Part shown: one piece after another, positions 1 through 61,497 of the stretch | How the letters are laid out: each line of letters begins with the position of its first letter | How positions within the stretch are numbered: position 1 is the first letter of the stretch | Origin: Oscillospiraceae bacterium | Lineage (GTDB): Bacteria; Bacillota; Clostridia; Saccharofermentanales; Saccharofermentanaceae | Assembly (NCBI GenBank): GCA_902794115.1 | Contig: CADBGD010000001.1 | Location: forward strand, 1 to 61,497 | Reading direction: 5' to 3' | Length of the DNA stretch: 61,497 nucleotides | The notes under the pieces: model-generated | What the model was told of the DNA's origin: nothing | The model's database searches: none | Seen by the model: the letters and a program-made list of their open reading frames with translations, nothing else | Program-made: the position numbers and the translations under genes

Positions 1-21
1 TGCGCGATCCGTTTAAATTGA

Positions 22-528
22 TCAGGACCAGCCGGCATCGCCTTGTTCGTAATTCTCCCAGAATTCCTGGCCTGCGCGCTCGTCGCCTTCTTCGTAGCTT
101 TCCCAGAAATCCTGGCCTGCACGCTCATCGCCTTCTTCGTAGCTTTCCTCGAAGCTCTGGCCCGCACGCTCGTCGCCTTCTTCGTAGCTCTCCCAGTAAG
201 ATTGACCTGCGCGCTCATCGCCCTCTTCGTAGCTTTCCTCGAAGCTCTGGCCCGCACGCTCATCGCCCTCTTCGTAGCTTTCCCAGAAGTCCTGACCTGC
301 ACGCTCGTCGCCCTCTTCGTAGCTTTCCTCGAAGCTCTGGCCCGCACGCTCATCGCCCTCTTCCACTATAGTGGTAGTGGCCGCCGTCGTATTAGAAGAA
401 GTGGCGCTCTCACTGGATTGTTCAGACGAATCATCATCGCCACAGGCTGTCAATGCCATCCCGAGTGTCATCGTCGCCGCTACAAGGAGCGCAAGTTTTC
501 GATTTTTCGAAGTAAGATTCTTTTTCAT
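22..528 (-). CDS. Secreted lipoprotein with an acidic 15-aa tandem repeat; function unknown
   Basis: ATG at 528 and TGA at 22-24. The N-terminus MKKNLTSKNRKLALLVAATMTLGMALTAC has a signal peptide and lipobox Cys. An S/T-rich linker is followed by 7 repeats. Confidence 0.8.
   Translation of the reverse strand: MKKNLTSKNRKLALLVAATMTLGMALTACGDDDSSEQSSESATSSNTTAATTTIVEEGDERAGQSFEESYEEGDERAGQDFWESYEEGDERAGQSFEESYEEGDERAGQSYWESYEEGDERAGQSFEESYEEGDERAGQDFWESYEEGDERAGQEFWENYEQGDAGWS
25..363 (-). repeat. In-frame 45-nt tandem repeat: 7 full units (49-363) plus a degenerate partial unit (25-48). Two unit variants alternate, giving a 90-nt higher-order period.
   Basis: Near-identical 45-mers follow head to tail. 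The minus-frame translation is EEGDERAGQ(S/D/E)(F/Y)(E/W)E(S/N)Y x7. Other frames also stay open across it, as expected for a codon-phased repeat. Confidence 0.9.
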
Positions 529-556
529 GTTTTTTCAACTTTCTATATATGTTTCA

Positions 557-1843
557 TCACCATAACTCATACTGCATGGCAACATGCGGTACTCCGTCAT
601 ATTCATTCAGGAAGACCACGAGAGATCCTTCACCGGTATCGAACTTATATCCGTATCCGTTTTCATAAAGAGGAATCTCCTTTCCGGTATTCGGATCCGT
701 ACGTGAAACATACATGCCATATTTTTCGATGTACGGATCAAGGAATCTCTCCACATCATCGCCTTCAAATTCGTAGCGGACACCCGCCAGAGTCGTATCG
801 TTGAAGAAAAGCGTGTACGAATGACCGGAGTAGTAGAAGTCGCAGTAGCCGTTAAATCTGTTATCCCATTCCCATGCGTCGAGCGAAGGAAGTTTTCCGC
901 CGAGCTTTTCGTTGACATACGTATAGTCACAGCCCAGATAGAACGTATCCATGAAGAATACATCATTTTTAATATTCAGCGGTTCTGCACTTACCGGCTT
1001 ATTCGTCGAGGTTGGAGCCGTGTCATTTCCCTCATCCTCCGGCGCAAGTGTCTGGATCGTCGTCGTCGGGTACTCGTACTGCATCGCGATATGCGGAATA
1101 TCGTCATAGACGTTCAGGAAAACAGATAAGATACTCATGTCGGCATTGAGCACATACCCGTATCCAGGTTCGTCAAGACCGATATCTGCACCGGTATTCG
1201 GATCCTTACGGTATCCATAACCACCGAAGACGTCTATATACTTATTCAGGAACTTCTCCACGTCATTTCCTTCGACCTCGTAACGGACCGCAGCCAGGCT
1301 TTCTCCGGAGAAGAAGAATGTATACCAGACTCCGTTATAACAGTAATTACAGTATCCCGTGAATTTCTTATCCCACTCCCATCGATCAAGGAGCGGAAGA
1401 TCTCCGCCGAAAAATTCATTGGCAAATTGATACGGCATGCCCAGGATCGACTCATCCATATAGAAAGCGCCGTCCACGATCCGAAGAGTATAGTCATCAG
1501 CGACCCATTCACGGTCACCCTGCTCCCAAAAGATCTCATCCGGGGCACGGTCTCCACCTTCATAGCTCTCCTCGAAGCTCTGGCCCGCGCGTTCATCGCC
1601 TTCCTCAAATTTCTGATCCCAGTAATTTCCTTCCTTTTCGGAAGCAGTGGTGGTCTGCTCGGTTTCCTTCTTTTGCGTGGTCGGACTTTCCCGGTTTACC
1701 GTCTCCGGCCAGAAAGTCTCACTGCTGGATTGTTCTGTTGTGGTTTCTTTCTTCGCGCACGATGCCGTTCCAAACGCCATCATACATGCCAGTAATACAG
1801 CCATTGTGCGGAATTTCGTTTCATTGCACTTATCCATTTTCAT
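557..1843 (-). CDS. Lipoprotein with one copy of the same acidic repeat and two tandem ~140-aa paralogous domains; function unknown
   Basis: Signal peptide and lipobox (MAFGTASC). Residues 80-94 read EEGDERAGQSFEESY. Domains at aa ~120-258 and ~289-428 align (WEWD..F.GYC, ..AGVRYE.EG.DVE.FL, DPNTG, ..H(I/V)AMQYE). AGGAG precedes the ATG pair, so the start could be 1837 instead of 1843. Confidence 0.8.
   Translation of the reverse strand: MKMDKCNETKFRTMAVLLACMMAFGTASCAKKETTTEQSSSETFWPETVNRESPTTQKKETEQTTTASEKEGNYWDQKFEEGDERAGQSFEESYEGGDRAPDEIFWEQGDREWVADDYTLRIVDGAFYMDESILGMPYQFANEFFGGDLPLLDRWEWDKKFTGYCNYCYNGVWYTFFFSGESLAAVRYEVEGNDVEKFLNKYIDVFGGYGYRKDPNTGADIGLDEPGYGYVLNADMSILSVFLNVYDDIPHIAMQYEYPTTTIQTLAPEDEGNDTAPTSTNKPVSAEPLNIKNDVFFMDTFYLGCDYTYVNEKLGGKLPSLDAWEWDNRFNGYCDFYYSGHSYTLFFNDTTLAGVRYEFEGDDVERFLDPYIEKYGMYVSRTDPNTGKEIPLYENGYGYKFDTGEGSLVVFLNEYDGVPHVAMQYELW
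1505..1609 (-). repeat. One intact plus one or two degenerate copies of the 45-nt acidic repeat found at 25-363
   Basis: ctcctcgaagctctggcccgcgcgttcatcgccttcctc closely matches the array unit. It translates as EEGDERAGQSFEESYEGGDRAPDEIFWEQGDREW. Confidence 0.7.
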
Positions 1844-2045
1844 CTCCTGCCCTTATCCCTTATTCCATCGAAGCCATTGTATCAAAATCTCATGACAATT
1901 GATAGTGTTTTCTTATGTCTTTCTCGAGAAGGAAAAACAGATTTACAGAAAAAACGCTACAATAAAGAAAGCAAGTAACGTTTTTTCGAGGATATATGAA
2001 GGATACATCGGTGTCGTACCATAAGGACAAGGAGGAACTTCGGGC

Positions 2046-2717
2046 ATGGTAAAACTGTTAGTCGTAGAAGACTCGACACAACTGAGAGAACTGATATCCG
2101 CATATTTTGCCAAGGACAGCGCATGGAGCGTGGATACGGCTTCTGACGGATACTCGGGACTTCAGCTCGTGGAAAAGAACAACTACGACCTCGCCATCCT
2201 GGACATTATGCTTCCGGGTCTTTCAGGATTCGACATCTGTAAGATCCTTCGGAAAAAGAGCAACTGCCCCATCGTTTTTCTGACAGCTTTGGGGACCGAG
2301 GAAAATATCCTGAAAGGTTATGACCTCGGAGCAGACGAGTACATGGTTAAGCCATTCTCTCTTAAGGTGCTCTATGCCAAATGCCTGGCTCTTCTTTCAA
2401 GGTCCATGGAGAACAAGAAGGACGAAAAATGCCTGGTTTGTGGCAGCGTACGGCTCTACCCGTCCCGGATGCAGGTCATGTGCGAGGAAAAAGAAGTCGA
2501 ACTTGCCCCGAAAGAATACTTTCTCCTTAAGGTTCTGATCGAGAATCAAGGTCATGTGCTGGGAAGAGATACGCTTCTGGATATGGTCTGGGGCGCGGAT
2601 TTTGATGGATCCGACCGCGTCGTGGATAATCACGTCAAGAAGCTCCGGCAGGCACTTGGGTCTCATGGGAACTCCATTAAGACCGTGATCGGCAGAGGAT
2701 ACAAGATCGTACCTTAA
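2046..2717 (+). CDS. OmpR/PhoB-family response regulator
   Basis: AAGGAGGAA RBS about 8 nt upstream. Receiver domain (DLAILDIMLPG.SGF, KPF) plus a winged-helix C-terminus (RVVDNHVKKLRQAL...IKTVIGRGYKI). Confidence 0.95.
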   Translation: MVKLLVVEDSTQLRELISAYFAKDSAWSVDTASDGYSGLQLVEKNNYDLAILDIMLPGLSGFDICKILRKKSNCPIVFLTALGTEENILKGYDLGADEYMVKPFSLKVLYAKCLALLSRSMENKKDEKCLVCGSVRLYPSRMQVMCEEKEVELAPKEYFLLKVLIENQGHVLGRDTLLDMVWGADFDGSDRVVDNHVKKLRQALGSHGNSIKTVIGRGYKIVP

Positions 2718-2746
2718 CCGCCATCCGGATAATCAGGGAGGACACT

Positions 2747-4405
2747 ATGGAAAAAACTGCAAAGGATCGGAAAGCAAGTGTACGATCCGCCAAAAACAAA
2801 AAGGCTATAAAGAAGCCAAAGTATATTTTTGAGTTTCTGAAGTATGGGGCAATCTGTCTGGTGATCACACTGGGCGCTGCCTGGTTCATGCTGAACAAAA
2901 AACTGGATGTGATCAACAACGATTACGAGAATGAGTACCTCTCAAGACGTGGTGAGGTGGAAAAGACGATTACGGAACTCATGCTTTATACTGAGGATAA
3001 TTCCAGGTATATAAACTGTCTGAATAAACTGGAAATGAACATGTATGACCTCGCGGCCAGCGGCGGATCGGGTATGGCCGAAGTGTGGATCAAAGGGGAG
3101 AAAGTCCTTGAGACTCCGCGTGGCGTGGTAGCCTTTGTAGGTTACAATGAGGGAAAAAGAGATTCTAACGGGCGACTCAATCCTAACCAAACGGAATATT
3201 ATTTCCTGGAAGAGGAGACATTTCTTTCTCCCGTACTGGACAAGTATCCACTGTCTGTTTCCGGCTCCTATAATCACGATGCCTTTGCTTCCTACTTCGG
3301 AAAAAAAGACCGTTCCGGGGAAGAAAAGTATGTCTACGAGATCGGGTTGGTTATGATCAACCGTGAGACACACCGGTTTATCCCGGAAACCGTGAATGTG
3401 TATTTACAGGGATCTGCCGAATTCGTTGAGACAATATACTGTTCCACCTCTGTTCCGGAAGGCTTTGAACGTGTTCCGGACGATAAGATAAGCTGCGCCA
3501 TGTTCGGGTACGTTCCGAAGGAAGGAACGGACTTAGAACTGACCCAGTCCCGCAAATGGTCTTTCCGGGACAATGTCCAGTCTGATGCAAATGAACCTTC
3601 GTATTGTGAGCTCCGTTATTCCGGGTTTCAAAAGCAGTCACTTTCCGGTATGCTGCCTTATGAAACTGCGGTCTTTCTGGTAAGCGCCGTGATTATCGGA
3701 CTTTTGGCCGGGCTTGTGATTTCTGTGATCCCATATAACAAGAAGAAAGGCATCTGGGAGGCTTATGAGTACAGGAAAAAGACTACGGAGGCCATGGCAC
3801 ACGATCTGAAAACACCTCTTGCCACGATCTCTGCCTATGCGGAAAGTATGGAAGATTCATCACCGGAGCAGAAAGCAGAATATGCGGAAAAGATCTGTGA
3901 CAATGTCTCCGAGATGAACCGGATGGTAGATAATATCCTCAATTTCTCCAAGAGCGAAAACACATCCCGCTCCCTTACAAAAAAAGAAGTGGATATAGGG
4001 AATCTGGTAAATGCATCTGTTTCAAAATTCAGCGGACTTTTCGACCGGAAGCAGATCCGGACAGAAGTCACCTGCAAGGAAGAATGCGTACTGACTACGG
4101 ATGAACTGCTTCTTCGTCAGGCGATCGAGAATCTGATCAGCAACTGCGCGAGGTATGCTACGGACAGTTCGGAAGTGGAGATCTCTGTTTCCGGAAAGAA
4201 GATCTCTTTTCGAAATCAGACAACAGAAAAGTTCGATGATGTCGAATCTCTTAAGAAACCCTTCGTTAAGGGAGATGGCGCCAGAGGCGAAAACGGAACG
4301 GGACTCGGTCTTTCCATCGCCGATAACAACCTCTCGCTTCTCGGATACAGGCTCGAGCTTCACGCGGAGAACGGCTGGTTTGAGGCACTCGTGATCCTTG
4401 GCTGA
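2747..4405 (+). CDS. Sensor histidine kinase with a large extracytoplasmic domain
   Basis: GGGAGGA RBS. TM helices lie around aa 35-55 and 305-330. H-box EAMAHDLKTPLATI, N-box ENLISNCARYA, G2 box GTGLGLSIA. It lies 30 nt downstream of the regulator. Confidence 0.93.
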   Translation: MEKTAKDRKASVRSAKNKKAIKKPKYIFEFLKYGAICLVITLGAAWFMLNKKLDVINNDYENEYLSRRGEVEKTITELMLYTEDNSRYINCLNKLEMNMYDLAASGGSGMAEVWIKGEKVLETPRGVVAFVGYNEGKRDSNGRLNPNQTEYYFLEEETFLSPVLDKYPLSVSGSYNHDAFASYFGKKDRSGEEKYVYEIGLVMINRETHRFIPETVNVYLQGSAEFVETIYCSTSVPEGFERVPDDKISCAMFGYVPKEGTDLELTQSRKWSFRDNVQSDANEPSYCELRYSGFQKQSLSGMLPYETAVFLVSAVIIGLLAGLVISVIPYNKKKGIWEAYEYRKKTTEAMAHDLKTPLATISAYAESMEDSSPEQKAEYAEKICDNVSEMNRMVDNILNFSKSENTSRSLTKKEVDIGNLVNASVSKFSGLFDRKQIRTEVTCKEECVLTTDELLLRQAIENLISNCARYATDSSEVEISVSGKKISFRNQTTEKFDDVESLKKPFVKGDGARGENGTGLGLSIADNNLSLLGYRLELHAENGWFEALVILG

Positions 4406-4471
4406 CAATTCTGTCAGTCAAGGCCCCGCCCCCCGGATCCGTGATGAATGAAAGATATAGATGAAGCGGTA

Positions 4472-4912
4472 TCACTTTTCCTGGAGGATCTTATTTACGA
4501 TCGCAACGATGTCATCGACTGCCGTCATGGTATCGAGCGTAGCCCCTACGGTATTGGGGTCCAGTTCGCCCTCTTCTCCCGGTTCGACATGATCTTTCGC
4601 CCCACCGATCTGTCCCGGCTTCGGCGCCATGCTGACAATGATCTTCTTAGGCTGGGCATCCACGTACACATAGTTCACGTCATGTGCCCAGTCATATACG
4701 ATCACCTGACGTTCCTTTCCGAACGCACGTATCCATCCCATTCTCGGGGTCCCGTACCCGGTCTCTTCTTTTTTCAGAAGTTCGAGCATTTTCTCGTTAT
4801 CCCAGCCATTGGGGTTTTTAAATTTCTTATATCCGTACGTTTCTGATCCTGTTGACTCAATCGCATCCACAGAAGAGGAGGCGAAATCTGAAAGAAAATC
4901 GAAAAGGCCCAT
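4472..4912 (-). CDS. Hypothetical cytoplasmic protein (146 aa)
   Basis: GGAGGAA RBS 5 nt upstream of the ATG. Last gene of a three-gene minus-strand set. No motif I recognise. Confidence 0.6.
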   Translation of the reverse strand: MGLFDFLSDFASSSVDAIESTGSETYGYKKFKNPNGWDNEKMLELLKKEETGYGTPRMGWIRAFGKERQVIVYDWAHDVNYVYVDAQPKKIIVSMAPKPGQIGGAKDHVEPGEEGELDPNTVGATLDTMTAVDDIVAIVNKILQEK

Positions 4913-4958
4913 ACAAATTCCTCCGATGAATAAAACTCACGGATTCATTGTACCATTC

Positions 4959-5333
4959 TTATTCCTTTACAAGCGTCAATCCGTCAATGGAATCGATACG
5001 GAAAATTTTCTGAAGTGTCTTTTTCGGAGTCGTGATCTCGACCAGGATCCAGTTTTCATCGACGTCCAGAATAACATTCTTTCCCTTTGTGTTTCCGTAA
5101 GAGATCACATCGGAATCCCAGCAGTCCTCCTTAAAAGAGATCTGCACCTGCTGTCCGATATTGTCTTTTGCGAATTTGCAAAGGGATTCTTTCGATAAAG
5201 CATAACTGGATCCCTTCGTGGAAGCCAGTTCGTCTTCCAGCCGCTTGATCCGCTTTTTCAAATCAGACTGAGAGCAGAAAGCCATCATTCCCATGAGACT
5301 GAATACTAATGCCACATAAACAAGACCATCCAT
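4959..5333 (-). CDS. Small N-terminally membrane-anchored protein whose C-terminal domain is paralogous to that of the upstream XRE regulator
   Basis: N-terminal TM (LVYVALVFSLMGMMAF), a coiled segment, then G.QV.I.F...ENW.LV...KK...I...I....LVKE. It starts 6 nt after the XRE gene stop. Confidence 0.65.
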   Translation of the reverse strand: MDGLVYVALVFSLMGMMAFCSQSDLKKRIKRLEDELASTKGSSYALSKESLCKFAKDNIGQQVQISFKEDCWDSDVISYGNTKGKNVILDVDENWILVEITTPKKTLQKIFRIDSIDGLTLVKE

Positions 5334-5338
5334 ATTCC

Positions 5339-5794
5339 TTACTCCTTCACGATCTCAAATGAGAGTATAGAGGCCAGCGGGACCAGTTTCTCGATCGTTG
5401 CGCCTTTTTTGCTTTGGGCCGAGACTTTCATCCAGTTGCCTTCAAAACAGTCTACCGTGACGGTCAGGTCGTAAAGGTCCACGTCAATTTCATCATCGCA
5501 GAAATTCAGTTTTACTTTCTTGCCGACGATCCCGGAAAGAATTTTACCGGGGATGGCGGAAGCGGCCGGTGCGGAAGTTTCCGCATCGATTCCGATATCA
5601 TCTTTTAAAAGATAATCACAGCTGACACCTAAAATCGAGGCAATATCCGATAATTTATCTATATCCGGCATGACTGTTCCTGCTTCCCAGCGGCTTACAG
5701 TCTGGCGGGTGACGGAAAGTTTTTCTGCAAATTCGATCTGGGTCAGGCCACAGGCTTTCCGTTTGGCGGCAATTTTCTCTCCCATATAATTCAT
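5339..5794 (-). CDS. XRE-family HTH transcriptional regulator with an extra C-terminal domain
   Basis: Internal start chosen: AAGGAGGAA lies 6 nt upstream of the ATG at 5794 (MNYMGEKIAAKRKACGLTQIEFAEKLSVTRQTVSRWE). The longer track ORF (to 5923) has no RBS. Confidence 0.85.
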   Translation of the reverse strand: MNYMGEKIAAKRKACGLTQIEFAEKLSVTRQTVSRWEAGTVMPDIDKLSDIASILGVSCDYLLKDDIGIDAETSAPAASAIPGKILSGIVGKKVKLNFCDDEIDVDLYDLTVTVDCFEGNWMKVSAQSKKGATIEKLVPLASILSFEIVKE

Positions 5795-6005
5795 GGATCG
5801 TTCCTCCTTGACGAAGTAATTCTTCGCGTACCAGATCGGGCTGTTTTTCCGTCCGGTTACAGTGATGATTGTACCCGTCAGAGCACATTCCGACAAGAAA
5901 TTCTCATGTGCAAAATGTAACATGGCAGTTTACATTTCCTGAAAAATATGGGTTTTTCCGCTTTTTTGAAGGAATCGGTCCTTTTTGCGGAAGGATCCGG
6001 GCCGG

Positions 6006-7319
6006 TCAGCTAAAGAGGACCGGCAGGAACGGATCGCCGATCATCTTGGTGTATTCGCTGACTCCCAGTTTTTCCGATAAACTCTCGTCCGTCACATCGA
6101 TCCATTCCCCATCCACCAGAACAAAGGATGTGTTAGGTTCAGTATGCGTCACATACTCAAGTTCACCTTCGACGGCGCCGCTTTGAAAGAAGCGTTTCTT
6201 CGGAACGGTCATGGATTCTCCTTCAAAATAGACGGTTCCCGTTTTCCTTATAACGACAGTGCACTCCTGGACAGAAAGAGGTGTATCAAGTTTGACAAGG
6301 TGATAGCCGGCTCTCTCCATCTTCCCGCTGACCTTGGCAAGTGACTGTCCGAATTTACCGTCCAGGATCTCCACCTCATAGGTGCAGGTCTCTTCTTCCG
6401 AGAAGATCCCGACGGCAGAAAGGTTCCCCTCGTGCCGGATAATGCTGGCATAAGTGCTTTCACCGGAGCCAAGGCTCAGATCGATATTCCCGATCATGGC
6501 ATAGCCGTGATTTTCACCGGAAGAATAGGAATTGGTCATCTGATACGAGATCGCCAAGGGAAACTGCACGTCGTAGGAGACCCAGTAATAGGCAGGAATG
6601 TTAAGTGGCGTGATGGTATTCTGCACCAGCCAGGCACCGTTTCTGGAAGCTTTCATGGAGAAGGCGTCTGCCGGAAAATCATCATCCCAGCCGATCACAC
6701 ACAAGAAATGATTCGTTTCCGTGCCCTTATAGTTCTGCGTCGGATATCCGTGACTTCTGGAGTATCCCGATTCTAAGCTGATTGCTACAACAGGCGCCCC
6801 ATATTCGCGGATCCATTCTTTCAGTTCGTCGATCTTAGGATTCAAGAGCCGTTTTGCATCCGAAAGCACATATCCGTGCAGCGGCTCCGAACAAAGTACA
6901 TCGAATACATGGAGCGGGCTTCCGCCATATTCACTCTTATTTCCAATGGTGGCATACATGCCATCTTTTCCAGAAGACATGTCCTCCTTCGCACAGTACA
7001 TGCGGTCAACGATCTCTTCGCCGGTCGCCTCCCAGTTCCCGATCTTATTCTTCTGAAGATAGGCCTGCACAGACGTAACCGCGGAAAAAGCAAAGCATCC
7101 GCTCATACCTTGTGTATAGACGGGAAGGTCTAATCCTTCATCCAGCGAGCAATAGCTGGTCTTTTCGTTCTGAAAGGGTGTGAAGTATTCCGTTTCTGCG
7201 TACGGAAAGAGGTCGATATATTTCGTATTCCTTTTTGCTTTCTTGCATCCGGACAAAGAAACTGTGGAAAGAATGAGAAGCATAGCGATCCCTCTTCTCA
7301 TCGGGCTATTTCTATTCAT
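6006..7319 (-). CDS. Papain-like (C1 family) cysteine peptidase lipoprotein with a C-terminal beta-rich extension
   Basis: Start at 7319 (GGAGAT RBS), with signal and lipobox LSTVSLSGC. Catalytic-type motifs are QGMSGCFAFSAV (Cys), NHFLCVIGWDDD (His) and AWLVQNT (Asn). The track N-extension would overlap the AraC gene. Confidence 0.65.
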   Translation of the reverse strand: MNRNSPMRRGIAMLLILSTVSLSGCKKAKRNTKYIDLFPYAETEYFTPFQNEKTSYCSLDEGLDLPVYTQGMSGCFAFSAVTSVQAYLQKNKIGNWEATGEEIVDRMYCAKEDMSSGKDGMYATIGNKSEYGGSPLHVFDVLCSEPLHGYVLSDAKRLLNPKIDELKEWIREYGAPVVAISLESGYSRSHGYPTQNYKGTETNHFLCVIGWDDDFPADAFSMKASRNGAWLVQNTITPLNIPAYYWVSYDVQFPLAISYQMTNSYSSGENHGYAMIGNIDLSLGSGESTYASIIRHEGNLSAVGIFSEEETCTYEVEILDGKFGQSLAKVSGKMERAGYHLVKLDTPLSVQECTVVIRKTGTVYFEGESMTVPKKRFFQSGAVEGELEYVTHTEPNTSFVLVDGEWIDVTDESLSEKLGVSEYTKMIGDPFLPVLFS

Positions 7320-7335
7320 ATGTCTATCTCCTGAA

Positions 7336-8256
7336 TTATTTTTCTGATCTTCTCTGAACCGGAAGCCAGATCTCGTTATAAAAACCTTTCCCGTCTTCAC
7401 TTGGAAGGTTATAACATTCAATATTGTACTCGGCAATAAGATCGTATTCGTCCGTATCCAGAAGCCATTCTCCAAAAATGAATCTGCGCATCTTCTGGAT
7501 CTCTTCTGCGGAATTATCCTTACAACGGAATTTCGCCCAGAGCGTCTCCGGTATCTCGATACACGTCATATCTCCCGGGATCTCCCCGCCTTTATACTCG
7601 GATCCGGCGAGGAAAAGAAAACGTTCTGCAAAGTTGATCTTTTTGACTTCATCTTCATCAAAATCAGAAAGCCAAGGCATCCCCTGATCATTTTTCACGT
7701 TCTCACATTCTCCGACACTGACCCCGTAGAAAGGTCCGTAGTTTCCGGCCTTGAGCTGTTTCTCGATAAATCCGGTCACAAATCCGGGGATCTTCTGAAA
7801 GCAGGTCTCGTTTTCAAATACATCGGCTTTCCCGAAGAGAAAGAACGGCGCGGTCGTATCGATCACCACATCCACCGTATCGGCGCCTTTGACCGAGAAA
7901 GAAAGCTTCAGCGGAAGAAATGTCCGAACCGGTTTTTTCTTCTTTTTGATCTCATTGGGAGTCGCATCGTGAAAACGGCTGAAGGCTTTCGTGAAGCTTT
8001 CCGGCGTCTCGTATCCGTATTTCGCTGCAATATCGATGACTTTGACATCCTCTCCCAGAAGTTCCATTGCAGCCAGATATAGTTTTCTGTTACGGACATA
8101 TTCACCGATCGAATAGCCGGTGATCATCTGAAAACTTGTCTGAAGATAACTTGCCGAAACATGTACCATAAGGGCCACCTCCTTCGGACCTTGCACTGTC
8201 AGAAGATTCTTCTCCAGATACCGGAGCGTCTCGGTAATGACATTGACCCAGTCCAT
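7336..8256 (-). CDS. AraC-family regulator with a GyrI-like effector-binding C-terminal domain
   Basis: The N-terminal double HTH (..VSASYLQTSFQMITGYSIGEYVRNRKL...YGYETPESFTKAFSRFHDATP) is followed by a ~170-aa domain typical of AraC/GyrI-like fusions. Confidence 0.85.
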   Translation of the reverse strand: MDWVNVITETLRYLEKNLLTVQGPKEVALMVHVSASYLQTSFQMITGYSIGEYVRNRKLYLAAMELLGEDVKVIDIAAKYGYETPESFTKAFSRFHDATPNEIKKKKKPVRTFLPLKLSFSVKGADTVDVVIDTTAPFFLFGKADVFENETCFQKIPGFVTGFIEKQLKAGNYGPFYGVSVGECENVKNDQGMPWLSDFDEDEVKKINFAERFLFLAGSEYKGGEIPGDMTCIEIPETLWAKFRCKDNSAEEIQKMRRFIFGEWLLDTDEYDLIAEYNIECYNLPSEDGKGFYNEIWLPVQRRSEK

Positions 8257-8420
8257 CTCGTGATTTCTCCCTTACTTTATCCTGTCTCGGCAAACAAATC
8301 CTGTCTTTTCGTTCAAAGATCTGTCTTATTATATCATGGCAGGCATCCCGAAATGAATCATATCCAGGCTTCTGTAGTATAATAGTTTTGACATTTTTCG
8401 TGAAAAGGGGGAACAAAGGT

Positions 8421-9659
8421 ATGGCACGGAATTGTCCCGGTTGTGGCGGAACGATGGAATATGATCCGGGGTTTGACTCCCTGGTATGCCGTTCCTGTGG
8501 AAATATCATCGATCCGAAAACATTGCCGGATGCTGATGACTTTTATCTGAATAATGAAACTTCCGATGATACGAAGAATATCTCTGACACCCTTTCCGAG
8601 TTTGAGGAACTGACAGGCGAAATGTACGACTGTCACGTATATGCCTGCAGCCAGTGCGGCGGTGAAGTCCTCGTGTCAGGGACCGAGATCAGTACCCGGT
8701 GCATTTACTGTGGATCCACCGCAGTGGTCTTCTCCCGGATCACTAAAGAAAACCGTCCGGATAAGATCGTGCCGTTTTCCGTAACAAAGGAAGAAGCCAT
8801 CTCTGCAATCAAAGAGCGGATCTTTAAAGGCGCATTTCTTCCGGCCGGATTTAAAGATATCGATCCGGAGTGCGTCCGGGGGATCTACATTCCCTATTTT
8901 ACCTACGACGGAACGATTTCAGATACCCAGCATCACCAGTTCGGCATTTCGGAAGAGACTCATGTATTTGATGGAAGCGCCGAGTTTTCGGATCTTCTTG
9001 TTGAGTGCTGTAAGACATTAGATGACAAAGTCACCGCCCTTCTTGAACCTTATAACATTCATGCCGCCGTGGATTTTGACACTTCCTATCTCATGGGCTT
9101 TTATTCAAACAGCCAGGATGTCACTCCGCGTGGCGCCCGCGGAATCGCGGAAATGAAAGCCAGAGCCATCTTCAACTGTGAGATGCGCCGGCAATCGCCA
9201 AACAGAATCAGTAAGGTCGTATTGTCCACGCCGAAACTGGATCTTCACCGGACCTCTTATGTTCTTCTTCCTGCCTGGTTCGTCACGATCAATGCCAAGG
9301 GGATGCCTTATACGTTCCTCGTTAACGGGCAGACCGGAAAAGCAACCGGTACCGCACCATGGAGCAAACTAAAGGTATTCGGGACACTTGCCGTCATCTC
9401 ACTTGCCCTATGCGTGCTGATCTTTACTCTGCTTATTCAATTCGAGCTGCCGCATATCGAATCGCTTTCTTATAACGAGGCCGAGCGTGGTTCAATGGAT
9501 TTCGGTCCCCGGCTCATCGCCTTGTTCCTTGTAACAGCCGGCAGCATTTTGATGGCTCAAGCAGTACGCATGTTTAAGAGGCTTCTTGGCAATCTGAAGC
9601 GGACCGGATCTGTTGTTACACAGATATTCGCAAGAAAGAGGCAGGGAGGTGTACGATGA
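8421..9659 (+). CDS. Double zinc-ribbon protein with C-terminal transmembrane helices; function unknown
   Basis: Start at MARNCPGCGG (AAAGGGGGA RBS). Zinc-ribbon pairs are CPGC..CRSC and CSQC..CIYC. Two hydrophobic helices lie near the C-terminus. Confidence 0.75.
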   Translation: MARNCPGCGGTMEYDPGFDSLVCRSCGNIIDPKTLPDADDFYLNNETSDDTKNISDTLSEFEELTGEMYDCHVYACSQCGGEVLVSGTEISTRCIYCGSTAVVFSRITKENRPDKIVPFSVTKEEAISAIKERIFKGAFLPAGFKDIDPECVRGIYIPYFTYDGTISDTQHHQFGISEETHVFDGSAEFSDLLVECCKTLDDKVTALLEPYNIHAAVDFDTSYLMGFYSNSQDVTPRGARGIAEMKARAIFNCEMRRQSPNRISKVVLSTPKLDLHRTSYVLLPAWFVTINAKGMPYTFLVNGQTGKATGTAPWSKLKVFGTLAVISLALCVLIFTLLIQFELPHIESLSYNEAERGSMDFGPRLIALFLVTAGSILMAQAVRMFKRLLGNLKRTGSVVTQIFARKRQGGVR

Positions 9660-9985
9660 ATCAGGTGATCTATACTCTTCTTCGGGACGATGATTTCCGC
9701 GAAAGATGGCACAATGACATGCGGGAAATGTGGTGCAGGGATATTAAGGTCATGTCTATTTGCATCGCGATTCTCCTTTGTTTTCTGGCAGTAGCTGTTG
9801 TCGCATACATTCTGGCCAGGATCCTTTCAAAAAAGAATAACTACGGAGATGAAGACGTGATGGGTATCCGAAAAGGATTCGGCACCCACAAAACGATCGC
9901 CGCCTCCACAAGCGCGGATATATCTGTCGGAAGCCTATATTGCATGAAGCATTTCCAGGCCACGGAAATTTCCAAAGGAAAGTGA
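9656..9985 (+). CDS. Small single-pass membrane protein
   Basis: Its start overlaps the upstream stop by 4 nt (ATGA). TM helix ICIAILLCFLAVAVVAYILARIL. Confidence 0.5.
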   Translation: MNQVIYTLLRDDDFRERWHNDMREMWCRDIKVMSICIAILLCFLAVAVVAYILARILSKKNNYGDEDVMGIRKGFGTHKTIAASTSADISVGSLYCMKHFQATEISKGK

Positions 9986-9991
9986 TTTTCA

Positions 9992-10007
9992 GGCAGTTGC
10001 AACTGCC
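9992..10007. promoter_or_regulatory. Perfect 16-nt palindrome GGCAGTTGCAACTGCC, followed at once by TTGACA
   Basis: It sits 7 nt after the stop at 9985 and about 140 nt upstream of the XRE-membrane gene. No T-run follows, so an operator or stability hairpin is more likely than an intrinsic terminator. Confidence 0.3.
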
Positions 10008-10145
10008 GGTTGACACATTTCCAAGGCGGCTTGATAGCGGGCAATCAGGGCCTTTGCTATTCTTGAATCATCAAGCAGGTGCACAAGAGTCTTGAAGAAA
10101 AAAGCAAACTGAAACTGCTATAATGATGATTGTGAGGTAAGTAAA

Positions 10146-11132
10146 ATGATCCTGGCAGAAAAAATAATGGAAGAAAGAAAAAAGAACGGCTGGTCACAGG
10201 AGGATCTCGCAGATAAGCTCGGTGTCTCCAGGCAGTCTGTAAGTAAATGGGAAAGTGCCCAGTCGATCCCGGACCTGAACCGCATCCTTGAGATGAGCCG
10301 GCTCTTTAATGTAAGTACAGATTACCTTCTGAAGGATGAGCAGGACCGCCCGGCCGGCCCGGCATCTGAAGATTCAGGAAAAGAACTACGGAAAGTTTCC
10401 ATGGAGGAGGCCAGTACCTTTCTGAAAGAAAACGATTCCTTCGCAAAAAAGATCGCCACCGGCAGCATGATCTGCACCCTCTGCCCGATTCCGCTTATGG
10501 CCGTCATGGCCCTTCAGAAAGCAGGCACGATTCCCCTCGCTGAAGACCCGGCCGGTGCCATCGGCATCATCCTTCTTCTCATCATGGTCGCCATATCCCT
10601 GATTTTCTTTATCCCGGCTGCCATGAGCCACGATAAGTGGGAGTATCTGGAAAAAGAAGCCTTTGACGCAGAATACGGTGTAGAAGGCATGGTGAAAGCA
10701 AAATCAGAAAAGTTCCAGCCCCGGTTTATCCGGTCGATCACAAGCGGAACGGTCTCGATCCTGATCGGTGTGTGCGCACTCTTATCCGGCGCCGCCATCG
10801 ATGAAAACAACGAACCGCTCCTCATGGGCCTTACCTGCGTGATGTTTGCTTTTATAGCGATAGGTGCTTTTCTGATCGTCCGCGCCGGCATCACCAAGGA
10901 TGGCTACAGCATGCTCCTTCAGGAGGGCGATTACAGTAAAGAAGAGAAAAGTAACACTGTTCTAAAGGCCGTCACTCCGGCCTATTGGATGGTTATCACG
11001 GCCATTTACCTGACTATCAGTTTTTTGACCAACAGATGGGATATCACCTGGCTCGTCTGGGCGGTAGCCGGCATTCTCTACGGAGGACTGAGCGTGATCC
11101 TTCGGGCCATGCATAAGAGCAAGCTGGGGTAA
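10146..11132 (+). CDS. XRE-family HTH domain fused to a polytopic membrane domain
   Basis: GAGG RBS. N-terminus [35 protein letters not shown], then about 6 predicted TM helices. Confidence 0.85.
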
Positions 11133-11156
11133 AAGAGCAGCTATTTCAAAAAGAAG

Positions 11157-12161
11157 TCATCCTTTTTCGGATATCGACTCTTCTTCTTTAACGATTTCAC
11201 GAAGGATCTTTTCCTTTTCTTTCTGGAGGGAAAAGATCCTTTCCAGCGTCTCATCCATATAAGATTTCTTCTGTGAAACCACTCTGTCTCCGGCGCCTTT
11301 TCTTCTTTTTTCCTTTGTCTTTTTTACCAATGCTTCAACAAACCAGAAAAGAAATATGACGACATATAAGAACGCGGCGATACGGAGCAAAGTGAAAAAA
11401 GTCTCCGCGTTCCGAGGTAATATCGGCTTTGTCGTCCCGCGCCTACCACGCCCGATGAAAAACATGATTACAAAAATAATCGGAACAAGTAGTAACTGGT
11501 AGCGGGAAGAATGGTCCTTTTCCGGTTTCTTTTCCAAAAGAATGGCATCGATCTTCTTCTGCTTCTTCACAGTCTGCTCGGTTCTTTTTATGTCCTCCCG
11601 GCTCCGGTACAGTTCCTCTTCCGCATGAAGGATCCGGCGTACAGTTTCACAATAGGCACGGATATTCTGCGGGATCCTGCTTTTCGGGCACGTTTCCTGG
11701 AACGTTTGAAGGCTGGGATGCAAGGATACCCTGTCCAGATATTCTTCGCTCTTCATTTTCTCTGCCGAAACCAGGACCTCTTCCACGCTGTCGCATTCAA
11801 ATGCACCGGCAAAGAAGCGGAGTATTCCTTTGGGATCATTTCCGGAAACCGGGTGCATTTGCCGTAGATTCTCATCCGGTTCCTTGCTCTTTTCCTTCAC
11901 CGGGGCGATGATCGCGCTCATATAGGCAGGTTTCGAAGCCTGTTCCTTCGTCGGTTCTTCGCTCGATGGCTCTTCCTGAACCGGATCCTCTGTTATCTCC
12001 GTCAAAGGCTCATCCGAGGACTTCTCCGAGGAAGAAGGAGCGAAAGATGGCTTTTTTACTGCAGACTCCGACCGGCCGCACTCTGAACATACAAAGCAGC
12101 TGGTAAAAAGGTCATATTCCATTTTCTTCCCGCAGGCGGGACACATCCTAGAAGAACCCAT
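11157..12161 (-). CDS. N-terminal zinc-ribbon protein with an acidic/Ser-rich linker, two TM helices and a charged coiled C-terminus
   Basis: GAGGTG RBS. CPACGKKMEY...CSECG. TM helices LLLVPIIFVIMFFIG and LLRIAAFLYVVIFLFWFV. Confidence 0.7.
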   Translation of the reverse strand: MGSSRMCPACGKKMEYDLFTSCFVCSECGRSESAVKKPSFAPSSSEKSSDEPLTEITEDPVQEEPSSEEPTKEQASKPAYMSAIIAPVKEKSKEPDENLRQMHPVSGNDPKGILRFFAGAFECDSVEEVLVSAEKMKSEEYLDRVSLHPSLQTFQETCPKSRIPQNIRAYCETVRRILHAEEELYRSREDIKRTEQTVKKQKKIDAILLEKKPEKDHSSRYQLLLVPIIFVIMFFIGRGRRGTTKPILPRNAETFFTLLRIAAFLYVVIFLFWFVEALVKKTKEKRRKGAGDRVVSQKKSYMDETLERIFSLQKEKEKILREIVKEEESISEKG

Positions 12162-12224
12162 GCTTCACCTCATACACTGCTTCTATTGTAACATGAGAAA
12201 GAAGTATCTTATTTTGCGAAAAAT

Positions 12225-12256
12225 ACAGTATACTGTCCGAAGCAATTGAATATAAT
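12225..12256 (+). promoter_or_regulatory. 12-nt perfect palindrome ACAGTATACTGT lying over the -35 position of a TATAAT box (12251-12256)
   Basis: It lies in the divergent intergenic region between two zinc-ribbon genes. The TATAAT is about 65 nt upstream of the 12322 start. Confidence 0.3.
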
Positions 12257-12321
12257 ATATCTATAAATCATGACAATAAACCACGATGATAGAAGATCAT
12301 CTTGTCCAAAAGGAGAAAGAC

Positions 12322-13008
12322 ATGTTCAATAATTTGTTACGTGAAATATCCAGTGCGTTTTACCAGGAGCAGTTTTCGGGTATCAACAGTCTGAGACATG
12401 ACCAGTATCTGGCCACGCTGACCGGCAATAATGAGGTCCGGCGCTCCTCCGGCTCCAGAGATGATGCCGTAGCGAAGTCTTCTCTTCCTAAAGTTAAGGA
12501 TCCCTCCTATATCGAGCTCTGCCGCATAGCCCTTTGTTATTTCATCGCCAAGGCGGACGGTGTTTCACAGGAGGAGCAGGCAAAGATCGATGCCATGTGT
12601 GAGCAGTTTCTTTCCAATCCGCAGTCCAGTTCAGACTTCCGTGCCGAACTTAGGATGATCCTGGCAGATAAGGGAACCAGTTTTTCCAATCTGCGAAGAT
12701 ATTTAAACCGGATCGAGACCTCAGAAATCAAGCGTTTTATGGACGATGTACGGAATATCGCGGAGACATCGGATGGGATTACGGAAAAAGAAAAGACCGC
12801 CATCCTCGTCTTCATGGATTATCTGGATGAAAGAAAGGACGAGGATGGAGATGATGCTCTCGAGAGGCTGACCGGTAAGCCAAGTGTGATCTCGCTGAAG
12901 TGTGAAAGCTGCGGCTCGAACCTGAATGTTACCGCCGATAAGCAGATCGCCTCCTGCCCGTACTGTGGCTCCAGCCATCTCATTGTCAGTCATGGAGGCG
13001 TCCTTTAA
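12322..13008 (+). CDS. TerB-like domain protein with a C-terminal zinc ribbon
   Basis: Internal start chosen (AAAGGAGAAAGAC then ATG). Two TerB-like helices are present (IAKADGVSQEEQAKID and IAETSDGITEKEKTAI). C-terminal motif CESCGS...CPYCGS. Confidence 0.7.
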   Translation: MFNNLLREISSAFYQEQFSGINSLRHDQYLATLTGNNEVRRSSGSRDDAVAKSSLPKVKDPSYIELCRIALCYFIAKADGVSQEEQAKIDAMCEQFLSNPQSSSDFRAELRMILADKGTSFSNLRRYLNRIETSEIKRFMDDVRNIAETSDGITEKEKTAILVFMDYLDERKDEDGDDALERLTGKPSVISLKCESCGSNLNVTADKQIASCPYCGSSHLIVSHGGVL

Positions 13009-13072
13009 AAAGGAGACACTTTCGCTTCAGCGGCTAAGGAATATGTAGCCTCAGCGTTTTCAATTATAGATT

Positions 13073-13741
13073 TCAGGAAATTTCCCAGACCACCGTCACG
13101 GTATCTTCCACTTCGATATCCTCCGGCTGGATGTTCAGATCGTAACTGCCCATGATCTTACTTGCCCGGGTCATGCCGGAAGAAAGCATCGCAGGCATCG
13201 GCCGGACTTCCAGATCGACCTCGCCCCAGGAGTAGTTGATATTCTGGATCTCTTTAAGAGAGACACCGGCGGCCCGGGTCAGTACTTCGGCTTTTTCTTT
13301 CGCATCTTTCACGGCCTCTCCGAGAAGGGCATTCTTTGCCGCCTCCTGATCCTTGACCGTATAGCTGATCCGAAGCTCCGGCTTGAGGTCACTTTGCCCC
13401 AGAGAGAAAAGGAGCTTTCCCAGCCGCTCGTTATCCAGGTCAAATTCCAGCTTCAACGCATGTCTAAACCGGTAACCAGTAAGGCGCTGCTTATAGACAC
13501 CTTCTTCCTCGTAGGATTCATACTCGGTATCCACATGAAAGGCACTGGTCTTCAGATCTTCCGTTTCAAAACCGAATTCACTGATCAGATCTGAAATTTT
13601 CTTTGTATCCTCGGAGGAATGCCGGAGCGTCTCGCCATACTCTTTGAAAACGCCTTCCAGCGTGATCTGAAGCCGCATCCGGTCCGGCTTTACACTGATT
13701 TTTCCTTTTCCTGTTACCTGAATCGTTCTCATCTCCGTCAC
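13073..13741 (-). CDS. SIMPL/DUF541-family protein
   Basis: N-terminal IQVTGKGKISVKPDRMRLQITLEG and the overall length and pattern are typical of SIMPL-domain proteins. Confidence 0.75.
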   Translation of the reverse strand: MTEMRTIQVTGKGKISVKPDRMRLQITLEGVFKEYGETLRHSSEDTKKISDLISEFGFETEDLKTSAFHVDTEYESYEEEGVYKQRLTGYRFRHALKLEFDLDNERLGKLLFSLGQSDLKPELRISYTVKDQEAAKNALLGEAVKDAKEKAEVLTRAAGVSLKEIQNINYSWGEVDLEVRPMPAMLSSGMTRASKIMGSYDLNIQPEDIEVEDTVTVVWEIS

Positions 13742-13768
13742 TTTCCTCCTTCATTTTTTTCTTTGAAA

Positions 13769-14923
13769 TCACCAGATCCGGTAGTTTCCGGACAGGGCTA
13801 AGATCGCAAACATGCTCAGACAGTTGTCATAGTATCTGCGGTCACCTTTCCGCAAAGGCTCATTCCAGAACCATTCGACCCATTTTTTTGCCACGGCAAA
13901 TGCACTGTCGCTTTCATCGCTATAGGGTATGGCCAGCGCACTCTGCGCCAATGTAGCCAGAAGCCCCAGAGGGTGAAGCACCGGCCGCATAAGAGGGGTA
14001 CCGTCCACCTCATAGGCACAGCGTACCGCCTCCAGATCCGTTCTGAAGAACTGCATCATGCGAAGCGGCACCGCATAGTGACCCGCATCTTTTCCATACC
14101 ATTCGGCATCCAGTCCGATGTTGGCCGCCGTACGGTAGGCATCGCTGAAGAAGTCACCGAATTCCCCCCAAGGAAGTTTTTCTTTCATCGGAGAGCCGTC
14201 AAAATAACTGTACTCGGCATTGAGTCCCGTCTTTGGATGGCAGGCGGTAACCAGGAATTCCCGGCTGGCTTTTGCCGCTTCCCGGAAAAACGGACGGTCT
14301 TCTTCGTCGGCCCACAGTGCGAAAAGCTCATAGAAATGCGGCAGATGGTACGAAGGATCCGTGAACGGACAGCCCGGCACAAAGAGGAACAGGTGATTGT
14401 CATGGTTCCACATCGGCGCGCCGGCTCTTCCGTTTTCACCCTTATGAAGACATGCCCGAAGGATCGTTTTGGCCTGCTCGCTATAAGCAAAGATCCCTTC
14501 TCCGTCGCCCCACCGGTGGGATGCAAAGAATAAAGACATGGCGAAAAACTCTTCTCCATCCGGGGCCGGTCCGGTGGCATTCTTCGTACCATCCGGTTTA
14601 CAGGACCAGGCAAAATAGCCCTCGTTTTCGCCGTCTTCCATATACATGTAGGTCCGGGCCCATTTCCAGATCCGGTCAAAAATATCTTTTCTGTCCAGCT
14701 GGACGGCCATCATCATGCCGTAGGACATACCTTCCGTTCTCGCATCATTATTTCCGGTATCCAGAAGATAGCCCATATCTTCTCCGGCTTCGTGGTAGAT
14801 CCGTTCTTCCTCATCAAAGAAGAATGTCTGTACTGCCTCATTGATCTTTCTTTCGATTTCTTCTTGTGTCTTTCCGATCTCCGAAAAAACATTCCGATAC
14901 ATTTTCTTTTCTGAAATACTCAT
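13769..14923 (-). CDS. Glycoside hydrolase family 8, reducing-end xylose-releasing exo-oligoxylanase (Rex)-like
   Basis: Long collinear matches to Rex enzymes as I recall them: GYLLDTGNNDARTEGMSYGMMMAVQLDRKDIFDRIW, GYFAWSCKPDGTKNATGPAPDGEEFFA, DPSYHLPHFYELF, RRYYDNCLSMFAILALSGNYRIW. No signal peptide. Confidence 0.88.
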   Translation of the reverse strand: MSISEKKMYRNVFSEIGKTQEEIERKINEAVQTFFFDEEERIYHEAGEDMGYLLDTGNNDARTEGMSYGMMMAVQLDRKDIFDRIWKWARTYMYMEDGENEGYFAWSCKPDGTKNATGPAPDGEEFFAMSLFFASHRWGDGEGIFAYSEQAKTILRACLHKGENGRAGAPMWNHDNHLFLFVPGCPFTDPSYHLPHFYELFALWADEEDRPFFREAAKASREFLVTACHPKTGLNAEYSYFDGSPMKEKLPWGEFGDFFSDAYRTAANIGLDAEWYGKDAGHYAVPLRMMQFFRTDLEAVRCAYEVDGTPLMRPVLHPLGLLATLAQSALAIPYSDESDSAFAVAKKWVEWFWNEPLRKGDRRYYDNCLSMFAILALSGNYRIW

Positions 14924-15153
14924 CTTTTACCCCTGACTTGACTGGTTCATTTCTCTTTCCTTTGGATGTCCCGTGAAAAGGATCATCGTATACAGATCAT
15001 TATACCATCCCGCCTTTGACGTGACGAAAGAGTCACGTTTCTCTTATCCATAAGAGGTACACTTATCTGGGGATATATGTTGAATATTGGCAAAGCATAT
15101 GACTATGGAGTAAGCATTTGTGTTTTATGTGAAACAGGAGGGTCGATCTGAAT

Positions 15154-17505
15154 ATGCGCACACAACGGACTTCACCCTTGCTCCGCCGCTTTGTGGCAGG
15201 AACTTTGATCCTATCCACTCTTTTTTCTTTTACGGGATGCCGGAAAACAAAGACCGGATCATCTGAGGAGAATCAGTACTATTCCGGAAAAGAGGTCCGG
15301 GAAAGTGATCCCTATTTCCGGGCCGAAAGTTTTTCTTTGGAACTTCCGAAAGACCCGGAACGTGAAGTGGACGGCGATTATATATTTGAATGCAAATATC
15401 TAAACGGTCTCATCCTGGCCAGCTATGTAATACGATATATCGAGCAGGATGAGCAAAATCCGGATGTTGATCTGATTTATGAAGAGACCGGAATCGGACT
15501 TTTCGATGAACAGGGGCACTATATCCGGGAACTCCCCCTCTCCTCACACATCATTCTGGGAATGGATGCGGATAAAGACGGAAATCTGCACATTCTTTCC
15601 TATACCGGTTCGATTGAAGGCGGAGCATCGTCGATCAGCAGATTCAATAAGGACGGGGAGCTCCTGGGGCAAGTAAACGTACCCGAGATCCCCTATTCGA
15701 ATTCCGTAGGCAACGATGTGGAATTCTCTGTACTGGAAGATGGCCGGTACCTGATCAACGGAACCGAGATGGGCATTTTCGGACAGAATGGAGAAAAGAT
15801 CTTCACCGTATCGGATATGGGCCGTTATGTGCAAGGGCCTCTTCTCTTTCAGGATGGAAAGTACTATATCCGGTCTTTCCGGCTGGATGGTGCATTCAAG
15901 GAAATGCAGATCAAAGAAATCGACCTCAATACAGGAAAACTGGGACAAGGAACCGATGCCGGTTTCCTTGACGGATACAGGAATCTGTACCCGACTCCGG
16001 ATGGGCTTTTTGCCTTGTCCTCCAATGGTCTTTGTACCCTTGATATAAAGACCGGGAAAGCCACTGCCTTCTTTAACTGGAACGATACGGATATCAACCG
16101 GAGCGATCTTCTCGAATCCACTACCTACGTAAAAAATGAGAATGAACTTCTCGTATTCTCAAGAAGTTTTACAGATTCGAATTATAACATGAAAATGATC
16201 CACCTGACCCGTGCCGAAAAGAATCCGCATGCAGGAAAAAAGATGATCCTTCTGAAAGGTGAGAACATGCAGTTCGAATTTGATTTTCTATCTTTCGTGA
16301 ACAAGTATAATCTGGACCCGTCGTCAAAAGCACGCGTCATTCTGGTCGATAATGGAATACTCCAGACATCCGATGAGGACCCGGTCAAATCCCAGCAGCT
16401 CCAGTATCTGGAACTCTTATCCGGAACCGGCGCAGACATCCTGTTCGGTTATGCAAACCAGAATCTATATCAAAACCCGCAGCTCATGCTGGATCTGAAT
16501 CCGTTTATCGATGGTCCGAATGGTCTTTCCCGGGATGACTATTTCGATAACATTCTCCGTTCGATGGAAAGAGGAGGCAAACTTTATCACTTACCTTCTC
16601 GTATCAACCTCAACGGATTTCAGATCAACACCGACTATATCCACCAGAAAAAGGGATGGACCTATTCCGAGTTTGAAGCCTGTAAAAAAGAGATCCCGGA
16701 TGATGTCACCTTCCTGGAAGGCATCCAGCAGACTGTCTTTCTGACTTATCTTCTTGCCATCCAGTATGACTTCATCAACTATGAAAGCAAAACCGTAAAC
16801 TTTGAAAATGAAACAATGAAGAGGATCCTGCGTCTCTCAAAAGAATACGGAGTAAGGGTAAGACCCGAAGATGAAGGAGATGTCATTGAATACGATGGTG
16901 GCGGAACTCTCGTACTGAGAGAGGATCGGACCACCGAAAAGTTTAATTCCGGGCTTCTGGCTGCCCGCTTGGCATACATCGGTTCACTTGATCAGCTATG
17001 TACAAATAAAAATGTACTCAAGGAAAAGTCCTCCTATCTGGGATATCCTTCCCCGAACGGAACCGGCATGGTTGCCGCTCCGCAGAATTCATTGGGTATC
17101 TGTGCTTCCAGTCAATATGCTGATCTGGCCTGGGATTTTATCCGTGCCTACCTCACTTCAGACTACACTGCACAAGCTAGTTTCTTTGGCGTTCCCGTCA
17201 GTAAAGCTGTATTTGAAAGCGAATGCCGGAAGATTCTGAAAAACCGGAACGAGGAATATGAAAAGGCCGTCCGGGAGCATACCAGTGCCGAAGACCTGAA
17301 CACTTTCTTCTGTCGGCCGACGGAAGCGGACATCGACGAACTCCGTGAGATGATGGAAGGCGTGACAACATGCACATGTTATGACCTGAATATCCTGAGC
17401 ATCGTTATCGAAGAGGCAGGAGGTTACTTTGCCGGAGACCGGACAGAAGAGGATGTGCTGAAAATGATCCAGGACCGTGTCTCCACAGTAGTAAAGGAGT
17501 TGTAA
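15154..17505 (+). CDS. Large lipoprotein: an N-terminal beta-rich region fused to an LplA/LipO-type extracellular solute-binding domain
   Basis: Lipobox LFSFTGC. The C-terminal ~430 aa resembles large family-1 SBPs (final motif IVIEEAGGYFAGDRTEEDVLKMIQDRVSTV). No permease or ATPase genes are adjacent. Confidence 0.7.
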   Translation: MRTQRTSPLLRRFVAGTLILSTLFSFTGCRKTKTGSSEENQYYSGKEVRESDPYFRAESFSLELPKDPEREVDGDYIFECKYLNGLILASYVIRYIEQDEQNPDVDLIYEETGIGLFDEQGHYIRELPLSSHIILGMDADKDGNLHILSYTGSIEGGASSISRFNKDGELLGQVNVPEIPYSNSVGNDVEFSVLEDGRYLINGTEMGIFGQNGEKIFTVSDMGRYVQGPLLFQDGKYYIRSFRLDGAFKEMQIKEIDLNTGKLGQGTDAGFLDGYRNLYPTPDGLFALSSNGLCTLDIKTGKATAFFNWNDTDINRSDLLESTTYVKNENELLVFSRSFTDSNYNMKMIHLTRAEKNPHAGKKMILLKGENMQFEFDFLSFVNKYNLDPSSKARVILVDNGILQTSDEDPVKSQQLQYLELLSGTGADILFGYANQNLYQNPQLMLDLNPFIDGPNGLSRDDYFDNILRSMERGGKLYHLPSRINLNGFQINTDYIHQKKGWTYSEFEACKKEIPDDVTFLEGIQQTVFLTYLLAIQYDFINYESKTVNFENETMKRILRLSKEYGVRVRPEDEGDVIEYDGGGTLVLREDRTTEKFNSGLLAARLAYIGSLDQLCTNKNVLKEKSSYLGYPSPNGTGMVAAPQNSLGICASSQYADLAWDFIRAYLTSDYTAQASFFGVPVSKAVFESECRKILKNRNEEYEKAVREHTSAEDLNTFFCRPTEADIDELREMMEGVTTCTCYDLNILSIVIEEAGGYFAGDRTEEDVLKMIQDRVSTVVKEL

Positions 17506-17656
17506 GAAACCAGGGGCTGTCGGAAAACCGCACTTCTTTCGGAGCGGATCTTTTCGGATCAAGCCCGGTTCCGGGATATAAGCAAAAAATTTTGCTTTTT
17601 TTCGAAACAAAGTGTACTATCGTATAAAAAATTGGGAAAAGATATGAGGTACATTT

Positions 17657-18958
17657 ATGAAAAAGACACTACGGACACTAAGCATTCTGCTTTCCGTATC
17701 CATGCTTCTCGCTTCTGCGGGATGTAAAAAGTCGGAGGAGACTTCGAAGAAATCAAAAAAAACGAAGAAAGATTCTGAGGTGACAGAGACCGAAGACCCG
17801 GAAGAGCTTTCTGAAAGTACAACGGAAGAGACCACGACAGAGGAAAGTACGGAAGAATCCACCGAAGAGACTACGGAATTACAGACCAATGCAGACGGTC
17901 TTTACCGGACCACGCTGGAAGCTCCCGGAGAAAATGTCAGCGTAAGTTTTGAGCTGGATGTGGATCAGGACGGGTTGAATTCCTGCAGAGTAGAGACCCA
18001 CGGCGAAGATGCGCTGATCAACTCTTCGATCCCGGGATACATCGGCTCCGCCTTTACCGCTACCGGAAACGGACGGATCGGTCTTTGCAAAATCACCTTT
18101 GAGATCTCCCCGGCAGTTCTTTCCAAGGCCGGCGCGGACTTTCAGCCGACAGTATATGCTTTAAATGAAACCACAAACACTTGGTATGAGTTCGTTACCA
18201 CCGTGGAAGATGGCAAGGCCTCTGCCCTTTCTACCTATCTGGGCACATTTATCCTTCTGGATAAGACAGCCTTTGATGCGGCCAAAGAAAAGGCTGCGGC
18301 GGTAGATCTTTCTTCGGATCCGGGGACGGACAGCAATAATGACGGACTCAGTGATTATGTCACACAGCTTATTTGCGACGGAACGATCCGCACCTCCACA
18401 GGGACTCTCGTTTTCGGGGATGCTTCCTTCGAAGATGTGCAGGCCAATGACGATTTCGATAATGACGGCATCAAAAACGGTGAGGAATTCACTCTCATCA
18501 CATCCGTCAAGGTGCCTTCCGACGCGGTCGAATTTGAAGGCAGATTCTACCGGATCTACGACATGGGTTTCCGCTGGGACGATGTCGAGTCGCTTTGTGA
18601 GAGTGGCGGCGGACATCTTCTCACTGTTACTTCCGAAGAAGAATGGGAATTTGTCAAAGGTCTTCTCCAGAATGGCACCAAGAAGTGCTACTGGCTGGGC
18701 GCCAATGATGTAGCGACGGAAGGAACCTTCCTCTGGGTCACCGGTGAACCCTTTGAGTTTACCGACTGGGCAGCTGGTGAGCCGAATAACGATGGCGCGG
18801 AAGACTACCTCGAGATCGAAACCTGGAACGAATACCGCTGGAATGACGGTGAAGTCGATGGTGACTTTGGTCAGTTCAGTCAGGATAATCACGGGTTCAT
18901 CTGTGAATGGGAGGCATCCGAAACAGGAGTCAGTGTATACGTTCAGGTCAACGGCTGA
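17657..18958 (+). CDS. Lipoprotein with an E/T-rich linker, Ca-binding-type D.D.DG repeats and a C-terminal C-type lectin domain (EPN...WND)
   Basis: Lipobox LLASAGC. Repeats DSNNDGLSDY and DDFDNDGIKNGEE. CTLD motifs: WDDVESLCESGGGHLLTVTSEEEWEFV, CYWLGANDVATEGTFLWVTGEPFEFTDWAAGEPNNDGAEDYLEI, WNDGE...HGFICEWE. Confidence 0.85.
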   Translation: MKKTLRTLSILLSVSMLLASAGCKKSEETSKKSKKTKKDSEVTETEDPEELSESTTEETTTEESTEESTEETTELQTNADGLYRTTLEAPGENVSVSFELDVDQDGLNSCRVETHGEDALINSSIPGYIGSAFTATGNGRIGLCKITFEISPAVLSKAGADFQPTVYALNETTNTWYEFVTTVEDGKASALSTYLGTFILLDKTAFDAAKEKAAAVDLSSDPGTDSNNDGLSDYVTQLICDGTIRTSTGTLVFGDASFEDVQANDDFDNDGIKNGEEFTLITSVKVPSDAVEFEGRFYRIYDMGFRWDDVESLCESGGGHLLTVTSEEEWEFVKGLLQNGTKKCYWLGANDVATEGTFLWVTGEPFEFTDWAAGEPNNDGAEDYLEIETWNEYRWNDGEVDGDFGQFSQDNHGFICEWEASETGVSVYVQVNG

Positions 18959-18983
18959 TTCTCTCTGAAATAAAGAAAAAACA

Positions 18984-19020
18984 CAAAAGGTGCGGGAAAA
19001 CTCTCCCGCACCTTTTTTCT
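18984..19020. terminator. Bidirectional Rho-independent terminator
   Basis: aaaaGGTGCGGGAaaactcTCCCGCACCtttttt: a 9-bp GC-rich stem flanked by an A-run and a T-run, between convergent genes. Confidence 0.85.
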
Positions 19021-19045
19021 TTCTGAATACAAATACATTTTTTCC

Positions 19046-19795
19046 TTATACCTGATCCGCCTTTACATATTTGTCGAGAGTGTAGATGGCAAAATATATT
19101 TTATCACTGCCATCTTCCGCCATCGCCAGATAATACAATCCGGGATCCGTCACTTTATCGTAAAGAGACATTCTGACAATCTGCTTCACTTCCTGACCTC
19201 CGGTACCCTCAAAATAGATGTAATACTTTGTCGTTTCCGTTGTATGCCCGTCACTGTCAGTCGATGTTTCGACTTCGGATTTTTTGCGGAGAATGTTGAC
19301 CGTATACACCTTATATCCGGATTTCTCCGGCTTCGGGCCATTCGATTTGGAAGACATGGAGCGTGTGAGAAAGAAAAAGATAAAGCAGAAAATGATTGGA
19401 AAGACACACGATACCAGCCGGATAATGTTGACTGCTTCTCCTTTTCTTCTGGCTCGAAAAACAGATAGCACCGCCGATCCGATACTCATGACAATTACGA
19501 CAACGATGAAGACAACCACGATTTTCAAAAAGGCGTCTCCGGCACTTTTTCCGGATTCATAGAAGATTTTGTAATCTGCTTTCAAAACACGATCCGTCAG
19601 CACGATCTTATGCTCCTCCGGATCCAGTTTCTGTGCTTCTTCAATTGCCGCCTGACGTTCCTGCTCAAGCGGAACTCTCTTCTTCTCAAAGCTCTTTCCT
19701 TCGCCCTGTAGGATGTGCACACAAAAGAAAAACATCGCTACCATCAGAAGCGCGCCCACGAGAAATCCCCAAAAGCTCTTTAGTTTACTGTTCAT
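19046..19795 (-). CDS. Polytopic membrane protein, function unknown
   Basis: One N-terminal TM and two central TM helices. No motif recognised. Confidence 0.6.
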   Translation of the reverse strand: MNSKLKSFWGFLVGALLMVAMFFFCVHILQGEGKSFEKKRVPLEQERQAAIEEAQKLDPEEHKIVLTDRVLKADYKIFYESGKSAGDAFLKIVVVFIVVVIVMSIGSAVLSVFRARRKGEAVNIIRLVSCVFPIIFCFIFFFLTRSMSSKSNGPKPEKSGYKVYTVNILRKKSEVETSTDSDGHTTETTKYYIYFEGTGGQEVKQIVRMSLYDKVTDPGLYYLAMAEDGSDKIYFAIYTLDKYVKADQV

Positions 19796-19838
19796 GTTTG
19801 CCTCCTTACTTCTCCCTTTAGATCTCTAAACCTTTTCA

Positions 19839-20984
19839 TCAGACCCCGAAAAGCTCTGCCGTCTTCGTCATGCGGGAAGCGATCTCCACACCGAAGGGAC
19901 AGCGGCTCTCGCAGCTTTGGCACCCGATACATTCCGATGCCGTGTGACCAAGTGCCTTATAGTGTTCCGCAACACTCTCCGGTACTTTCTCCTGTGTCAT
20001 TGCCAGATCGTAGAACTTATTGACCATAGCGATATCGATATCCATGGGGCAGGGCTTACAGTGTCCGCAGTATGTGCAGGTTCCGTTATAGGAATGCATC
20101 GGGGCATTGGCGATGACGGACGCATAGTCCTTCTCATCTTCGGAAGCTGTCTCATAAGCCACCGCCGCATCGATCTGCTCCGTGGTATCGTACCCGCAAA
20201 GGATCGAGCAGGCACCCGGACGGGTCAGAGCGTAGTGGATCAGCTGCACAGGTGTGAAGGCCACATCAAACGGCGATCTTTCCTTGTCCAGAAGGGCGCC
20301 TCCGAAGAATCCTTTCATGACCGTAAGTCCCACGTTATTCTCTTCGCACATCTGATAGAAGCGGGCCCGCTCCGGATCGATACCGGACCATTCCTGGTTC
20401 TCGTAGCCGCCGAACATGGATTCCAGGTCCTCGGTAGCCGGACGCATATCGAAAGCCGGGTTGATACTGAAGAGGATCATCTCAATAAAGCCGCTTTCCA
20501 CCGCCAGTTTTCCGATCACCGGGTTATGGGTACTTAGTCCGATATGACGGATCGTGCCTTTCTCGTGAAGTTCTTTCACATACTTGATGAATTCCCCGCT
20601 CATGACAGTATTCCACTCCTCGACAGAGTCGATATAGTGGATCATGCCCAGGTCGATATAGTCAGTCTGAAGGCGAAGGAGAAGATCTTCGAAAGCAGGG
20701 ATAACATACTTCATATCCCGGGTCCTTACATACTGCCCGTTCTGGTAAGTGGAGCCGATATGTCCCTGCACATACCAGGAATCCCGGCATCCGGCCATGG
20801 CTTTTCCGATGATATCTCTCGACTTCGGATCTGCCATCCAGCAGTCCACGATGTTGATGCCCTTGCTATGAGCATATTTCAGAAGCCCAACGGAATGCTC
20901 TTCGTCATGGCGTTCCAGCCACTCGCCGCCAAAGCCGATCTCACTCACTTTTAATCCGGTTTTTCCCAAAGTACGATACTGCAT
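19839..20984 (-). CDS. Aldo/keto reductase with a C-terminal 4Fe-4S ferredoxin-type domain
   Basis: AKR N-terminus MQYRTLGKTGLKVSEIGFGGEW, with GLSTHNP. C-terminal Cys clusters CTYCGHCKPCP and CIGCQSCESRCP. Confidence 0.85.
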   Translation of the reverse strand: MQYRTLGKTGLKVSEIGFGGEWLERHDEEHSVGLLKYAHSKGINIVDCWMADPKSRDIIGKAMAGCRDSWYVQGHIGSTYQNGQYVRTRDMKYVIPAFEDLLLRLQTDYIDLGMIHYIDSVEEWNTVMSGEFIKYVKELHEKGTIRHIGLSTHNPVIGKLAVESGFIEMILFSINPAFDMRPATEDLESMFGGYENQEWSGIDPERARFYQMCEENNVGLTVMKGFFGGALLDKERSPFDVAFTPVQLIHYALTRPGACSILCGYDTTEQIDAAVAYETASEDEKDYASVIANAPMHSYNGTCTYCGHCKPCPMDIDIAMVNKFYDLAMTQEKVPESVAEHYKALGHTASECIGCQSCESRCPFGVEIASRMTKTAELFGV

Positions 20985-21055
20985 GTTCTCACCGCCTTAT
21001 TCCGCCTTTTTACCGCCGTTCCCGGAAATTCTGCTTTTCCAAAAGCACTATGCCC

Positions 21056-21086
21056 ATTATACCATGCGGCATAGATTCCATGTCAT
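21056..21086 (-). promoter_or_regulatory. Candidate sigma-A promoter for the AKR gene: -35 TGACAT, 18-nt spacer, extended -10 TGGTATAAT
   Basis: The minus strand reads aaTGACATggaatctatgccgcaTGGTATAAT, about 70 nt upstream of the ATG at 20984. Confidence 0.45.
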
Positions 21087-21119
21087 TGCCCGGCTGCGTT
21101 TTCATTGTAAATGACGAAT

Positions 21120-21246
21120 AAGTGCTTTTCACCCGTAAAAAGTGCTTTTCGAGCATAGGAAATCGAATGAATTTACGGGTGAAAATGGAGAAATCTCGTT
21201 TTATGATGAATTTCGACTCGTGTAAGCTCAAGAATTACGGGTGAAA
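21120..21246. repeat. Cluster of short repeats: TTTCACCCGTAA (21127-21138) and its inverse TTACGGGTGAAA twice (21173-21184, 21235-21246), plus AAGTGCTTTTC twice (21120-21130, 21140-21150)
   Basis: Read directly. Arm 1 can pair with either copy 2 (13-bp stem) or copy 3. The cluster lies just upstream of the candidate AKR promoter. Confidence 0.6.
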
Positions 21247-21360
21247 TCCTGTTTTTCCTGATTTACAATGAAAAAGTTCTTCCGCACTTGGCGGCATCGA
21301 ATTTGGAAATCTGCTGGAAAAAACACCGGGACGGAAGCATCTTCGAACAAGAAGCGGTTC

Positions 21361-22041
21361 TCACACCGTTTTTTTGCTTTTCCCATCCGATAGCTTTTTC
21401 GTTCGGACGATCGAAATCACGATAAGAAGGGCCACCAGGATCAGGCACGCGACGGCAGCGCAAAGAACAGCCTTTAAGAACAACTCGATATCGAACGTTA
21501 TACTTTTGTCCAGAGAATGCTTATTCGTCAGAGAAGCCGGTATCCTGCAGACATGTTTGCCATGGTTCGCGTATAGAGTAAACTGTCCTTCATACTCTCC
21601 ATGGATCTCAAATCTGGTATACTTGATTCTCTCTTCAGTAACCGATGTCCGAGCTCCGGTCAGCTTGCACTCCCCGAGTGCGGATGAGGCCAGAAGATCG
21701 CCCATCTCCTCAGCAGATAAACGAACTCCGTTTTTCGAGATCTCGCTACTGGCAAGATCCACCAGGCGTGTATCCATGAAACAGATCTCATCCGCCGCTT
21801 CATCATAGCGAACAAAACTAAACGGTCCGTTTTCCCTTTCCACTTGAAGAGAGCCGTCTTCCATCTGTTCGATAGTGAATAGGTCCGCTTCGTCAGTGGC
21901 CCGAAGATCCGCAAATTCAGTATCCGGATCGACTGAAGTATTGCGATCTCCCACGAAATAGAAAACCGCAGTTAGGATCACGAACAATATTCCTACTGAA
22001 ACAGCTATAATCTTTTTACTCATGAGCAGCGTCCTCTTCAT
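21361..22041 (-). CDS. Hypothetical protein with N- and C-terminal TM anchors
   Basis: IIAVSVGILFVILTAVFYFV near the N-terminus and AVLCAAVACLILVALLIVISIV near the C-terminus. The start may be the second ATG (22023). Confidence 0.55.
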   Translation of the reverse strand: MKRTLLMSKKIIAVSVGILFVILTAVFYFVGDRNTSVDPDTEFADLRATDEADLFTIEQMEDGSLQVERENGPFSFVRYDEAADEICFMDTRLVDLASSEISKNGVRLSAEEMGDLLASSALGECKLTGARTSVTEERIKYTRFEIHGEYEGQFTLYANHGKHVCRIPASLTNKHSLDKSITFDIELFLKAVLCAAVACLILVALLIVISIVRTKKLSDGKSKKTV

Positions 22042-22080
22042 TCACACAGGTGTTCTGCAGCAAGTACGATCCATGAATAA

Positions 22081-23046
22081 TTATATCAGTTTGATCCACA
22101 CTTCGTGTTCGGTATAGAAGATCACTCCACCCGGGATAGGAAGCACATTTTCTCCCTGCTGAACTTTGATTTTCCGTCTGGTCTCATGATTCAGATAGTG
22201 CTTGTAGTCCCGCCTCATCCCTTCGTAAAACCACTGGTCATTTTCCCTATAAACGATCGAGCAGTATAAATGTTTCCCCGACTTTACAGAATCGATGTCG
22301 ATGCCAGACAAATCCTTGTGAGTATCTTGGAGAAGCGGCGCAGTTCCTGAAAAGAAATACACCTCGTCCTGCCCGATTCCCAAGTATCCTTCATAATCAT
22401 CGAAACTGGCCAGTTTGAATTCCCTAATCTCACCGGCGATACCTGGATCGATTTCCGGTGCAGGCTCATAAACAGAACCGTACATCATCCGGATGACTTC
22501 GCCGTTTTCTTTTATATATGTGAAATGCTCTTCACAACATGCTTCCGTGATAACGTGGTCATCGATCTTAGTAAGATCACAAGGTGAAGAGGACTTGTCG
22601 CTGGAATAAAGATCGCCATTTTCCAGCAGCACCACAATGCCTACACTCTCATCTGCCCAGCCAACGATCTCCGCATTTTTAATCGGAGATGCAAGAGTTG
22701 CAAAGTCACGCTGAACAATCAGATCCATCGCGCCGCTATTCACGCTATAGAGCTCGATCGACTCATCTTCAAACCGGACAAGTGCTTTTCCATTAAAAAC
22801 ATCCACATCCTTAATACGCTTATCGAAGCATCTGCGGCACAGCTCGTGCCCCTTATAATCGCATACAACAAGTTCTTCATTATCCAGAACAATGCCGATA
22901 TGGTCACGCAAACTACTGCTGACCGAAGTAATCTTCCGATTCCCAGAAGAAAACACATCGTAGTTGGTCCGAAAATCGCACCCGGCACAATTAAGAAGAA
23001 TACATAGCAAGAGCAAAAGTCCAAGAACCGTTTGGTACCTTCTCAT
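22081..23046 (-). CDS. Lipoprotein, function unknown
   Basis: GGGAGGA RBS 6 nt upstream. Signal and lipobox LLLLCILLNCAGC. Confidence 0.7.
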   Translation of the reverse strand: MRRYQTVLGLLLLLCILLNCAGCDFRTNYDVFSSGNRKITSVSSSLRDHIGIVLDNEELVVCDYKGHELCRRCFDKRIKDVDVFNGKALVRFEDESIELYSVNSGAMDLIVQRDFATLASPIKNAEIVGWADESVGIVVLLENGDLYSSDKSSSPCDLTKIDDHVITEACCEEHFTYIKENGEVIRMMYGSVYEPAPEIDPGIAGEIREFKLASFDDYEGYLGIGQDEVYFFSGTAPLLQDTHKDLSGIDIDSVKSGKHLYCSIVYRENDQWFYEGMRRDYKHYLNHETRRKIKVQQGENVLPIPGGVIFYTEHEVWIKLI

Positions 23047-23554
23047 ATTCTATCCTCCCTTCCGAATTAATGAAGTAGCGCACTCTTCCGATCTCTGATA
23101 TTCTCTTAAGATCATCAACATATGTTATGATGCTACTCACAATCCCACTTCTATCTCCAATAATAGAGTACAACATAACCGAGCCTATTGTAATAACGGT
23201 GTCGAAGTACCATTCCCCAATCGCATCAGGAGAAAACTCTATCGTATAATCGCAAAACAGCACTGTTCCAGCACCAACAAATGATGCAGTTCCATTCCAA
23301 GCATACACTTCGCCAATGGTTCCCCAAGAAATAAACGCTGTGGCCATATTTTCTGATTTCGATGTATCGCCACCATTGCACGAAGACAAAATCAGGGTCG
23401 GAATCTTTTTACGTTCCAGATAATACGATGAAGATGCCGTTGAATTTTTTACATCTGACAGATCCTGCTTTGATTCTACTTCTGTTTCGGAGCGGCGTCT
23501 GCAGCCATCCGCGCTTCTCGGCGAGTCTCGAAAAGCACTCTCCCATTGCGCCAA
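22991..23554 (-). CDS. Hypothetical protein; start uncertain, possibly a decayed lipoprotein gene
   Basis: The open frame overlaps the next gene by 56 nt and has no clear RBS. An internal KKIPTLILSSC looks like a lipoprotein signal without an ATG. Confidence 0.3.
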   Translation of the reverse strand: MAQWESAFRDSPRSADGCRRRSETEVESKQDLSDVKNSTASSSYYLERKKIPTLILSSCNGGDTSKSENMATAFISWGTIGEVYAWNGTASFVGAGTVLFCDYTIEFSPDAIGEWYFDTVITIGSVMLYSIIGDRSGIVSSIITYVDDLKRISEIGRVRYFINSEGRIEYEKVPNGSWTFALAMYSS

Positions 23555-23566
23555 GCGGCATTTTCG

Positions 23567-24085
23567 TCAGTCCAGATCCTCTCTTCGGATCACGGACACG
23601 TGAGTGATCTTATTGGCTTCATCTTCATACTCTTTTTCGAAATGCATGCCGATGGATTCCGCTGTTTTAAATGAACCCACATTCGTGTACTTGCAGTAAG
23701 AATAGAGTGCAGGATACTCCGTGTTTTGGAAGGCCCAGTCGCGCACGGCCGCAGCGGCTTCTTTCGCGTATCCTTTTCTCTGCTGATCCTTTCGGATATG
23801 ATATCCGATCTCCGGAAGCATAGTCCCGTCGATATTTTGAAGCGTCAGGCCGCAGTCGCCGATCATCTCGCCTGTGTCCTTCAGGCAGACCGCCCAGAGT
23901 CCGAAACCGTCTTCTTTGTACCGGTTCATGTTCCGCTCGATCCAGGAACACACACGCTCTTCATCGAAAGAATAGGGGTAGTGCTGCATGATCTCCTTAT
24001 CGCCCAGCACCGCAAAAAGCGCATCCAGATCACTCATGGTCATCTCCCGAAGGAAAAGTCTTTTGGTTTCCAGTATCTTCTTCAT
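23567..24085 (-). CDS. GNAT-family N-acetyltransferase (RimJ/RimL-like)
   Basis: ETKRLFLREMTMSDLDALF..., GFGLWAV, QRKGYAKEAAAAVRDWAF. Confidence 0.85.
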   Translation of the reverse strand: MKKILETKRLFLREMTMSDLDALFAVLGDKEIMQHYPYSFDEERVCSWIERNMNRYKEDGFGLWAVCLKDTGEMIGDCGLTLQNIDGTMLPEIGYHIRKDQQRKGYAKEAAAAVRDWAFQNTEYPALYSYCKYTNVGSFKTAESIGMHFEKEYEDEANKITHVSVIRREDLD

Positions 24086-24115
24086 TTCTGTTTACCTGTC
24101 CATTTTCTATTCCGC

Positions 24116-25327
24116 TTAGGAGAGCAGCCCCATTTCGTCGATGATTCTTTTCGCCCGCATAACTACCGGAAGTTCACGGTTCGCTACCAGTCTTCCGATA
24201 GGTGTTTCCCTGCGTTTTTCGTACTCATCAACCGCCTCATCAAAGGTCAGTTTCAGCGTGGAAAGATGGAAATCATGGATCTCGTCTTCCGTTAAGTGCT
24301 TTTCACCGAAAGACTTCACTTTGCACAGGAAATAGTTGTTGATGTTGTGCCGGTGGATGATGTTATAGTAATCGCTGACCACACCGATCCTACAGATCAC
24401 GTCAACTTCCGCACCCAGTTCTTCGCTGAGTTCACGCCGGATTGCCATATTCAGGTTCTCCCCTTTCTCCACACCGCCTCCGGGAGTCTCGATCATTGTC
24501 GCCTTACCGAACATGTCATCGCGTTCGGCGCGGATGAAATAGAAGCTCCCTTCTTCATCGAAAACGATGCCTCTGGCGATCCATCGATCATGGTCAATGT
24601 ATTCTAACGGCCACTCATTATCCGTAAGTTCATTTCGAAGTTCGGCCCTCTTCTCCAGCCGAACGCCGTTTTCAAAGACATAGTACGGACGGGATCCGAT
24701 GACCTGGAACGCATCCCCGTCAATGAACAGCGTGTCTTCTTCCGGAAGCGCGATCACTTTCCCTTTCTCAATCGAATAATTCGTAAGAAACGCAGTGACA
24801 CGCTCGTGATCTTCTTCCGTTTTCGCATTGGTATAATGCGCATCCAGGGCGATCCCCGATAGCACATCAAACCCTTCTGTATCCTGAAGCCCGACATCAT
24901 TCGGATCTTCGGTGATGGCCGTCATGATGTCTTTCCCGAAAATGATCTCTCCTGCCGAGCTTCCGAATACGACTCCATCTCCCTGAAGGTATTCCTTGAT
25001 CTTGGCAAAAGCACCGCTATCCTTCAGTCCTTTTAGAAGTGAGAATGTATTTCCGCCGCCGATAAAGAGTGCACAATAATCCGAGAACTCCTTCGTAAGG
25101 ATCTCTTCATACGAGCGGACCATCTCTACTGAGGGGACGTCGACGCCGCCTTCTTTTAATTCATTTTGGATCCACCCATAGCATTCATCGAGAGTATGTG
25201 TCTCTTCCGGCATCGCCAGAGGAATATACAGAAGCGGCTTCGTGTTGTCGATCACCGCATTAAAAACAGGATAGGTATCCTCTAACTGCTTTCCGAATCC
25301 GCCACCACATAAGAACAGTTTTGCCAT
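24116..25327 (-). CDS. Fusion protein: peptidase S51 (dipeptidase E)-like domain plus NUDIX hydrolase domain
   Basis: N-terminal half: FIGGGNTFSLLKGL...VVFGSSAGEIIFG. C-terminal half: Nudix box GGGVEKGENLNMAIRRELSEELG. Confidence 0.8.
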   Translation of the reverse strand: MAKLFLCGGGFGKQLEDTYPVFNAVIDNTKPLLYIPLAMPEETHTLDECYGWIQNELKEGGVDVPSVEMVRSYEEILTKEFSDYCALFIGGGNTFSLLKGLKDSGAFAKIKEYLQGDGVVFGSSAGEIIFGKDIMTAITEDPNDVGLQDTEGFDVLSGIALDAHYTNAKTEEDHERVTAFLTNYSIEKGKVIALPEEDTLFIDGDAFQVIGSRPYYVFENGVRLEKRAELRNELTDNEWPLEYIDHDRWIARGIVFDEEGSFYFIRAERDDMFGKATMIETPGGGVEKGENLNMAIRRELSEELGAEVDVICRIGVVSDYYNIIHRHNINNYFLCKVKSFGEKHLTEDEIHDFHLSTLKLTFDEAVDEYEKRRETPIGRLVANRELPVVMRAKRIIDEMGLLS

Positions 25328-25330
25328 GTC

Positions 25331-25897
25331 TTATTTCCTCCTCACAGATATGTTCTGCTCATACATTTTCAGGGGAAGGATCGCCCGGTAGATCGAGCAG
25401 TAGCCCTCCGCGATTTCTTCTTCGTCATGGACACCCTTCAGCGGGTACTCCAGAAGAAGGTATTCCACTCCGAAAACGAGCACATGCACTTTCGTGTTGA
25501 TTGCTCCGGCCTTCAGATAAAAGTCCAGCCGTCTTTCTCTGGCCTTCTTTTCTTCCTCCGGAACTTCCGACTCCGGATCTTCGATCTCGATGATCGTTAC
25601 TTCAGAACTGCACTGCTCCACCGCCCTACGGAGGAACTCGGACCCGATGCCCTGCCCCCGTCTTTCCGGCACCACCGCATAGTAGTCCAGAAGGCATACT
25701 TCTTTCTCGAATACAAAGAAAGCATAGGCCAGGAATCCTCCATCCTCGGCAAAAGCACCTGTACACAGGTACCGCCCTTCCCGGATCGACTGCTCGATCC
25801 GGGAGAGTGGTTTTCGCTCATCATCGGGAAAATCGTAGTAGAGATATTTCTCATAGACTTCCCTTATCTCTTCGATTGTCAGAATACGTGTCTGCAT
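25331..25897 (-). CDS. GNAT-family acetyltransferase
   Basis: VVPERRGQGIGSEFLRRAVE acetyl-CoA binding motif. Confidence 0.8.
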   Translation of the reverse strand: MQTRILTIEEIREVYEKYLYYDFPDDERKPLSRIEQSIREGRYLCTGAFAEDGGFLAYAFFVFEKEVCLLDYYAVVPERRGQGIGSEFLRRAVEQCSSEVTIIEIEDPESEVPEEEKKARERRLDFYLKAGAINTKVHVLVFGVEYLLLEYPLKGVHDEEEIAEGYCSIYRAILPLKMYEQNISVRRK

Positions 25898-25961
25898 ACT
25901 GCCTCAATTGTTTGTAATCAGATCCGCTTCTATACTACACGCGTCACGGATCTCAACCACG

Positions 25962-27257
25962 TTATGAATCACTATAATGATACTTCTTTAATCTCGATCC
26001 GAAAACCAGACAATGTATGGTTCCAGAAAGTCCCAGGATGCCCATCATCAGCGCTGCGCCGGATCCTTTTCCCGATCCGAAGAGTGTCGTCAGCACTTCA
26101 GAATAAGCATGTCTTGCCATGAATGGTTCACATACGTGATCCACCATGAATCCGCCGAGGAATAGACCGATCGGGATCGTAAAGAACTGGAAGGTGTTCC
26201 GGCATGCATAGACTCTTCCCTGAAGTTCCACAGGGATGGAATTTCTTAGAACCACATCCAGGTTCGCGCTCATGACCGGAACCAGTATCCATCCGACGAT
26301 CTGTCCCAGGCACCACAGCACCGGTTCTCTGGAGAAAGCCAGAACGAAGTTCTCCACGCTTAAGGAGATCAGCATCGTCACAAATATGACCCGTACTCGG
26401 TCCTTCGGTTTCGGCATCTTCGATACGATCAGACTTCCGATAACCATCGCAATTCCGGAACATGCTGTCACGATACCCAGTACTTCTTTTCCACCCCTCG
26501 GGTTCGGGATCACATACCCGTACAGTGTCGCGTCAAAGGCGGATGCCACGAGATTGACGCCGGACATAAAGAGGATCAGCGAGAATACCAGCGGTGTTTT
26601 CTTAAGAAAGCGAAGTCCTTCCTTGGCTAGCGTGATCGTGCTCTCTTTTTTCTCACTCGGCTTTTCCGGGATCTGCACAAATCGCAGAAGCGCCATAAAT
26701 GCTGTGGCAAATGTAAGAAGATCCAGTGCAAAAACTGAACTCATGCCCAGCAGCCCGTAAAGTGCCGTAGCGATCAGCGGGTGCAAAATGGAATTCAGTG
26801 AGCGGGTCAGAGAATTCATAGCGCTGATCTTCTGATAATGTGTCTTTGGCACGATCAGGGTCATGGTCACTTCCGACGCCGGCTGCTGCACCGTATTCAT
26901 CAGTCCGGAAAAGACATTGATCGCATAGAGATGCCAGACCGCCAGCGTATCTGTCTTATAAAGAAGGAACACGACGACCGTGCATAGAGCCGCCAGTGTG
27001 TCGCACACCAGCATGGTCTTTTTCTTATTGAACCGGTCCGTCAGCGCACCTGCGAAAATGCTCATGATCACGTAAGGCGCGTATGTACAGATCGTCAGTG
27101 CCGCCGTGCCCAAAGCAGATCCGGTCTTGTCATAGAGCCACAGTGTCAGCGCAAAGGCCGTGATGCTCGATCCCAGCTGGGACAGGCTTTGTGTGCTCCA
27201 AAGGACATAGAAATCCCGAAGCGGATTCTTCTTAGTATTTTCTATTTTGTTATTCAT
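25962..27257 (-). CDS. MFS transporter (12-TM, efflux-type)
   Basis: AAGGAG RBS. GALTDRFNKKK loop motif between TM2 and TM3. Hydrophobic throughout. Confidence 0.85.
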   Translation of the reverse strand: MNNKIENTKKNPLRDFYVLWSTQSLSQLGSSITAFALTLWLYDKTGSALGTAALTICTYAPYVIMSIFAGALTDRFNKKKTMLVCDTLAALCTVVVFLLYKTDTLAVWHLYAINVFSGLMNTVQQPASEVTMTLIVPKTHYQKISAMNSLTRSLNSILHPLIATALYGLLGMSSVFALDLLTFATAFMALLRFVQIPEKPSEKKESTITLAKEGLRFLKKTPLVFSLILFMSGVNLVASAFDATLYGYVIPNPRGGKEVLGIVTACSGIAMVIGSLIVSKMPKPKDRVRVIFVTMLISLSVENFVLAFSREPVLWCLGQIVGWILVPVMSANLDVVLRNSIPVELQGRVYACRNTFQFFTIPIGLFLGGFMVDHVCEPFMARHAYSEVLTTLFGSGKGSGAALMMGILGLSGTIHCLVFGSRLKKYHYSDS

Positions 27258-27333
27258 ATCTTTGCTCCTTATCGTTGAATGAACTATAGAAGCAAAGCTC
27301 GAGGAAAACTATTTCTTCCTCCACACAGTCTCC

Positions 27334-27372
27334 TCAGGCTCTGCGTGGAGCATCTGCAATGCAGAGTATCAT
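27334..27372 (-). promoter_or_regulatory. Candidate 12-codon leader ORF (MILCIADAPRRA) in the MFS 5' leader
   Basis: GGGAGGA lies 9 nt upstream of the ATG. The ORF is embedded in alternative inverted repeats (CTCTGC/GCAGAG and CTCCAC/GTGGAG). Further downstream, CTTTGCT/AGCAAAG can pair across the MFS Shine-Dalgarno. Confidence 0.3.
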
Positions 27373-27411
27373 GCCGATTCGTCCTCCCTATGTATTTTCA
27401 ATTCATCGCAT

Positions 27412-27420
27412 ATTGTATCA
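27412..27420 (-). promoter_or_regulatory. Extended -10 element TGATACAAT upstream of the leader ORF and MFS gene
   Basis: Read on the minus strand as cagTGATACAATatg. No convincing -35. Confidence 0.35.
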
Positions 27421-27532
27421 CTGACCCGGCAGAAAATCGCCGGATTAAACTTATGGTATAGATAGTGATTCTATGACCGATCCGAAATGTGCGCCCCGGT
27501 TTCCCTAAGCCGCGCTATTTTCGAAAAATGCG

Positions 27533-28324
27533 TCAGCTGATCGTGCAGAGTTTGCCTCGAAGAATATAACCGAGTTTCTCATAGCACTTATTGGACGCAA
27601 CATAGTCCGCATCCGTATAGAGCATCGGAAGATATCCTTCTTCTTTCGCGATCTTCGATACCTCATATACCAGATGTTCTGCATAGTGATGCCGGCGGTA
27701 TTCCGTTCTGGTAAATACCAATCCGATGGACGCCATATCCTGTACCGGATGCCAGTGGCAGCTCGCAACATATTCCCCGTCATCCGTCTTCCAAAGATAC
27801 ATCGATCCTTCGCGGATCCCGTTTTCCGCATCGATCCTGTACTGTTCTCTGCTGGCCTTATCAATTCCGACAGCATCATGGAATATCTCGAAAAAGTCCG
27901 TCAGCACGTCGACATCTTCCATCGTGCACTTATGGATGTGCCCGTCCGTCACGGTTTTCGGCGGGATCAGCTCCGGGCAGTCATAGGCAAAAAGATTCGT
28001 CGAGATCGAAAGATGAAGTCCTTCCTTTTCGGCTCTTCGGATAAAGAAATCCGCCAGTTCATACTTGATGTTGAATCGGTGATCGCCGTCCATGACCCCG
28101 TTTTCTTTTGCTACCTGAAAAGCACTTTCCATCTCCTCCTCGGATGCATCATCCGGCATCCAGATCCACACCGGATACGGCTGCCCCGTAAAGCAGAGAA
28201 TAAACCTTTCGTGATCCGTCAGGCGAAGCTCACATTCCCCGCTGATGATCCTCGAAAGGACCGAGAAAGTATACTTGTCCTGAGCAAGTAATGCGTAATC
28301 TCTTTCATCCACAAAATTGTCCAT
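27533..28324 (-). CDS. GNAT-family N-acetyltransferase with an N-terminal extension
   Basis: C-terminal GNAT core (VFTRTEYRRHHYAEHLVYEV...SNKCYEKLGY). Confidence 0.75.
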   Translation of the reverse strand: MDNFVDERDYALLAQDKYTFSVLSRIISGECELRLTDHERFILCFTGQPYPVWIWMPDDASEEEMESAFQVAKENGVMDGDHRFNIKYELADFFIRRAEKEGLHLSISTNLFAYDCPELIPPKTVTDGHIHKCTMEDVDVLTDFFEIFHDAVGIDKASREQYRIDAENGIREGSMYLWKTDDGEYVASCHWHPVQDMASIGLVFTRTEYRRHHYAEHLVYEVSKIAKEEGYLPMLYTDADYVASNKCYEKLGYILRGKLCTIS

Positions 28325-28447
28325 TTGCTTTTCCTCCTGCTGCTATCAGTATCCTCTTGTTCGATCCACCAGTTTCTTGAGCGGAAGTCCTTTTGCGTAG
28401 TTCAGAAGGTCCTCGTATAGATCACTTGTATCCATTCTACACTATCC

Positions 28448-28615
28448 ATGGAAGAAATCGTTGCCAAACCCGAGACTTTCGCCCCCTCCATGAAAGAATC
28501 TGCCCCCTGTCCGGAATGCGGACGCATGATCATGGATAACGGAGTCACACCACTTACCGGCACATGTCTTTATTGCGGCCATGTAATCAGATTTGCTCCG
28601 AAAATTGACATTTAA
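28448..28615 (+). CDS. Possible 55-aa zinc-ribbon miniprotein (below the ORF-track size cut-off)
   Basis: ATG...TAA open frame: MEEIVAKPETFAPSMKESAPCPECGRMIMDNGVTPLTGTCLYCGHVIRFAPKIDI, with a CxxC...CxxC pair. There is no recognisable RBS, so confidence is low. Confidence 0.25.
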   Translation: MEEIVAKPETFAPSMKESAPCPECGRMIMDNGVTPLTGTCLYCGHVIRFAPKIDI

Positions 28616-28657
28616 AATGCCAGCCGAAGATTTTACTCCGGAGACCCCACGAATATT

Positions 28658-29272
28658 CTAAGAAATATCGCCTATAGCGCTGCCATACTTGACCAGAAGG
28701 TCATGGGTGTAGATCTTCTCCTGATCTGATTCTCTCACGATCTTCCACAGTTTTGCCGCTGTTTTTAATCTGTCCGGGAAGACTTCCGTTGCCGGATCAG
28801 CGCAGAAATCTTTCACGAACTTATTCCACTGAAGTGCCGACTTATCGTAGGTCGCATAGGTCTTCTTCTCGTAATAGATATCGAGAAGGTCTCCCAACGT
28901 GAAGCTCTCATCGCCATTTTCTTTCACAGCTTTAGCCGTCGCTACCATATCCACGTTGAATTTGAACCGGCTCTCCCCGGTCTGCTTCTCGAAAAACTCC
29001 CGGAACCTGGGACCGAATGTAAAGCCACATTCGATCAGGCCGGTCTGAAGCGTCAGTTCCGTAACCTTTGCCGTCTTTCTTTTCACCGGCTTTTTCTCCG
29101 GAAGGATCTTTTTTCCGGAAAAGTACGCTTCGATCACTTGATTCAGTTCGATCTTGCCGCTTGGAGTCGCAAGGCCATGCGCCTTACAGATCCGGATCAG
29201 TTCCTCTCTGTACCAGTAGTACTTCGAGAACTCGGCATAATCCTTAATGCTGTCAAAATCCAGTCTGTCCAT
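28658..29272 (-). CDS. Hypothetical protein with an N-terminal SAP-like helix motif
   Basis: Start at 29272 (GGAGAA RBS). YWYREELIRICKAHGLATPSGKIELNQVIEAYF resembles SAP/DUF6434-type N-termini as I recall them. Confidence 0.6.
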   Translation of the reverse strand: MDRLDFDSIKDYAEFSKYYWYREELIRICKAHGLATPSGKIELNQVIEAYFSGKKILPEKKPVKRKTAKVTELTLQTGLIECGFTFGPRFREFFEKQTGESRFKFNVDMVATAKAVKENGDESFTLGDLLDIYYEKKTYATYDKSALQWNKFVKDFCADPATEVFPDRLKTAAKLWKIVRESDQEKIYTHDLLVKYGSAIGDIS

Positions 29273-29909
29273 ATTCTTCTCCACACTGAAAATCCATACG
29301 GACCAGTGCTTTTGCATTCGGGAGCGTCTCGATACTTCGATAGATCAGGGAATACCCGATCTCCTTCATTGCCTTCTCCAGGGCATCTTCTTCCATCTGG
29401 TGATGCACTTCATCCAGCCTGTCGAATGCGTGAAGATACGGCGAATCGGAGACCCACTGCTTCGTATCCGTGTTGATCTGGATCACGCAGGAAACATACT
29501 CCGGATCGATCTTCTGAACCGCCTTCTGAAAAGCGGGATAACCGATGTATTCGATCAGAAGATTTGCTATAACGAGCTGTGCTTCCGGAAGCTTATCTGC
29601 TTCGTTTATGAGATCGATCTTAAGGCACTTCAGAACACCCTGATGCTGCGGATATCTCTTGTCTACTTCGCATAGATACTCTTCATTGATATCCACACCA
29701 TACACGGTCTTATACTTGTCTTTGCTGACATGTTCCAGACCGTTACCACCGGCGACACCGAGAACCATGGAAGTCTCCACAGGATACGCTTCGAACTGTT
29801 CCTTCATCATCGCATTCATCGTCTGAAGCTGATTGACGGAATCCAGGCTCATGTGGTTCTCATAGTCATCCAGTTTTATCTCGTTCCAAGGGTTCATAGA
29901 AGTATCCAT
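29253..29909 (-). CDS. Class I SAM-dependent methyltransferase
   Basis: Motif I VLGVAGGNGLEH and post-I VYGVDINEEYL. Confidence 0.8.
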   Translation of the reverse strand: MDTSMNPWNEIKLDDYENHMSLDSVNQLQTMNAMMKEQFEAYPVETSMVLGVAGGNGLEHVSKDKYKTVYGVDINEEYLCEVDKRYPQHQGVLKCLKIDLINEADKLPEAQLVIANLLIEYIGYPAFQKAVQKIDPEYVSCVIQINTDTKQWVSDSPYLHAFDRLDEVHHQMEEDALEKAMKEIGYSLIYRSIETLPNAKALVRMDFQCGEEYGQTGF

Positions 29910-29917
29910 TTTTCACC

Positions 29918-30712
29918 TCATTCTGCTCGTCCTGAATTCAGCCAGGAATACACCAGTGATGTGAATATCTCAGGCTGTTCGATCTGCAGGTTATGCCCTG
30001 CATTATCTACCGCACAGTATGTGGCTTTCGGGTAGATCTTCATAAGGTCAAACTGATCCTTATATCCGACTTCCGAATCATTTTTCGCGGCAATGATCAG
30101 CACCGGGATCTGTGATGGCTGATCCATATCATCCGGGTCAAAAGAAAAGCTTCCTTCAAGTGTTGTATTGAGGAAATCCCAGTCAGCTCTTGCCAGTGCC
30201 GGCATGAGGTATTCACGGTATCTCTTCCACACAGGTTCCGTCAATCTGACATTCATCAGGGTAAAGCTGTCATACTCTTCCTTTGTAAGCGTAGCCAGAA
30301 ATGCATCATCACGTTCTACCGCTACAAGAGGCTCTACCCGGCCCTGTCGGACACCGGGGATCACACATGGTACAAGAAGGATCATCTTCGTGATAAATTC
30401 ACCATACTTGTTGATAAATCCTCTCGCCAGAAGACCGCCATACGATTGTCCGACGATCATAAACTTCTCTCCGATGACATCGGTCGCAAAGCCGTGTAGG
30501 ATCTCGAGGATATCGTCCGAGTTCTTTACGTTTCCATGCTCAGATCTTCCCATTCCCGGAAGATCGATGTAGAAACGTTTGTATCCATCCAGTTTAGTGA
30601 ATACAGGTTCAAATGCAGCCTGCATCGTGGTCCTGTCGATCCCCCATCCGTGGATGATCAGGACCGGCGTTCCCTCGCCGATGATCTCGTAATCAATAAT
30701 GCCGTACTTCAT
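29918..30712 (-). CDS. Alpha/beta-fold hydrolase
   Basis: Internal start MKYGIIDYE chosen, because the track N-extension would run over the upstream gene. HGWG oxyanion motif and nucleophile elbow GQSYGG. Confidence 0.8.
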   Translation of the reverse strand: MKYGIIDYEIIGEGTPVLIIHGWGIDRTTMQAAFEPVFTKLDGYKRFYIDLPGMGRSEHGNVKNSDDILEILHGFATDVIGEKFMIVGQSYGGLLARGFINKYGEFITKMILLVPCVIPGVRQGRVEPLVAVERDDAFLATLTKEEYDSFTLMNVRLTEPVWKRYREYLMPALARADWDFLNTTLEGSFSFDPDDMDQPSQIPVLIIAAKNDSEVGYKDQFDLMKIYPKATYCAVDNAGHNLQIEQPEIFTSLVYSWLNSGRAE

Positions 30713-30722
30713 GTTGTCTCTC

Positions 30723-31292
30723 TTATTTCTTTCTGATCGCCCAGTAGTTCTTGTACGCGTAATGGTCTTCGCCGCCAACGAGGAATCTGTCTGATTTCTC
30801 AAATCCGAACTTCTTCGCCGCGTCGATCCTCTCTACCGCATAAAGCGGGATCTTCGTGATGATCTCTTCACAGTCAAGAAGCTCGTACGCCTCCGGGATC
30901 AGAAGTGCGAAGATCTCCTGCAGTTCATCAGATTTCTCATAGTCTGATCTTACGTCCAGACGGATCAGTCCGTCACCATCAAATTCATCATCAGAAGGCC
31001 GATGGAACATCTCTATTGTACCAATGGCCTTGGAGATATGCTTATCGATTATTGTCAGGCGGACAAACCATTTTCCTTCATAAGATTCGAGCCAGAAACG
31101 GATCGCGTTATCCATCTTCTCCTTCGTGTCGTAATAGAAGTTATCTTCGTGGCAGTTGTCGCTGTTAAAGAACGGAAGCGCCTGCTTATCTCCGTATACT
31201 TTCAGAAGATCTCCGGAATCTTCCTCTTTGACGAAACGCATCAGCCATCTTTCATTTTCAAGTACAGGACACTGTTCGTATATATTGCTCAT
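30723..31292 (-). CDS. GNAT-family N-acetyltransferase
   Basis: Typical RimJ-like N-terminus (LENERWLMRFVKEEDSGDLLKVY) and length. Confidence 0.7.
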   Translation of the reverse strand: MSNIYEQCPVLENERWLMRFVKEEDSGDLLKVYGDKQALPFFNSDNCHEDNFYYDTKEKMDNAIRFWLESYEGKWFVRLTIIDKHISKAIGTIEMFHRPSDDEFDGDGLIRLDVRSDYEKSDELQEIFALLIPEAYELLDCEEIITKIPLYAVERIDAAKKFGFEKSDRFLVGGEDHYAYKNYWAIRKK

Positions 31293-31309
31293 TTCATTTT
31301 TCTCCTAAA

Positions 31310-31969
31310 TCAATATTCGTAAGATCGGTTTGTAACCTTCAGACCTGCAACATAGTCGCATCCTTTTTCTTTCACGTTATTCGGATCCATCGGGTAGTGG
31401 ATGTTATACGAAACACTTTTTTCTCCAAAGCGGTCCGCAAGGAATTCTTCGTCAACATGTCCTCCAACGATTTCGAGACACACCATTACGTGATCATCTC
31501 CGGGTACGATCTCTTTTTCCCAGAGATATCTGCATTCCAGATTCATAAAGCATTCTTCTACCATCGGTGCATCTACCCAGGAAGCCTTCTCCACGGTAAG
31601 TCCGGATGCGGAGATCTCATCCGCTTCAAACTGATTATTCTGGATCGTTTTCATGCAGTCTTCGTACTTGTCTGAAGACATGAAATTGATGACCGCTTCC
31701 TTCTTCTCGTTCAGCGTCTGATGAAGGTGTCCGCCTTTTGTAACACTAGCAAGAACAGCGAAATATCCGTTACCATGATCCGCGCTGGTAAACGTCGCCC
31801 ACGACTGCATTGTCGCGTTCGTTTGACCGTTGGATTTGTAGGTCGTTACGAGAAACATCGGTGTCGGGATCCCCATAATGAATTCTTTCCAGTCAAATCC
31901 GAAATTCCTGGAAAACTCAGCATATGTTCCCTGAAGGGAAGATGGCATTTCTTTATAGTGCTGTTTCAT
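31310..31969 (-). CDS. Flavin reductase-like (FMN-binding split-barrel) protein
   Basis: PTPMFLVTTYKSNGQTNATMQSWATF pattern and a size typical of this family. Confidence 0.55.
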   Translation of the reverse strand: MKQHYKEMPSSLQGTYAEFSRNFGFDWKEFIMGIPTPMFLVTTYKSNGQTNATMQSWATFTSADHGNGYFAVLASVTKGGHLHQTLNEKKEAVINFMSSDKYEDCMKTIQNNQFEADEISASGLTVEKASWVDAPMVEECFMNLECRYLWEKEIVPGDDHVMVCLEIVGGHVDEEFLADRFGEKSVSYNIHYPMDPNNVKEKGCDYVAGLKVTNRSYEY

Positions 31970-32063
31970 TTTTATCTCCTTTTTCTTTAAAGCGTTAAGA
32001 GCGCAATGCCTGAAAATAGTCTGTTTTCGTTCAGTATAGCATAGCCTCTTTCAGCATGTTCTG

Positions 32064-32072
32064 TGATACAAT
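32064..32072 (+). promoter_or_regulatory. Extended -10 element TGATACAAT upstream of the GNAT gene at 32106
   Basis: Read directly. The GGAGAAGG RBS follows. Confidence 0.35.
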
Positions 32073-32105
32073 CTGAATCAATCTAGAAGACAACGGAGAA
32101 GGATC

Positions 32106-32567
32106 ATGGACAGAAAGATCACCATTGCTCAGCCTAAAGATGCAGATATCGTTTACGAGATCACTCAGGTCACGATCAACACGATATATCCGAAATACTA
32201 TCCGGTAGGTGCGGTCGAATTCTTCAGCCGGCATCATTCGATGGATAAGATCGTTTCCGATATTTCAAATGGAAACGTGTACCTTCTGAATGTTGACGGA
32301 AAGACCGTCGGCACGGTAACAGTCGCTGAGAATCACATCTGCAGGCTCTTCGTTCTTCCCGAATGTCAGCATCAGGGCTTCGGAAAAGCACTGATGGACT
32401 TTGCTGAAGAGAAGATCTTTTCATCCTTCGATACGATCGAACTGGATGCGTCTTTCCCTGCCAAAAGAATCTATCTTAAGCGTGGATATACCGAGATCGA
32501 ATATAACGTGATCGATGCCGCAAACGGCGATCACTTATGTTATGACGTTATGAGAAAGATCCGCTGA
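32106..32567 (+). CDS. GNAT-family acetyltransferase
   Basis: LFVLPECQHQGFGKALMDFAEE acetyl-CoA motif. Confidence 0.85.
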   Translation: MDRKITIAQPKDADIVYEITQVTINTIYPKYYPVGAVEFFSRHHSMDKIVSDISNGNVYLLNVDGKTVGTVTVAENHICRLFVLPECQHQGFGKALMDFAEEKIFSSFDTIELDASFPAKRIYLKRGYTEIEYNVIDAANGDHLCYDVMRKIR

Positions 32568-32895
32568 TCCCGAGGTTCTCTCTGGCTTCCATATTGTTTC
32601 CGAGGACCATCGCCGCCTTCTCACAAGAAGCGACTTCGTTGCAGTCCGCGCATGTCTCGTACTTCTTTTCCGAAGAACAGATCTTGATCGGACACATGGA
32701 TTCACAGAAAGGAAACTTCACGCCCGGAACACGGCATCCGGTGCAGTTGATCATCTCCGGCGTGATCTCGACTTCGTTCATGACAGACCACTCTTTCGCC
32801 ACTTTCTGACGAAGCGCATCATCATTATTCATCGTCGCGATACGTGCTTCACACTTCTCGCAGTCCAAGCCGCAATATGCAATAAATTCGTTCAT
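32548..32895 (-). CDS. DUF3795-type Cys-rich (zinc-binding) protein
   Basis: Internal start MNEFIAYCGLDCEKCEA, with an AAGGAAGGTG RBS. Multiple CxxC-type motifs. Confidence 0.75.
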   Translation of the reverse strand: MNEFIAYCGLDCEKCEARIATMNNDDALRQKVAKEWSVMNEVEITPEMINCTGCRVPGVKFPFCESMCPIKICSSEKKYETCADCNEVASCEKAAMVLGNNMEARENLGISGSFS

Positions 32896-33006
32896 ATAGA
32901 CACCTTCCTTGTTATGGATTTGTCGACCTCTATATTGTAGCACGTTTGTTCGGTTTTGTTCAAGTGCTTTTCCCGATACCCGCCGTATAATTTCAAAGTG
33001 CAAGGA

Positions 33007-33696
33007 TTACTTCAGATCGCAGAGGAGTCCGGCAAAGGGGAACTTATACAGAAGCGCCTTGTTGCCGTAGAACTCCACTTCTTTTCCTTCCGCTTTCCCG
33101 TCGCGGATCTCATTTGCGCCCTCGATGAGCTTGCCGATCTGATCCGGTGATATCGGGAAGGACCCGTGCATCGGATAGATCTCATCGAACTGTCCTTCCA
33201 GTTCAGAAAGGTGATTGAGGCTTTCGATATAAAGGTCCAGATTCCGCATGGGGCCGAACATGAAAATATTACTGTCCGAGACGGTGTCACCGCTGATGAG
33301 GATGCGGTTTTCCACATCGAGGATCGCAATGCTTCCGGGAGTATGTCCCGGGATATCGATCACGCGCAGGACCCGTCCACCCAGGTCGAACTCGTCACCC
33401 TCTTTGACCGGCAGGATCGTGCATGTCCCGCCGAAATTTCTGTAGTTTTCTTCTTCCGCCGGCGACATGTAGGCTTCGGCAAAAGCACTGTTCCCCGAGA
33501 TGTGGTCGGGATCGGCATGGGTGTTGATCAGAAGGAGCGGAAGATCCGTCAGGCCCTCGGCAATCTTCCTGGCATCCGGTGCATTCATGCCCGTATCCAC
33601 CAGCGCCGCTTTCTCATTTCCGCAAAGCAGCAGGAAACGCACGCCGCCGTCTTCGATCCGCCATGTTTTTTCATTGATCCTGATTACTTCTGCCAT
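33007..33696 (-). CDS. MBL-fold metallo-hydrolase
   Basis: NTHADPDHISGN (HxHxDH) and later GHTPGS. Confidence 0.85.
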   Translation of the reverse strand: MAEVIRINEKTWRIEDGGVRFLLLCGNEKAALVDTGMNAPDARKIAEGLTDLPLLLINTHADPDHISGNSAFAEAYMSPAEEENYRNFGGTCTILPVKEGDEFDLGGRVLRVIDIPGHTPGSIAILDVENRILISGDTVSDSNIFMFGPMRNLDLYIESLNHLSELEGQFDEIYPMHGSFPISPDQIGKLIEGANEIRDGKAEGKEVEFYGNKALLYKFPFAGLLCDLK

Positions 33697-33755
33697 AAAA
33701 ACCTCCCGTTTTTCCGCCGGTTTATGTATGTAACATCGTTACGGATGCTTCTTTT

Positions 33756-34697
33756 TCAGGGTCGTACGATCCCGTCGAGAATTTTCCGGACATCTGACTC
33801 CAGATACGGATTCATGCGGGAAATATACCCTTCCTGCTTCAGAAGTTCCGTCAGATCATATCCGATATCCTCCGACAAACACACGATCCGATCCTTCAGA
33901 TTCAGCCGGTTCGGATTATACTTCGTATCCTCCCAGGCCTCCAGATTGCATTTCTCGTCCGCCAGTTCCTGGATGCGGGAAGTAAACTCTCCCTTTTCAT
34001 CGATATCCTTGAGCGCACGGAACATCCACTTATAGTAAGGCGGATAAACTTTCTTCAAAAGGAAGAAAAGCTCCATCGCCGCCTCCATGCCTCTGAGCCG
34101 GCAGATCTGCGCGGACACCGTATCTTTTCTCGTCATGCACCGGGCATAGTTGATCTGAAGGGAAGCGGAATACTCGTGCATCTTTTCCGCAATGCGGATC
34201 CGGTGGATATTCTCCGGATAATACCCGAGAAGAAGATTCCGGAATTTGGTAAATGCACCCAGGTCGTCGCGGAAGACTTCGCCGTTCACCGCGGTCGCCA
34301 GACACGCATGATCAAGCATCATCCACTGGTTTATGCTCATCGTGCATTCTTTCGTATTGCAGTTGATCCGAAGGATATTCGAGTAGAAATCGTGGATCGT
34401 CATGACACCTCGTCTTTTCCGGAGATTCTCCGTAAGATAGGATCGTTCCTTTTCATCCACGATGGCATCATAGGCCTCCCGAAGTGCTTTTCCAAAGAGA
34501 GCCATATCTTCATCCGTAAGCCATAGGCAGACGCCGGTTCCAAAGTCGTGATCCCGCGAGATATCGTCGTCGAAGGCAAAGCAATCCGAACCCTCTCCGA
34601 CAAGGCCTACCGCGATCCGGCCTTCATATTCTCCGAATTTCTCCTTTATCATCGGAGCTACTTTTTCTTCATAAAACTGTCGGCTGTTCTCAATCAT
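33756..34697 (-). CDS. DUF4037-family (nucleotidyltransferase-like) protein
   Basis: RIAVGLVGEGSDCFAFDDDISRDHDFGTGVCLWLTDED matches the DUF4037 N-terminal pattern as I recall it. Confidence 0.7.
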   Translation of the reverse strand: MIENSRQFYEEKVAPMIKEKFGEYEGRIAVGLVGEGSDCFAFDDDISRDHDFGTGVCLWLTDEDMALFGKALREAYDAIVDEKERSYLTENLRKRRGVMTIHDFYSNILRINCNTKECTMSINQWMMLDHACLATAVNGEVFRDDLGAFTKFRNLLLGYYPENIHRIRIAEKMHEYSASLQINYARCMTRKDTVSAQICRLRGMEAAMELFFLLKKVYPPYYKWMFRALKDIDEKGEFTSRIQELADEKCNLEAWEDTKYNPNRLNLKDRIVCLSEDIGYDLTELLKQEGYISRMNPYLESDVRKILDGIVRP

Positions 34698-34745
34698 GAT
34701 CTTTCTGTCCTTATCTCTGTATTTCCCGCCACTGCGGGATCTTCG

Positions 34746-35582
34746 TTAGCGGAGGATCTCGTCGATCGTCGAAACGGTACTGAATGTGCCTTTATGTTCC
34801 GCGATGATCTCTCTCATTTTCTGAAGTTCGAAGTAGTTGACATAGCAGATCAAGGTCTTGTTCTCTCCTGCGATGGCGCCGTAGGAGTCCATGATGGTGC
34901 ATGTCTTATTCAGTTTCTTCTTAATATCCTCCACCAGTTGATCCGGTTCTTTCGTGATAATGGTGACCTGCTTGATGGCCTCGAAATGATCCGTAAAGTG
35001 GTCGATCACCGCTGTGGCCACAAAGTAGACCAGAAGGCTTAAAAGCGCGGCGTTGCGGTTGATGAGAATAAAGGCCGCCGTGTAGACACAGGCGTTAAAG
35101 CCGATCAGGATCCAGGACATACTGAAGTTCTTTCCGGTCTTATCGGAAAGCTTTTTGATCACGATGTTGGCAAAGATCTCCGACCCGTCGATACATCCGC
35201 CGTGCCGAAGGATCAGGGACAGCCCCAGACCCAGGATCGCCCCGCCGAAAGCCACCGCCAGAAAGTGCTCGGTATTCAGTTCAAAAGGGATCTCCGCAAA
35301 CACATCCAGCCCGATGGTGTAGACCAGCGCCCCTGCCAGGGCTTTGAGGCTGAAGCGCCATCCCAGCAGAAGGATCCCGCCCAGCATGAAAGGCAGAAAC
35401 ACCAGAAACACACAGGGAGAGAGCGGAAAGCCGGTCATCTTGCTGACAATAATGGCCACACCTGCCGTGCCGTAATCGATGGCATCGTTGGGAAGGAGGA
35501 TGCAGGCAACGGAAAACGCCGCCATCAGCGCGCCGATCATGATCATCAGATAAGAAAAGAACTCTTTGAATCCCTTTTTCAT
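34746..35582 (-). CDS. YitT-family membrane protein (DUF2179 C-terminal domain)
   Basis: Five or six TM helices, then a soluble C-terminal domain (VTIITKEPDQLVEDIKKKL...ELQKMREII). Confidence 0.8.
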   Translation of the reverse strand: MKKGFKEFFSYLMIMIGALMAAFSVACILLPNDAIDYGTAGVAIIVSKMTGFPLSPCVFLVFLPFMLGGILLLGWRFSLKALAGALVYTIGLDVFAEIPFELNTEHFLAVAFGGAILGLGLSLILRHGGCIDGSEIFANIVIKKLSDKTGKNFSMSWILIGFNACVYTAAFILINRNAALLSLLVYFVATAVIDHFTDHFEAIKQVTIITKEPDQLVEDIKKKLNKTCTIMDSYGAIAGENKTLICYVNYFELQKMREIIAEHKGTFSTVSTIDEILR

Positions 35583-35871
35583 AAGCCGCCTGAAATGCTC
35601 CTTGGTGCGAAAGTAAAAAACTCATCCTCATTATACCATTCCCCGAACTGTTTCCCCGAAAGTGCTTTTGCCGTGGAAAAAGCACCTTTCTTCCACCTGA
35701 TCCCGTCTTTCGCAAATTGTATTGACATTATCGGGGGTTATGTGACAGTTCCCTTATTTTCAGCCCTTTTGGGTGACGTTTTCCTTATCCGGACGGGGTT
35801 TTCCGCATGATACCATGACACTGTCGAAGGATGGCAAGAGCCTTCGAAACGAATTGCAAGGAGGTATACTT

Positions 35872-37092
35872 ATGAAACAGTTCGGTTATAAAAATTGGAT
35901 CGTCGCAGTACTCGCATTTGCTCTTCTGTGTTCGGGTTGCACCAAGCCTGCCGAGACCGGCGACGCGAAAAAACAGATCAGATCGGATGCAAATAAAGCA
36001 GCCACATGGATCGACGAAAATGACGTGTCAGATACTTCCCTCAACAAGTCTTCCGATAAAAAGGACCCTTCTTCTGATGTAGAGGATACCGATATCATCG
36101 CCTCTTCGGACGAAGACGGAACCAAATCCACCCCTGCGGCCGACCCGGCCACATCTCCGGTCCCGCTGGGCTCCGCCAACATCTCGAACGGCGGATTTGC
36201 CACAGGTGACAGCATGTATTCATATTACGTGGCCCATCCGGATAAGAGCACCCTTTCGATCATGAAGGAGCACCGCCCCACCGGCCAGACGGAAATGATC
36301 TATACGTCTCAGGAAAGCGAACGCCCGCTCATCGATTGCCTGAATCTGGCGGGAAATGCACTGTTCTTCAGAGAGCGTGTCCCGGATTCGGATGAGTACA
36401 CCATTGAAAAGATCACCGTTTCCGGTGAAGATCAGAAGACGGTCTTACAGGGACATATCTCCAACGTGACCGCCTACGGAAACTACCTGTTCTACAGTAA
36501 GGACGGCGACATTTTCCGCTGCGATCTGGACGGCGAGAATGAAAAGGAGCTGTATGTATCCGACCAGTCTTCTATGGATGCCAACCCCGCTTTCTGCATC
36601 GAAAATGACCGGATCTACTTTGCCGACCCGACGAATTTTGCCAAAGGCGGCATGTACTTCGGCTGGCTGATCTCCATGGATCTGGAAGGCGAATCCTTCT
36701 TTGACATGGGCACTCCGGTGGAAGTCTGCAATAAAGAACTCTTCTACTCGGATGGAGAATATCTGTACTTCTACGGCAACACCGAAGAAGACGGTTCTGC
36801 CTACTATAAATGCAAGCTGGACGGCACCGCTCTGGAACTGGACGCCAAGGCCTGCCCGGTTTCCAGAAACCACATTGAAGGCAACGACTTTATCGCCGAT
36901 ACATATGAACTTTACAGACAGAACGGCTCCGATGGATTTACCCTGATCTACTCCGGTTTCATGGACCTGGGAAAGATCTGTATCGTCGGTGACGAGATCT
37001 ACTTTACCGACACGGATGCCACCAAATACGAATCCGGCACCGTCACCAAGCGGATCCATCTGAACAGTCCGAAAGAGGACATCCTGAACTAA
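35872..37092 (+). CDS. Lipoprotein with beta-propeller-like repeats (DUF5050-like)
   Basis: Start at 35872 (AAGGAGG RBS). Lipobox LLCSGC, a low-complexity linker, and recurring (L/Y)(F/Y)(F/Y)....D motifs. Confidence 0.7.
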   Translation: MKQFGYKNWIVAVLAFALLCSGCTKPAETGDAKKQIRSDANKAATWIDENDVSDTSLNKSSDKKDPSSDVEDTDIIASSDEDGTKSTPAADPATSPVPLGSANISNGGFATGDSMYSYYVAHPDKSTLSIMKEHRPTGQTEMIYTSQESERPLIDCLNLAGNALFFRERVPDSDEYTIEKITVSGEDQKTVLQGHISNVTAYGNYLFYSKDGDIFRCDLDGENEKELYVSDQSSMDANPAFCIENDRIYFADPTNFAKGGMYFGWLISMDLEGESFFDMGTPVEVCNKELFYSDGEYLYFYGNTEEDGSAYYKCKLDGTALELDAKACPVSRNHIEGNDFIADTYELYRQNGSDGFTLIYSGFMDLGKICIVGDEIYFTDTDATKYESGTVTKRIHLNSPKEDILN

Positions 37093-37136
37093 CCTTCCTC
37101 CCGGCTCACTCACCTCCCGGAAAGAAGCATAAAGAT

Positions 37137-37170
37137 CCCCGAAAGCCTTGCTCCTCCATGGCTTTCGGGG
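37137..37170. terminator. Strong hairpin terminator closing the NRPS operon; usable from both sides
   Basis: CCCCGAAAGCCttgctcctccatGGCTTTCGGGG (11-bp stem). On the plus strand gttttcattt follows it. It lies directly after the PPTase stop on the minus strand. Confidence 0.8.
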
Positions 37171-37174
37171 GTTT

Positions 37175-37891
37175 TCATTTACTTTCCATCTCAGAAAACG
37201 ACTCTTTCCATCGATCGATATCCGACCTCGTAAGAAAAGTTATCCCGGTACGATGATTCGTTTCTTCTTCCCCTGAAACACAAAGAGCCATCTTGTGATG
37301 TGCATCCAGATCACATGTTTGAAAGAAGAAACGGGTATTCTGCTTCCCGTCAACAAAAAGACAGATCTGTTCCGGTTTCAAACGGAATGAAAAGGAATTC
37401 AGCGGAATACTCATTCCCATTCCTATATTTTTCGTATAACTCTCTTTCAACGTCCATAACGAATAGAACGCAGCCTGTCTTTCCGCCTCAGGAAGCATGT
37501 GAAGATAGGCTATCTCCTCTTTCGCAAAATACTCATCTGCAACAGAGATCTCGATTTCTTCCATCTTCTCCACGTCAATGCCCAGGCTCCGGTCACCAAG
37601 TGCACACACCACCCAATCTCCGGAATGAGATACGTTGAAAAAAATGTCTTTATGATCTTTCAGATACGGTTTTCCATATTCCGTATTCAAAATGCGGCAG
37701 TCCCGGATAGCATATTTTTCCCACAGTGCATACCGGCAAACGATCTCGGCAAACAGACTTCTGATCTTATCCTCATCGAAGCGGAATCTGCTGATTTTGT
37801 CTCTCCGCTCCTCCGAAACGAAGGCAAGATAATCGGAAACCTCCTGAAATCCGCTGATACTATGAATATTGTACGCATACTGATATATCAT
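37175..37891 (-). CDS. Sfp-type 4'-phosphopantetheinyl transferase
   Basis: GKPYL, FNVSHSGDWVVCAL, GIDVEKM and WTLKESYTKNIGMG motifs. Confidence 0.9.
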   Translation of the reverse strand: MIYQYAYNIHSISGFQEVSDYLAFVSEERRDKISRFRFDEDKIRSLFAEIVCRYALWEKYAIRDCRILNTEYGKPYLKDHKDIFFNVSHSGDWVVCALGDRSLGIDVEKMEEIEISVADEYFAKEEIAYLHMLPEAERQAAFYSLWTLKESYTKNIGMGMSIPLNSFSFRLKPEQICLFVDGKQNTRFFFQTCDLDAHHKMALCVSGEEETNHRTGITFLTRSDIDRWKESFSEMESK

Positions 37892-37907
37892 ATCCGTCCC
37901 GAAATGA

Positions 37908-39230
37908 TCACCCTTCTTTATTCTCCTGCTTCTTCCGCAGGATTTTCATAAGCATCTCCCGGGAAACCTGACGGTTCACGCCTGCCTGATTCACAGCCGT
38001 TTCGTATTTCTTCTCCTGCCTGGGTAATACATAGGGTTCAATTTCAGGAATAACCGTCTTCCATACCCTGGCAGAATACTCTTCCTGATTCAGGTCCCTG
38101 TATTGCAAACATTTTTCTTTCATTCTGCCATCCATCAGCCGGGTAATACCCTCAGCTATGTTTTCCGGATCCCACATCTTCGGAGAATACTTTTCAGCAA
38201 TTCCCAGAGCACTCAGGCGGTCCGCATTGTCGGGTCCATCTGTCAAATGCGGCATCAGGAGCTGCGGCAAAGCCGCGTCAACCGCTTCGTTAATTGTTCC
38301 CATACCACCGTGATGAATAATCAGATCCACTTTATTCATCAGCGCGCGCAAAGGGACGTGACGCACACACAGTATCGTGTCCGGAACAGTTTCGGGAATA
38401 TATTCATCATACGGCGTGACAGCAATAGCATAGATATCCGCCATCGAACATGCCTGGATCGCCGTCTGATAAAACTCTTTGCTGACCATCCGGCTGCTTC
38501 CTCCGGTCACGATGACGGTTTTTTTCTTCTTATTCTTTGCTTCCTCCAGAAAAGCACTGACCTCCGGATCAAACTGCACCATTTCCTTTGGCTGTTCCGC
38601 AGCTAAAAAACCGATGGGAACAGCGCATTCCGGCCAGGTTTCATCCGCCTGGGCGTACCACTTCGGCCAGCCGCACAGAATCTTTCCGGGAGAATAGAGC
38701 CAGTCTTTCCAGTTGCTGATTGGTGTCAGTCCAAGTTCTGTCCTTGCCTGGTTGATTTCCTCACAGAATTTTTTTCCAAACAACTGGTCATGTAACTCCA
38801 TATGCGAGAAATAATTCGGAGCAAGAATCATGGATGCATAAGGCAGATGATTCTTTTCTGCCGCAATAAGGCCGGAGATACTCGATCGGTGACGGGCAAT
38901 GATAATGCTGTCCGGTGTGCAGATAGTCTCGATCAGTGCAACCTCGCGAAGGAGTCGTTCTTTTCCGTGATACAGTGTATGGAACCTAATATACTCCTCC
39001 TTTTTCCCGATCGGATCAGCAAGGAGTGCCAGGTCACGGTTCTGCTGTTCATACTCTTCCTTCGTATCAACAGCAATAAACTCCAGTCCTGCTTCTTTCG
39101 CTACATTCTCATACACACAGTGTGTCAGGATCGTGACCTTATGCCCTTCTTCTTTCAGCATTTTACCGAATCGGATAAAGGGATACACATCACCGCCGGT
39201 CCAATGAGTAACCAGTATAATATTCGACAT
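37908..39230 (-). CDS. GT1-family (GT-B fold, COG1819/Gtf-MGT-like) glycosyltransferase
   Basis: N-terminus ILVTHWTGGDVYPFIRFGKMLKEEGHKVTILTH and donor-binding motif HHGGMGTINEA. The ATG overlaps the upstream stop by 1 nt (TGATG). Confidence 0.85.
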   Translation of the reverse strand: MSNIILVTHWTGGDVYPFIRFGKMLKEEGHKVTILTHCVYENVAKEAGLEFIAVDTKEEYEQQNRDLALLADPIGKKEEYIRFHTLYHGKERLLREVALIETICTPDSIIIARHRSSISGLIAAEKNHLPYASMILAPNYFSHMELHDQLFGKKFCEEINQARTELGLTPISNWKDWLYSPGKILCGWPKWYAQADETWPECAVPIGFLAAEQPKEMVQFDPEVSAFLEEAKNKKKKTVIVTGGSSRMVSKEFYQTAIQACSMADIYAIAVTPYDEYIPETVPDTILCVRHVPLRALMNKVDLIIHHGGMGTINEAVDAALPQLLMPHLTDGPDNADRLSALGIAEKYSPKMWDPENIAEGITRLMDGRMKEKCLQYRDLNQEEYSARVWKTVIPEIEPYVLPRQEKKYETAVNQAGVNRQVSREMLMKILRKKQENKEG

Positions 39231-41065
39231 CAGTCTTCTCCATTCATCAATGCTTCAATTTCCTCATCCGACAGACCGGAAAGAAGATTTTCCTCAACCA
39301 GCTTCGCCATTTCCTCGACTGTCATCGGGCGGGAGAAGATCTCTACGAGCGCAATTGTTGTTCCGAAAGCATTATTCATTTTCTTGACCAGACGGTTCGC
39401 CAGAAGCGAGTGACCGCCTAACTCAAGGAAGTCATCACATACACTGACCTGCTCCAGATTAAGAAGTCCCTTCCAGATATCTGCAACCATCTCTTCGATC
39501 TCATTTCTGGGGGCGACATATTCATGAGCATTATCCGCGCTTTCATCTTCCATGCTCATCAGTGCCTTACGATCCACCTTCAAATTGGCAGTCATCGGGT
39601 ATTCATCCACAAAGCGGAAGATATTCGGTATCATGTAGTAGGGAAGCAGCTCCTCCACAAAAGCCTTCAGATCAGATACTGCCGGACGCTCCTCTGATTT
39701 CGTTTTGATAAAGGCCTTGATCTTTGCCTCCGCATTTTCTCCGGTAACGACTACCACAGCCTGCGCCACATCTTTATGCTTCGAAATAGCAGCTTCGATT
39801 TCACCCAGTTCAATACGGTATCCGTGCACCTTGACCTGGAAGTCACTTCTTCCCACATAAACGATATCAGTCTCATTCACACACTTGACAATATCGCCTG
39901 TCTTATAGATACGTCCACGGCCGGGTTCAACCGGATCGGGAATAAAACGCTCATCTGTCAGTTCCTTATTCTCAAAGTATCCACGTGCCACACCGATACC
40001 ACCGATATAGAGATCTCCCTCCATTCCGGTTTCCACCGGTTTCATATTCTGATCCAGCACGTAAATATCCGTCTGATCGATCGGTGCGCCAATCGGAATA
40101 TAGGTGTCTTTCTTTGTAATCTGGTACATAGTCGAATAGATCGTTGTCTCTGTCGGTCCATACACATTCCACAATTGCTCACACCCAAGATCCAGTAAAG
40201 ACTGCGCGAGGCTGATGCTCCAGGGTTCACCGCCGATGAGCATCTTCATGCCATCCAAATCCGGTATTTCGGCATCCAGTAACATATATGCTGTTGACGG
40301 CGTGAATCCGCAAAGATCGATTTTCTCATCTGCTATCAGTTTTGTCAGGAGTGCACCATCTTTTGCTGTTTCGTTATCGGCAACGATCAACGTACCTCCG
40401 TTGATAAGCGGGAGGAACATTTCAGAAATCGAAATATCAAAGGTGATCGTAACTACAGTAAGGCCTCTTTCCGAACCATTCAGATGCAGGTTATCGCTTA
40501 CGCTCAACAGGTAGTTCACCATACCTTCATGCTCCACTTCGACGCCTTTCGGTTTTCCCGTAGAACCGGATGTAAAGATCACATATGCAAGCTGGTGGCC
40601 GCCGCTTAACAGATTCTCGCTGACATAGTTCTCACCATGCAGTATCTCTTCCCAGATGCTGTCGACACAAATCATTTTGGCAGATAATGCAAATGCATCC
40701 TCGTATTTCTTTTCCGTAAGGACCGTGCCGATATGTGACTTTTCAATGATGTACTTGTTCCGCTCGCTCGGATGAGCCGGATCCAACGGCACATATGCAC
40801 CACCGGCCTTAATCACAGCCAGAAGAGAAATGATCATCTTTTCGGAACGGTCCATATAGATTCCGACAAGCGATTCTTTCTGCACACCGGCATCCTGAAG
40901 AATTTTCGCTAACCGTGATACGGCGCCGCAAACCTCTTCGTATGTCATTGAAGTTGAATGGAATTTTAAAGCTTCTTTCTGCGGCTGTTCTTTCGCCCGC
41001 TGCTCCAAAAGTCCAATCAGTGTTACTCCTTTTGTATCTCTCTGTTTACCATGAAAAATGCTCAT
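39230..41065 (-). CDS. Stand-alone NRPS adenylation-thiolation (A-T) protein
   Basis: GGGAGGA RBS. A3 LAYVIFTSGSTGKPKG, A5 NVYGPTETT, A7 YKTGD, A8 GRSDFQVKVHGYRIELGEIE, A10 NLKVDRKAL. Carrier motif FLELGGHSLLA (Ser553). Confidence 0.93.
   Translation of the reverse strand: MSIFHGKQRDTKGVTLIGLLEQRAKEQPQKEALKFHSTSMTYEEVCGAVSRLAKILQDAGVQKESLVGIYMDRSEKMIISLLAVIKAGGAYVPLDPAHPSERNKYIIEKSHIGTVLTEKKYEDAFALSAKMICVDSIWEEILHGENYVSENLLSGGHQLAYVIFTSGSTGKPKGVEVEHEGMVNYLLSVSDNLHLNGSERGLTVVTITFDISISEMFLPLINGGTLIVADNETAKDGALLTKLIADEKIDLCGFTPSTAYMLLDAEIPDLDGMKMLIGGEPWSISLAQSLLDLGCEQLWNVYGPTETTIYSTMYQITKKDTYIPIGAPIDQTDIYVLDQNMKPVETGMEGDLYIGGIGVARGYFENKELTDERFIPDPVEPGRGRIYKTGDIVKCVNETDIVYVGRSDFQVKVHGYRIELGEIEAAISKHKDVAQAVVVVTGENAEAKIKAFIKTKSEERPAVSDLKAFVEELLPYYMIPNIFRFVDEYPMTANLKVDRKALMSMEDESADNAHEYVAPRNEIEEMVADIWKGLLNLEQVSVCDDFLELGGHSLLANRLVKKMNNAFGTTIALVEIFSRPMTVEEMAKLVEENLLSGLSDEEIEALMNGED
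39290..39514 (-). other. Carrier (T/PCP) domain of the A-T protein; the acidic tail occupies 39233-39295
   Basis: LGGHS with Ser553 (codon 39407-39409). The tail reads EENLLSGLSDEEIEALMNGED. Confidence 0.8.
39551..41032 (-). other. Adenylation domain of the stand-alone A-T protein (approximate)
   Basis: Core motifs A1-A10. Hand-extracted specificity code D-I-S-G-L-G-V-I-Y-K. Confidence 0.8.
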
Positions 41066-41119
41066 TTCTATTTTCCTCCCGTTTGTTTTTATGTTGGTTT
41101 TTCACGATCTTCTGTATTT

Positions 41120-44100
41120 TTATGTAATGGAAAAGGCCTTCTGTATCCTTCTGTAGAATTCCTCATCAGAAACCCCGTGCATATGGAATCCCATACCCAC
41201 GTAGACCTTATCACCATCAAGACAGCATTCGATGCCTTCCTGCGCACTCTGACTGCCCAAATTGTATATCTCGATCTGATTCATTTCTTCACTCATCATA
41301 TCGATCGATTCTTTCAGGTTCACTACCGGTACATCATCACAAATACCTGAAGCATATTCATCTCCAAGGAAATGGTATTCCGCGCTCCCCTCTTTCAGCT
41401 TATCGATCGCCTCATCGTAGAAACAGATCTCCTGCCTCTTTTTGTCGTACACACAGGGAATGTAGTCGATGTAATATCCGATCGTATTCATTGAACGGTC
41501 ATCCCGGCAGTGGTACAGCATAAAGAACGGTATCGAACTCAGGTCTTTCGTATCACTGATTTCACTGAACTTGGACATAAGCCATCTAACATCGTAAGTG
41601 ACATTCTCGTCCTTCTTCAGCGTGACACTAAAGGACTTGTTTTCATATGTACCGGCAGATCTCGCTTTATAAAGCTCAATACTGGACAGGATCGTCCCGC
41701 TGTCTTCTTTGCTGTGTACAGACTTTTCTGCCGTATTCCGGCACTGTATGTAATCGCTGTACGTCAGATCATCCGGCTTTGTGCTCCCTGACTGGTTAAG
41801 GTATGTCTCCAGAAGATCTGCCGCCACATCACAGCTGCTTCGATCCCACAGTGCATGATTGGCCGCGATGTACACATCAAAGGAGCCGGTACCCGACTCG
41901 GTAATCAGGATCACAGGTAAAATATCTATTCCGGATCTAACCTCATGTGCAAAAAGACATGTCGCAGCAGACTCTCTGCTGACTGCCTGAGATGCGGATA
42001 GATACGGAATTTTCCATTCACCAAATGAATACTCCGTGATTTTTTCCTGCTCATCGGAATAACAGGAACGCAGTGCACTTTGATCCCGCACCATATCAGT
42101 CAGTGCTTTCTGGATCTGCGAAACCGTAGCTCCCGAAATGTGGAAACATACACCGATGATCGAAGATTCATCTGTGGAAAGATGCAGATAATACTTCTGC
42201 ATGTTGTTCGGCTTGTAACTGCTGACGATACTCTTTCCCTTCAGATTGTTCTTATATTCAGCTATGGCTTCAATAACGCCTTCGTTATGGACTTTTTTCC
42301 CTTCGATCACCGGCGGCTCAAACATGGAGATCTTAATTGCTGACTTGTCGGCATTCACAGAGGAAGATATCTCTTCATCCGCATCCATTCCTAAAACCTG
42401 AGCCAGTTGCGAAATCGTCCTGTACGTGTGCAGGTCTTTTGTCGAAACAGGAATGTTGAACAGTTTCAGTTTGGCAGAAACACGGATCGCTTTCAGTGAA
42501 TTTCCGCCCAGTTCAAAGAAATCATCCTGTATGCCGACTTTCTCCACATCAAGAATCTCTTCAAATACAGAAGCCATCGTCCTTTCCGCCTCATTTCGCG
42601 GCGCGATGTACTCTTTTCCGGTACTTGCTTCAATTACCGGAAGGGCCCGCTTATCCAGTTTTCCGTTTCTGTTTACCGGTATCTTTTCAATCCGCATCAT
42701 ATACGAAGGGATCATGTAATCCGGAAGATTTTTTCCGAGTTCACTTCGGATCAGAGAAATGTCCATTTCGTCCTGGCTGACGAAATACGCGTAAATTGCC
42801 TTATCACCGGACGATTCTTCTCTAACGATCACAGCACAATCCTTAATGCCTTCAATCTCTCTGAGGCGGCTATCGATCTCTCCCAGTTCAATTCGGAAGC
42901 CTCTCACTTTGACCTGTTCATCGATTCGTCCGAGATACTCCACATTGCCATCCGGAAGCCATCTTGCAAGGTCACCCGTGTGATACAGTCTTCCTGTTCC
43001 AAACGAATTGGGAGCAAATTTCTCCCCGGTCAGTTCCGGACGGTTCAAATAGCCTCTTGCCAATCCGTCTCCGGCAATACAAAGCTCGCCGGGAACACCG
43101 ATTCCACACAGATGATCTTTATCCACGATATAGATCTGCGTATTGCTGATCGGTTTTCCGATAGGGATGCTGGCATATTCTCCCTCAATCTGGAAGCAGC
43201 TTGACCATACTGTAGTTTCGGAAGGACCGTATACGTTTTCGATCACGGCATCCGAGGCTGCCTTCAATCTGGAAACCACTTCCATACCTACAGCTTCGCC
43301 TCCAAGCATGATGTACCGCATTCCGGCAAACACTTTCGTTTCCGGATCCTGTGCAAAGAACCCTTTTATACGGCTCGGCGTAGTCTGCAGGATCTCGATC
43401 CCGTTTTCCACAACGAGTTTTTCAAATGCAGCAAGGTCACTTTGCTCTTCACTTGTGGCCACATATATAGTCATACCATTGCAAAGAGTTAATATTGCTT
43501 CTGTGACAAAGATATCAAACACAAGGTTCGTGACAGACACAAAGCGGCGAAGTCCGTTTTTGTATGCGTATGTCATCGTACTCTTATCTGATACAAAAGA
43601 GTAGTTCACAACATTTTGATTCTTGATCATGACACCTTTCGGTTTTCCGGTTGTGCCCGATGTATAAATACAATAGAGCAGATCCTCCGGGCATGTCACA
43701 TGTTCCGGATTGGAAGAGGTGCCGGAATACAGTTCCGGATCAGCCAGATCAATTCTAATGATATCTGTATCCAGGCTTGTCTTGTACGTCAGCACAGCCT
43801 TAGGAGAAGCATCTTCCAGCATATACTCGATTCGGTCCTTCGGATACGCAGGATCCATGGGAAGATACGCTCCTCCTGCTTTCATAACTCCGTAGATGGC
43901 AATAATCATTTCCAGGCTTCTTTCCGTAAAAACGGCAACAAAGTCATTCGGTTTCACGCCCAGTTTTCTCAATCGGTCAGCGAGCTGGTTGGCTTTTTCA
44001 TTGAGCTCGGCATACGTGAGGCTCTGTCCATCGTATACAACAGCGGTTTCATCAGGTGTATTTGCGACTGCCTCTTCAAACATCTCCACCACGGTCTTTT

Positions 44101-47100
44101 CCTTCGGATACTCTATGGCAGTACTGTTGAATTCTGAAAGAATCCGGGCTTTTTCCTCCTCACAGATCACCTGTACCTGATCGATCCGTAAAGAAGGAGT
44201 CTCCGTCAGTTCTTCCAGTACAGCGATATAGTGCTTGAGAAGATTCTCCGCGCTTTCTTCTCTGAACAAGGCTGTACAGTACTCCAGTCCAATATCAAAA
44301 TCGTCTTCATGTCCGTTGATGTTGAACGTAATATCGAATTTGGCGACCGTATCCTCCGATTCGGCATATTCTGTTTCCGCACCGTTCAACCGGATCTGTT
44401 CGGTCTCATTGTTTTGGAGAACGAGCATAACATCAAACAGCGGGTTTCTGGACATATCCCTTACAACATGAACTGACTCGACCAGTTCCTCAAAAGGATA
44501 CTCCTGATTCTCGTAGGCTTTCAGACAGGTGTCCTTGATTTCGGAAAGAAATTCCAGGAACGTCTTTTTTCCCTCCGGTTTGCCACGCAAGGCCAGTGTA
44601 TTGATAAACATACCCAGCATACCTTCCGTATCCTTGTGGGTACGGCCACTGATCGGTGTACCGATCACAATATCCTCCTGACGACTATACTTTCCCAGAA
44701 GGATCATCGCAGCAGAAAGCAGTACCATAAATTCCGTCGTGCCGGTCTTGGCGGCAAGATCACGGATCTTTCTTCCCAAAACCTCGCCGGTACTGTTAAA
44801 TACCATAGAACCACGATAACTCTGCTCCTGCGGTCTGACGAAATCCAGAGGCATATCCAATACCGGGATCTCATCATCAAACTGATGTTTCCAATATGCC
44901 GCCTGTCCGCTAAGATCACGATTACGCATCCATTCACTGTAGTCTTTGAACTGATGGGTCAGCGCAGGGAGTTTCTCGCCATTATACAGTGCATTCAACT
45001 CCCGGATAAAAGTACCCACACTCATGCCGTCACCTACAATGTGATGCATATCAATGTTCAACAGATAGTATCCGCTCCGCTCGATGAGCTGAACCCGGAC
45101 AAGCGGGAGTTCACTCAAATCAAATGGGCGGACAAAATCGGAAATCAGCTTAGCTTCATCTGTTTGCGTATCCTGGATATACTCAAAATCCGCATCTGCA
45201 TGATTCAGGATTTTCTGCACCGGTTCCCCGTCCACCATGAGGAATTTTGTCCTCAATATCTCATGCCGGTCGATCAGATCCTGCAATGCGCTTCTGAATG
45301 CATCCGGATTCACCTCACCATGAAGTATCAGATGCTCCGGCATGTTATACAAAATGTCATCCGGATTCATCTGGCAGACGAGATATGTTCTTTTCTGGGC
45401 GGAAGACATCGGATAGTATTCCTTCTCTTCTGCATGCGGAATCGATACAAACTCTTCTTCCTTTTTCCCGTTTACGATTTCAGCCAGTTTTTCCGGAGTC
45501 GGACTGCTGAAAACAAATTTTAACGGGATCCTCTTTCCGGTTTCCGCCTCTATACGGTTTACCAGTCTGGTTGCACGCAAAGAATGGCCGCTAAGAGCAA
45601 AGAAACTGTCCTTAACGCTGACTTTCTCTACATTCAGGATCTCACTGAAGATGCGGCAGATAATTTCTTCTGTTTCATTACTCGGTGCTACATATTCGCC
45701 GCCGGTTTTTGCTTCGATATCCGGCAATGCACGCTTATCGACTTTTCCGTTTCTGGTCATCGGTATTTTTTCGATCTGCGTCATATAGGACGGCAGCATA
45801 TAATCCGGAAGCGATTTTGCAAGTTCATCCCGGATCATCGGAATGCGGACAGCCTCATCACTGACAACATAAGCATAGATCGCCTTTTCTCCGTTGCTGT
45901 CATTTCTTGCAATTACCGCACAATCTTTGATTTTATCGATTTCCCGGATACGGCTCTCGATTTCACCCAGTTCAATTCGGAAACCACGGATCTTCACCTG
46001 TTCATCGATTCGGCCAAGATATTCGATATTTCCGTCCGGCAGCCATCTGGCAAGATCACCTGTCCGGTACATTCTTCCTTCACTAAATGGATTCTTTACG
46101 AATTTCTCCGCTGTCAGATCCGGTCTGTGCAAGTATCCTCTTGTGATTCCTGCTCCGCCTGCACAGAGCTCACCCGGCACACCGACTCCACACAGTGTAT
46201 CACCCTGCAGAATGTATACCTGCACGTTGTGGATCGGTTTGCCTATCGTGATTCTTTCAGGTGTTTCCCCCTTCTTACATATCCAGTTACTGATACATAC
46301 CGTTGCCTCAGTCGGGCCATAGGAATTAATGTACCCGCTGTTTGCCAGTACAGCTTCCACAACCGACATCGGAGCTGCTGACCCGGCTGTGAGGACATAT
46401 TTATTCAGAACAAAACGGCCCTGCTCATAGTATTGCGGCGGGAAATAAGATACGTTGATCTTTTTCTCGGAAACGTATTTCTTCATGGCATCCAGATCAC
46501 GAATTGTCTCATCTGTCGGTATATACAGAGACGCACCGTTCATAATCGCGGTCAGCATTTCCCAAACCGATCCATCGAAGATGTAATTCGAAAAAAGCAT
46601 GGCATGGTCTTCTTCCGTGATACCCAGTTCTTTTCTCATATAGCAGGCAAGATTGCAGACATTCTTGTGCTCGATCAGCACGCCTTTGGGCTTACCTGTG
46701 GTTCCGGAAGTAAAAATACAATACACAAGATCATCCGGGGTATTTGTATGTTCCGGATTTTCTACCGGGCCCGCAAAAATCTTTTTTTCAGCCAGATCGA
46801 TCACCGGAATATCTGTACGGATCTTCGTATTGTAGGTCAGCACAGCCTTCGGCGCCGCGTCTTCCAGCATATATGCGATTCTGTCTTCCGGATATGTCGG
46901 ATCCATCGGAACATAGGCTCCGCCTGCTTTGATGATGCCAAAGATACCTATGATCATTTCCAGACTTCTCTCGGTGAGCATGGAAACAAATTCACCAGGT
47001 TTGACACCATACTGTTCCCGGAGAGAATGAGCAAGCTGATTCGCTTTTTCGTTTAATTCGCGATAGGTCAGTGCTTCCCCTTCAAAGAAAACGGCAATAT

Positions 47101-50100
47101 TCTCCGGTGTCTTATCCACCTGCTCTTCAAAGAGGTCTACCAGTGTCTTTTCAGTCGGATATGCGACTGAAGTATTATTAAAGTCAATGAGGACTTGTTT
47201 CTCCTCTTCCTTTCCGATCATGGAAATATCTTTGATCAGAGAGGATGGGGTTTCCGTCAGATTCATAAGAATGTGAATATAATGATCCAGGATCTTTTCT
47301 GCGCTCTCTTTCTTGAACAGCGCTGTACAGTATTCCAGACCAATGCCGAAATCACCGTCATCTTCATAGATGTCAAAGGACAGATCGATCTTGGAAATGG
47401 TGTCGGTAGTATCCGCAACCTGCACTTCCGTATTGCCCAGCCGGATCACTTCATCCTCGTTATTCTGCAGGACAAGTATCACATCAAATATCGGGTTTCT
47501 GGACAGATCCCGCTGAACATCTACAGCTTCAACCAGTTCTTCAAACGGGAACTCCTGATTCTCGTAGGCCTTCAGGCAAGTCTCCTTTACTTCCTGAAGG
47601 AAGTCCGTATACTGTTTTTTCCCTTCAGGTTTTCCCCGCATTGCCAACGTGTTGACAAACATACCCAGCATGCCTTCGGTATCCTTATGGGTACGCCCGC
47701 TGATCGGCGAACCGATCACTACGTCCTCTTGCCGGCTGTACTTTCCGAGAAGAATCATGGCTGCAGATAAAAGCACCATAAACTCGGTCGATTTCGTCTC
47801 AGCCGCCAGTTTCTTGATCTTTTCTCCCAAAGCCTTCCCGGTATGCACCATGGCCATGGCACCATTATGGCTCTGCTCCTGTGGTCTCGGGAAATCAAGA
47901 GGCATGTTCAATACCGGGATCTCATCCTCAAACTGACTTTTCCAGTACTTTGCCTGATCACTTAGATCACGGGAACGCATCCATTCACTGTAGTCCTTGA
48001 ACTGGTGTGTAAGCGGAGGCAATGTTTCTCCGTTGTACAGTGCATTCAGCTCCTTTGTAAAGGTGACTGCACTCATTCCGTCACCGACAATATGGTGCAT
48101 ATCCAGATTGAGAAGATAGTGATCCCCTCTGTTTATAAGCTGGACCCGGATCAGCGGCAGCATGCTCAGATCAAAAGGCTTCACAAATCGTGCGGTTAGA
48201 TCTGCCTCTTTGGATGTTTTATCTTCGAAATATTCAAAATCCGCCTCAACATGATCCAGGATCTTCTGCACCGGTTCTCCGTCCATCATGAGGAACTGCG
48301 TACGGAGTATTTCATGTCTGTCTATCAGCTGCTGCAGTGCTTTTTTCAATGCTTCCGGATCAACTTCACCTTTCAGGCGATAAGACTCCGGCATGTTGTA
48401 CAGAATTCCCTCCGGGTTCATCTGACAGATGAGGAATGTTCTTTTCTGGGCAGAAGACATCGGATAGTAATCCTTCTTTTCCGCAGCCGGAATGGATTCA
48501 AATTCAGCGGCCTCTTCGCCGTTAACATATTCAGACAGCATTTCCGGTGTCGGACTGCTGAAGATCGTTTTCAACGGTATTCTCTTCCCTAATTCAGACT
48601 CGATCCGATTGACCAGTCTGGTAGCACGAAGAGAGTGTCCGCCAAGAGCAAAGAAACTATCCTTGACGCTAACTCTTTTCACATTCAGTATTTCGCTGAA
48701 TATAGCACAAATGATTTCTTCAGTACTATTTCTCGGAGCAACATACTCATCCCCGGTCCGGGCTTCAATATCCGGAAGAGACCGCTTATCCAGTTTTCCG
48801 TTTCTGGTTACCGGAATACTCTCAATCTGCATCATATACGCAGGGATCATGTAATCCGGAAGATTTTTGCCCAGCTCATTTCTTACCTTGGAAAGAGACA
48901 ATTCCTCATCACTGACAAGGTAGGCATAGATTGCCTTTTCTCCGGATTGATCAGATCTTGCAATGACCGCGCAGTTTTTCACATTCCGGATCTGGAGAAG
49001 TCTGCTTTCCACCTCTCCCAATTCCACCCGGAATCCACGGATCTTCACCTGTTCATCGATTCTTCCGAGATACTCCACATTGCCATCCGGAAGCCATCTT
49101 GCCAGGTCACCGGTATGGTACATCCGGCCATCTCCAAATGGATTTTTAACAAACTTCTCATTCGTCAGTTCCGGCCGGTTCAGATATCCCCTGGCAACAC
49201 CGGCACCGGCAATACAAAGCTCACCGGGAACACCGATTCCGCACAACACATCTCCATTCAGGATCATTACCTGACTGTTCGCGATCGGTTTTCCAATCGG
49301 AATGGTTTCATTCTCATCAGAATAATCCACCTTATAGTATGTCGCACATACTGTCGTCTCTGTCGGACCATATGTGTTGTATATGCTTATATCCGTATCC
49401 AGGAGATCCTTGAAATATTCCTTCTTCAGCACATCTCCGCCGCTGATGAGTATTCTCATCTGCGTTTCCTTCAGATAATCCATTTCTTTTATCAGAAGCG
49501 GTGAACAGCTTATGATGTTGATTCTCTCATTTATGATCGTTGTTTTCAGTTTCACCGGATCCAGCAAATGATCTTTGTTTACAATGACCATCTTTCCGCC
49601 GCAGATCAATACCGGATACAGTTCCTCTACAGAGGTATCAAAGCCGATATATGCCTGCTGCAGGATAACAGACTGTTCCGTTATCCCGTAATACCGGACA
49701 AACTGGCGGACATATGCTGCCAGATTCCGCTGCTCAATCAGTACGCCTTTGGATTCTCCTGTCGTACCTGATGTGTAGATACAATACGCCAGATCCTTCC
49801 CTGTATTCACATGTGGCAGATTCTCCGTGTCACCGGTATATATCCGGCTATCAGAAAGGTCGATCACGGATATATCCGTGTTTAATGATGCCTGGTATGT
49901 CAGCACCGCCTTAGGCGTGGAATCTTTCAGAATATACGCGATTCTATCCTCCGGATAGGACGGATCAATCGGAAGATACGCAGCGCCGGATTTAAGAATG
50001 CCGTAGATGCCGATAATCATTTCCAGGCCTCTTTCGGCCACAATTGCCACCATATCATCCGGCTTCACGTCTAAATCTCTCAATTTCCGGGCCAATTGGT

Positions 50101-51682
50101 TCGCACGGGCATTCAGTTCCGCATAGGTCAGGGATGTATCTTCATACACAAGCGCAATGTTTTCAGGCGTTTTTTCGACCTGACGCTCGAACAGATCTAT
50201 AACGGTTGTTTCCTCTGATTGTGGAAGAACTGCATTGTTAAACTCCGTCAGGATCTTCTGTCTTTCTTCCTCGCCAACTACCTCAATGCTCTCGATCCTG
50301 GCTTCCGGATTTGTTGTCAGCTTATCCAGAATAAGCAGGTAATGAGCCAGGATCTTCTCAATGGTCTGCTTTTCATAGATAGTCCGGTTATACTCTACAA
50401 ATCCACAAAGAGAAATATCATCATCATGAATCTGGAAGTTCACATCGGTCAGTACAACAAAGTCTCCCAGACCGAATGCTTCCACTTCACAACCTTCTAG
50501 AGAAAGCTCCATTCTCTTTCTGGGATTATAGTTAAATCCGACTTCGGAAAAAGGTGTCCGGCTCAGGTCACGGGGCGGATTTACAGCAGCCACCAGCGTT
50601 TCCAGCGGAACATCCTTCTTTCCGTATGCCTGATATGTTTTTTCCTTCGCCGCCTCCACAGCATCGTCAAAAGTCATCTGCGGATGGATTTCCGTCACGA
50701 TGATCAGATTATTAATAAAGCAGCCAAGCAGGTTTTCAAGCTGTTCATTATCTCTGTCTGCGACAGTGATCTCAACGGCAATATTCTCATTCCGTGTGTA
50801 AAGGTTCAGCAGGCAATTCAACGCTGAAAACAGAACCACATTTACCGTAACGTGCCGGGATGCAGCATATTGTCTGATCTTCTCGTCAATGCTCTTCGGA
50901 ACATCAAAGTAGATCATTCCTCCCTCACTGCTTCGCACAGCCGGGCGCATGTGATCCGTCGGGAACTCCGTCGGTTCGATTCCTTCCAGTTCTTCTTTCC
51001 AGTATTCGATTTGGGAACGGATTTCTTCTGAACCCATCTTTGATAAAACAAATTCAGCATAATCACCATAACTGACAGCAGGTTTTTCCAAGTCAGATTT
51101 CCGATTATGCAGTGCCGCAGTATATTCCTCCGACAATTCCTTACAAAAGAGGTTTTCTGAAGTTCCATCGTACACAATATGATGTCCCGAAAGTACAAAA
51201 TACGCGATGTCCTCTTCAGTCTGATACAAGGCAAAACGGACCAGCGGACCTTTTTCTAAATCAATGGGTTCAGATACGAATCTTTTTCCTTCTTCAGCCA
51301 CAAGAGCGTCATTGTATCCTTTTCCGCGAAGATCAAAATATCTGAAGTCAAGCTTCCCTTCTGGAAGCACTTCCTGGAATACTTCTTCTCCTTCACGGCA
51401 CAGGACTGTCCGCCAGATCTCATGTCGATGGATGATCTGCTCCAAGCTCTTTTTCATCGCTTCCAGATCTACATGTCCCTTGATTTTGCAGGCAAACGGA
51501 ATGTTATATACAACACTGTCCGGATCGATCAGGCAGTCCATCCAAATGCCCCGCTGTACCATGGAAAGCGGGAATTTTGTTTTATGTGATGCAATGATCC
51601 GGTCTGAATCATCCGGTTCACTTTTCTGTTTCTTTTTCGAAAGCATCTTCAAAAGAAGCTGTCTTTTTTCATCGTTATTCAT
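41120..51682 (-). CDS. Trimodular NRPS: C-A-T / C-A-T / C-A-T plus a terminal condensation-like domain (3520 aa)
   Basis: Start at MNNDEKRQ (51682), because the track N-extension overlaps the upstream gene. It has three HHxxxDG motifs, three full A-motif sets and three carrier serines, followed by a ~400-aa C-like tail. No E, TE or R domain is seen. Confidence 0.93.
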   Translation of the reverse strand: MNNDEKRQLLLKMLSKKKQKSEPDDSDRIIASHKTKFPLSMVQRGIWMDCLIDPDSVVYNIPFACKIKGHVDLEAMKKSLEQIIHRHEIWRTVLCREGEEVFQEVLPEGKLDFRYFDLRGKGYNDALVAEEGKRFVSEPIDLEKGPLVRFALYQTEEDIAYFVLSGHHIVYDGTSENLFCKELSEEYTAALHNRKSDLEKPAVSYGDYAEFVLSKMGSEEIRSQIEYWKEELEGIEPTEFPTDHMRPAVRSSEGGMIYFDVPKSIDEKIRQYAASRHVTVNVVLFSALNCLLNLYTRNENIAVEITVADRDNEQLENLLGCFINNLIIVTEIHPQMTFDDAVEAAKEKTYQAYGKKDVPLETLVAAVNPPRDLSRTPFSEVGFNYNPRKRMELSLEGCEVEAFGLGDFVVLTDVNFQIHDDDISLCGFVEYNRTIYEKQTIEKILAHYLLILDKLTTNPEARIESIEVVGEEERQKILTEFNNAVLPQSEETTVIDLFERQVEKTPENIALVYEDTSLTYAELNARANQLARKLRDLDVKPDDMVAIVAERGLEMIIGIYGILKSGAAYLPIDPSYPEDRIAYILKDSTPKAVLTYQASLNTDISVIDLSDSRIYTGDTENLPHVNTGKDLAYCIYTSGTTGESKGVLIEQRNLAAYVRQFVRYYGITEQSVILQQAYIGFDTSVEELYPVLICGGKMVIVNKDHLLDPVKLKTTIINERINIISCSPLLIKEMDYLKETQMRILISGGDVLKKEYFKDLLDTDISIYNTYGPTETTVCATYYKVDYSDENETIPIGKPIANSQVMILNGDVLCGIGVPGELCIAGAGVARGYLNRPELTNEKFVKNPFGDGRMYHTGDLARWLPDGNVEYLGRIDEQVKIRGFRVELGEVESRLLQIRNVKNCAVIARSDQSGEKAIYAYLVSDEELSLSKVRNELGKNLPDYMIPAYMMQIESIPVTRNGKLDKRSLPDIEARTGDEYVAPRNSTEEIICAIFSEILNVKRVSVKDSFFALGGHSLRATRLVNRIESELGKRIPLKTIFSSPTPEMLSEYVNGEEAAEFESIPAAEKKDYYPMSSAQKRTFLICQMNPEGILYNMPESYRLKGEVDPEALKKALQQLIDRHEILRTQFLMMDGEPVQKILDHVEADFEYFEDKTSKEADLTARFVKPFDLSMLPLIRVQLINRGDHYLLNLDMHHIVGDGMSAVTFTKELNALYNGETLPPLTHQFKDYSEWMRSRDLSDQAKYWKSQFEDEIPVLNMPLDFPRPQEQSHNGAMAMVHTGKALGEKIKKLAAETKSTEFMVLLSAAMILLGKYSRQEDVVIGSPISGRTHKDTEGMLGMFVNTLAMRGKPEGKKQYTDFLQEVKETCLKAYENQEFPFEELVEAVDVQRDLSRNPIFDVILVLQNNEDEVIRLGNTEVQVADTTDTISKIDLSFDIYEDDGDFGIGLEYCTALFKKESAEKILDHYIHILMNLTETPSSLIKDISMIGKEEEKQVLIDFNNTSVAYPTEKTLVDLFEEQVDKTPENIAVFFEGEALTYRELNEKANQLAHSLREQYGVKPGEFVSMLTERSLEMIIGIFGIIKAGGAYVPMDPTYPEDRIAYMLEDAAPKAVLTYNTKIRTDIPVIDLAEKKIFAGPVENPEHTNTPDDLVYCIFTSGTTGKPKGVLIEHKNVCNLACYMRKELGITEEDHAMLFSNYIFDGSVWEMLTAIMNGASLYIPTDETIRDLDAMKKYVSEKKINVSYFPPQYYEQGRFVLNKYVLTAGSAAPMSVVEAVLANSGYINSYGPTEATVCISNWICKKGETPERITIGKPIHNVQVYILQGDTLCGVGVPGELCAGGAGITRGYLHRPDLTAEKFVKNPFSEGRMYRTGDLARWLPDGNIEYLGRIDEQVKIRGFRIELGEIESRIREIDKIKDCAVIARNDSNGEKAIYAYVVSDEAVRIPMIRDELAKSLPDYMLPSYMTQIEKIPMTRNGKVDKRALPDIEAKTGGEYVAPSNETEEIICRIFSEILNVEKVSVKDSFFALSGHSLRATRLVNRIEAETGKRIPLKFVFSSPTPEKLAEIVNGKKEEEFVSIPHAEEKEYYPMSSAQKRTYLVCQMNPDDILYNMPEHLILHGEVNPDAFRSALQDLIDRHEILRTKFLMVDGEPVQKILNHADADFEYIQDTQTDEAKLISDFVRPFDLSELPLVRVQLIERSGYYLLNIDMHHIVGDGMSVGTFIRELNALYNGEKLPALTHQFKDYSEWMRNRDLSGQAAYWKHQFDDEIPVLDMPLDFVRPQEQSYRGSMVFNSTGEVLGRKIRDLAAKTGTTEFMVLLSAAMILLGKYSRQEDIVIGTPISGRTHKDTEGMLGMFINTLALRGKPEGKKTFLEFLSEIKDTCLKAYENQEYPFEELVESVHVVRDMSRNPLFDVMLVLQNNETEQIRLNGAETEYAESEDTVAKFDITFNINGHEDDFDIGLEYCTALFREESAENLLKHYIAVLEELTETPSLRIDQVQVICEEEKARILSEFNSTAIEYPKEKTVVEMFEEAVANTPDETAVVYDGQSLTYAELNEKANQLADRLRKLGVKPNDFVAVFTERSLEMIIAIYGVMKAGGAYLPMDPAYPKDRIEYMLEDASPKAVLTYKTSLDTDIIRIDLADPELYSGTSSNPEHVTCPEDLLYCIYTSGTTGKPKGVMIKNQNVVNYSFVSDKSTMTYAYKNGLRRFVSVTNLVFDIFVTEAILTLCNGMTIYVATSEEQSDLAAFEKLVVENGIEILQTTPSRIKGFFAQDPETKVFAGMRYIMLGGEAVGMEVVSRLKAASDAVIENVYGPSETTVWSSCFQIEGEYASIPIGKPISNTQIYIVDKDHLCGIGVPGELCIAGDGLARGYLNRPELTGEKFAPNSFGTGRLYHTGDLARWLPDGNVEYLGRIDEQVKVRGFRIELGEIDSRLREIEGIKDCAVIVREESSGDKAIYAYFVSQDEMDISLIRSELGKNLPDYMIPSYMMRIEKIPVNRNGKLDKRALPVIEASTGKEYIAPRNEAERTMASVFEEILDVEKVGIQDDFFELGGNSLKAIRVSAKLKLFNIPVSTKDLHTYRTISQLAQVLGMDADEEISSSVNADKSAIKISMFEPPVIEGKKVHNEGVIEAIAEYKNNLKGKSIVSSYKPNNMQKYYLHLSTDESSIIGVCFHISGATVSQIQKALTDMVRDQSALRSCYSDEQEKITEYSFGEWKIPYLSASQAVSRESAATCLFAHEVRSGIDILPVILITESGTGSFDVYIAANHALWDRSSCDVAADLLETYLNQSGSTKPDDLTYSDYIQCRNTAEKSVHSKEDSGTILSSIELYKARSAGTYENKSFSVTLKKDENVTYDVRWLMSKFSEISDTKDLSSIPFFMLYHCRDDRSMNTIGYYIDYIPCVYDKKRQEICFYDEAIDKLKEGSAEYHFLGDEYASGICDDVPVVNLKESIDMMSEEMNQIEIYNLGSQSAQEGIECCLDGDKVYVGMGFHMHGVSDEEFYRRIQKAFSIT
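41123..42328 (-). other. Terminal condensation-like domain with an NHxxxD variant motif
   Basis: SFDVYIAANHALWDRSSCDVAADLLETYL aligns with the C3 core (mHHxxxDGxS...l..el...Y). The NHALWD codons are at 41843-41860. No GxSxG. Confidence 0.65.
42386..42604 (-). other. T3 carrier domain
   Basis: FFELGGNSLKAIRV (Ser at residue 3103). Confidence 0.8.
42611..44098 (-). other. A3 adenylation domain (approximate)
   Basis: LLYCIYTSGTTGKPKGV, FDIFVTE, MLGGEA, NVYGPSETT. Code D-I-T-Q-M-G-V-V-W-K. Confidence 0.85.
44126..45424 (-). other. C3 condensation domain (approximate)
   Basis: YYPMSSAQKRTYL and MHHIVGDGMS. Highly similar to C2. Confidence 0.85.
45470..45673 (-). other. T2 carrier domain
   Basis: FFALSGHSLRATRL (LSGHS variant; Ser at residue 2075). 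Confidence 0.85.
45686..47143 (-). other. A2 adenylation domain (approximate)
   Basis: LVYCIFTSGTTGKPKGV, FDGSVWEM, LTAGSA, NSYGPTEAT. Code D-G-W-Y-L-A-S-V-C-K. Confidence 0.85.
47171..48478 (-). other. C2 condensation domain (approximate)
   Basis: YYPMSSAQKRTFL and MHHIVGDGMS. Confidence 0.85.
48521..48733 (-). other. T1 carrier domain
   Basis: FFALGGHSLRATRL (Ser at ORF-track residue 1058). Confidence 0.85.
48746..50218 (-). other. A1 adenylation domain (approximate)
   Basis: LAYCIYTSGTTGESKGV, NTYGPTETT, YHTGDLARW, GRIDEQVKIRGFRVELGEVE, NGKLDKRSLP. Code D-T-E-S-I-G-T-V-C-K. Confidence 0.85.
50276..51583 (-). other. C1 condensation domain (approximate)
   Basis: SMVQRGIWMD (C1 motif) and HHIVYDGTS (51164-51184). 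It is clearly divergent from C2 and C3. Confidence 0.8.
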
Positions 51683-51722
51683 CTGTCTTTCCTTTTCTCT
51701 TGTTCCTTTTTCCGAAGTCAGT

Positions 51723-53660
51723 TTACATGTTGTATCTGGCAAAGGCCTCCTGGTAGGCAGCTGCATTGCCCAGATCGAAAGATTTCCCGTCCACCAGGAA
51801 TCCAATCAGATCCTTTTCTTTAATTGCTTTTCGAAATGCTTCTGTAAGATCGATTTCGCCTTTTTCATTTGTGTGATTATTTCTCACCGCATCGCCCAGG
51901 TAACTAAAGATTTTCTCATTCAGAACATAGGCGCCAAATGCCGCACAGCAAACATTCTCTTCCTTCTTTCGGGAGAGCATCAAATACTCTTTTGCATAAT
52001 CGGGTGTTGGTTTTTCAACTACTTCAGAACAGTTCAGAATACGTTCTTCCTTATCATCCCAGTGGCCGGAGAATACACCAAAAGAAGACACATTTTTCAC
52101 GCCTACCGTCTGCAATGCCACGATGGATTTCCCGTATATATCATATGTGTCCACGATCTGCTTTAAGCACGGAGTAGAAGTGTTGCTCCGGTACAAAGTA
52201 TCTCCCAGAAGGAGCAGTACCGGTTCCTTATTTGTAAAAGAAGCAGCCTGATATACAGCATGCCCGAATCCTTTCGGCTCGTACTGCTTTACAAAGGAGA
52301 TCTTCTTCGTGATTCGAGTCATCTTATCTTCATATGCGCGCATTTTCTCCGGAAGCTTTTCATAATGCTTTCTCGACAATGGACGCAAAAGCAGCTGTCT
52401 GTACATTTCTTCGTCATCCGGATTAATAATCAGGCAGATCTCCTCTATCCCGATCGCATCCAGTTGCTCAAGTAATACCAGGAGGATCGGCTTGACCAAA
52501 CCATCAAGATCTACGATCGGGCACATTTCCTTTTTCGTAAATCTCGTTTCGGGATATAACCGTGTTCCGAATCCGGCAACCGGTATAATCGCTTTATTGA
52601 TCGCCCTTTGCGGTTTCAATGTTAACGGATAGGCAGAAAGACCCAGCGAATGGCTCATGTAATCGATCAGATCGTCCTGGCATTTCTTGTCTTTTGCCAG
52701 AAACTGCACTGTTCCATCTCCCTGTGAACCGACGCCTTTTCCACCATAGGTAAGTTGTTTGATCGTAGTGTTATTGAGTACGGAATGGAGTACCGGTGCT
52801 TTTAATTCTTCCGGGCACATCGGCGCCACTTTCGCATCAAAGATCTCCTGGGCTTCTGTCATTAAGTGGCCCAAACCTTGTGCATCACCGTTTTTAATCA
52901 GTTTTCTGGCCTCTGTCGTAATGCGGATATTGTCCTCGCCCAGTGCCTCATGGAGAGTTTTCTCCTTCTCATTTCGGGCAAACGGATATCCGCTGTTCAG
53001 ATCGGCCAGGATCTTGATCGTATCTTTTTTTGCCATCAGATCGGCAAAAACGTAGTACAGTGGTTTTTTTACCGGAATCTGATCCACATGCATCTCGTTT
53101 CCATCAAAAGTCATCGAAACCGGGTGTGGTCCGAAGGCACAGGCCTGATCGACTCTTCCACATCGGGAAGGCGTTCTCTGTTCACCCCAGTACGCAATAT
53201 TCATGATTCCACGGGTATTCAGATTCAGATTGTACAACTGATTAAATGCCTGTGCGACAAGCACACAAATTGCTGCCGAAGAAGACAATCCCTTCTTCAC
53301 CGGCAGGTCTCTTTTTGTAATTTCAATAGAAACGCCGCCTACGTTATACCATTCGCACATATAGGATGCGACGCCGGCAACATAGCTGAAATATCCTCCC
53401 TGATGCGCAGTTTCACTGAGAGAGTCCAGATCCATCGGGCATTCAAAGGAGCCGTCTTTCAGTTCCTTGATCTTACTGGTTACTGAAAACATGTCCGATC
53501 TTTTTGCACGGGCATATATACCCTGCTGTGTACCTGTTACAATCGCACATCCAGGTGTGATTTCAGAATTAACTGTTCTACTTGTCCCTGCCCAGTCACT
53601 ATGCTCACCAAACAAACACAGGCGTCCCGGCACAAACAAATCAATCGTTTCGTTATCCAT
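51723..53660 (-). CDS. Bifunctional GHMP-family sugar-1-kinase / GalU-like sugar-1-phosphate nucleotidyl(uridylyl)transferase
   Basis: AGGAGGA RBS. The N-terminal half has VPGRLCLFGEHSDWAG (GHMP motif I), KGLSSSAAICV (motif II) and YGGKGVGSQGDG (motif III). The C-terminal half has KAIIPVAGFGTRLYPETRFTKKEMCPIVD and VVEKP. Confidence 0.85.
   Translation of the reverse strand: MDNETIDLFVPGRLCLFGEHSDWAGTSRTVNSEITPGCAIVTGTQQGIYARAKRSDMFSVTSKIKELKDGSFECPMDLDSLSETAHQGGYFSYVAGVASYMCEWYNVGGVSIEITKRDLPVKKGLSSSAAICVLVAQAFNQLYNLNLNTRGIMNIAYWGEQRTPSRCGRVDQACAFGPHPVSMTFDGNEMHVDQIPVKKPLYYVFADLMAKKDTIKILADLNSGYPFARNEKEKTLHEALGEDNIRITTEARKLIKNGDAQGLGHLMTEAQEIFDAKVAPMCPEELKAPVLHSVLNNTTIKQLTYGGKGVGSQGDGTVQFLAKDKKCQDDLIDYMSHSLGLSAYPLTLKPQRAINKAIIPVAGFGTRLYPETRFTKKEMCPIVDLDGLVKPILLVLLEQLDAIGIEEICLIINPDDEEMYRQLLLRPLSRKHYEKLPEKMRAYEDKMTRITKKISFVKQYEPKGFGHAVYQAASFTNKEPVLLLLGDTLYRSNTSTPCLKQIVDTYDIYGKSIVALQTVGVKNVSSFGVFSGHWDDKEERILNCSEVVEKPTPDYAKEYLMLSRKKEENVCCAAFGAYVLNEKIFSYLGDAVRNNHTNEKGEIDLTEAFRKAIKEKDLIGFLVDGKSFDLGNAAAYQEAFARYNM
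51726..52601 (-). other. Nucleotidyltransferase (UDP-sugar pyrophosphorylase-like) half
   Basis: G.GTR..P.T...KE..P motif, VEKP motif, and a GalU-like length (aa ~354-645). Confidence 0.8.
52626..53660 (-). other. GHMP (galactokinase-like) kinase half
   Basis: Motifs I-III as listed above (aa 1 to about 345). Confidence 0.8.
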
Positions 53661-53709
53661 ACATCATTCCTCCTTTGAAACAATGGAAAGAAATAGAAGT
53701 GTATCGTTC

Positions 53710-54453
53710 TTATTTGATCAAATCATCGAAACGGGCAAACTTGATTCCCATATCCACAAAAGCCTTTATGATAGGTCCAAACATCTCATTTGTCTGCGGA
53801 TGATCATGGATGACTATGAGATCTGCCGAACCGGGATAGTTAAGCCCCATCCATCTGTCCGGAAGATCCAGCTCCATCATTTCCAGCACATCATCTAATG
53901 TACGGACTCCATATGGCGGATTCTCCTGATATACACACCACTCCATGGCATCATATGTCCAAAGCCAGTCCACACGCCCGGATTTCCGGAATGCATCAAA
54001 ATACGGGTAGGTGATTTCCTGAAATGACGGGAGCACATATCCGTTTTCTTTTAAAAAGGACTGTATGCTCTCGACCCGTTCTTTTTCCTCTTGCGAATAG
54101 TCCAGATCATAAAAACCACGGGTGACCCCTTCATTTCCATATGGAAAACGGAAAAACTTGGCCGGTCTCTTTACTCCCGCTTTTTCATAGATCCGTTCTA
54201 TCATCTGATCATTCAGCAGGATCTCTTCTTTTGCCTGTTCCAAAGTCAGCTCAGAGAAGTTCGGGTGGGAACATGCATGATTACCGATAATGTGGCCACT
54301 TTGAATGGTATAAAGAACATCATCTTCTCTGATATCCATAAATCGCTTCTCGCAAAACCAAACCGCCTGAATACCATACTGATTTAATATGTCCACTTTT
54401 TCACGGCGGGCCACAGAAGGGCCATCGTCAACTGTCAGGTACGCTTTTTTCAT
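53710..54453 (-). CDS. Polysaccharide deacetylase (CE4 / NodB homology domain)
   Basis: Start at MKKAYL (GGAGGT RBS). Motifs LTVDDGPS, GNHACSHPNF, FRFPYG and LIVIHDH. Confidence 0.88.
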   Translation of the reverse strand: MKKAYLTVDDGPSVARREKVDILNQYGIQAVWFCEKRFMDIREDDVLYTIQSGHIIGNHACSHPNFSELTLEQAKEEILLNDQMIERIYEKAGVKRPAKFFRFPYGNEGVTRGFYDLDYSQEEKERVESIQSFLKENGYVLPSFQEITYPYFDAFRKSGRVDWLWTYDAMEWCVYQENPPYGVRTLDDVLEMMELDLPDRWMGLNYPGSADLIVIHDHPQTNEMFGPIIKAFVDMGIKFARFDDLIK

Positions 54454-54492
54454 ATATACCTCCATGTTCACTTATACTGATTTTCTTTGTAT

Positions 54493-55866
54493 TTACTTGT
54501 TTTCTCTTTTTTTGAGGCTCAATCGCAGCCGTGCTCTCTGCTCATCGGTGAGTTTCTGTATACGCTCACCGGGCGCTTTTTTCTCACAGGATTCCGAAGT
54601 ATTTATTTGCTTTGCTTCCGTTCCCTGCTTCCGGTTAATGGAATACACGTAGTCATCATTACCTATCATCTGCTCAACACGATCAGCTGCTACCGAGATA
54701 CCACGGTTTTCCGCCATCTTCTCAACACATATCCGGTATTTTTCCGAGCCGCGATTTGCCATAAGAGAACGGATCATGTCAGCGACTTTCTCCGGCTGCC
54801 AGTTTCCTGGAAGCAGATAGTCACCCACACCCTGTTCCTTGATCAGTGTTGCATTATACGGTCTGTCTCCATATCCGGGCAGAATCAGTTGCGGTATACC
54901 GATCGCCATTCCTCCCGTAACTGTTCCGATTCCGCCGTGATGGATCAGAACACTTAGTTTCGGCATGATTTCATCAAGTGGGATATATTTGTACCAAACC
55001 ACATTCGAGGGCAGTTCTTTTGGAATAAACTCATCATACTTGCAAAGAACAACGGTCGGCTGGCCAATGATTCCACACGCCTCTATGCTGCTGGTATAGA
55101 AGCTGGCGTCGATCATGGTCGTAGTGCCTCCGGTAATCAGGATCGGATTCGGATTCTTCTCCAACCAATTTGCAAAGTCTTCCGGAATCTCTCTTTGGTA
55201 AGCCGCTTTTCCCTGCTCAAGCGGAAAACCGACCGGATCAATTTTCGTCGGCCACTGATCATCCACATGATCAAACCAGTCCGGCCATAGGGCCAGCGTC
55301 ATTTTTGCACTGCCTTCCCACTGCAGCCAAGAATCTATCGGATCCAGACCAACTGCCTTGCGAAGTTCATTTAAACGAGGAACATCATTCTTTCCTTCGA
55401 GATCTTCAAACAGCAGCATACTGGCTACTTCCGACGGATAACCGATCACAGTGGCCAAAGGAAGCTTTCTCTTCTCCGCCACCATATACGCAGCTACACT
55501 GGAACGGCTCTTGCAAAGAAGAACTGTATCCGGGCTTTGACAGCAGGAGTCGACGATTTTATATTCTTTCAGTCTTAACTGAATGTTTTCTGTACTTTGC
55601 CTGAACTCATTTGATGAATATGAAAAATTACTGCTTTGGAAAGCATGATCATCTTTATTCCGATACATCAGATCCACCAATGCATCGTACTCTTCCGGAG
55701 TATCCCACGGAACAAAGTCCAGCCCGGCCTTCTCAGCCATACCGGCAAAGTGACAGTGCGTAACCAGCGTTACGTGATGACCTCGTCTTTTCAGTTCTGT
55801 ACCAATCCGGACATAGGGAATCACATCCCCATCCAGCCAATGGGTGACAACAACAACATTCGCCAT
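54493..55866 (-). CDS. GT1-family glycosyltransferase, paralogue of 37908-39230
   Basis: Start at MANVVVVTHWLDGDVIPYVRIGTELKRRGHHVTLVTH, by homology with the paralogue's N-terminus. Donor motif HHGGIGTVTGG. The track start at 55995 is a TTG without an RBS. Confidence 0.85.
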   Translation of the reverse strand: MANVVVVTHWLDGDVIPYVRIGTELKRRGHHVTLVTHCHFAGMAEKAGLDFVPWDTPEEYDALVDLMYRNKDDHAFQSSNFSYSSNEFRQSTENIQLRLKEYKIVDSCCQSPDTVLLCKSRSSVAAYMVAEKRKLPLATVIGYPSEVASMLLFEDLEGKNDVPRLNELRKAVGLDPIDSWLQWEGSAKMTLALWPDWFDHVDDQWPTKIDPVGFPLEQGKAAYQREIPEDFANWLEKNPNPILITGGTTTMIDASFYTSSIEACGIIGQPTVVLCKYDEFIPKELPSNVVWYKYIPLDEIMPKLSVLIHHGGIGTVTGGMAIGIPQLILPGYGDRPYNATLIKEQGVGDYLLPGNWQPEKVADMIRSLMANRGSEKYRICVEKMAENRGISVAADRVEQMIGNDDYVYSINRKQGTEAKQINTSESCEKKAPGERIQKLTDEQRARLRLSLKKRENK

Positions 55867-56099
55867 ACCAACTACCTGATCTATGGCTCCATTGCTTTTT
55901 GTCGGTTCTATGCACCCCCATATTTTCTGCACAGCCCGCTTTAATTTCGCACTTTGCTCAGCAAACAAAACCCAACCCACTGGGCCGCCGCGCAAAAAGT
56001 GTCATTATATAGAAAAAGAGACTACAGAAAAAAGTCGACAAAAAAACTACTTTTTTACCAAAAAATCATTAATCCTTTCTTCGTTTTCCTTCCTGCTTA

Positions 56100-56108
56100 A
56101 TTATATCA
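56100..56108 (-). promoter_or_regulatory. Extended -10 element TGATATAAT upstream of the GT-NRPS operon
   Basis: The minus strand reads ggtgTGATATAATtaag, in the 296-nt gap between the ABC genes and the first GT. The nearest TTGAAA is 24 nt away, so there is no proper -35. Confidence 0.35.
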
Positions 56109-56162
56109 CACCAGACGGTCTTTCGATTCTTTCAAAAGTGAAACATTGTGACATTTCTTCCA

Positions 56163-58115
56163 TCACTCCAATTCAAAAGCACCCGTGTACAGCTGGTAGT
56201 ATTTTCCTTTTTCAGCCACGAGTGAAGCGTGGTCTCCCTGCTCGATAATACGGCCATTTTCCAGCACCATGATCATCTCACTGTTTTTTACGGTGGAAAG
56301 CCTATGTGCAATAACAAATACCGTGCGGTTCTCCATCAGCGCATCCATTCCACGCTGCACGATCGCTTCTGTACGTGTATCGATCGAACTGGTTGCTTCA
56401 TCGAGGATCATGACCGGCGGATCAGCCACAGCGGCACGGGCGATCGAAATCAGCTGGCGCTGACCTTGAGACAGTTCCGAACCGTTTGCCGTCAGCAAAG
56501 TATCATACCCTTGCGGAAGCTTACTGATGAAATCATGTGCATTGGCCAGTTTGGCAGCAGCGATACATTCTTCCTCCGTCGCCGAAAGATTTCCGTAGCG
56601 GATATTTTCCATGACAGTTCCCGTGAAAAGTTGAGTGTCCTGAAGCACCACGCCAAGCGAGCGGCGCAGGTCCGCCTTCTTTATTTTATTAATGTTGATA
56701 TCATCGTAGCGGATCTTTCCATCTGCTATGTCATAGAAACGGTTGATCAGATTTGTGATCGTCGTTTTTCCGGCACCGGTTGCACCGACGAAAGCAATCT
56801 TCTGCCCCGGCATGGCATGTAAAGTGATATCGTGAAGCACGGTCTTCTTTCCGTCATAACTAAAATCCACCCCTGAGAAACAAACTTCGCCACGCACAGG
56901 TGAGTACGTCAATGTTCCATCCCCATGCGGATGTTTCCACGCCCAAACATAATCATCATTAGAGTTATGGACAAGCGGCGTCTCCTTCGAAACCTCTATC
57001 AGTTTTTCCCCATCTTTCCGGCAACGCACTAGCGTAACATATCCTTCATCCGGCTCGGATTCTTCATCTAGAAATTGAAAGATTCTTTCCGCCCCGGCCA
57101 TCGCCATATTAATGGCATTCATCTGTCCCGACATCATCGATACCGGTTCTACGAAAGCACGTGTCAGCTGCAGGAAAGATGCAATCACTCCGACAGTAAT
57201 GACGCTCAACTGACAACGGATCGCCAAAAAACCGCCGATAAACGCTACCAGTACATACAGAACTTTTCCGATGCTGTCTGTCAACGGCATCATAATATTG
57301 GCAAAGATGTTCGCCTTCGTCGAATTCAAACAGAGTTCATCATTCTTATGGTCGAATCTCTGTATAGCACGCTTCTCATACGTAAATACTTTAATGACTT
57401 TCTGACCATTGGCCATCTCTTCAATATAACCATTCACATTTCCAAGCGAATCCTGCTGTTTCATGAAGTACTTTGCGCTTTTTCCTCCGACCTTTCCAAT
57501 CAGGAAAAACATTGCCGCCGTACCCATGATGACGGGGATCGTCAATTGCCAGCACAGGAAAAGCATGCCGATCAGATTGGCTGCAAAGGAGATACAAGAA
57601 GAGAGTGTGGTAGGGATACCTTGGGAAATCATCTCCTTCAGGGCATCTACATCATTTGTGTAATGACTCATCACATCTCCGTGTGCGTGAGTATCGAAAA
57701 ACGAAAGCGGAAGAGTCTGCATGTGACGGAACATTTCATCACGGACATTCCGTAATACATTGTTAGCAATCACCATCATGATCTGTGCCGAAAAGAACTC
57801 CACCAGTACCGCAAATCCATACAATAGCCCGAGTTTTCCGATCCATGTTGCTAGTCCGGAGAAATCCACCGCGTTTATTCCTGATGTTTCCGCCGTTTTC
57901 AAAAACGGCATCACGTAGTCATCGAGCAAGTCTTTTATAAACACATTACTCAAAACAGCAACAATAGAGGCGAGAATTATACAAACGACGACCAGACACA
58001 GTAGTAATTTATATTTCCCGGTCAGATAGGAAAGCAAGCGCTTGATATTCTTCATAGAAAGCGGACTTTCCTGCGGTTTTTCCTGTTCCATTGTTTCCTC
58101 ATCGATGACAGACAT
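56163..58115 (-). CDS. ABC exporter half-transporter (TMD-NBD) with a canonical ATPase site
   Basis: Walker A GATGAGKTT, signature LSQGQRQ, Walker B plus catalytic Glu VMILDEATS. The ATG overlaps the upstream stop (TAATG). Confidence 0.92.
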   Translation of the reverse strand: MSVIDEETMEQEKPQESPLSMKNIKRLLSYLTGKYKLLLCLVVVCIILASIVAVLSNVFIKDLLDDYVMPFLKTAETSGINAVDFSGLATWIGKLGLLYGFAVLVEFFSAQIMMVIANNVLRNVRDEMFRHMQTLPLSFFDTHAHGDVMSHYTNDVDALKEMISQGIPTTLSSCISFAANLIGMLFLCWQLTIPVIMGTAAMFFLIGKVGGKSAKYFMKQQDSLGNVNGYIEEMANGQKVIKVFTYEKRAIQRFDHKNDELCLNSTKANIFANIMMPLTDSIGKVLYVLVAFIGGFLAIRCQLSVITVGVIASFLQLTRAFVEPVSMMSGQMNAINMAMAGAERIFQFLDEESEPDEGYVTLVRCRKDGEKLIEVSKETPLVHNSNDDYVWAWKHPHGDGTLTYSPVRGEVCFSGVDFSYDGKKTVLHDITLHAMPGQKIAFVGATGAGKTTITNLINRFYDIADGKIRYDDININKIKKADLRRSLGVVLQDTQLFTGTVMENIRYGNLSATEEECIAAAKLANAHDFISKLPQGYDTLLTANGSELSQGQRQLISIARAAVADPPVMILDEATSSIDTRTEAIVQRGMDALMENRTVFVIAHRLSTVKNSEMIMVLENGRIIEQGDHASLVAEKGKYYQLYTGAFELE

Positions 58116-59842
58116 TACTCCTCGCCTCCCTTCTTCTGAGATTCATATACTTCCCGGTATATATCATTGTCGGCCAAAAGTTCCTGGTGGGTGCCGATAC
58201 CACTGATCCTGCCTTTATCGATCACGATGATTCTATCCGCGTTCTCTACGGAAGAAATACGCTGGGCAATAATCAGCTTCGTCATTCCCGGAATCAATTC
58301 AGAAAAACCTTTCTGAATCTGGGCATCCGTTTTCGTATCGACCGCACTGGTCGAATCATCCAGAATGAGGATCTTCGGCTTTTTCAAAATGGCGCGGGCT
58401 ATACAGAGCCTCTGCTTCTGTCCGCCGGAAACATTGGTTCCGTCCTGTTCAATATACGTGTCGTATCCCTTCGGGAAAGACCGGATAAAAGAGTCCGCCT
58501 GAGCAATCTCACATGCCCGTCTCATCTCCTCGTCCGTTGCTTCCGCATTTCCCCAGCAAAGGTTCTCCCGGATCGTACCCGAGAAAAGAACATTTTTCTG
58601 AAGCACCATGGTTACATTGTCACGGATGACATCCAAATCATAATTCCGCACGTCGACTCCGCCGACTTTGATCCTTCCGGATGTGACATCATAAAGTCGC
58701 GGGATCAGCTGTACCAGAGAAGATTTTCCGCTTCCGGTCCCGCCTATGATTCCCACTGTTTCTCCGGAACGGATATGCAGGTCGATATCTGACAGGCAGC
58801 ACTTCTCCTCGTCATTGGAATAACTGAATGATACATTTTCAAAATCTATGGAGCCGTCTTTCACTTCCAGGATCGGTTCCTCCGGATTTCGGATATCCGG
58901 TTCCTCTTCCAGTATTTCAGCAATACGAGCTGCCGACGCACGGGAAATGACGAGCATAACAATAATCATCGACACCATCATCAGGCTCAGCAGTATCTGC
59001 ATGGTGTAGGTAAACATAATCGTCAGTTGTCCGGTCGTCATCTCCTTCTTTACGACCAGTTTTGCGCCGAACCAGGAAATCAGAAGCATTGCCGTATAGA
59101 TGCTGGACATCATGATCGGGCTGTTGAAATTCAGTGCTCTCTCCGCTTTTACCGAGTCGTTTCGAATACTGTTGGATACAGATGTGAATTTCTCGGTTTC
59201 ATGTTCTTCCCGCACATAAGATTTGACAACACGGATACCACGTACATTTTCCTGAACAACATTATTCATCCGGTCGATCTTAGTAAACATGCGGGTAAAG
59301 ATCGGCTGTGCATAGCGGAAGATAAGATACAAACCGATCAGCATCAGTGGTGCAATACCCAGGAATATCAGTGCCAGTCTGGTATTGATCGTAAAAATCG
59401 CCGTCATAGCAAATATCAGCATGATCGGTGCCTTTACCGCAATCAGAATTATCGTCTGATACGCATTTTGCACATTCATCACATCTGTCGTCAGTCTTGT
59501 GATGATACTGGACGTTTTAAACTTATCTATATTGGAAAATGAGAATTTCTGCAGCTGGCAAAACATATCGTGTCTAAGATTCCGGGCAAATCCGGAGCTT
59601 GCTTTGGCGGCAAAACTTCCGGCTAAAGCTCCGAATGCCAGATATGCCAGCATACACACCAGAATCAGAGTCCCCATCCACCATACGTAGTCCATGTTGG
59701 ATTTTTCAACACCTTCATCGATCAGTTTTCCCATAAGGAACGGCATAATTACTTCCATGGCAACCGCCAGAGAAACCAGGACCGGTGAAAGGATAGATGG
59801 TTTTTTATACTCTCTTACCGAGAGCAGGAGCCTCTTGATCAT
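58115..59842 (-). CDS. ABC exporter half-transporter (TMD-NBD) with a degenerate catalytic residue
   Basis: Walker A GGTGSGKSS and signature VSGGQKQ. Walker B ILILDDSTS has Asp in place of the catalytic Glu, as in heterodimeric exporters. The start overlaps the TE-II stop by 4 nt (ATGA). Confidence 0.92.
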   Translation of the reverse strand: MIKRLLLSVREYKKPSILSPVLVSLAVAMEVIMPFLMGKLIDEGVEKSNMDYVWWMGTLILVCMLAYLAFGALAGSFAAKASSGFARNLRHDMFCQLQKFSFSNIDKFKTSSIITRLTTDVMNVQNAYQTIILIAVKAPIMLIFAMTAIFTINTRLALIFLGIAPLMLIGLYLIFRYAQPIFTRMFTKIDRMNNVVQENVRGIRVVKSYVREEHETEKFTSVSNSIRNDSVKAERALNFNSPIMMSSIYTAMLLISWFGAKLVVKKEMTTGQLTIMFTYTMQILLSLMMVSMIIVMLVISRASAARIAEILEEEPDIRNPEEPILEVKDGSIDFENVSFSYSNDEEKCCLSDIDLHIRSGETVGIIGGTGSGKSSLVQLIPRLYDVTSGRIKVGGVDVRNYDLDVIRDNVTMVLQKNVLFSGTIRENLCWGNAEATDEEMRRACEIAQADSFIRSFPKGYDTYIEQDGTNVSGGQKQRLCIARAILKKPKILILDDSTSAVDTKTDAQIQKGFSELIPGMTKLIIAQRISSVENADRIIVIDKGRISGIGTHQELLADNDIYREVYESQKKGGEE

Positions 59843-60552
59843 TGTTTCTTCTCACCTTCTTTCAAGTACTTTCGAAGATAAGAAACGAACTCTGTATGGT
59901 TATTAAATGCAAAGAAATGGCTGCCTTTAAAGACGTGAAGAGAAAAATCCTGTCCGGTATACTTTTCCCATTCCTGCATATCCTCCGGGGGAGTTTCCTC
60001 GTCCTCCTCACCGAGAAGAGCCAAAAGAGGCACATGGATCTTCCTTTCTTCATAGGAACGCGTATACCGGGTAAACATCTGCACATCAGCATATAAGATA
60101 TCGGCAATCATATCCATCAGTTCCTCACATTCAAGGATCTCCGGTTCAAACTGTCCTCTGGAAATGATCGTCTGTAAAAGTTCTTCTCTGGATAATTCAT
60201 GTAATTGAATGCCTTTATTCCGCATATGAGGCGGCCGGCTTGCGGCAACAATGACTGCTCTGGGAAGCTTGTCTGTTTTCTTTTCCAGAACATATGCCGT
60301 CTCCAGCGCAATTAAAGCACCCATACTGTGCCCGTAGATTACATAATCAGAAGGGTTCTGCCGGAGGATCGTTTCAGAGATCTCCTCCGCTGCGGCTTCA
60401 ATACTGGAATAATAGGGATCACAAAACCGGCTGGCATGTCCGGGGTACTCAATAGGGCAAACTTCGATTTCCGGTTTCAATTCTGAAATCCAGTCTCGAT
60501 ATATACTTGCACTGCCTCCTGCATAAGGCAATGCAAACATCTGCATGCTCAT
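59839..60552 (-). CDS. Type II (stand-alone) thioesterase
   Basis: N-terminus FALPYAGGSASIYRDW, nucleophile elbow YGHSMGA, about 237 aa, GrsT/SrfAD-like layout. Confidence 0.9.
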   Translation of the reverse strand: MSMQMFALPYAGGSASIYRDWISELKPEIEVCPIEYPGHASRFCDPYYSSIEAAAEEISETILRQNPSDYVIYGHSMGALIALETAYVLEKKTDKLPRAVIVAASRPPHMRNKGIQLHELSREELLQTIISRGQFEPEILECEELMDMIADILYADVQMFTRYTRSYEERKIHVPLLALLGEEDEETPPEDMQEWEKYTGQDFSLHVFKGSHFFAFNNHTEFVSYLRKYLKEGEKKQ

Positions 60553-60618
60553 AATTTATCTAAAGTATAAGGATCCCCACCTTATACTCCTTTCGCATTA
60601 TTTCCCCATACCTATTGT

Positions 60619-60627
60619 ATTCTATCA
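60619..60627 (-). promoter_or_regulatory. Extended -10-like element TGATAGAAT upstream of the TE-II/ABC genes
   Basis: The minus strand reads tttgTGATAGAATac, about 65 nt upstream of the TE-II ATG. Confidence 0.3.
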
Positions 60628-60662
60628 CAAAAATATCCGGTAAAAGAAATCGTCGCATCTTC

Positions 60663-61497
60663 TTATTCGATACTCTTCAGCGACTCGGTCATGTCGATCC
60701 GGCGGATCTTGCCGCGCATCATGAAGTCCACGGCCATGGAAAAGAGGATGACCAGAAGGAGCGAGTAAACATAGCTCATGGGCAGGATCAATACCTTGTA
60801 GGCCACGATATCCATCTTGATCTGGGAGATCACGAAGCGGTGCAGGGCGATGCCTGTCGGGATCCCTACGATAAAGCCCAGAAGGCAGAGGATAAAGTTC
60901 TCGCGGAACACATAGCTTCCGGTTTCGCCTTTTCGGAAGCCCAGGACTTTGAGGGTCGCGATCTCCCGGGTCCTTTCGGCGATGTTGATGTTATTCAGGT
61001 TAAACAGCACGATAAAGGCCAGAAGCGCGGCACAGGTAATGACCAGTATCACGATATAATTCATCTTTTCCATGGTATTGGAGAAGTTCTTTCTTCCTTC
61101 TTCCATAATGCTCCAGGACTGGATATGCTCCTCCGATCCGATGGCGGAACCGAACTCGTAGGAAGTTCCTTCCGGCACGCGAACCAGTGCGCTGTTCGGT
61201 ACATATTCTTCGGCAAAAGCACTTTCGTAGGTGCTTTTGTCCATGATGGCGTAGTGGAATGTGTAATTCTCGAAAATGTAGCCGATGGGGCAGGTTATGG
61301 TCTTTCCCTCTTCTCCGTATTCCAGTGTGATGGTATCGCCTACTTCCAGTCCGTTACTTTCGGCAAGCTTAATGCTGATGCCGATTTTCCCCGATTCAGG
61401 AAGAGCATATTCTTCTTTCCCGTTATGGGGACGCACATACTGAATGAATGCCGGATCGTCGGCCACGAACAAAGTCACATCCCGGATGGCGCTTTTA
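60663..61497 (-). CDS. FtsX/MacB-type ABC transporter permease, C-terminal part (5'-truncated by the window edge)
   Basis: The frame stays open to the window end, and the track 'M' is a GTG. It has an extracytoplasmic domain followed by the FtsX motif region (ERTREIATLKVLGFRKGE...) and 3 TM helices. Confidence 0.85.
   Translation of the reverse strand, partial: KSAIRDVTLFVADDPAFIQYVRPHNGKEEYALPESGKIGISIKLAESNGLEVGDTITLEYGEEGKTITCPIGYIFENYTFHYAIMDKSTYESAFAEEYVPNSALVRVPEGTSYEFGSAIGSEEHIQSWSIMEEGRKNFSNTMEKMNYIVILVITCAALLAFIVLFNLNNINIAERTREIATLKVLGFRKGETGSYVFRENFILCLLGFIVGIPTGIALHRFVISQIKMDIVAYKVLILPMSYVYSLLLVILFSMAVDFMMRGKIRRIDMTESLKSIE

Follow-up and report, generated by a model that had tools for sequence, protein, structure and literature searches.

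Glycosylated nonribosomal peptides are already known as a kind of product, and the described systems closest to the present locus likewise combine a nonribosomal peptide synthetase (NRPS) with soluble GT-B family-1 glycosyltransferases, namely the Gtf enzymes of vancomycin and teicoplanin and Gtf1-3 of the glycopeptidolipids. In teicoplanin, GlcNAc is transferred and then de-N-acetylated by a deacetylase of the LmbE type, and the mycobacterial glycopeptidolipids are tetrapeptides. In pactamycin assembly, a carrier-bound intermediate is reportedly glycosylated with GlcNAc by PtmJ and then deacetylated by PtmG, and in the streptothricin logic a GlcNAc-derived, deacetylated amino sugar is N-acylated by a T-C protein. 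Terminal condensation-like release domains are found as the terminal C domains of the rhabdopeptide/xenortide systems.

The locus considered here lies in a stretch of 61,497 nucleotides (the window) whose source is an uncultured Clostridia bacterium of the rumen with 99% identity to MAG RUG14762. With a probability of roughly 0.7, judged from sequence and with the proposed pathway included, the whole locus would form a single biosynthetic gene cluster, the product of which is a small nonribosomal peptide with glycosylation, most likely four residues long and bearing an amino sugar. It encodes an NRPS ending in a divergent domain (C*), a stand-alone A-T didomain, two glycosyltransferases (GT1a and GT1b), a CE4 de-N-acetylase, a kinase/uridylyltransferase fusion (kinase/NT), a thioesterase (TE-II), two ABC half-transporters (ABC1 and ABC2), and a phosphopantetheinyl transferase (PPTase). 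PDB searches with GT1a and GT1b return GtfA, GtfB, and GtfD among their matches, although no solved glycosyltransferase shows more than very low identity (best E 1e-19). However, the deacetylase is CE4 and not LmbE-type, and the cluster has neither the P450/X-domain crosslinking and Hpg/Dpg genes of the glycopeptides nor the lipid-loading FadD/PKS genes and terminal reductase of the glycopeptidolipids. Moreover, unlike in both groups, the producer is an anaerobic member of the Clostridia and the glycosyltransferases travel with the stand-alone A-T protein, not with the main synthetase.

Organisation and recurrence of the locus

The preliminary description proposed eleven minus-strand genes running head to tail, and direct reading of the sequence bears this out, the eleven ORFs, their overlaps, and their short gaps all lying where it had placed them. 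TE-II and ABC1 overlap in ATGA, ABC1 and ABC2 in TAATG, and A-T and GT1b in TGATG, while 296 nt separate the ABC2 stop (56163) from the GT1a ATG (55866) and the remaining intergenic gaps measure 16-54 nt each. The family annotations given earlier are backed for every gene by Pfam and NCBIfam, and PDB sequence searches agree. No MbtH-like motif occurs in the six frames of the window and no P450, acyl-ligase, or ACP family was found in Pfam scans of 29 of the larger ORFs outside the cluster, as had been stated.

The 296-nt intergenic region (55867..56162, minus strand) carries a promoter-like element, an extended -10 TGATATAAT with TATAAT at 56105-56100, to which TTGAAA-17-TATAAT of the relative L014 aligns. 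The promoter considered possible earlier is thus visible as a -10-like element and, as regards activity, is a sequence-level candidate. The same region contains a terminator-like leader hairpin with a T-run (55987-55969) and matched no family in an Rfam search. Transcription would probably comprise a TE-II-ABC1-ABC2 unit and a second unit starting from this region. At the opposite end, between convergent genes, the GC-rich 11-bp hairpin described earlier (37137..37170; CCCCGAAAGCC, a 12-nt loop, and GGCTTTCGGGG) was found both in the sequence and in the folding energies, which, in kcal/mol, are -25.2 for the minus strand (z -3.7) and -27.8 for the plus strand (z -5.5), with 0 of 200 shuffles folding as well. 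The T-run after the stem is better on the plus strand and, therefore, the hairpin probably also, or mainly, ends the convergent DUF5050 gene (35773-37092), being probably a shared or bidirectional terminator.

Immediately upstream of TE-II, and absent from the preliminary description, lie the C-terminal 271 aa of a MacB/FtsX-type ABC permease (60663..61478, minus strand; Pfam FtsX 1.2e-18), cut by the window end. In the near-identical contigs L001-L006, this permease has 836 aa (MacB_PCD+FtsX), preceded by an ABC ATPase and directly followed by TE-II. The two relatives examined have no MacB/FtsX gene at the same place, L014 showing an unannotated 172-aa ORF near the contig end and L016 a C39-peptidase ABC transporter. 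The permease may serve additional export or immunity, whether it belongs to the cluster is uncertain, and the upstream cluster boundary may lie beyond the window end.

A-T and GT1b, together with GT1a and CE4 where the contig reaches, recur beside C-starting NRPSs in about eight further lineages, including the cultured Sporanaerobium hydrogeniformans, with A-T identities of 44-85%, shuffled gene orders, and different flanks. GT1b directly follows A-T wherever both are visible (the window, L020, L022, L025, L026, L027, L028, L030, and L031). The order GT1a-CE4-kinase/NT-NRPS is conserved in relatives L014-L017 (kinase/NT 85-86% identical), and C*/A-T/GT1b/PPTase recurs in Firm_16, L027, and L028. 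The order is NRPS-C*/PALP/A-T/GT1b/GT1a/CE4/PPTase in Ca. Scatonaster, A-T/GT1b/GT1a/C-A-T-TE-MFS/CE4/PPTase in Sporanaerobium, TE-II/GT1a/CE4/A-T/GT1b/NRPS in L030, and A-T/GT1b/CE4/GT1a/NRPS in L031. Comparative genomics thus upholds the earlier view of a single system, the GT1/CE4/A-T set and an NRPS recurring together.

The synthetase, its terminal domain and the stand-alone A-T protein

The NRPS (41120..51682, minus strand; 3520 aa), whose ATG start is backed by a AAAGGAAAG ribosome-binding site, contains three C, three A, and three T domains by Pfam in the layout C1-A1-T1-C2-A2-T2-C3-A3-T3-C*, with HHxxxDG motifs at residues 167, 1196, and 2213, and identifiable T-domain serines, while E, TE, and R domains are lacking. 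Ahead of C1 comes a basic leader at the N-terminus (51608-51682). C2 finds its match in the TycC6 domain, of the LCL type (1e-112), and C1, far more divergent than C2 and C3, has LCL domains as its closest types (7e-46, against 7.5e-28 for the surfactin starter C) and resembles these more than starter or DCL types. The A-domain codes, DTESIGTVCK, DGWYLASVCK, and DITQMGVVWK, were read through reference codes, none matching exactly.

The last roughly 400 aa (C*; residues 3121-3520, 41123..42322, minus strand; motif ANHALWDRSS) do not figure in the earlier annotation of the NRPS. At E<=1, C* has no Pfam match save a chance DUF2461, the Condensation model not detecting it. It aligns by hhalign with canonical C domains (99.5%, E 1.1e-21, 349 columns), and a fold search with its AF2 model (pLDDT 68.8) finds the C superfamily only, the fungal TqaA CT (5DIJ/5EJD) being the top match and the enacyloxin domain Bamb_5915 (6CGO) ranking 10th. 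By profile and modelled fold, C* is a divergent C-superfamily domain; it keeps the catalytic His and Asp of the C3 motif and has Asn, not His, at the first position of HHxxxDG. Its relatives number only 72 among 1.84 billion representatives; it occupies the extreme C-terminus in all 29 of the best-matching relatives checked, and the three relatives with a nameable source organism are all Clostridia. Like TqaA CT, C* is C-terminal and follows the last T domain, and Bamb_5915 is likewise terminal; however, sequence identity to domains of this type is only 10-13%, and C* has its own conserved motif, (N/H/Q)HxxWDxxS. C* is a probable chain-release domain, as predicted from its sequence and position, and in Sporanaerobium a cis TE stands where C* would be. 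The stand-alone type II thioesterase TE-II (59839..60552, minus strand; 233-237 aa; PF00975 1.3e-39, nucleophile motif GHSMG), the orthologues of which adjoin the cassette in L030 and L016, had been assigned to editing or release; the family stands but, given C* at the NRPS end, release is not necessarily its task.

The A-T didomain (39230..41065, minus strand; 611 aa; AMP-binding 2.6e-79, PP-binding 2.1e-09) has the specificity code DISGLGVIYK and an acidic C-terminal tail, LSDEEIEALMNGED (39233-39277). It is the best-conserved cassette protein (84% identity in Firm_16, 77% in Scatonaster, and 50% in Sporanaerobium), its closest counterpart in the PDB is module 2 of LgrA (4.4e-189), which activates Gly, and it stands ahead of C-starting NRPSs in L026, L030, and L031. 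Across lineages, conservation extends both to the acidic tail of A-T and to the basic leader of the NRPS. The best reading of these sequences is that A-T would be an in-trans loading module for the starter residue. Moreover, since the NRPS partner varies (one to three or more modules) and A-T is best conserved, the constant acceptor is most simply the A-T residue.

The order in the window, NRPS then A-T, is also compatible with A-T acting last. In this rather unlikely alternative, C* would join the T3-bound tripeptide to the (glycosyl-)aminoacyl-S-T, TE-II would release the product, and C1 would be a starter C taking acyl-CoA or another donor, which agrees with the marked divergence of C1, with the presence of a stand-alone TE beside an NRPS devoid of a cis TE, and with the colinear position of A-T directly after C* in the window, L020, L025, L027, and L028. 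However, in Sporanaerobium, L030, and L031, A-T precedes a C-starting synthetase and C* is not seen, the Sporanaerobium synthetase ending in a cis TE and the L030 and L031 contigs ending inside the NRPS. Furthermore, C1 prefers LCL domains over the starter C, no acyl-ligase or ACP gene occurs in the scanned window ORFs, and the basic leader before C1 makes a natural partner for the acidic tail of A-T, both being conserved. Under in-trans loading by A-T, the short peptide of 3-4 residues suggested in the preliminary description would be a tetrapeptide, since there are four A domains.

Sugar genes

GT1a (54493..55866, minus strand; 457 aa; EryCIII-like_C 6.9e-15, UDPGT 4.6e-09) fits its short start, from residue 1 of which orthologues of 455-459 aa align, and is only distantly related to CalG1 and a sterol glycosyltransferase. 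Its orthologues in L014, L016, Scatonaster, Sporanaerobium, L030, and L031 are 43-75% identical, and GT1a adjoins CE4 in every locus showing both genes, except Sporanaerobium. GT1b (37908..39230, minus strand; 440 aa; EryCIII-like_C 1.2e-15, Glyco_transf_28 2.6e-09) is 34% identical to GT1a and translationally coupled to A-T by overlapping stop and start codons. The best PDB relatives of both reach E 1e-19 to 1e-17, those of GT1a covering the C-terminal half only, and neither the sugar nor its donor can be read from the GT1 sequences; GT1a is a candidate HexNAc transferase because it is paired with CE4. Both C-terminal extensions finish in a basic helix (54496-54555 in GT1a and 37911-37970 in GT1b), but profiles built from these tails and from the NRPS leader fail to find each other; the statistics therefore lend no support to a docking motif common to them nor, in consequence, to glycosylation on the carrier.

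The CE4 (NodB-type) de-N-acetylase (53710..54453, minus strand; 247 aa; PF01522 3.3e-20) has all five motifs (TVDDG, HACSH, RFPY, DAMEW, and IHDH) and orthologues 56-74% identical in the cassette loci. Its ORF is open back to a GTG at 54471, the ATG at 54453 behind GGAGG being the likelier start, and since the domain begins at residue 2 of this short form the enzyme has no signal peptide and is cytoplasmic. The proposed logic resembles that of pactamycin in having a substrate on a discrete carrier, GlcNAc added while tethered, and de-N-acetylation, whereas the pactamycin carrier is an ACP with a polyketide-type unit and here it is an A-T didomain with an amino acid; such timing is suggested solely because A-T and GT1b are coupled. 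As in streptothricin, the deacetylase would unmask a sugar amine beside stand-alone NRPS parts, and by analogy this amine could be the nucleophile for a C-type domain, although the Sporanaerobium cassette has neither C* nor an extra C domain.

The fusion of a GalK-family sugar-1-kinase and a GalU-type UTP:sugar-1-phosphate uridylyltransferase (51723..53660, minus strand; GHMP_kinases_N 9.7e-14, NTP_transferase 2.1e-21) carries the motifs GRLCLFGEHSDW and CGRVDQ, its kinase half being GalK-type and its uridylyltransferase half matching GalU TIGR01099 at 1.9e-46, under the cut-off; in the PDB it matches YngB/GalU (1.3e-33) and galactokinase (7e-11). Homologues at 85-86% identity share the NRPS context, and those at 60-73% lie in capsule- or teichoic-acid-type polysaccharide loci. 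By this distribution, kinase/NT is an accessory specific to this lineage, with loci for cell-surface polysaccharides as the source of its recruitment. Thus, the self-sufficient gene content claimed earlier holds for the families, but kinase/NT does not belong to the core.

Both glycosyltransferases might instead serve self-resistance or inactivation in the manner of Mgt/OleD, masking the peptide inside the producer without building the final structure, since in NCBIfam the two match best the subfamily of macrolide glycosyltransferases (MGT, TIGR01426; 1.4e-23 and 1.5e-18). We consider this improbable, as the scores are 83.6 and 67 against a cut-off of 260 (about 40 against 700 for Mgt), two glycosyltransferase types and a cytoplasmic deacetylase are kept as a set with A-T across all lineages, and Pfam scans found no reactivating secreted glycosidase in or beside the cluster. 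Manufacture of a cell-envelope glycan by GT1a, CE4, kinase/NT, and GT1b, with the NRPS a chance neighbour, is strongly disfavoured, for although CE4 enzymes are usually cell-wall enzymes and kinase/NT has the capsule-type homologues mentioned, the GT1/CE4/A-T set stays beside NRPS genes despite rearranged orders and different flanks, no priming transferase, flippase, or polymerase occurs in the scanned ORFs, CE4 has no signal peptide, and the GT1b start overlaps the A-T stop codon.

Proposed pathway and the cluster family

In the favoured reading of a glycosylated nonribosomal peptide, priming, A-T loading, and export rest on family assignments, and we infer timing, substrates, and partners. 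The Sfp-type 4'-phosphopantetheinyl transferase (37175..37891, minus strand; ACPS 3.6e-17, AASDHPPT_N 9.1e-13), whose orthologues are the last cluster gene in L025, L027, L028, and L029, would prime the four carrier domains, and the A-T protein would activate and tether the starter amino acid, at a guess a small residue such as Ser, because the Gly-derived pocket is opened and more polar. The two GT1 enzymes would place a sugar or disaccharide on this residue, either while it is still bound to the A-T carrier or once it forms the N-terminus of the completed peptide, GT1a adding an N-acetylhexosamine as one sugar that CE4 would convert into a free amino sugar; in this lineage, kinase/NT could top up the UDP-hexose donor from free sugar. 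The A-T cargo would pass to C1, the acidic tail probably docking on the basic leader, and three LCL-type modules would add Lys-like, Phe-like, and Gly-like residues to give an all-L tetrapeptide. C* would then release the chain through an intramolecular nucleophile, a small-molecule nucleophile, or water, and TE-II would edit mis-primed carriers. ABC1 (58115..59842, minus strand; ABC_membrane 8.9e-46, ABC_tran 2.2e-30), MsbA-like yet under curated cut-offs, and ABC2 (56163..58115, minus strand; ABC_membrane 2.9e-43, ABC_tran 6.8e-29) are half-transporters with TMD and NBD that probably heterodimerise and would export the product.

The cluster family appears uncharacterised. By its gene content, the cluster is a member of a small family in anaerobes that shares a cassette of a loading enzyme, two glycosyltransferases, and a deacetylase.

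Organisation and boundaries of the glyco-NRPS locus

The minus-strand region 37137-60627 had been read in the preliminary description as a compact glyco-NRPS cluster, and this interpretation of the locus as a real, coherent biosynthetic cluster is supported. All eleven co-directional genes are present as described, and every gene family named is upheld by both Pfam and NCBIfam, namely a thioesterase (TE-II), two ABC half-transporters (ABC1 and ABC2), two GT1 glycosyltransferases (GT1a and GT1b), a CE4 deacetylase, a fusion of a GHMP kinase with an NTP-transferase (kinase/NT), the NRPS, a stand-alone A-T didomain and an Sfp-type PPTase. Stop and start codons overlap, as proposed, at TE-II/ABC1 (ATGA), ABC1/ABC2 (TAATG) and A-T/GT1b (TGATG), a gap of 296 nt separates the ABC2 stop (56163) from the GT1a ATG (55866), the remaining intergenic spacings are of 16-54 nt, and the synthetase (41120-51682) has its expected 3520 aa from the ATG at 51682. 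TE-II is a stand-alone alpha/beta hydrolase of ~240 aa (PF00975, 137 bits) with GHSMG as its GxSxG motif, and the PPTase has ~230 aa in two lobes, with AASDHPPT_N and ACPS both above Pfam cut-offs. The reported absence of MbtH-like and P450 genes was also borne out: a search of the window for the MbtH motif returned none, and no P450 was found among the cluster genes and the 29 other window ORFs scanned.

The 296-nt gap had been proposed to hold a possible promoter. An extended -10 element, TGATATAAT, lies at 56108-56100, upstream of GT1a; its alignment with the TTGAAA-17-TATAAT promoter of a relative (L014) is the ground for the promoter call, whereas a simple sigma-70 scan reported none there. 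An Rfam search of the window and of the gap returned no riboswitch and no leader RNA. The leader that follows the promoter-like -10 also contains a short GC hairpin with a T-run behind it (55969-55987, minus strand), ~100 nt ahead of GT1a, and it could be an attenuator.

At the other end, the GC hairpin of 11 bp (37137-37170) was confirmed and is much more stable than shuffled sequence, with free energies of -25.2 and -27.8 kcal/mol (0 of 200 shuffles as good). Since the better T-run 3' of its stem is on the plus strand, the convergent DUF5050 gene (35773-37092) probably shares this hairpin. Beyond TE-II, a MacB/FtsX-type permease gene (60663-61478, minus strand) runs off the end of the window. 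The same proteins as in the window occur on rumen and gut metagenome contigs of 65-67 kb, and in these near-identical contigs (region 1-3011 of L001) the full-length permease has 836 aa, is preceded by an ABC ATPase gene and immediately precedes TE-II in the same orientation; it was not seen at that position in the relatives L014 and L016. The role of this permease could be that of a second exporter or of an immunity pump and, therefore, the cluster may reach past the window. The stretch from the C-terminal domain of the NRPS to the PPTase is 97-99% identical to MAG RUG14762, which is labelled "Ruminococcaceae bacterium".

Elsewhere in the window, two predicted proteins, at 17657-18958 (plus strand) and 6006-7475 (minus strand), carry a C-type lectin domain (PF00059, 5.4e-13) and a Lectin_like domain (PF18560, 1.5e-07); PF00059 is probably uncommon in bacteria. 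In addition, a 403-aa ORF at 24116-25327 (minus strand) fuses a Peptidase_S51 domain, of the cyanophycinase/dipeptidase E family, to a NUDIX hydrolase domain.

The synthetase and its terminal domain

The NRPS has the repeated C-A-T modules of a linear, type A enzyme, with three C, three A and three T domains by Pfam (C1-C3, A1-A3, T1-T3), followed by ~400 residues without a Pfam match. The HHxxxDG motif appears as HHIVYDG, HHIVGDG and HHIVGDG in C1-C3, the T domains carry their Ser in GGHSL, SGHSL and GGNSL, and the core Asp235 and Lys517 are kept, as code positions 1 and 10 are D and K in all four A domains of the NRPS and the A-T didomain. No E domain was found in the NRPS, nor a terminal TE or R domain in cis, there being neither PF00975 nor an NAD-binding domain in its 3520 aa. 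C2 is clearly of LCL type (TycC6, 1e-112) and C1 is divergent, scoring 7e-46 with LCL domains versus 7.5e-28 with the surfactin starter C domain and 1.7e-23 with the TycB 6TA8 chain. C2 and C3 are 69% identical and C1 is 31-34% identical to either; modules 2 and 3 look recently duplicated, and T2 has SGHSL in place of GGHSL. Judged against reference codes, the code of A1 (DTESIGTVCK) is presumably Lys-like, that of A2 (DGWYLASVCK) presumably Phe-like and that of A3 (DITQMGVVWK) presumably Gly-like. An above-cut-off score with the AusA (aureusimine) equivalog was rejected as a multi-module artefact, being a sum over seven stretches with the R domain absent.

The C-terminal stretch, here C*, is a divergent terminal condensation-like domain. 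It gave no match to PF00668 even at E<=1 and nothing in a PDB sequence search, and a word-indexed protein search returned only two relatives. Only 72 turned up when 1.84 billion representatives were searched exhaustively with phmmer, and in all of the best 29 the domain forms the very C-terminal end of an NRPS-type protein. Its degenerate C-domain motifs are PNNMQKYYL, ALRSCY and ANHALWDRSS, the last corresponding to a common (H/N/Q)HxxWDxxS, with xHxxWD kept by 28 of the 29 sequences whose alignment spans the motif. The profile of this family matches canonical C domains in hhalign (99.5%, E 1.1e-21, 349 columns), with motifs C1, C2, C3 and C5 falling at matching positions and both catalytic residues, His and Asp, present. 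A single-sequence AlphaFold model reached a pLDDT of only 35, and a five-sequence alignment gave a mediocre but usable 68.8; the Foldseek matches of the latter are all C, E or CT domains with a probability of 1.00, at TM-scores of only ~0.4 for a model of that pLDDT. The top fold match is the macrocyclising fungal CT domain of TqaA, and the search confirms membership in the superfamily without distinguishing among its subtypes. Thus placed at the end of its protein, C* is probably a release domain, a prediction for which the fungal CT domains, enacyloxin Bamb_5915 and the rhabdopeptide terminal C domains are functional precedents, although C* constitutes a separate and rare sequence family. 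The three named relatives are from Clostridium mediterraneense and Wukongibacter, and isolate-derived NRPSs bearing C* include WPM83492.1 (P0137, Wukongibacter baidiensis) and WP_265327640.1 (P0318, Clostridium mediterraneense). The label of the former reads just 'NRPS', a hint at a targeted deposit, possibly from a natural-product study.

The A-T didomain, the sugar enzymes and their recurrence

The A-T, GT1b, GT1a and CE4 genes recur as a cassette, wholly or in part, in rearranged loci from rumen, goat omasum, horse faeces and one cultured isolate. The order C*, A-T, GT1b, PPTase is found in Clostridiales Firm_16 (L025; identity to the window 33%, 84%, 66% and 52%, respectively), and NRPS-C*, A-T, GT1b, PPTase in the MAG GCA_054275235.1 (L027; A-T 81%) and in a rumen metagenome contig (L028; A-T 84%). 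Ca. Scatonaster coprocaballi (L020/L024) has NRPS-C*, PALP, A-T, GT1b, GT1a, CE4, PPTase and GNAT, with identities of 77% for A-T, 64% for GT1b, 59% for both GT1a and CE4 and 35% for C*. The cultured Sporanaerobium hydrogeniformans (L026) has A-T, GT1b, GT1a, C-A-T-TE-MFS, CE4 and PPTase, with identities of 50% (A-T), 48% (GT1b), 49% (GT1a) and 57% (CE4), and two metagenome contigs read TE-II, GT1a, CE4, A-T, GT1b, C... (L030; A-T 65%) and A-T, GT1b, CE4, GT1a, C-A-T-C-A... (L031; A-T 44%). Of the proteins of the cassette, the stand-alone A-T is conserved best. It adjoins GT1b in every locus showing both, mostly overlapping or 3-4 nt apart, and GT1a adjoins CE4 in every locus showing both except that of Sporanaerobium.

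Several of these loci have features of their own. In Sporanaerobium (PEDL01000010.1; L026, 5125-10599), a 1824-aa ORF with Condensation, AMP-binding, PP-binding, Thioesterase and MFS families seems to combine a one-module NRPS and an exporter of its own in a single protein. In Ca. Scatonaster (L020), the PLP-dependent PALP enzyme lies between the NRPS and A-T (2818-4185), and the GNAT acetyltransferase that follows the PPTase (10180-10623) could re-acylate an unmasked sugar amine. In a sister rumen lineage (L016, 6244-9978; L017), where kinase/NT is 86% identical, two TE-II paralogues flank GT1a-CE4 and a C39-peptidase ABC transporter replaces ABC1/ABC2; these swaps show a fixed core with exchangeable genes for export and editing around it.

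The A-T didomain (39230-41065) stands before a synthetase that starts with a C domain in three loci (L026, L030, L031), and in Sporanaerobium there is no C*, only a TE in cis, so A-T is most simply read as a loading module acting in trans. If A-T were instead the last module, receiving the chain from C*, the assembly line would be colinear with the gene order of the window, but the loci without C* and the LCL-like character of C1 speak against this arrangement, which we consider unlikely. Orthology of C1 to the Sporanaerobium C domain was not found, as C1 is 30% identical to it and C2 and C3 are 33-34% identical. In the loader role, A-T could be joined to its partners by docking, as the acidic tail NLSDEEIEALL at its C-terminus is kept across all lineages and a conserved basic leader, EKRQLLLKMLSKKKQK and variants, precedes the first C domain in every partner synthetase; a docking pair of this tail and leader is plausible by inference. 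The best solved match of A-T is the second module of LgrA (4.4e-189), which activates Gly. Its code, DISGLGVIYK, is invariant in relatives at least 65% identical, one relative at 55% has DISGLGMIYK, and more distant ones carry DILQLGV(I/V)WK, the canonical glycine code. The changes of L to S, Q to G and W to Y would open the pocket and raise its polarity, and a small polar residue, e.g., Ser, is a low-confidence guess at the substrate.

Both glycosyltransferases have the Glyco_transf_28 N-lobe, a C-lobe with EryCIII-like_C and UDPGT above Pfam cut-offs, and the HHGG(x)GT donor motif (HHGGIGT and HHGGMGT). They are 34% identical to each other and only distantly related to any solved GT. Self-resistance enzymes of the Mgt/OleD/OleI type, which inactivate macrolides, would offer another role for them within a GT1 framework, yet TIGR01426 gives 83.6 and 67 bits versus a cut-off of 260, NF033129 scores ~40 versus 700, and no reactivating glycosidase was seen in or next to the cluster, making this role quite improbable. 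GT1a and GT1b extend 40-60 aa beyond the GT-B fold and end in conserved Lys/Arg-rich helices (at 54496-54555 and 37911-37970 of the window, respectively, minus strand), e.g., SREMLMKILRKKQENK and DEQRARLRLSLKKRENK. Such basic tails occur in most orthologues (L014, L016, L020, L025-L031), including six of seven of the GT1a type; the GT1b-type protein of L032 is ambiguous. The helices look similar to the basic NRPS leader, but a docking motif common to them and the leader was not supported, as each HMM found only its own protein among 398 window ORFs and, therefore, only charge complementarity with the acidic A-T tail remains. CE4 (PF01522, 72.7 bits) shows TVDDG, HACSH, RFPY, DAMEW and IHDH, set against TFDDG, H(S/T)xxH, RxPY, DxxDW and LxH, and these are conserved in four orthologues. 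With five catalytic motifs and no signal peptide found, it is a predicted cytoplasmic deacetylase.

The kinase/NT (51723-53660) joins a GalK-type GHMP sugar-1-kinase, with GEHSDW and CGRVDQ (reference GEHxDY and CGxMDQ), to a GalU-like NTP_transferase by Pfam; its PDB matches are YngB/GalU (1.3e-33) and galactokinase (7e-11), and its score with the GalU equivalog is 158.8, below the cut-off of 326.8. It has at least 8000 homologues, the few with a source name being labelled Lachnospiraceae. All three homologues examined at 60-73% identity sit in capsule- or teichoic-acid-type polysaccharide loci (L011, L012, L013), and those at 85-86% identity show the GT1a-CE4-kinase/NT-NRPS arrangement of the window. 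This protein is a lineage-specific recruit.

The claim that the sugar genes and the NRPS form a single system is supported by the cassette, which recurs with NRPSs in rearranged loci, with kinase/NT as an accessory of this lineage. The cassette loci differ in gene order and flanks, and the partner synthetase has from one to three or more modules; recurrence despite this variation is strong evidence for joint action of the NRPS and the sugar genes. That envelope glycan genes adjoin the NRPS by chance is contradicted by the conserved synteny and is very hard to credit. Moreover, since the partner synthetase and the surroundings vary and the residue supplied by A-T is the constant part, this residue is suggested as the target recognised by the glycosyltransferases.

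A possible route to a glycosylated peptide

The short glycosylated peptide expected as the product is in keeping with the four A domains and with the conservation of GT1 and CE4 genes alongside A-T and the NRPS. In the proposed route, the PPTase would prime the carriers and A-T would load a starter residue, which GT1b and GT1a would glycosylate; kinase/NT would raise a UDP-hexose pool from free sugar. GT1a would probably add a HexNAc, because it pairs with CE4, which would turn the HexNAc into a free amino sugar. C1 would take the starter, the three modules would lengthen the chain to an all-L tetrapeptide, C* would release it with TE-II in an editing role, and ABC1/ABC2 would export the product.

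That glycosylation takes place on the carrier, rather than after release, is a minority hypothesis. In its full form, GT1b and GT1a would be recruited through their basic C-terminal helices to the acidic A-T tail and would build a disaccharide on the carrier-bound aminoacyl thioester, CE4 would then free the amine of the sugar, and the glyco-amino acid would serve the NRPS as starter; in lineages bearing C*, this domain would take the sugar amine as nucleophile and close a macrocycle through the amino sugar. We give a probability of roughly 0.15 to this reading as a whole, i.e., a portable, docking-mediated system of on-carrier glycosylation for NRPS priming. Pactamycin, in which GlcNAc is transferred to a carrier-bound substrate and then deacetylated, offers a precedent for such a sequence of steps.

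Nonribosomal peptides decorated by GT1 enzymes are a known kind of product, including glycopeptide antibiotics, teicoplanin, whose pathway includes GlcNAc and deacetylation steps, and mycobacterial glycopeptidolipids. However, clusters of the vancomycin class encode an NRPS for a heptapeptide, including an X domain, alongside Oxy P450s and the genes that supply Hpg/Dpg, whereas the window has four A domains, no P450 among the cluster genes and 29 other ORFs scanned, and no X domain or Hpg/Dpg genes among the window genes scanned. Likewise, the glycopeptidolipid cluster combines a four-module Mps NRPS that has a terminal reductase with lipid loading by FadD/PKS, an MbtH protein and an MmpL exporter, whereas the window genes scanned include no R domain, FadD, PKS or MmpL, and the MbtH motif is missing. 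None of the NCBIfam equivalogs fits the cluster and the database names are all generic; the best available judgement is that the cluster family is uncharacterised. To our knowledge, no glycosylated nonribosomal peptide is known from strictly anaerobic rumen or gut Clostridia.

The locus defines a small, recurrent family in which a dedicated didomain for loading is accompanied by two glycosyltransferases and a deacetylase and joins synthetases of varied length. Its interest is increased by the portability of this A-T/GT/GT/CE4 cassette, by the rare terminal condensation-like domain, whose (N/H)HxxWD type would be an as yet uncharacterised kind of release domain missed by standard domain models, and by a cultured relative, Sporanaerobium hydrogeniformans, which gives experimental access to the family. 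If the cassette works as proposed, it would represent a modular route by which the first residue of a peptide gains an amino sugar, useful in pathway engineering, and would provide an experimental handle on the role of cationic glycopeptides in gut communities.

What the first reader, a model, noticed from the sequence alone, without database searches (positions are those of the whole stretch)
41123..42328. The NRPS ends in a condensation-like domain with NHxxxD instead of a TE or R release domain
After T3 (Ser3103) there are about 400 residues with no GxSxG and no NAD(P)H motif. The stretch SFDVYIAANHALWDRSSCDVAADLLETYL aligns to the C-domain core (HHxxxDG), keeping the catalytic second His and the Asp. 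Terminal C-like domains are known to release chains by macrocyclisation or by condensation with a free or carrier-bound nucleophile. Degenerate ones (X domains) act as recruitment platforms instead. Here the possible nucleophiles are the aminoacyl group on the stand-alone A-T protein, or a deacetylated amino sugar made by the neighbouring CE4/GT genes.
Basis: partly seen in the sequence, partly recalled or inferred. Interest (0 to 1): 0.65.

Follow-up and report, generated by a model that had tools for sequence, protein, structure and literature searches.

The report
Divergent terminal condensation-like NRPS domain
The last 400 residues of this rumen-bacterium peptide synthetase are a real but very divergent condensation-type domain that standard domain models miss; it belongs to an unstudied family found at the end of peptide synthetases, where named mostly in clostridia, and probably releases the finished peptide in place of a thioesterase.

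Summary
The 3561-codon ORF (window 41120-51805, minus strand; likely true start M42) reads (C-A-T)x3, followed by 402 residues with no GxSxG or Rossmann motif and with N3316-H3317-ALW-D3321.

Pfam, NCBIfam and a single-sequence PDB search find nothing in those 402 residues. Other evidence shows the domain is real:
- An exhaustive profile search finds about 100 representative relatives. Nearly all have the domain as the last domain of an NRPS, after T or T-E.
- A 25-sequence family profile matches the NRPS's own C domains (hhalign 97.3%, E 1.6e-11) and solved C/E domains (E down to 3e-13).
- An AlphaFold model (pLDDT 87) matches only condensation-superfamily folds. The top hits are the chain-releasing domains Bamb_5915 and TqaA-CT.
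- The catalytic His, the Asp and other conserved positions (provisionally the C2 Arg, C5 Arg/Gly and an active-site Asn) are kept across the family, whose motif is xHxxWDxxS.

Best reading: a catalytic chain-off-loading domain. The nucleophile is unresolved; cyclisation and an amino sugar or amine are about equally likely. The neighbouring A-T protein looks like the initiation module, not the acceptor. A stand-alone type II thioesterase is a rival release route. I rate this a new variant of a known kind, of moderate interest.

The parts
41123..42328 (-). Terminal condensation-like domain ('X', residues 3160-3561 of the ORF); the structured core starts at about residue 3175
   Evidence: No Pfam or NCBIfam hit. 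The family profile matches the internal C domains at 97.3% and PDB C/E domains at E 3e-13. AF2 pLDDT 87.4, pTM 0.87. The top 50 Foldseek hits are all condensation-superfamily folds.
41834..41860 (-). Active-site motif N3316-H3317-A-L-W-D3321-R-S-S, the equivalent of C3 HHxxxDG and of HxxxDxxS
   Evidence: Position checked. The family-wide motif is [HNQD]HxxWDxxS. D162 is invariant; H158 and W161 are conserved in at least 90% of sequences.
42059..42082 (-). C2-like motif QSALRSCY with invariant Arg (domain R87)
   Evidence: Aligned to RHExLRT of the internal C domains. R87 is invariant.
41456..41515 (-). C5-like motif YHCRDDRSMNTIGYYIDYIP (domain R275 and G284 invariant)
   Evidence: Aligned to GR...LGxFxN of canonical C domains. 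Invariant columns.
41318..41320 (-). Invariant Asn (domain N337); possibly the conserved active-site Asn of C domains (assignment from memory of VibH, not aligned here)
   Evidence: Invariant in the 25-sequence alignment. The hhalign alignment to canonical C domains stops at about residue 298, so the equivalence to the canonical Asn is my inference.
42386..42604 (-). T3 carrier domain (Ser3103), the donor for the terminal domain
   Evidence: Pfam PP-binding x3. GGNSL at residue 3103.
41120..51682 (-). NRPS gene (C-A-T)x3-X from the probable ATG start (M42); gives 3520 aa
   Evidence: The 3520-aa representative P0003 has architecture C-A-T-C-A-T-C-A-T-X.
51593..51682 (-). About 30-aa basic N-terminal leader (MNNDEKRQLLLKMLSKKKQK...) before C1; putative docking element
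   Evidence: A similar basic leader is present in the L010 relative. The docking role is inferred.
39230..41065 (-). Stand-alone A-T protein (611 aa); probable initiation module
   Evidence: Pfam AMP-binding, AMP-binding_C and PP-binding. Syntenic in L002, L003 and L010.
39233..39283 (-). Acidic C-terminal tail LSGLSDEEIEALMNGED of the A-T protein (COM-donor-like)
   Evidence: The LS[DE]EEIxA[LM] tail is conserved in the A-T proteins of the window, L003 and L010. It is absent from the last 40 residues of all 108 proteins on file, nearly all of which end in the terminal domain.
59839..60552 (-). Stand-alone type II thioesterase (237 aa); editing enzyme or rival release enzyme
   Evidence: Pfam Thioesterase 1.3e-39. 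The best PDB sequence matches include the type II thioesterases SrfD (surfactin TE subunit), RifR, YbtT and TesA.
54493..55995 (-). GT1 glycosyltransferase of the macrolide-GT family
53710..54471 (-). CE4 (NodB/PgdA-type) de-N-acetylase
   Evidence: Syntenic in L003.
51723..53660 (-). Fusion of a GHMP sugar kinase with a GalU-like UTP-sugar-1-phosphate uridylyltransferase
37908..39230 (-). Second GT1 glycosyltransferase
37175..37891 (-). Sfp-type phosphopantetheinyl transferase
56163..59842 (-). Two fused ABC exporters

Best explanation
What it is. Residues 3160-3561 are a catalytically competent but highly divergent terminal condensation-type domain. It works like a fungal C_T domain but has a separate bacterial origin, and it terminates the assembly line.

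Proposed sequence of events:
1. The Sfp-type PPTase primes the carrier domains.
2. The stand-alone A-T protein loads the first residue. It docks through its acidic LSDEEIEALM tail onto the basic N-terminal leader of the NRPS.
3. C1-A1-T1, C2-A2-T2 and C3-A3-T3 extend the chain to a T3-bound tetrapeptide. Hand-derived A-domain codes suggest roughly hydrophobic-Lys-aromatic-Gly; this is low confidence.
4. T3 delivers the thioester to the donor side of the terminal domain. His3317, positioned by the Asp3321/Arg3246 pair, activates a nucleophile that is not a canonical downstream carrier-bound amino acid. The chain leaves as an amide or ester.
5. The two GT1 enzymes, the CE4 deacetylase and the UDP-sugar fusion enzyme decorate the product. 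The ABC pumps export it. The type II thioesterase edits mis-primed carriers.

Nucleophile. Within off-loading I put intramolecular macrocyclisation (N-terminal or Lys amine) at about 0.35. Transfer to a soluble nucleophile, such as a de-N-acetylated hexosamine or another amine, is about 0.30.

Shown here: homology, fold, conserved catalytic residues, strictly terminal position, synteny.
Inferred: catalysis itself, the donor, the nucleophile, the role of A-T, the order of tailoring steps.
For: Homology:
- hhalign of the 25-sequence family profile against the NRPS's own C domains: 97.3%, E 1.6e-11, 265 columns in register.
- The profile against PDB sequences hits BacC, GrsA-E, TycB1-C and TycA-E at E 3e-13 to 1e-6.
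- Relatives reach the Pfam Condensation gathering score: P0010 31.3 bits and P0021 33.6 bits, against a cut-off of 30.6.
- The family HMM also hits 102 canonical C/E domains weakly, including the window's C1-C3.

Fold:
- AF2 pLDDT 87.4, pTM 0.87.
- The top 50 Foldseek PDB hits are all condensation-superfamily folds. The best E-value is the enacyloxin release domain 6cgo (3e-17). The best TM-score is the macrocyclising TqaA C_T at about 0.62.

Catalytic residues:
- R87, D162, R275, G284 and N337 are invariant; H158 and W161 are conserved in at least 90% of sequences.
- The motif xHxxWDxxS holds across about 100 representatives.

Terminal role:
- Where the family domain wins (about 95 of the ~100 representatives), it is the last domain, after T or T-E, and none is followed by TE or R.
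- Lines that truly start with A exist, such as P0073 (A-T-C-A-T-X).
- In the window, 4 T domains against 3 canonical C domains leave the terminal domain as the fourth, chain-ending catalyst.

A-T as starter:
- Conserved acidic tail and basic NRPS leader.
- C1 best matches elongation LCL domains.

Tentative product link: relative P0016 lies in a Wukongibacter locus whose gene sizes and module count match the bdn cluster proposed for the cyclic depsipeptides baidienmycins (PMC11916717).
Against: - There is no biochemical evidence for any member of this family.
- The window's own sequence gets no Pfam or NCBIfam hit.
- A type II thioesterase sits near the terminal-domain NRPS in 6 of the contexts examined and could be the real release enzyme.
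- A separately encoded A-T, A plus T, or A-KR-T module recurs near these NRPSs. In the bdn-like locus, counting domains (7 T, 5 C plus the terminal domain) would fit the terminal domain acting as an elongation C domain.
- Single-module A-T-X proteins (P0020, P0030) cannot macrocyclise.
- One cluster has two NRPSs ending in this domain. That argues against simple end-of-line cyclisation as the family-wide role.
Confidence: 0.62

Rival explanations
1. Split elongation module. The terminal domain is the C domain of a fourth module whose A-T half is the downstream 611-aa protein. It condenses the T3-bound tripeptide with aminoacyl-S-(A-T). C1 would then be primed by an acyl-CoA or another donor, and the type II thioesterase or another enzyme would release the product.
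For: - The A-T gene starts 55 nt after the NRPS stop codon, in colinear order.
- Stand-alone A-T, A plus T, or A-KR-T modules recur next to NRPSs ending in this domain.
- In the bdn-like locus, the terminal domain is needed to make up n-1 condensation catalysts for 7 carrier domains.
- After an E domain, the terminal domain occupies the position normally held by a DCL domain.
Against: - The A-T protein has a conserved acidic C-terminal docking-like tail and no N-terminal extension.
- The NRPS has a basic N-terminal leader, and the terminal domain has no C-terminal tail.
- C1 resembles LCL elongation domains rather than starter domains, so it needs a carrier-bound donor. A-T is the only candidate in the cluster.
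- An ordinary peptide-bond-forming C domain would not need to diverge beyond Pfam detection.
- A-T lies upstream of the NRPS in L010.
Confidence: 0.15
2. Intermolecular release onto an amino sugar. A GT1 installs an N-acetylhexosamine and the CE4 enzyme removes the acetyl group. The terminal domain then N-acylates the freed amine with the T3-bound peptide. This follows the deacetylate-then-reacylate logic of Nod factors, teicoplanin and streptothricin; those precedents are from my own knowledge. This is a sub-case of the best explanation and is listed separately because it is the first reader's specific proposal.
For: - CE4, two GT1 genes and A-T are syntenic with the closest subfamily member in another genome (L003). 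Two fused GT1 domains and A-T recur in L010.
- No other N-acyltransferase lies within the window's cluster.
- The top Foldseek hit by E-value is a C domain that releases onto a soluble acceptor (6cgo).
- A-T-X single-module relatives imply that external nucleophiles are used somewhere in the family.
Against: - More distant family members sit in loci where no sugar genes were seen in the flanks recovered.
- In L007 the 9 kb downstream of a 41%-identical terminal domain has no GT or CE4 gene.
- GT1 and CE4 are equally well explained as post-release tailoring.
Confidence: 0.3
3. Non-catalytic scaffold. The domain is a structural or recruitment module, like the glycopeptide X domain. It presents T3 to trans-acting enzymes (GT1s, CE4, type II thioesterase), and the stand-alone thioesterase performs release.
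For: - A type II thioesterase co-occurs in most contexts examined.
- The first His and the Gly of HHxxxDG are replaced.
- The sequence is extremely divergent.
Against: - The catalytic second His, the Asp, the C2 Arg, the C5 Arg/Gly and the Asn are conserved across sequences only 16-40% identical.
- The true X domain has HRxxxDD, lacks the catalytic His, and is followed by a TE (PMC11546977).
- No P450 or other obvious recruited partner is shared across the family's contexts.
Confidence: 0.1

Closest known systems
Fungal terminal condensation-like (C_T) domains, e.g. TqaA C_T (PDB 5dij/5ejd); also HC-toxin-type NRPSs ending in E plus a C_T/DCL-like domain
   Same: It is the last domain of an NRPS with no TE or R. 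It follows T or T-E. It has an HxxxDxxS motif with the first His replaced (N here; S in fungi, from memory). TqaA C_T gives the best TM-score to the model, about 0.62. The review of C_T properties is PMC11546977. The E plus C_T arrangement is noted in PMC10212144.
   Different: It is bacterial. At the sequence level it is only marginally related to TqaA (E 0.03), whereas bacterial E/DCL-type domains score E 1e-9 to 1e-13, so it probably arose independently. It has a near-invariant Trp before the Asp. Blockage of the acceptor channel and a macrocyclic product were not tested.
Bacterial chain-release C domains that use soluble acceptors: Bamb_5915 (enacyloxin, PDB 6cgo), VibH (1l5a)
   Same: Condensation fold, with a carrier-bound donor and a non-carrier acceptor. 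6cgo is the top Foldseek hit (E 3e-17).
   Different: Those are free-standing proteins with a canonical HHxxxDG motif. Here the domain is fused after T3. Sequence similarity is weak (6cgo E 0.0026, VibH E 0.53). The acceptor is unknown.
Canonical elongation C domains (LCL/DCL) and E domains of Bacillus-type NRPSs (TycB1, BacC, GrsA-E, TycA-E)
   Same: These are the closest by profile. The C1, C2, C3 and C5 motifs are shared, in order.
   Different: No A-T follows in cis. The E-domain EGHGRE glutamate is absent (YHCRDD here). The terminal domain coexists with a preceding E domain in about one third of relatives. The window's sequence falls below Pfam detection.
Glycopeptide-antibiotic X domain (Tcp12, PDB 4tx2)
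   Same: A C-like domain near the end of an NRPS that makes a glycosylated peptide.
   Different: The X domain has HRxxxDD and is non-catalytic, recruits P450s, and is followed by a TE (PMC11546977). Here the catalytic His is kept, the cluster has no P450, and there is no cis TE.
bdn cluster of Wukongibacter baidiensis M2B1 (baidienmycins, cyclic hexadepsipeptides; PMC11916717)
   Same: Its C-A-T-X protein P0016 ends in a domain of the same family (profile E 2.5e-20, motif QHALWD). It has a stand-alone type II thioesterase and a separately encoded A-KR-T module.
   Different: It is only about 19% identical to the window's domain. No sugar genes were seen in the flanks recovered. The cluster-product link in the paper is bioinformatic only, and the paper does not discuss release.

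Membership tests
Condensation-domain superfamily (Pfam PF00668 / CAT-like fold) | Two-lobed, V-shaped chloramphenicol-acetyltransferase-like fold | tested here: met
   AF2 model with pLDDT 87.4 and pTM 0.87. The top 50 Foldseek PDB matches are all C, E, C_T, Cy or PapA2 folds, with E 3e-17 to 2e-13.
Condensation-domain superfamily (Pfam PF00668 / CAT-like fold) | Active-site HHxxxDG with the catalytic second His and the structural Asp | tested here: met
   NHALWDR at residues 3316-3322. It aligns in register to HHIVYDG/HHIVGDG of C1-C3. The first His and the Gly are replaced.
Condensation-domain superfamily (Pfam PF00668 / CAT-like fold) | Significant match to the family profile | tested here: inconclusive
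   A direct Pfam scan of the window's domain gives no hit at E<=1. The family profile matches C domains at 97.3%, E 1.6e-11. Relatives P0010 and P0021 pass the PF00668 gathering score. Homology is therefore established transitively, not by the curated model.
Fungal-type macrocyclising C_T domain | Terminal position after T (or T-E) in an NRPS lacking TE and R | tested here: met
   for the window. for about 95 of the ~100 relatives.
Fungal-type macrocyclising C_T domain | Acceptor-side channel closed so that only an intramolecular nucleophile can react | not testable with these tools
   Model coordinates are not exposed; only scores and secondary structure are returned.
Fungal-type macrocyclising C_T domain | Common descent with fungal C_T sequences | tested here: not met
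   The family profile scores TqaA at E 0.03 but bacterial E/DCL domains at 3e-13 to 2e-9. It is an analogue, not a member.
Glycopeptide X (recruitment) domain | Degenerate motif HRxxxDD lacking the catalytic His; followed by a TE; recruits P450s | tested here: not met
   The His is retained and is conserved in at least 90% of sequences. No TE follows. No P450 is present in the cluster.
Epimerisation (E) domain | Catalytic Glu of the EGHGRE motif paired with the His | tested here: not met
   The equivalent stretch is MLYHCRDD, with Leu at the Glu position. About one third of relatives already carry a separate E domain directly upstream.
Canonical elongation C domain of a split module | A dedicated carrier-bound aminoacyl acceptor supplied by a partner A-T | tested here: inconclusive
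   An A-T gene is adjacent. However, its docking-like tail and the NRPS N-terminal leader point to A-T feeding C1.
Soluble-acceptor release C domains (VibH / Bamb_5915 type) | Condensation of a carrier-bound acyl group with a free amine or alcohol | not testable with these tools
   Only fold similarity is available (6cgo is the top hit). No acceptor can be identified in silico.

The most novel reading that the evidence does not exclude
The terminal domain closes a sugar-bridged macrocycle. A GT1 glycosylates a side chain of the still-tethered peptide with an N-acetylhexosamine. The CE4 enzyme unmasks the amine on-line. The terminal domain then uses that sugar amine as the intramolecular nucleophile, releasing a glyco-bridged cyclic peptide. 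This would be a release chemistry and scaffold with no precedent. More broadly, the xHxxWDxxS clade would be a bacterial counterpart of fungal C_T domains that evolved independently and that current genome-mining tools do not annotate.
Probability: 0.07. Interest if true: 0.85.

Novelty: new variant of a known kind. Interest (0 to 1): 0.5.

Why it matters
Terminal condensation-type release is textbook for fungi and is known for a few bacterial systems. This clade has about 100 clusters at 50% identity and comes mostly from uncultured gut, rumen and sediment anaerobes. It is uncharacterised, and the window's own member is invisible to Pfam and NCBIfam.

Cluster-mining pipelines would therefore report these NRPSs as lacking any release domain and would mis-predict the products. 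Working out its nucleophile would have three uses:
- It would allow product prediction for a whole family of anaerobe NRPS clusters, including a conserved rumen glycopeptide-type cluster (A-T, (C-A-T)x3-X, two GT1, CE4).
- It could supply a new off-loading catalyst for NRPS engineering.
- It would test whether C_T-like release arose independently in bacteria.

Tried and rejected
Searches that led nowhere:
- Pfam and NCBIfam on the 443-aa tail gave no family; the only entry was DUF2461 at E 0.084, which is noise.
- phmmer of the tail against PDB sequences gave only chance hits at E>=0.5.
- The word-indexed homologue search found only two close relatives, both with the single sequence and with the 25-sequence alignment. 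The second search was wasted.
With the 4-sequence subfamily alignment it found only three genomes.
- Exact-sequence look-ups failed for the window's thioesterase and for P0008, and P0011 was too long. The cluster's upstream edge beyond 61.5 kb therefore remains unseen.
- The supplement of the baidienmycin paper is not held, so its domain table could not be read.
- Literature searches for a described clostridial or rumen terminal C domain found nothing relevant.

Readings rejected:
- Epimerase: there is no EGHGRE Glu, and relatives have a separate E domain upstream.
- X domain: the His is retained.
- TE or R: no motifs and the wrong fold.
- A separate gene or an assembly artefact: the T-X fusion is conserved in dozens of proteins.

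A correction to my own reading: P0105/P0008 is not evidence for a line that starts with an A domain, because the protein begins in the middle of an A domain.
Full report
**1. The observation**

The window carries a 3561-codon ORF on the minus strand (41120-51805). Its listed TTG start overlaps the upstream gene. The likely start is the ATG at 51682 (M42), which gives 3520 aa, the exact length of database representative P0003.

Pfam finds three Condensation, three AMP-binding (plus AMP-binding_C) and three PP-binding domains, and nothing after the third carrier domain.
- The T3 serine is at residue 3103.
- The motif is N3316-H3317-A-L-W-D3321-R.
- Residues 3160-3561 (window 41123-42328) contain no GxSxG and no glycine-rich dinucleotide motif.

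The bare motif is not significant by itself, because H...D..S turns up in 8% of shuffles of the same residues. Direct searches of the tail against Pfam, NCBIfam and PDB sequences returned nothing.

**2. What it is**

*Relatives.* The word-indexed homologue search found only two relatives. P0001 is 42% identical and P0002 is 72% identical. Both come from metagenome contigs with the same kind of NRPS.

An exhaustive HMMER search of 1.84 billion representatives, using a 3-sequence profile, found 100 proteins at E<=1e-3 and 50 at E<=1e-10. In about 95 of these the matched region is the last domain, and in almost all it ends within about 30 residues of the C-terminus.

*Architectures.* I rebuilt domain architectures with HMMs made from the window's own domains. 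The domain, called X here, is always last. It is preceded by T in about two thirds of cases and by T-E in about one third. It is never followed by TE or R.

*Motifs.* Aligning the domain pieces shows a family motif [HNQD]-H-x-x-W-D-x-x-S, with HH in the majority. In a 25-sequence alignment only 16-40% identical to the window, several columns are conserved:
- Invariant: R87, P108, D162, R275, G284, N337.
- Conserved in at least 90%: Y25, N28, H158, W161, P267.

These map onto the C2 Arg, the C3 His and Asp, and the C5 GR...G motif of canonical C domains, in the correct order. The invariant Asn may be the conserved active-site Asn of C domains. That assignment rests on my memory of VibH and was not aligned here.

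*Homology to C domains.*
- The family profile matches the NRPS's own three C domains at 97.3% probability, E 1.6e-11, over 265 columns. The 3-sequence profile had given only 25%, though already in register.
- Against PDB sequences it hits bacitracin synthetase 3, the GrsA T-E didomain, the TycB1 C domain, the TycA E domain and others, at E 3e-13 to 1e-5.
- Several relatives individually get weak Pfam Condensation hits on the N-lobe, and two are above the gathering score.
- Conversely, the family HMM weakly hits 102 canonical C/E domains in the same proteins, including the window's C1-C3. The terminal regions score a median of 174 bits on the family HMM and mostly nothing on the C or E HMMs.

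*Fold.* An AlphaFold2 model built on the 25-sequence alignment is confident (pLDDT 87.4, pTM 0.87). Foldseek against the PDB returns only condensation-superfamily folds among the top 50. The best E-value is the enacyloxin chain-release domain Bamb_5915 (6cgo, 3e-17). The best TM-score is the macrocyclising fungal TqaA C_T (about 0.62).

The tail is therefore a genuine condensation-superfamily domain from a distinct clade, with its catalytic apparatus conserved.

**3. Source and surroundings**

*Organism.* The terminal domain is 99% identical at protein level to a match in a rumen MAG, Ruminococcaceae bacterium RUG14762. Named relatives are all Clostridia: Clostridium gasigenes, C. mediterraneense, Eubacterium sp., Ca. 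Scatonaster coprocaballi, Wukongibacter and a Clostridium sp. MAG. Most come from unnamed metagenome assemblies.

*The cluster.* The genes around the NRPS, all on the minus strand, are as follows:

| Window coordinates | Gene product |
|---|---|
| 60663-61478 | FtsX-type permease |
| 59839-60552 | Stand-alone thioesterase; best PDB matches include the type II thioesterases SrfD, RifR, YbtT and TesA |
| 56163-59842 | Two fused ABC exporters |
| 54493-55995 | GT1 glycosyltransferase, macrolide-GT family |
| 53710-54471 | CE4 de-N-acetylase |
| 51723-53660 | GHMP sugar kinase fused to a GalU-like uridylyltransferase |
| 41120-51682 | NRPS |
| 39230-41065 | 611-aa A-T protein |
| 37908-39230 | Second GT1 |
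| 37175-37891 | Sfp-type PPTase |

*Related loci.*
- Ca. Scatonaster (L003), the closest independent relative, keeps the order X-ending NRPS, PLP enzyme, A-T, GT1, GT1, CE4, PPTase, GNAT.
- L010 has two fused GT1 domains, A-T, a MATE exporter, a type II thioesterase, FkbH, an ACP, and a C-A-T-C-T-X NRPS.
- More distant members sit in loci where no sugar genes were seen in the flanks recovered. A PPTase, a type II thioesterase, or both follow in several (C. gasigenes L004, C. mediterraneense L012, Wukongibacter L005; L009 has neither).
- One cluster (L011) has two NRPSs that each end in X, plus a C-A-T-C-A-T protein.

**4. Role of the A-T protein**

Four observations bear on whether A-T is the starter or the acceptor:
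- The A-T proteins of the window, L003 and L010 end in a conserved acidic tail (...LSGLSDEEIEALMNGED, ...LSEEEIQALVDGE, ...LSDEEISAMLEEN).
- The NRPSs of the window and L010 carry a 30-45-residue basic leader ahead of the C1 motif.
- None of the proteins on file, nearly all of which end in X, has such a tail.
- C1's best solved-structure relatives are elongation LCL domains (DhbF, Txo2, TycC6), not starter domains.

Inference: A-T is the initiation module feeding C1. The line then has four carrier domains, three elongating C domains, and X as the chain-ending catalyst. P0073 (A-T-C-A-T-X) genuinely starts with an A domain and shows the same arithmetic in a single protein.

**5. Mechanism**

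The best-supported reading is that X off-loads the T3-bound tetrapeptide, with His3317 acting as general base for a non-canonical nucleophile.

For intramolecular cyclisation:
- The analogy with fungal C_T domains and with E plus C_T ends (PMC11546977; PMC10212144).
- The TM-score ranking.
- A Gly-like code for the last A domain (hand-derived, low confidence).
- The tentative link of family member P0016 to the cluster proposed for the cyclic depsipeptides baidienmycins. The locus architecture (5934 aa, 1514 aa and 1411 aa; seven modules; two A-KR-T) matches the paper's description. The paper's assignment is bioinformatic and is silent on release.

For an external nucleophile:
- Single-module A-T-X proteins exist (P0020, P0030).
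- One cluster has two X ends.
- The top Foldseek hit by E-value is a soluble-acceptor release domain.
- A CE4 deacetylase and GT1 enzymes are conserved in the window's subfamily. Together they could expose a sugar amine.

I cannot separate these two options with the tools available.

The rivals are:
- A split elongation module using the A-T protein as acceptor. Gene order supports it, and so does the recurrence of stand-alone A-T modules. In the bdn-like locus, X would be needed to give n-1 condensation catalysts.
- A non-catalytic scaffold, with release by the type II thioesterase.

**6. Comparison with known families, and novelty**

- X works like a C_T domain but is not a member of the fungal C_T lineage. 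TqaA scores E 0.03, against 1e-9 to 1e-13 for bacterial E/DCL-type domains.
- It is not a glycopeptide X domain, because the catalytic His is retained, there is no P450, and no TE follows.
- It is not an E domain, because it lacks the EGHGRE Glu and coexists with upstream E domains.

It is best called a new variant of a known kind: an uncharacterised terminal condensation-type clade, where named mostly clostridial, with an xHxxWDxxS signature, that standard domain libraries miss or barely detect. I found no paper describing it.

**7. Verdict**

The fold and the catalytic motif hold up. Release is plausible but unproven. The A-T nucleophile is unlikely. The trans type II thioesterase was overlooked.
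- Interest is moderate (0.5). A specialist would not be surprised by a terminal C domain. However, the clade's invisibility to annotation tools, its restriction to poorly studied anaerobes, and the conserved glycosylation/deacetylation context make it a worthwhile target.

Noticed in passing
window 51682-51805 (-): The listed TTG start of the NRPS ORF overlaps the upstream kinase/uridylyltransferase gene by 83 nt. The ATG at 51682 (M42, MNNDEKRQ...) gives 3520 aa, which matches database representative P0003 exactly in length.
   Followed up: partly
L002 4100-4300 (orthologous NRPS, 72% identical tail): The orthologue's ORF stops immediately after ...NHALWDRSS, and the rest of the domain resumes about 84 nt later as a separate 230-aa call (P0002). 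This is either a pseudogenised terminal domain or an assembly error.
   Followed up: no
L001 1461-1464; compare L007 249-2090: In L001 the E domain upstream of the terminal domain is split by a frameshift. In the related goat-omasum MAG (L007) the region (C-terminal half of a C/E-type domain plus the terminal domain) reads as one uninterrupted ORF, so T-E-X is the real architecture there.
   Followed up: partly
L011 (Logan SRR29082291 contig, 65.6 kb): One cluster encodes two NRPSs that each end in the terminal domain (P0029 C-A-T-C-A-T-E-X and P0018 C-A-T-X), plus a C-A-T-C-A-T protein. It also has a group of genes that resembles a methoxymalonyl-ACP biosynthesis set (my reading of the Pfam hits), and a type II thioesterase. 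This suggests two chains are joined or released separately.
   Followed up: partly
window 51723-53660 (-): A 645-aa fusion of a GHMP (galactokinase-like) sugar kinase with a GalU-like UTP-sugar-1-phosphate uridylyltransferase. This would be a one-protein salvage route to a UDP-sugar inside an NRPS cluster.
   Followed up: partly
window 39233-39283 (-) and 51593-51682 (-); L003 and L010 equivalents: A conserved acidic LS[DE]EEIxA[LM] tail on the stand-alone A-T proteins is paired with basic N-terminal leaders on the C-starting NRPSs. This looks like a docking code shared by these clostridial clusters.
   Followed up: partly
P0099 and P0084 (about 1190 aa, representative hits): Two A-T-X proteins begin with about 150-200 extra N-terminal residues that my domain HMMs did not assign. 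From memory they resemble an Sfp-type PPTase; I did not verify this with Pfam.
   Followed up: no
window 17657-18958 (+): A 433-aa protein with a C-type lectin domain (Pfam Lectin_C, 5e-13). This domain is uncommon in bacteria, and the gene lies outside the NRPS cluster.
   Followed up: no
window 24116-25327 (-): A fusion of a peptidase S51 domain (dipeptidase E / cyanophycinase family) with a NUDIX hydrolase domain.
   Followed up: no
window ~45580-45600 (-), T2 of the NRPS: The second carrier domain has LSGHSL instead of the usual GGHSL around the phosphopantetheine serine. The orthologue in L002 has the same.
   Followed up: no

Follow-up and report, generated by a model that had tools for sequence, protein, structure and literature searches.

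A predicted bifunctional UDP-sugar-forming protein, kinase first and GalU-like second, in a non-ribosomal peptide operon of an uncultured rumen bacterium

The window analysed here, the whole stretch of 61,497 nucleotides from an Oscillospiraceae bacterium, encodes in one reading frame (51723–53660, minus strand) a protein that joins a galactokinase-like GHMP kinase to a GalU-like nucleotidyltransferase and lies inside a non-ribosomal peptide synthetase (NRPS) operon. The protein is probably a bifunctional enzyme, sugar-1-kinase and UTP:sugar-1-phosphate uridylyltransferase, that makes a UDP-sugar and has been taken into the operon to supply glycosylation of the peptide. In the mechanism that we propose, the kinase half would use ATP to phosphorylate the anomeric hydroxyl of a free hexose, and the GalU-like half would convert the sugar-1-phosphate and UTP to UDP-sugar, an Isselbacher-type, Leloir-independent activation within one polypeptide. 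Normally the family would feed the synthesis of surface polysaccharides; in this rumen genus, a copy would have been recruited to an NRPS operon within a three-gene sugar module (GT1 glycosyltransferase, CE4 deacetylase and fusion), its UDP-sugar serving as the donor with which one or both of the GT1 enzymes glycosylate the peptide.

Proteins that by themselves turn a free sugar into a nucleotide sugar are valued in enzymatic glycan synthesis, where FKP is in wide use, and they show gut microbes building surface glycans from scavenged sugars. The kinase-first, GalU-type family to which the protein belongs is named only generically in databases; since it is large and spread over many phyla, a single assay would allow thousands of genes to be annotated. 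The gene would also illustrate clearly how a sugar-activation gene of primary or cell-wall metabolism is recruited to secondary metabolism in uncultured rumen bacteria, and from it a little-studied group of anaerobes can be expected to make a glycosylated non-ribosomal peptide, a prediction that is useful for natural-product mining.

Findings

The initial annotation described a single polypeptide joining a GHMP kinase to a GalU-like half, and both the open reading frame (ATG start, TAA stop, 645 residues) and every motif quoted for it were confirmed. The kinase half (residues 1–350; 52611–53660) contains GHMP motif I (PGRLCLFGEHSDW, residues 11–23), motif II (GLSSSAA, 124–130) and motif III (GGKGVGSQGDG, 306–316), with the catalytic Asp171 in CGRVDQ. 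The nucleotidyltransferase half (residues 354–645; 51726–52601) contains the GalU-type GxGTR loop (362–381), Gln459/Gly464, Asp487 (Mg2+), VEKP (548–551, including Glu549-Lys550) and Asp629-x-Gly631. Pfam places GHMP_kinases_N (PF00288) at 93–176 (E 1e-13) and NTP_transferase at 356–643 (E 2e-21). A frameshift or stop dividing the gene in two, the condition named at the outset as fatal to the fusion, was not seen: a 7.8-kb contig from a rumen run of a different study spans 51533–54500 with 18 substitutions and no indels, and the two-domain form, 641–668 residues long, is common to orthologues at 82–86% identity and to more than 100 homologues at about 60% identity, which together rule out an assembly artefact. 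The gene lies on the minus strand, a correction to the initial annotation, and is the sole copy in its genome, a MAG that is 89.6% complete.

Sequence and fold searches agree with the initial guess that the closest solved relatives of the kinase half are galactokinases. The half aligns to the Pyrococcus and Lactococcus enzymes through motif I (PGRxxLxGEHxD), motif II and the catalytic Asp of GxxDQ; the Arg13/Asp171 pair and the Glu19-His20-x-Asp22 sugar loop align with those of GalK, and their conservation in the family is at least 90% where it is not complete. Across 25 fused proteins, down to 30% identity, there is no change at Arg13, Glu19, Asp22, Ser127/128, Asp171 or the motif III glycines. 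In the AF2 model (pLDDT 89), the half matches galactokinases over about 370 columns, and the fold also matches mevalonate kinase, TM values to the two lying at 0.75–0.79. Motifs I, II (PxGxGLxSSA) and III together with the two-lobed fold place the half in the GHMP superfamily; NahK, listed initially for comparison, is not known to be a GHMP kinase. The gal_kin model (NCBIfam TIGR00131) gives 51–54 bits, far below its cut-off of 226.65, the top NCBIfam match is mevalonate kinase at 66–68 bits, and no match to Pfam PF10509 (GalKase_gal_bdg) is reported in the fused protein, its relatives matching weakly. The SxYNxRR tyrosine motif of GalK is not recognisable in the fused protein, the HMMER alignments ending before that region; the family instead has KDTxKIL, with an invariant Lys212-x-Thr214, and a mostly conserved Tyr/Phe225 in AYPF. 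A feature search of the ESM Atlas returned generic GHMP or galactokinase clusters only and gave no functional lead.

For the GalU-like half, the closest solved relatives are bacterial UDP-glucose pyrophosphorylases, again as guessed at first. The nearest in the PDB is B. subtilis YngB (E 2e-34), TM values to UGPases are 0.8–0.88, and the galU model (NCBIfam TIGR01099) is matched over all 261 profile positions at 159–161 bits against a cut-off of 326.8. Ligand residues known for YngB were transferred through the alignment (PMC7961091). All six of its uridine contacts, Ala13, Gly14, Lys28, Glu29, Gln105 and Gly110 (PMC7961091), are kept, as Ala362, Gly363, Lys377, Glu378, Gln459 and Gly464; the Mg2+ ligand Asp133 corresponds to Asp487 and the diphosphate ligand Lys192 to Lys550. 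The glucose-binding residues of YngB are Asp134, Gly172, Glu191 and Val204 (PMC7961091). Gly172 and Glu191 are kept as Gly528 and Glu549, Val204, which may be a backbone contact, aligns with Ala574, and Asp134 is replaced by Thr488, at a position that varies in the family (Thr, His, Gln and others). Insertions border the sugar site at two places, one of 5 residues after PIVD and one of 12 after VEKP. Because of these insertions and the change at Asp134, the sugar may be neither galactose nor glucose.

The family is large and widespread, its usual home is in surface-polysaccharide loci, and the fusion is no rarity. Relatives of the protein occur in at least 548 species genomes from many phyla; the fused form accounts for 43 of the 150 best cluster representatives, with the kinase first in every one, and each homologue at or below 73% identity for which the neighbouring genes were inspected belongs to a polysaccharide or teichoic-acid-type locus. 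One locus (L095) has a split form in which the kinase gene adjoins a GalU-like gene; this pair and the recurrent kinase-first fusion indicate that the two halves serve one pathway. In the part of the literature that was covered, the characterised systems are FKP, zebrafish GKUP and the plant and Leishmania USP, with no kinase-first GHMP/GalU fusion among them; as no enzyme of the family with an assay was found, both activities are predicted here from homology. A heptose (GmhA/HddA-like) pathway, hinted at by a SIS-kinase fusion on a short contig (P0324), was considered and dropped, the neighbours there being a nucleotidyltransferase and MurT, with no GmhB.

Read along the minus strand, on which all of its genes lie, the operon begins with a type II thioesterase (59839–60552) and two ABC exporter genes (56163–59842, namely 58115–59842 and 56163–58115), all identified by Pfam. 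A GT1 glycosyltransferase follows (54493–55995; EryCIII-like_C/UDPGT/MGT-like by Pfam, NCBIfam, PDB and orthologues), whose true start is probably near 55866 because its orthologues have 458–468 residues, and then a CE4 (NodB-type) deacetylase (53710–54471). The fused gene comes after a gap of 49 nt, and the NRPS (41120–51682) has its ATG at 51682, 40 nt past the stop of the fused gene. The remainder of the cluster consists of a stand-alone adenylation-carrier (A-T) protein (39230–41065, Pfam), a second GT1 glycosyltransferase (37908–39230; Pfam, NCBIfam, PDB) and, as the last gene, a 4'-phosphopantetheinyl transferase (37175–37891, Pfam). The earlier placement of the gene directly upstream of the NRPS, in one operon with two GT1 genes, is thus upheld, with CE4 and GT1 directly upstream of it and the second GT1 beyond the A-T gene; its membership of the operon is further supported by the shared orientation, the short gaps, a Shine-Dalgarno sequence AAAGGAGG (53669–53676, minus strand) 8 nt before the ATG, and synteny kept in relatives. 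In two metatranscriptome runs, short contigs cover the 5' end of the NRPS alone (51189–51646) and none lies on the fused gene; carry-over of DNA is possible for these contigs.

Synteny is preserved at six related places, the genus genomes G129 and G120, the near-identical G140, and the metagenome contigs L003, L004 and L100. G129 and the three contigs have the order GT1, CE4, fusion, NRPS; G120 has it too, but there an additional thioesterase separates CE4 from the fusion. This order is limited to a clade of at least 82% identity, comprising four genus genomes and three metagenome contigs. Within the genus, the fused gene is present in 4 of 25 genomes, each time followed by the orthologous NRPS, and in G119, which has a related NRPS (54% identity), GT1, CE4 and fusion are all missing.

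Discussion

The sugar is best taken as D-galactose, giving UDP-galactose, an assignment for which we put the chances at close to even; UDP-glucose, UDP-HexNAc and UDP-L-arabinose are less likely. Galactose is preferred because GalE and UDP-galactopyranose mutase (GLF) recur near the fusion and because a natural GalE-kinase fusion exists (P0204, 378 bits to galE). A true GalE, above the NCBIfam cut-off, adjoins the fusion in five loci (L071, L073, L030, L054 and L080). GLF lies within 8 kb of it in 9 of 78 loci, and the order GLF, fusion, GalE recurs; GLF is also found directly upstream of the fused gene in L009–L011 and, in L095, two genes upstream of the split kinase. Such neighbourhoods say little about the sugar, however, since polysaccharide loci of all kinds often contain GalE, GLF and UDP-glucose dehydrogenase, and a second galactokinase would be partly redundant, since a canonical GalK is also encoded in three of five other carrier genomes. 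In plant arabinokinase and galacturonokinase, other residues stand in place of the Glu-His pair by which GalK contacts the C6 hydroxyl; as the pair is invariant or nearly so in the family, L-arabinose and uronic acids are less likely substrates.

An N-acetylhexosamine (GalNAc or GlcNAc) would agree better than galactose with the CE4 deacetylase next to the fusion. Under that reading, which we regard as improbable, the same two steps would give a UDP-HexNAc whose sugar is transferred by GT1 and then deacetylated by CE4 to an amino sugar. Every orthologous cluster retains the NodB-type deacetylase together with the fusion, whose immediate upstream neighbour it is here, and the sugar pocket has changed, since GalU's glucose-contact Asp is replaced and 12 residues are inserted after VEKP; moreover, some GalE and GLF enzymes also accept UDP-HexNAc. 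Yet in none of the 78 other loci is a CE4 relative found with the fusion, and CE4 is therefore no partner of the family. Bacteria with peptidoglycan all make UDP-GlcNAc, which leaves little for a dedicated salvage enzyme to contribute. The two GT1 enzymes could also differ in donor, one drawing on that UDP-GlcNAc pool and the other on the product of the fusion. The Glu-His-x-Asp loop of the GalK type is kept, which speaks against an N-acetylhexosamine, but human GalNAc kinase has this loop as well.

A stronger form of the UDP-sugar reading holds that the fusion is the sole entry to UDP-hexose, which would make glycosylation of the peptide depend on free galactose, or a similar sugar of plant origin, being available in the rumen. 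This form, which we think doubtful, rests on the genus lacking GalU and on the genome with the fused gene lacking GalT and any UDPGP-type match: a canonical GalU was found in none of 25 genus genomes and GalT of either type was not found in the genome that carries the gene, and the UDPGP search of that genome was blank, as it was in every control genome. These absences also favour the main reading, in which the fusion meets a need for UDP-sugar. If true, it would tie the maturation or self-protection of a secondary metabolite directly to diet, and it would define a dedicated, overlooked bacterial family of Isselbacher-type enzymes.

It is also possible, though unlikely, that the UDP-sugar is made as proposed and that glycosylation is a self-protection or pro-drug step of the macrolide MGT/OleI type rather than a permanent decoration of the peptide. 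The best NCBIfam match of both GT1 proteins is the macrolide glycosyltransferase family (83 and 67 bits), followed by weaker matches to macrolide- and rifamycin-inactivating enzymes, and an ABC exporter pair lies in the same operon. Against this, all the GT1 scores are far below the cut-offs (260–800 bits), and the PDB relatives include ordinary tailoring enzymes, CalG1, GtfA/B/D and sterol glucosyltransferase.

Much less probable still is that the fused gene is a cell-wall polysaccharide gene that merely adjoins the NRPS and has no role in the peptide pathway. Those of its more distant homologues whose neighbouring genes were inspected do lie in polysaccharide or teichoic-acid-type loci, and it is present in single copy in the genome; but it is situated inside the operon, between CE4/GT1 and the NRPS with gaps of 40–49 nt, this position is kept across orthologues at 82–86% identity, and no genus genome has the gene without the orthologous NRPS. 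Equally remote is a kinase half that is not an anomeric sugar kinase but a mevalonate-kinase-like enzyme, or an inactive or regulatory domain, in what would simply be a UDP-glucose pyrophosphorylase: mevalonate kinase tops the NCBIfam matches (68 bits) and the genus has no other GalU-type enzyme, but the Arg of motif I is of the GalK type and the GEHxD loop is there, where mevalonate kinases have Lys and lack the loop Asp, the family shows no variation in the catalytic Asp171 or the ATP motifs, galactokinases rank first by structure and by sequence, and the stand-alone kinases of the clade pair with a GalU-like gene.

Comparison with known systems

Taken singly, the halves of the putative UDP-sugar-forming enzyme resemble GalK and GalU. 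GalK (P. furiosus 1S4E, L. lactis 1PIE, human 1WUU/6GR2) is the closest solved relative of the kinase half in fold and sequence, and the two have in common the catalytic Arg and Asp, the sugar loop GEHxD, motif II and motif III; however, the fold alignments give only 16–22% identity, the gal_kin cut-off is missed, and the fused gene lies outside any Leloir operon. GalU, GtaB and YngB are the closest relatives of the GalU-like half, in which the uridine, Mg2+ and phosphate ligands are kept, whereas the glucose-contact Asp is changed, two insertions are present, a kinase is fused on and the equivalog score is missed.

The logic of a kinase followed by a nucleotidyltransferase is the same in GalK plus UDP-sugar pyrophosphorylase (USP; the Isselbacher route of plants and Leishmania), AmgK plus MurU, and HldE. 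HldE, too, has the kinase first, but it joins a ribokinase-type kinase to a cytidylyltransferase-type domain, with a phosphatase step between its two reactions, and AmgK is an APH-type kinase. USP differs in being a eukaryote-type UDPGP enzyme and a separate protein (PMC4722067, PMC3659416).

Zebrafish DrGKUP is closer in composition, with a GHMP sugar-1-kinase and a short, bacterial-type, UTP-using nucleotidyltransferase, but the nucleotidyltransferase comes first, the kinase is specific for glucuronate and the protein is eukaryotic (PMC3938481). Its pyrophosphorylase activity has not been clearly shown, and it is regarded as a putative UDP-glucuronate pyrophosphorylase (PMC3938481).

B. fragilis FKP and plant FKGP, which are L-fucokinase/GDP-L-fucose pyrophosphorylases, likewise combine a GHMP anomeric kinase and a nucleotidyltransferase in one polypeptide that takes a free sugar to an NDP-sugar by salvage, and the FKP-type route, like the usual setting of the present family, feeds surface glycans (PMC11982464). 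FKP is, however, a protein of 949 residues rather than 645, with the pyrophosphorylase (1–496) before the kinase (519–949; PMC11982464), and it uses GTP, whereas the fused protein keeps UTP-type residues. FKP is absent from the best 50 fold matches of the model. The initial claim that the two belong to different families stands for the pyrophosphorylases, that of FKP having a β-helix domain and not being of the GalU type, but does not extend to the kinases, since that of FKP is also a GHMP kinase, though of the fucokinase rather than the GalK type. With a GalU-type pyrophosphorylase and the reversed order in 43 of 43 fused representatives, the family falls outside the FKP/FKGP class; its domain order is, as first proposed, the opposite of that of FKP (PMC11982464) and also the reverse of that of zebrafish GKUP (PMC3938481).

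The fused gene and its distribution

The open reading frame at 51723–53660, on the minus strand, opens with ATG, closes with TAA and encodes 645 amino acids, with a ribosome-binding site, AAAGGAGG, located 8 nt 5' of the start codon. All the motifs quoted in the initial annotation were recovered within this frame: the GHMP kinase motif PGRLCLFGEHSDW (residues 11–23), GLSSSAA (124–130) and GGKGVGSQGDG (306–316) in the kinase half, and the GxGTR...KE..P loop (362–381) and VEKP (548–551) in the GalU-like half. Pfam places GHMP_kinases_N at residues 93–176 (E = 1e-13) and NTP_transferase at residues 356–643 (E = 2e-21), and the NCBIfam galU model is matched over its full length at 159 bits.

Assembly error does not explain the single frame. 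At least 17 gut runs from cattle and sheep contain half or more of the sampled words of the region 51000–54500, which includes the gene, and 20 runs, from 13 studies, contain it in whole or in part. A contig from a different study spans 51533–54500 with 18 substitutions and no indels, and orthologues at 82–86% identity, together with more than 100 homologues near 60%, have equal length and both domains; the frameshift check was thus clean, and the claim of one polypeptide with two domains stands. The observation made from the sequence alone is confirmed, and its interpretation is supported in its main lines.

The fusion itself is widespread. In a search covering 5.8 billion proteins, the best 120 matches, from at least 8000 scored candidates, are two-domain proteins of 641–668 amino acids, except for one truncated sequence of 471, and bear only the database names 'hypothetical' or 'sugar phosphate nucleotidyltransferase'. 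An exhaustive search of 50%-identity representatives returned 6261 matches at E ≤ 1e-3 and 448 at E ≤ 1e-30; among the best 150, both halves occur in 43, invariably with the kinase first, and a further 89 have the kinase either by itself or combined with some other sequence. Relatives are encoded by at least 548 stretches in species-representative genomes, in taxa that include Lachnospiraceae, Oscillospiraceae, Prevotella, Muribaculaceae, Spirochaetes, Lentisphaerae, Verrucomicrobiota, Anaerolineae, Myxococcales and Planctomycetes; the same scan assigned the window to the MAG of an uncultured rumen 'Ruminococcaceae bacterium'. No characterised member was found in the literature searched. The kinase clade is also fused to GalE (Planctomycetota), DUF4422 or a SIS domain and, in apparently eukaryotic sequences, to RING, Ysc84 or SET domains (among the homologous proteins P0204, P0132, P0324, P0171, P0178 and P0241).

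Structural relationships of the two halves

Searched separately against solved structures, the kinase half is closest to galactokinases and the C-terminal half to bacterial UDP-glucose pyrophosphorylases, in agreement with the initial assignments; no PDB chain among the fold matches spans both halves. For the kinase half, the best relatives are galactokinases from P. furiosus (1S4E, E = 6e-12), L. lactis (1PIE) and P. horikoshii (2CZ9), followed by mevalonate and homoserine kinases. The stretch PGRLCLFGEHSD aligns with the GalK signature, and CGRVDQ with the GalK GxLDQ motif, which bears the catalytic Asp. Across 25 aligned fused proteins, with identity down to 30%, no variation occurs at Arg13, Glu19, Asp22, Ser127, Ser128, Asp171 or the glycines of motif III, and conservation of His20 and Trp23 is 90% or higher. 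An AlphaFold2 model derived from this alignment has a mean pLDDT of 89.2, and its N-terminal half superimposes on galactokinases over about 370 columns, with TM scores by target of 0.75–0.79. The same half scores 51–54 bits against the 227 required by curated galactokinase models, its nominal top NCBIfam match is mevalonate kinase (66–68 bits), and the region of the sugar-contacting Tyr of GalK (SxYNxRR) looks different in the fusion family, where Lys212-x-Thr214 is invariant. We read the kinase half as a predicted GalK-type anomeric sugar kinase, but not as an orthologue of the Leloir GalK.

The solved structures closest to the C-terminal half include B. subtilis YngB (E = 2e-34) and H. pylori GalU (E = 2.5e-29), and the AlphaFold2 model matches UDP-glucose pyrophosphorylases with TM scores of 0.8–0.88. 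The ligand residues of YngB (PMC7961091) were carried onto the fusion through a HMMER alignment. Those contacting uridine, Ala13, Gly14, Lys28, Glu29, Gln105 and Gly110, correspond to Ala362, Gly363, Lys377, Glu378, Gln459 and Gly464; the Mg2+ ligand Asp133 corresponds to Asp487 and the diphosphate-contacting Lys192 to Lys550. On this mapping, the use of UTP as the nucleotide is well supported by inference. Of the glucose contacts, Gly172 and Glu191 are kept (Gly528, Glu549), Val204 is replaced by Ala574, and Asp134 by Thr488, a position occupied by Thr, His, Gln and others across the family. The half also carries insertions of 5 residues after PIVD and 12 after VEKP. As judged from these residues, the predicted sugar pocket resembles the GalU pocket without being identical to it.

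Genomic context and the sugar question

The fusion is the sixth of ten co-oriented minus-strand genes: a type II thioesterase (TE-II, 59839–60552), two ABC exporters (58115–59842 and 56163–58115), a GT1 glycosyltransferase (54493–55995), a CE4 deacetylase (53710–54471), the fusion, an NRPS (41120–51682), an A-T protein (39230–41065), a second GT1 (37908–39230) and a PPTase (37175–37891). Gaps of 49 and 40 nt flank the fusion, which bears out its described position directly upstream of the NRPS with two GT1 genes in the same orientation. Both GT1 proteins resemble UDP-/TDP-sugar-dependent tailoring and macrolide-type glycosyltransferases, well under every family cut-off, and these resemblances neither fix the donor nor separate decoration from self-protection. 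The mechanical frame of the upstream GT1 opens at TTG and gives 500 amino acids; because orthologues have 458–468, the true start probably lies near 55866. Short contigs of two rumen metatranscriptome runs (X19, X20) match the 5' end of the NRPS (51189–51646), possibly through DNA carry-over.

Homologues at or below 73% identity reside in surface-polysaccharide or teichoic-acid-type loci. When every gene within 8 kb was clustered across 78 genome loci, the most frequent neighbours were GT2 (29 loci; 13 directly adjacent genes), NAD-dependent epimerases (16; 7), ABC ATPases (14; 2), GT8 (10; 3), UDP-galactopyranose mutase, GLF (9; 3), UDP-glucose dehydrogenase (8; 3) and the priming sugar transferase Bac_transf (8; 5). 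Five of ten scanned epimerases (the cluster representative, from locus L080, and nine more) pass the NCBIfam GalE equivalog cut-off (loci L071, L073, L030, L054 and L080). The order GLF–fusion–GalE recurs; in loci L009–L011 the fusion gene lies 48 nt after GLF; a split form consists of GLF, GT2, kinase (350 amino acids) and a GalU-like gene (270); and a planctomycete protein joins a true GalE (378 bits) to the same kinase type.

Because of the GalK-like catalytic and C6-contacting residues and the links to GalE and GLF, galactose to UDP-galactose is the most likely predicted reaction, to which we give slightly less than an even chance; it would constitute an Isselbacher-type route within a single protein. 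Given the altered pocket, the substrate may be another sugar, and GalE and GLF occur frequently in loci of this kind in any case.

Canonical GalU was absent from all 25 genus genomes searched with the galU model (G000, the window's own, and G119–G142), several of them 98–99% complete, and the only matches at E ≤ 1e-30 were fused genes. In the window's own genome (89.6% complete) the best GalU-like sequence is the fusion, and neither type of GalT was found; a UDPGP-type enzyme was not found there either, a negative of little weight, since the search also matched nothing in control genomes. A GalE that passes the cut-off and two copies of GLF are encoded in this genome (contigs C8, C13 and C79). 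A second GalK-like gene (contig C71, 3938–5230, minus strand; locus L098) encodes 430 amino acids with the galactose-binding signature, scores 150 bits to gal_kin, under the cut-off, and neighbours a metallophosphoesterase, an acyltransferase and a CapD/PglF-type dehydratase, in a polysaccharide locus rather than a Leloir operon. Among five other carriers of the fusion, canonical GalU is missing in four and canonical GalK present in three. These absences fit a role of the fusion in providing a source of UDP-hexose that the host would otherwise lack.

Origin of the cluster

The gene is patchily distributed: it occurs in 10 of 142 other genomes of the GTDB family and, at the level of the genus, in 3 of 24. 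In all three genus-mates an orthologous NRPS directly follows the fusion, identical to the window's in G140 and 60–67% identical over the first 500–700 residues in G129 and G120; three metagenome contigs, with fusions 82–85% identical, also have the order GT1–CE4–fusion–NRPS. In G120 an additional type II thioesterase gene lies between CE4 and the fusion (L007:9274–9978), and the fusion-to-NRPS gap is 547 nt. In G129 (contig C50, about 1370–55287; L008), open frames for NRPSs of 2578 and 8463 amino acids lie upstream and downstream, respectively, of the orthologous cluster, all on one contig; this NRPS region is much larger than the window's.

Another genome of the genus, G119 (L094; C45, 1–10649), encodes a related NRPS, 54% identical at the N-terminus, preceded only by a thioesterase, a TauE-type exporter and a GH3 glycosidase; GT1, CE4 and the fusion are all absent there. 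The sugar genes thus have the character of a module added to the cluster, and G119 may carry a naturally sugar-free form of it. NRPS, GT1 or CE4 neighbours occur, among the 80 best species-level loci, solely in the window's own species, and the next nearest homologue (73%) lies in a polysaccharide locus of the Wzx type. The most economical history is that a polysaccharide-precursor gene was recruited into an NRPS cluster inside one genus-level lineage.

Comparison with known systems

Since the fusion falls under the equivalog thresholds of both GalK and GalU and likewise lacks the FKP architecture, we file it as a putative bifunctional sugar kinase/pyrophosphorylase outside every named family. 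GalK with USP, AmgK with MurU, and HldE are functional analogues made of other parts. FKP/FKGP (PMC11982464) and zebrafish GKUP (PMC3938481) share the logic of the fusion but place the pyrophosphorylase first and use different enzyme types; the opposite domain order relative to FKP, proposed at the outset, holds, with the kinase first in the fusion. What the window adds is the secondary-metabolite context of the fusion, a GalU-less host genus, and the links to GalE and GLF, which suggest galactose.
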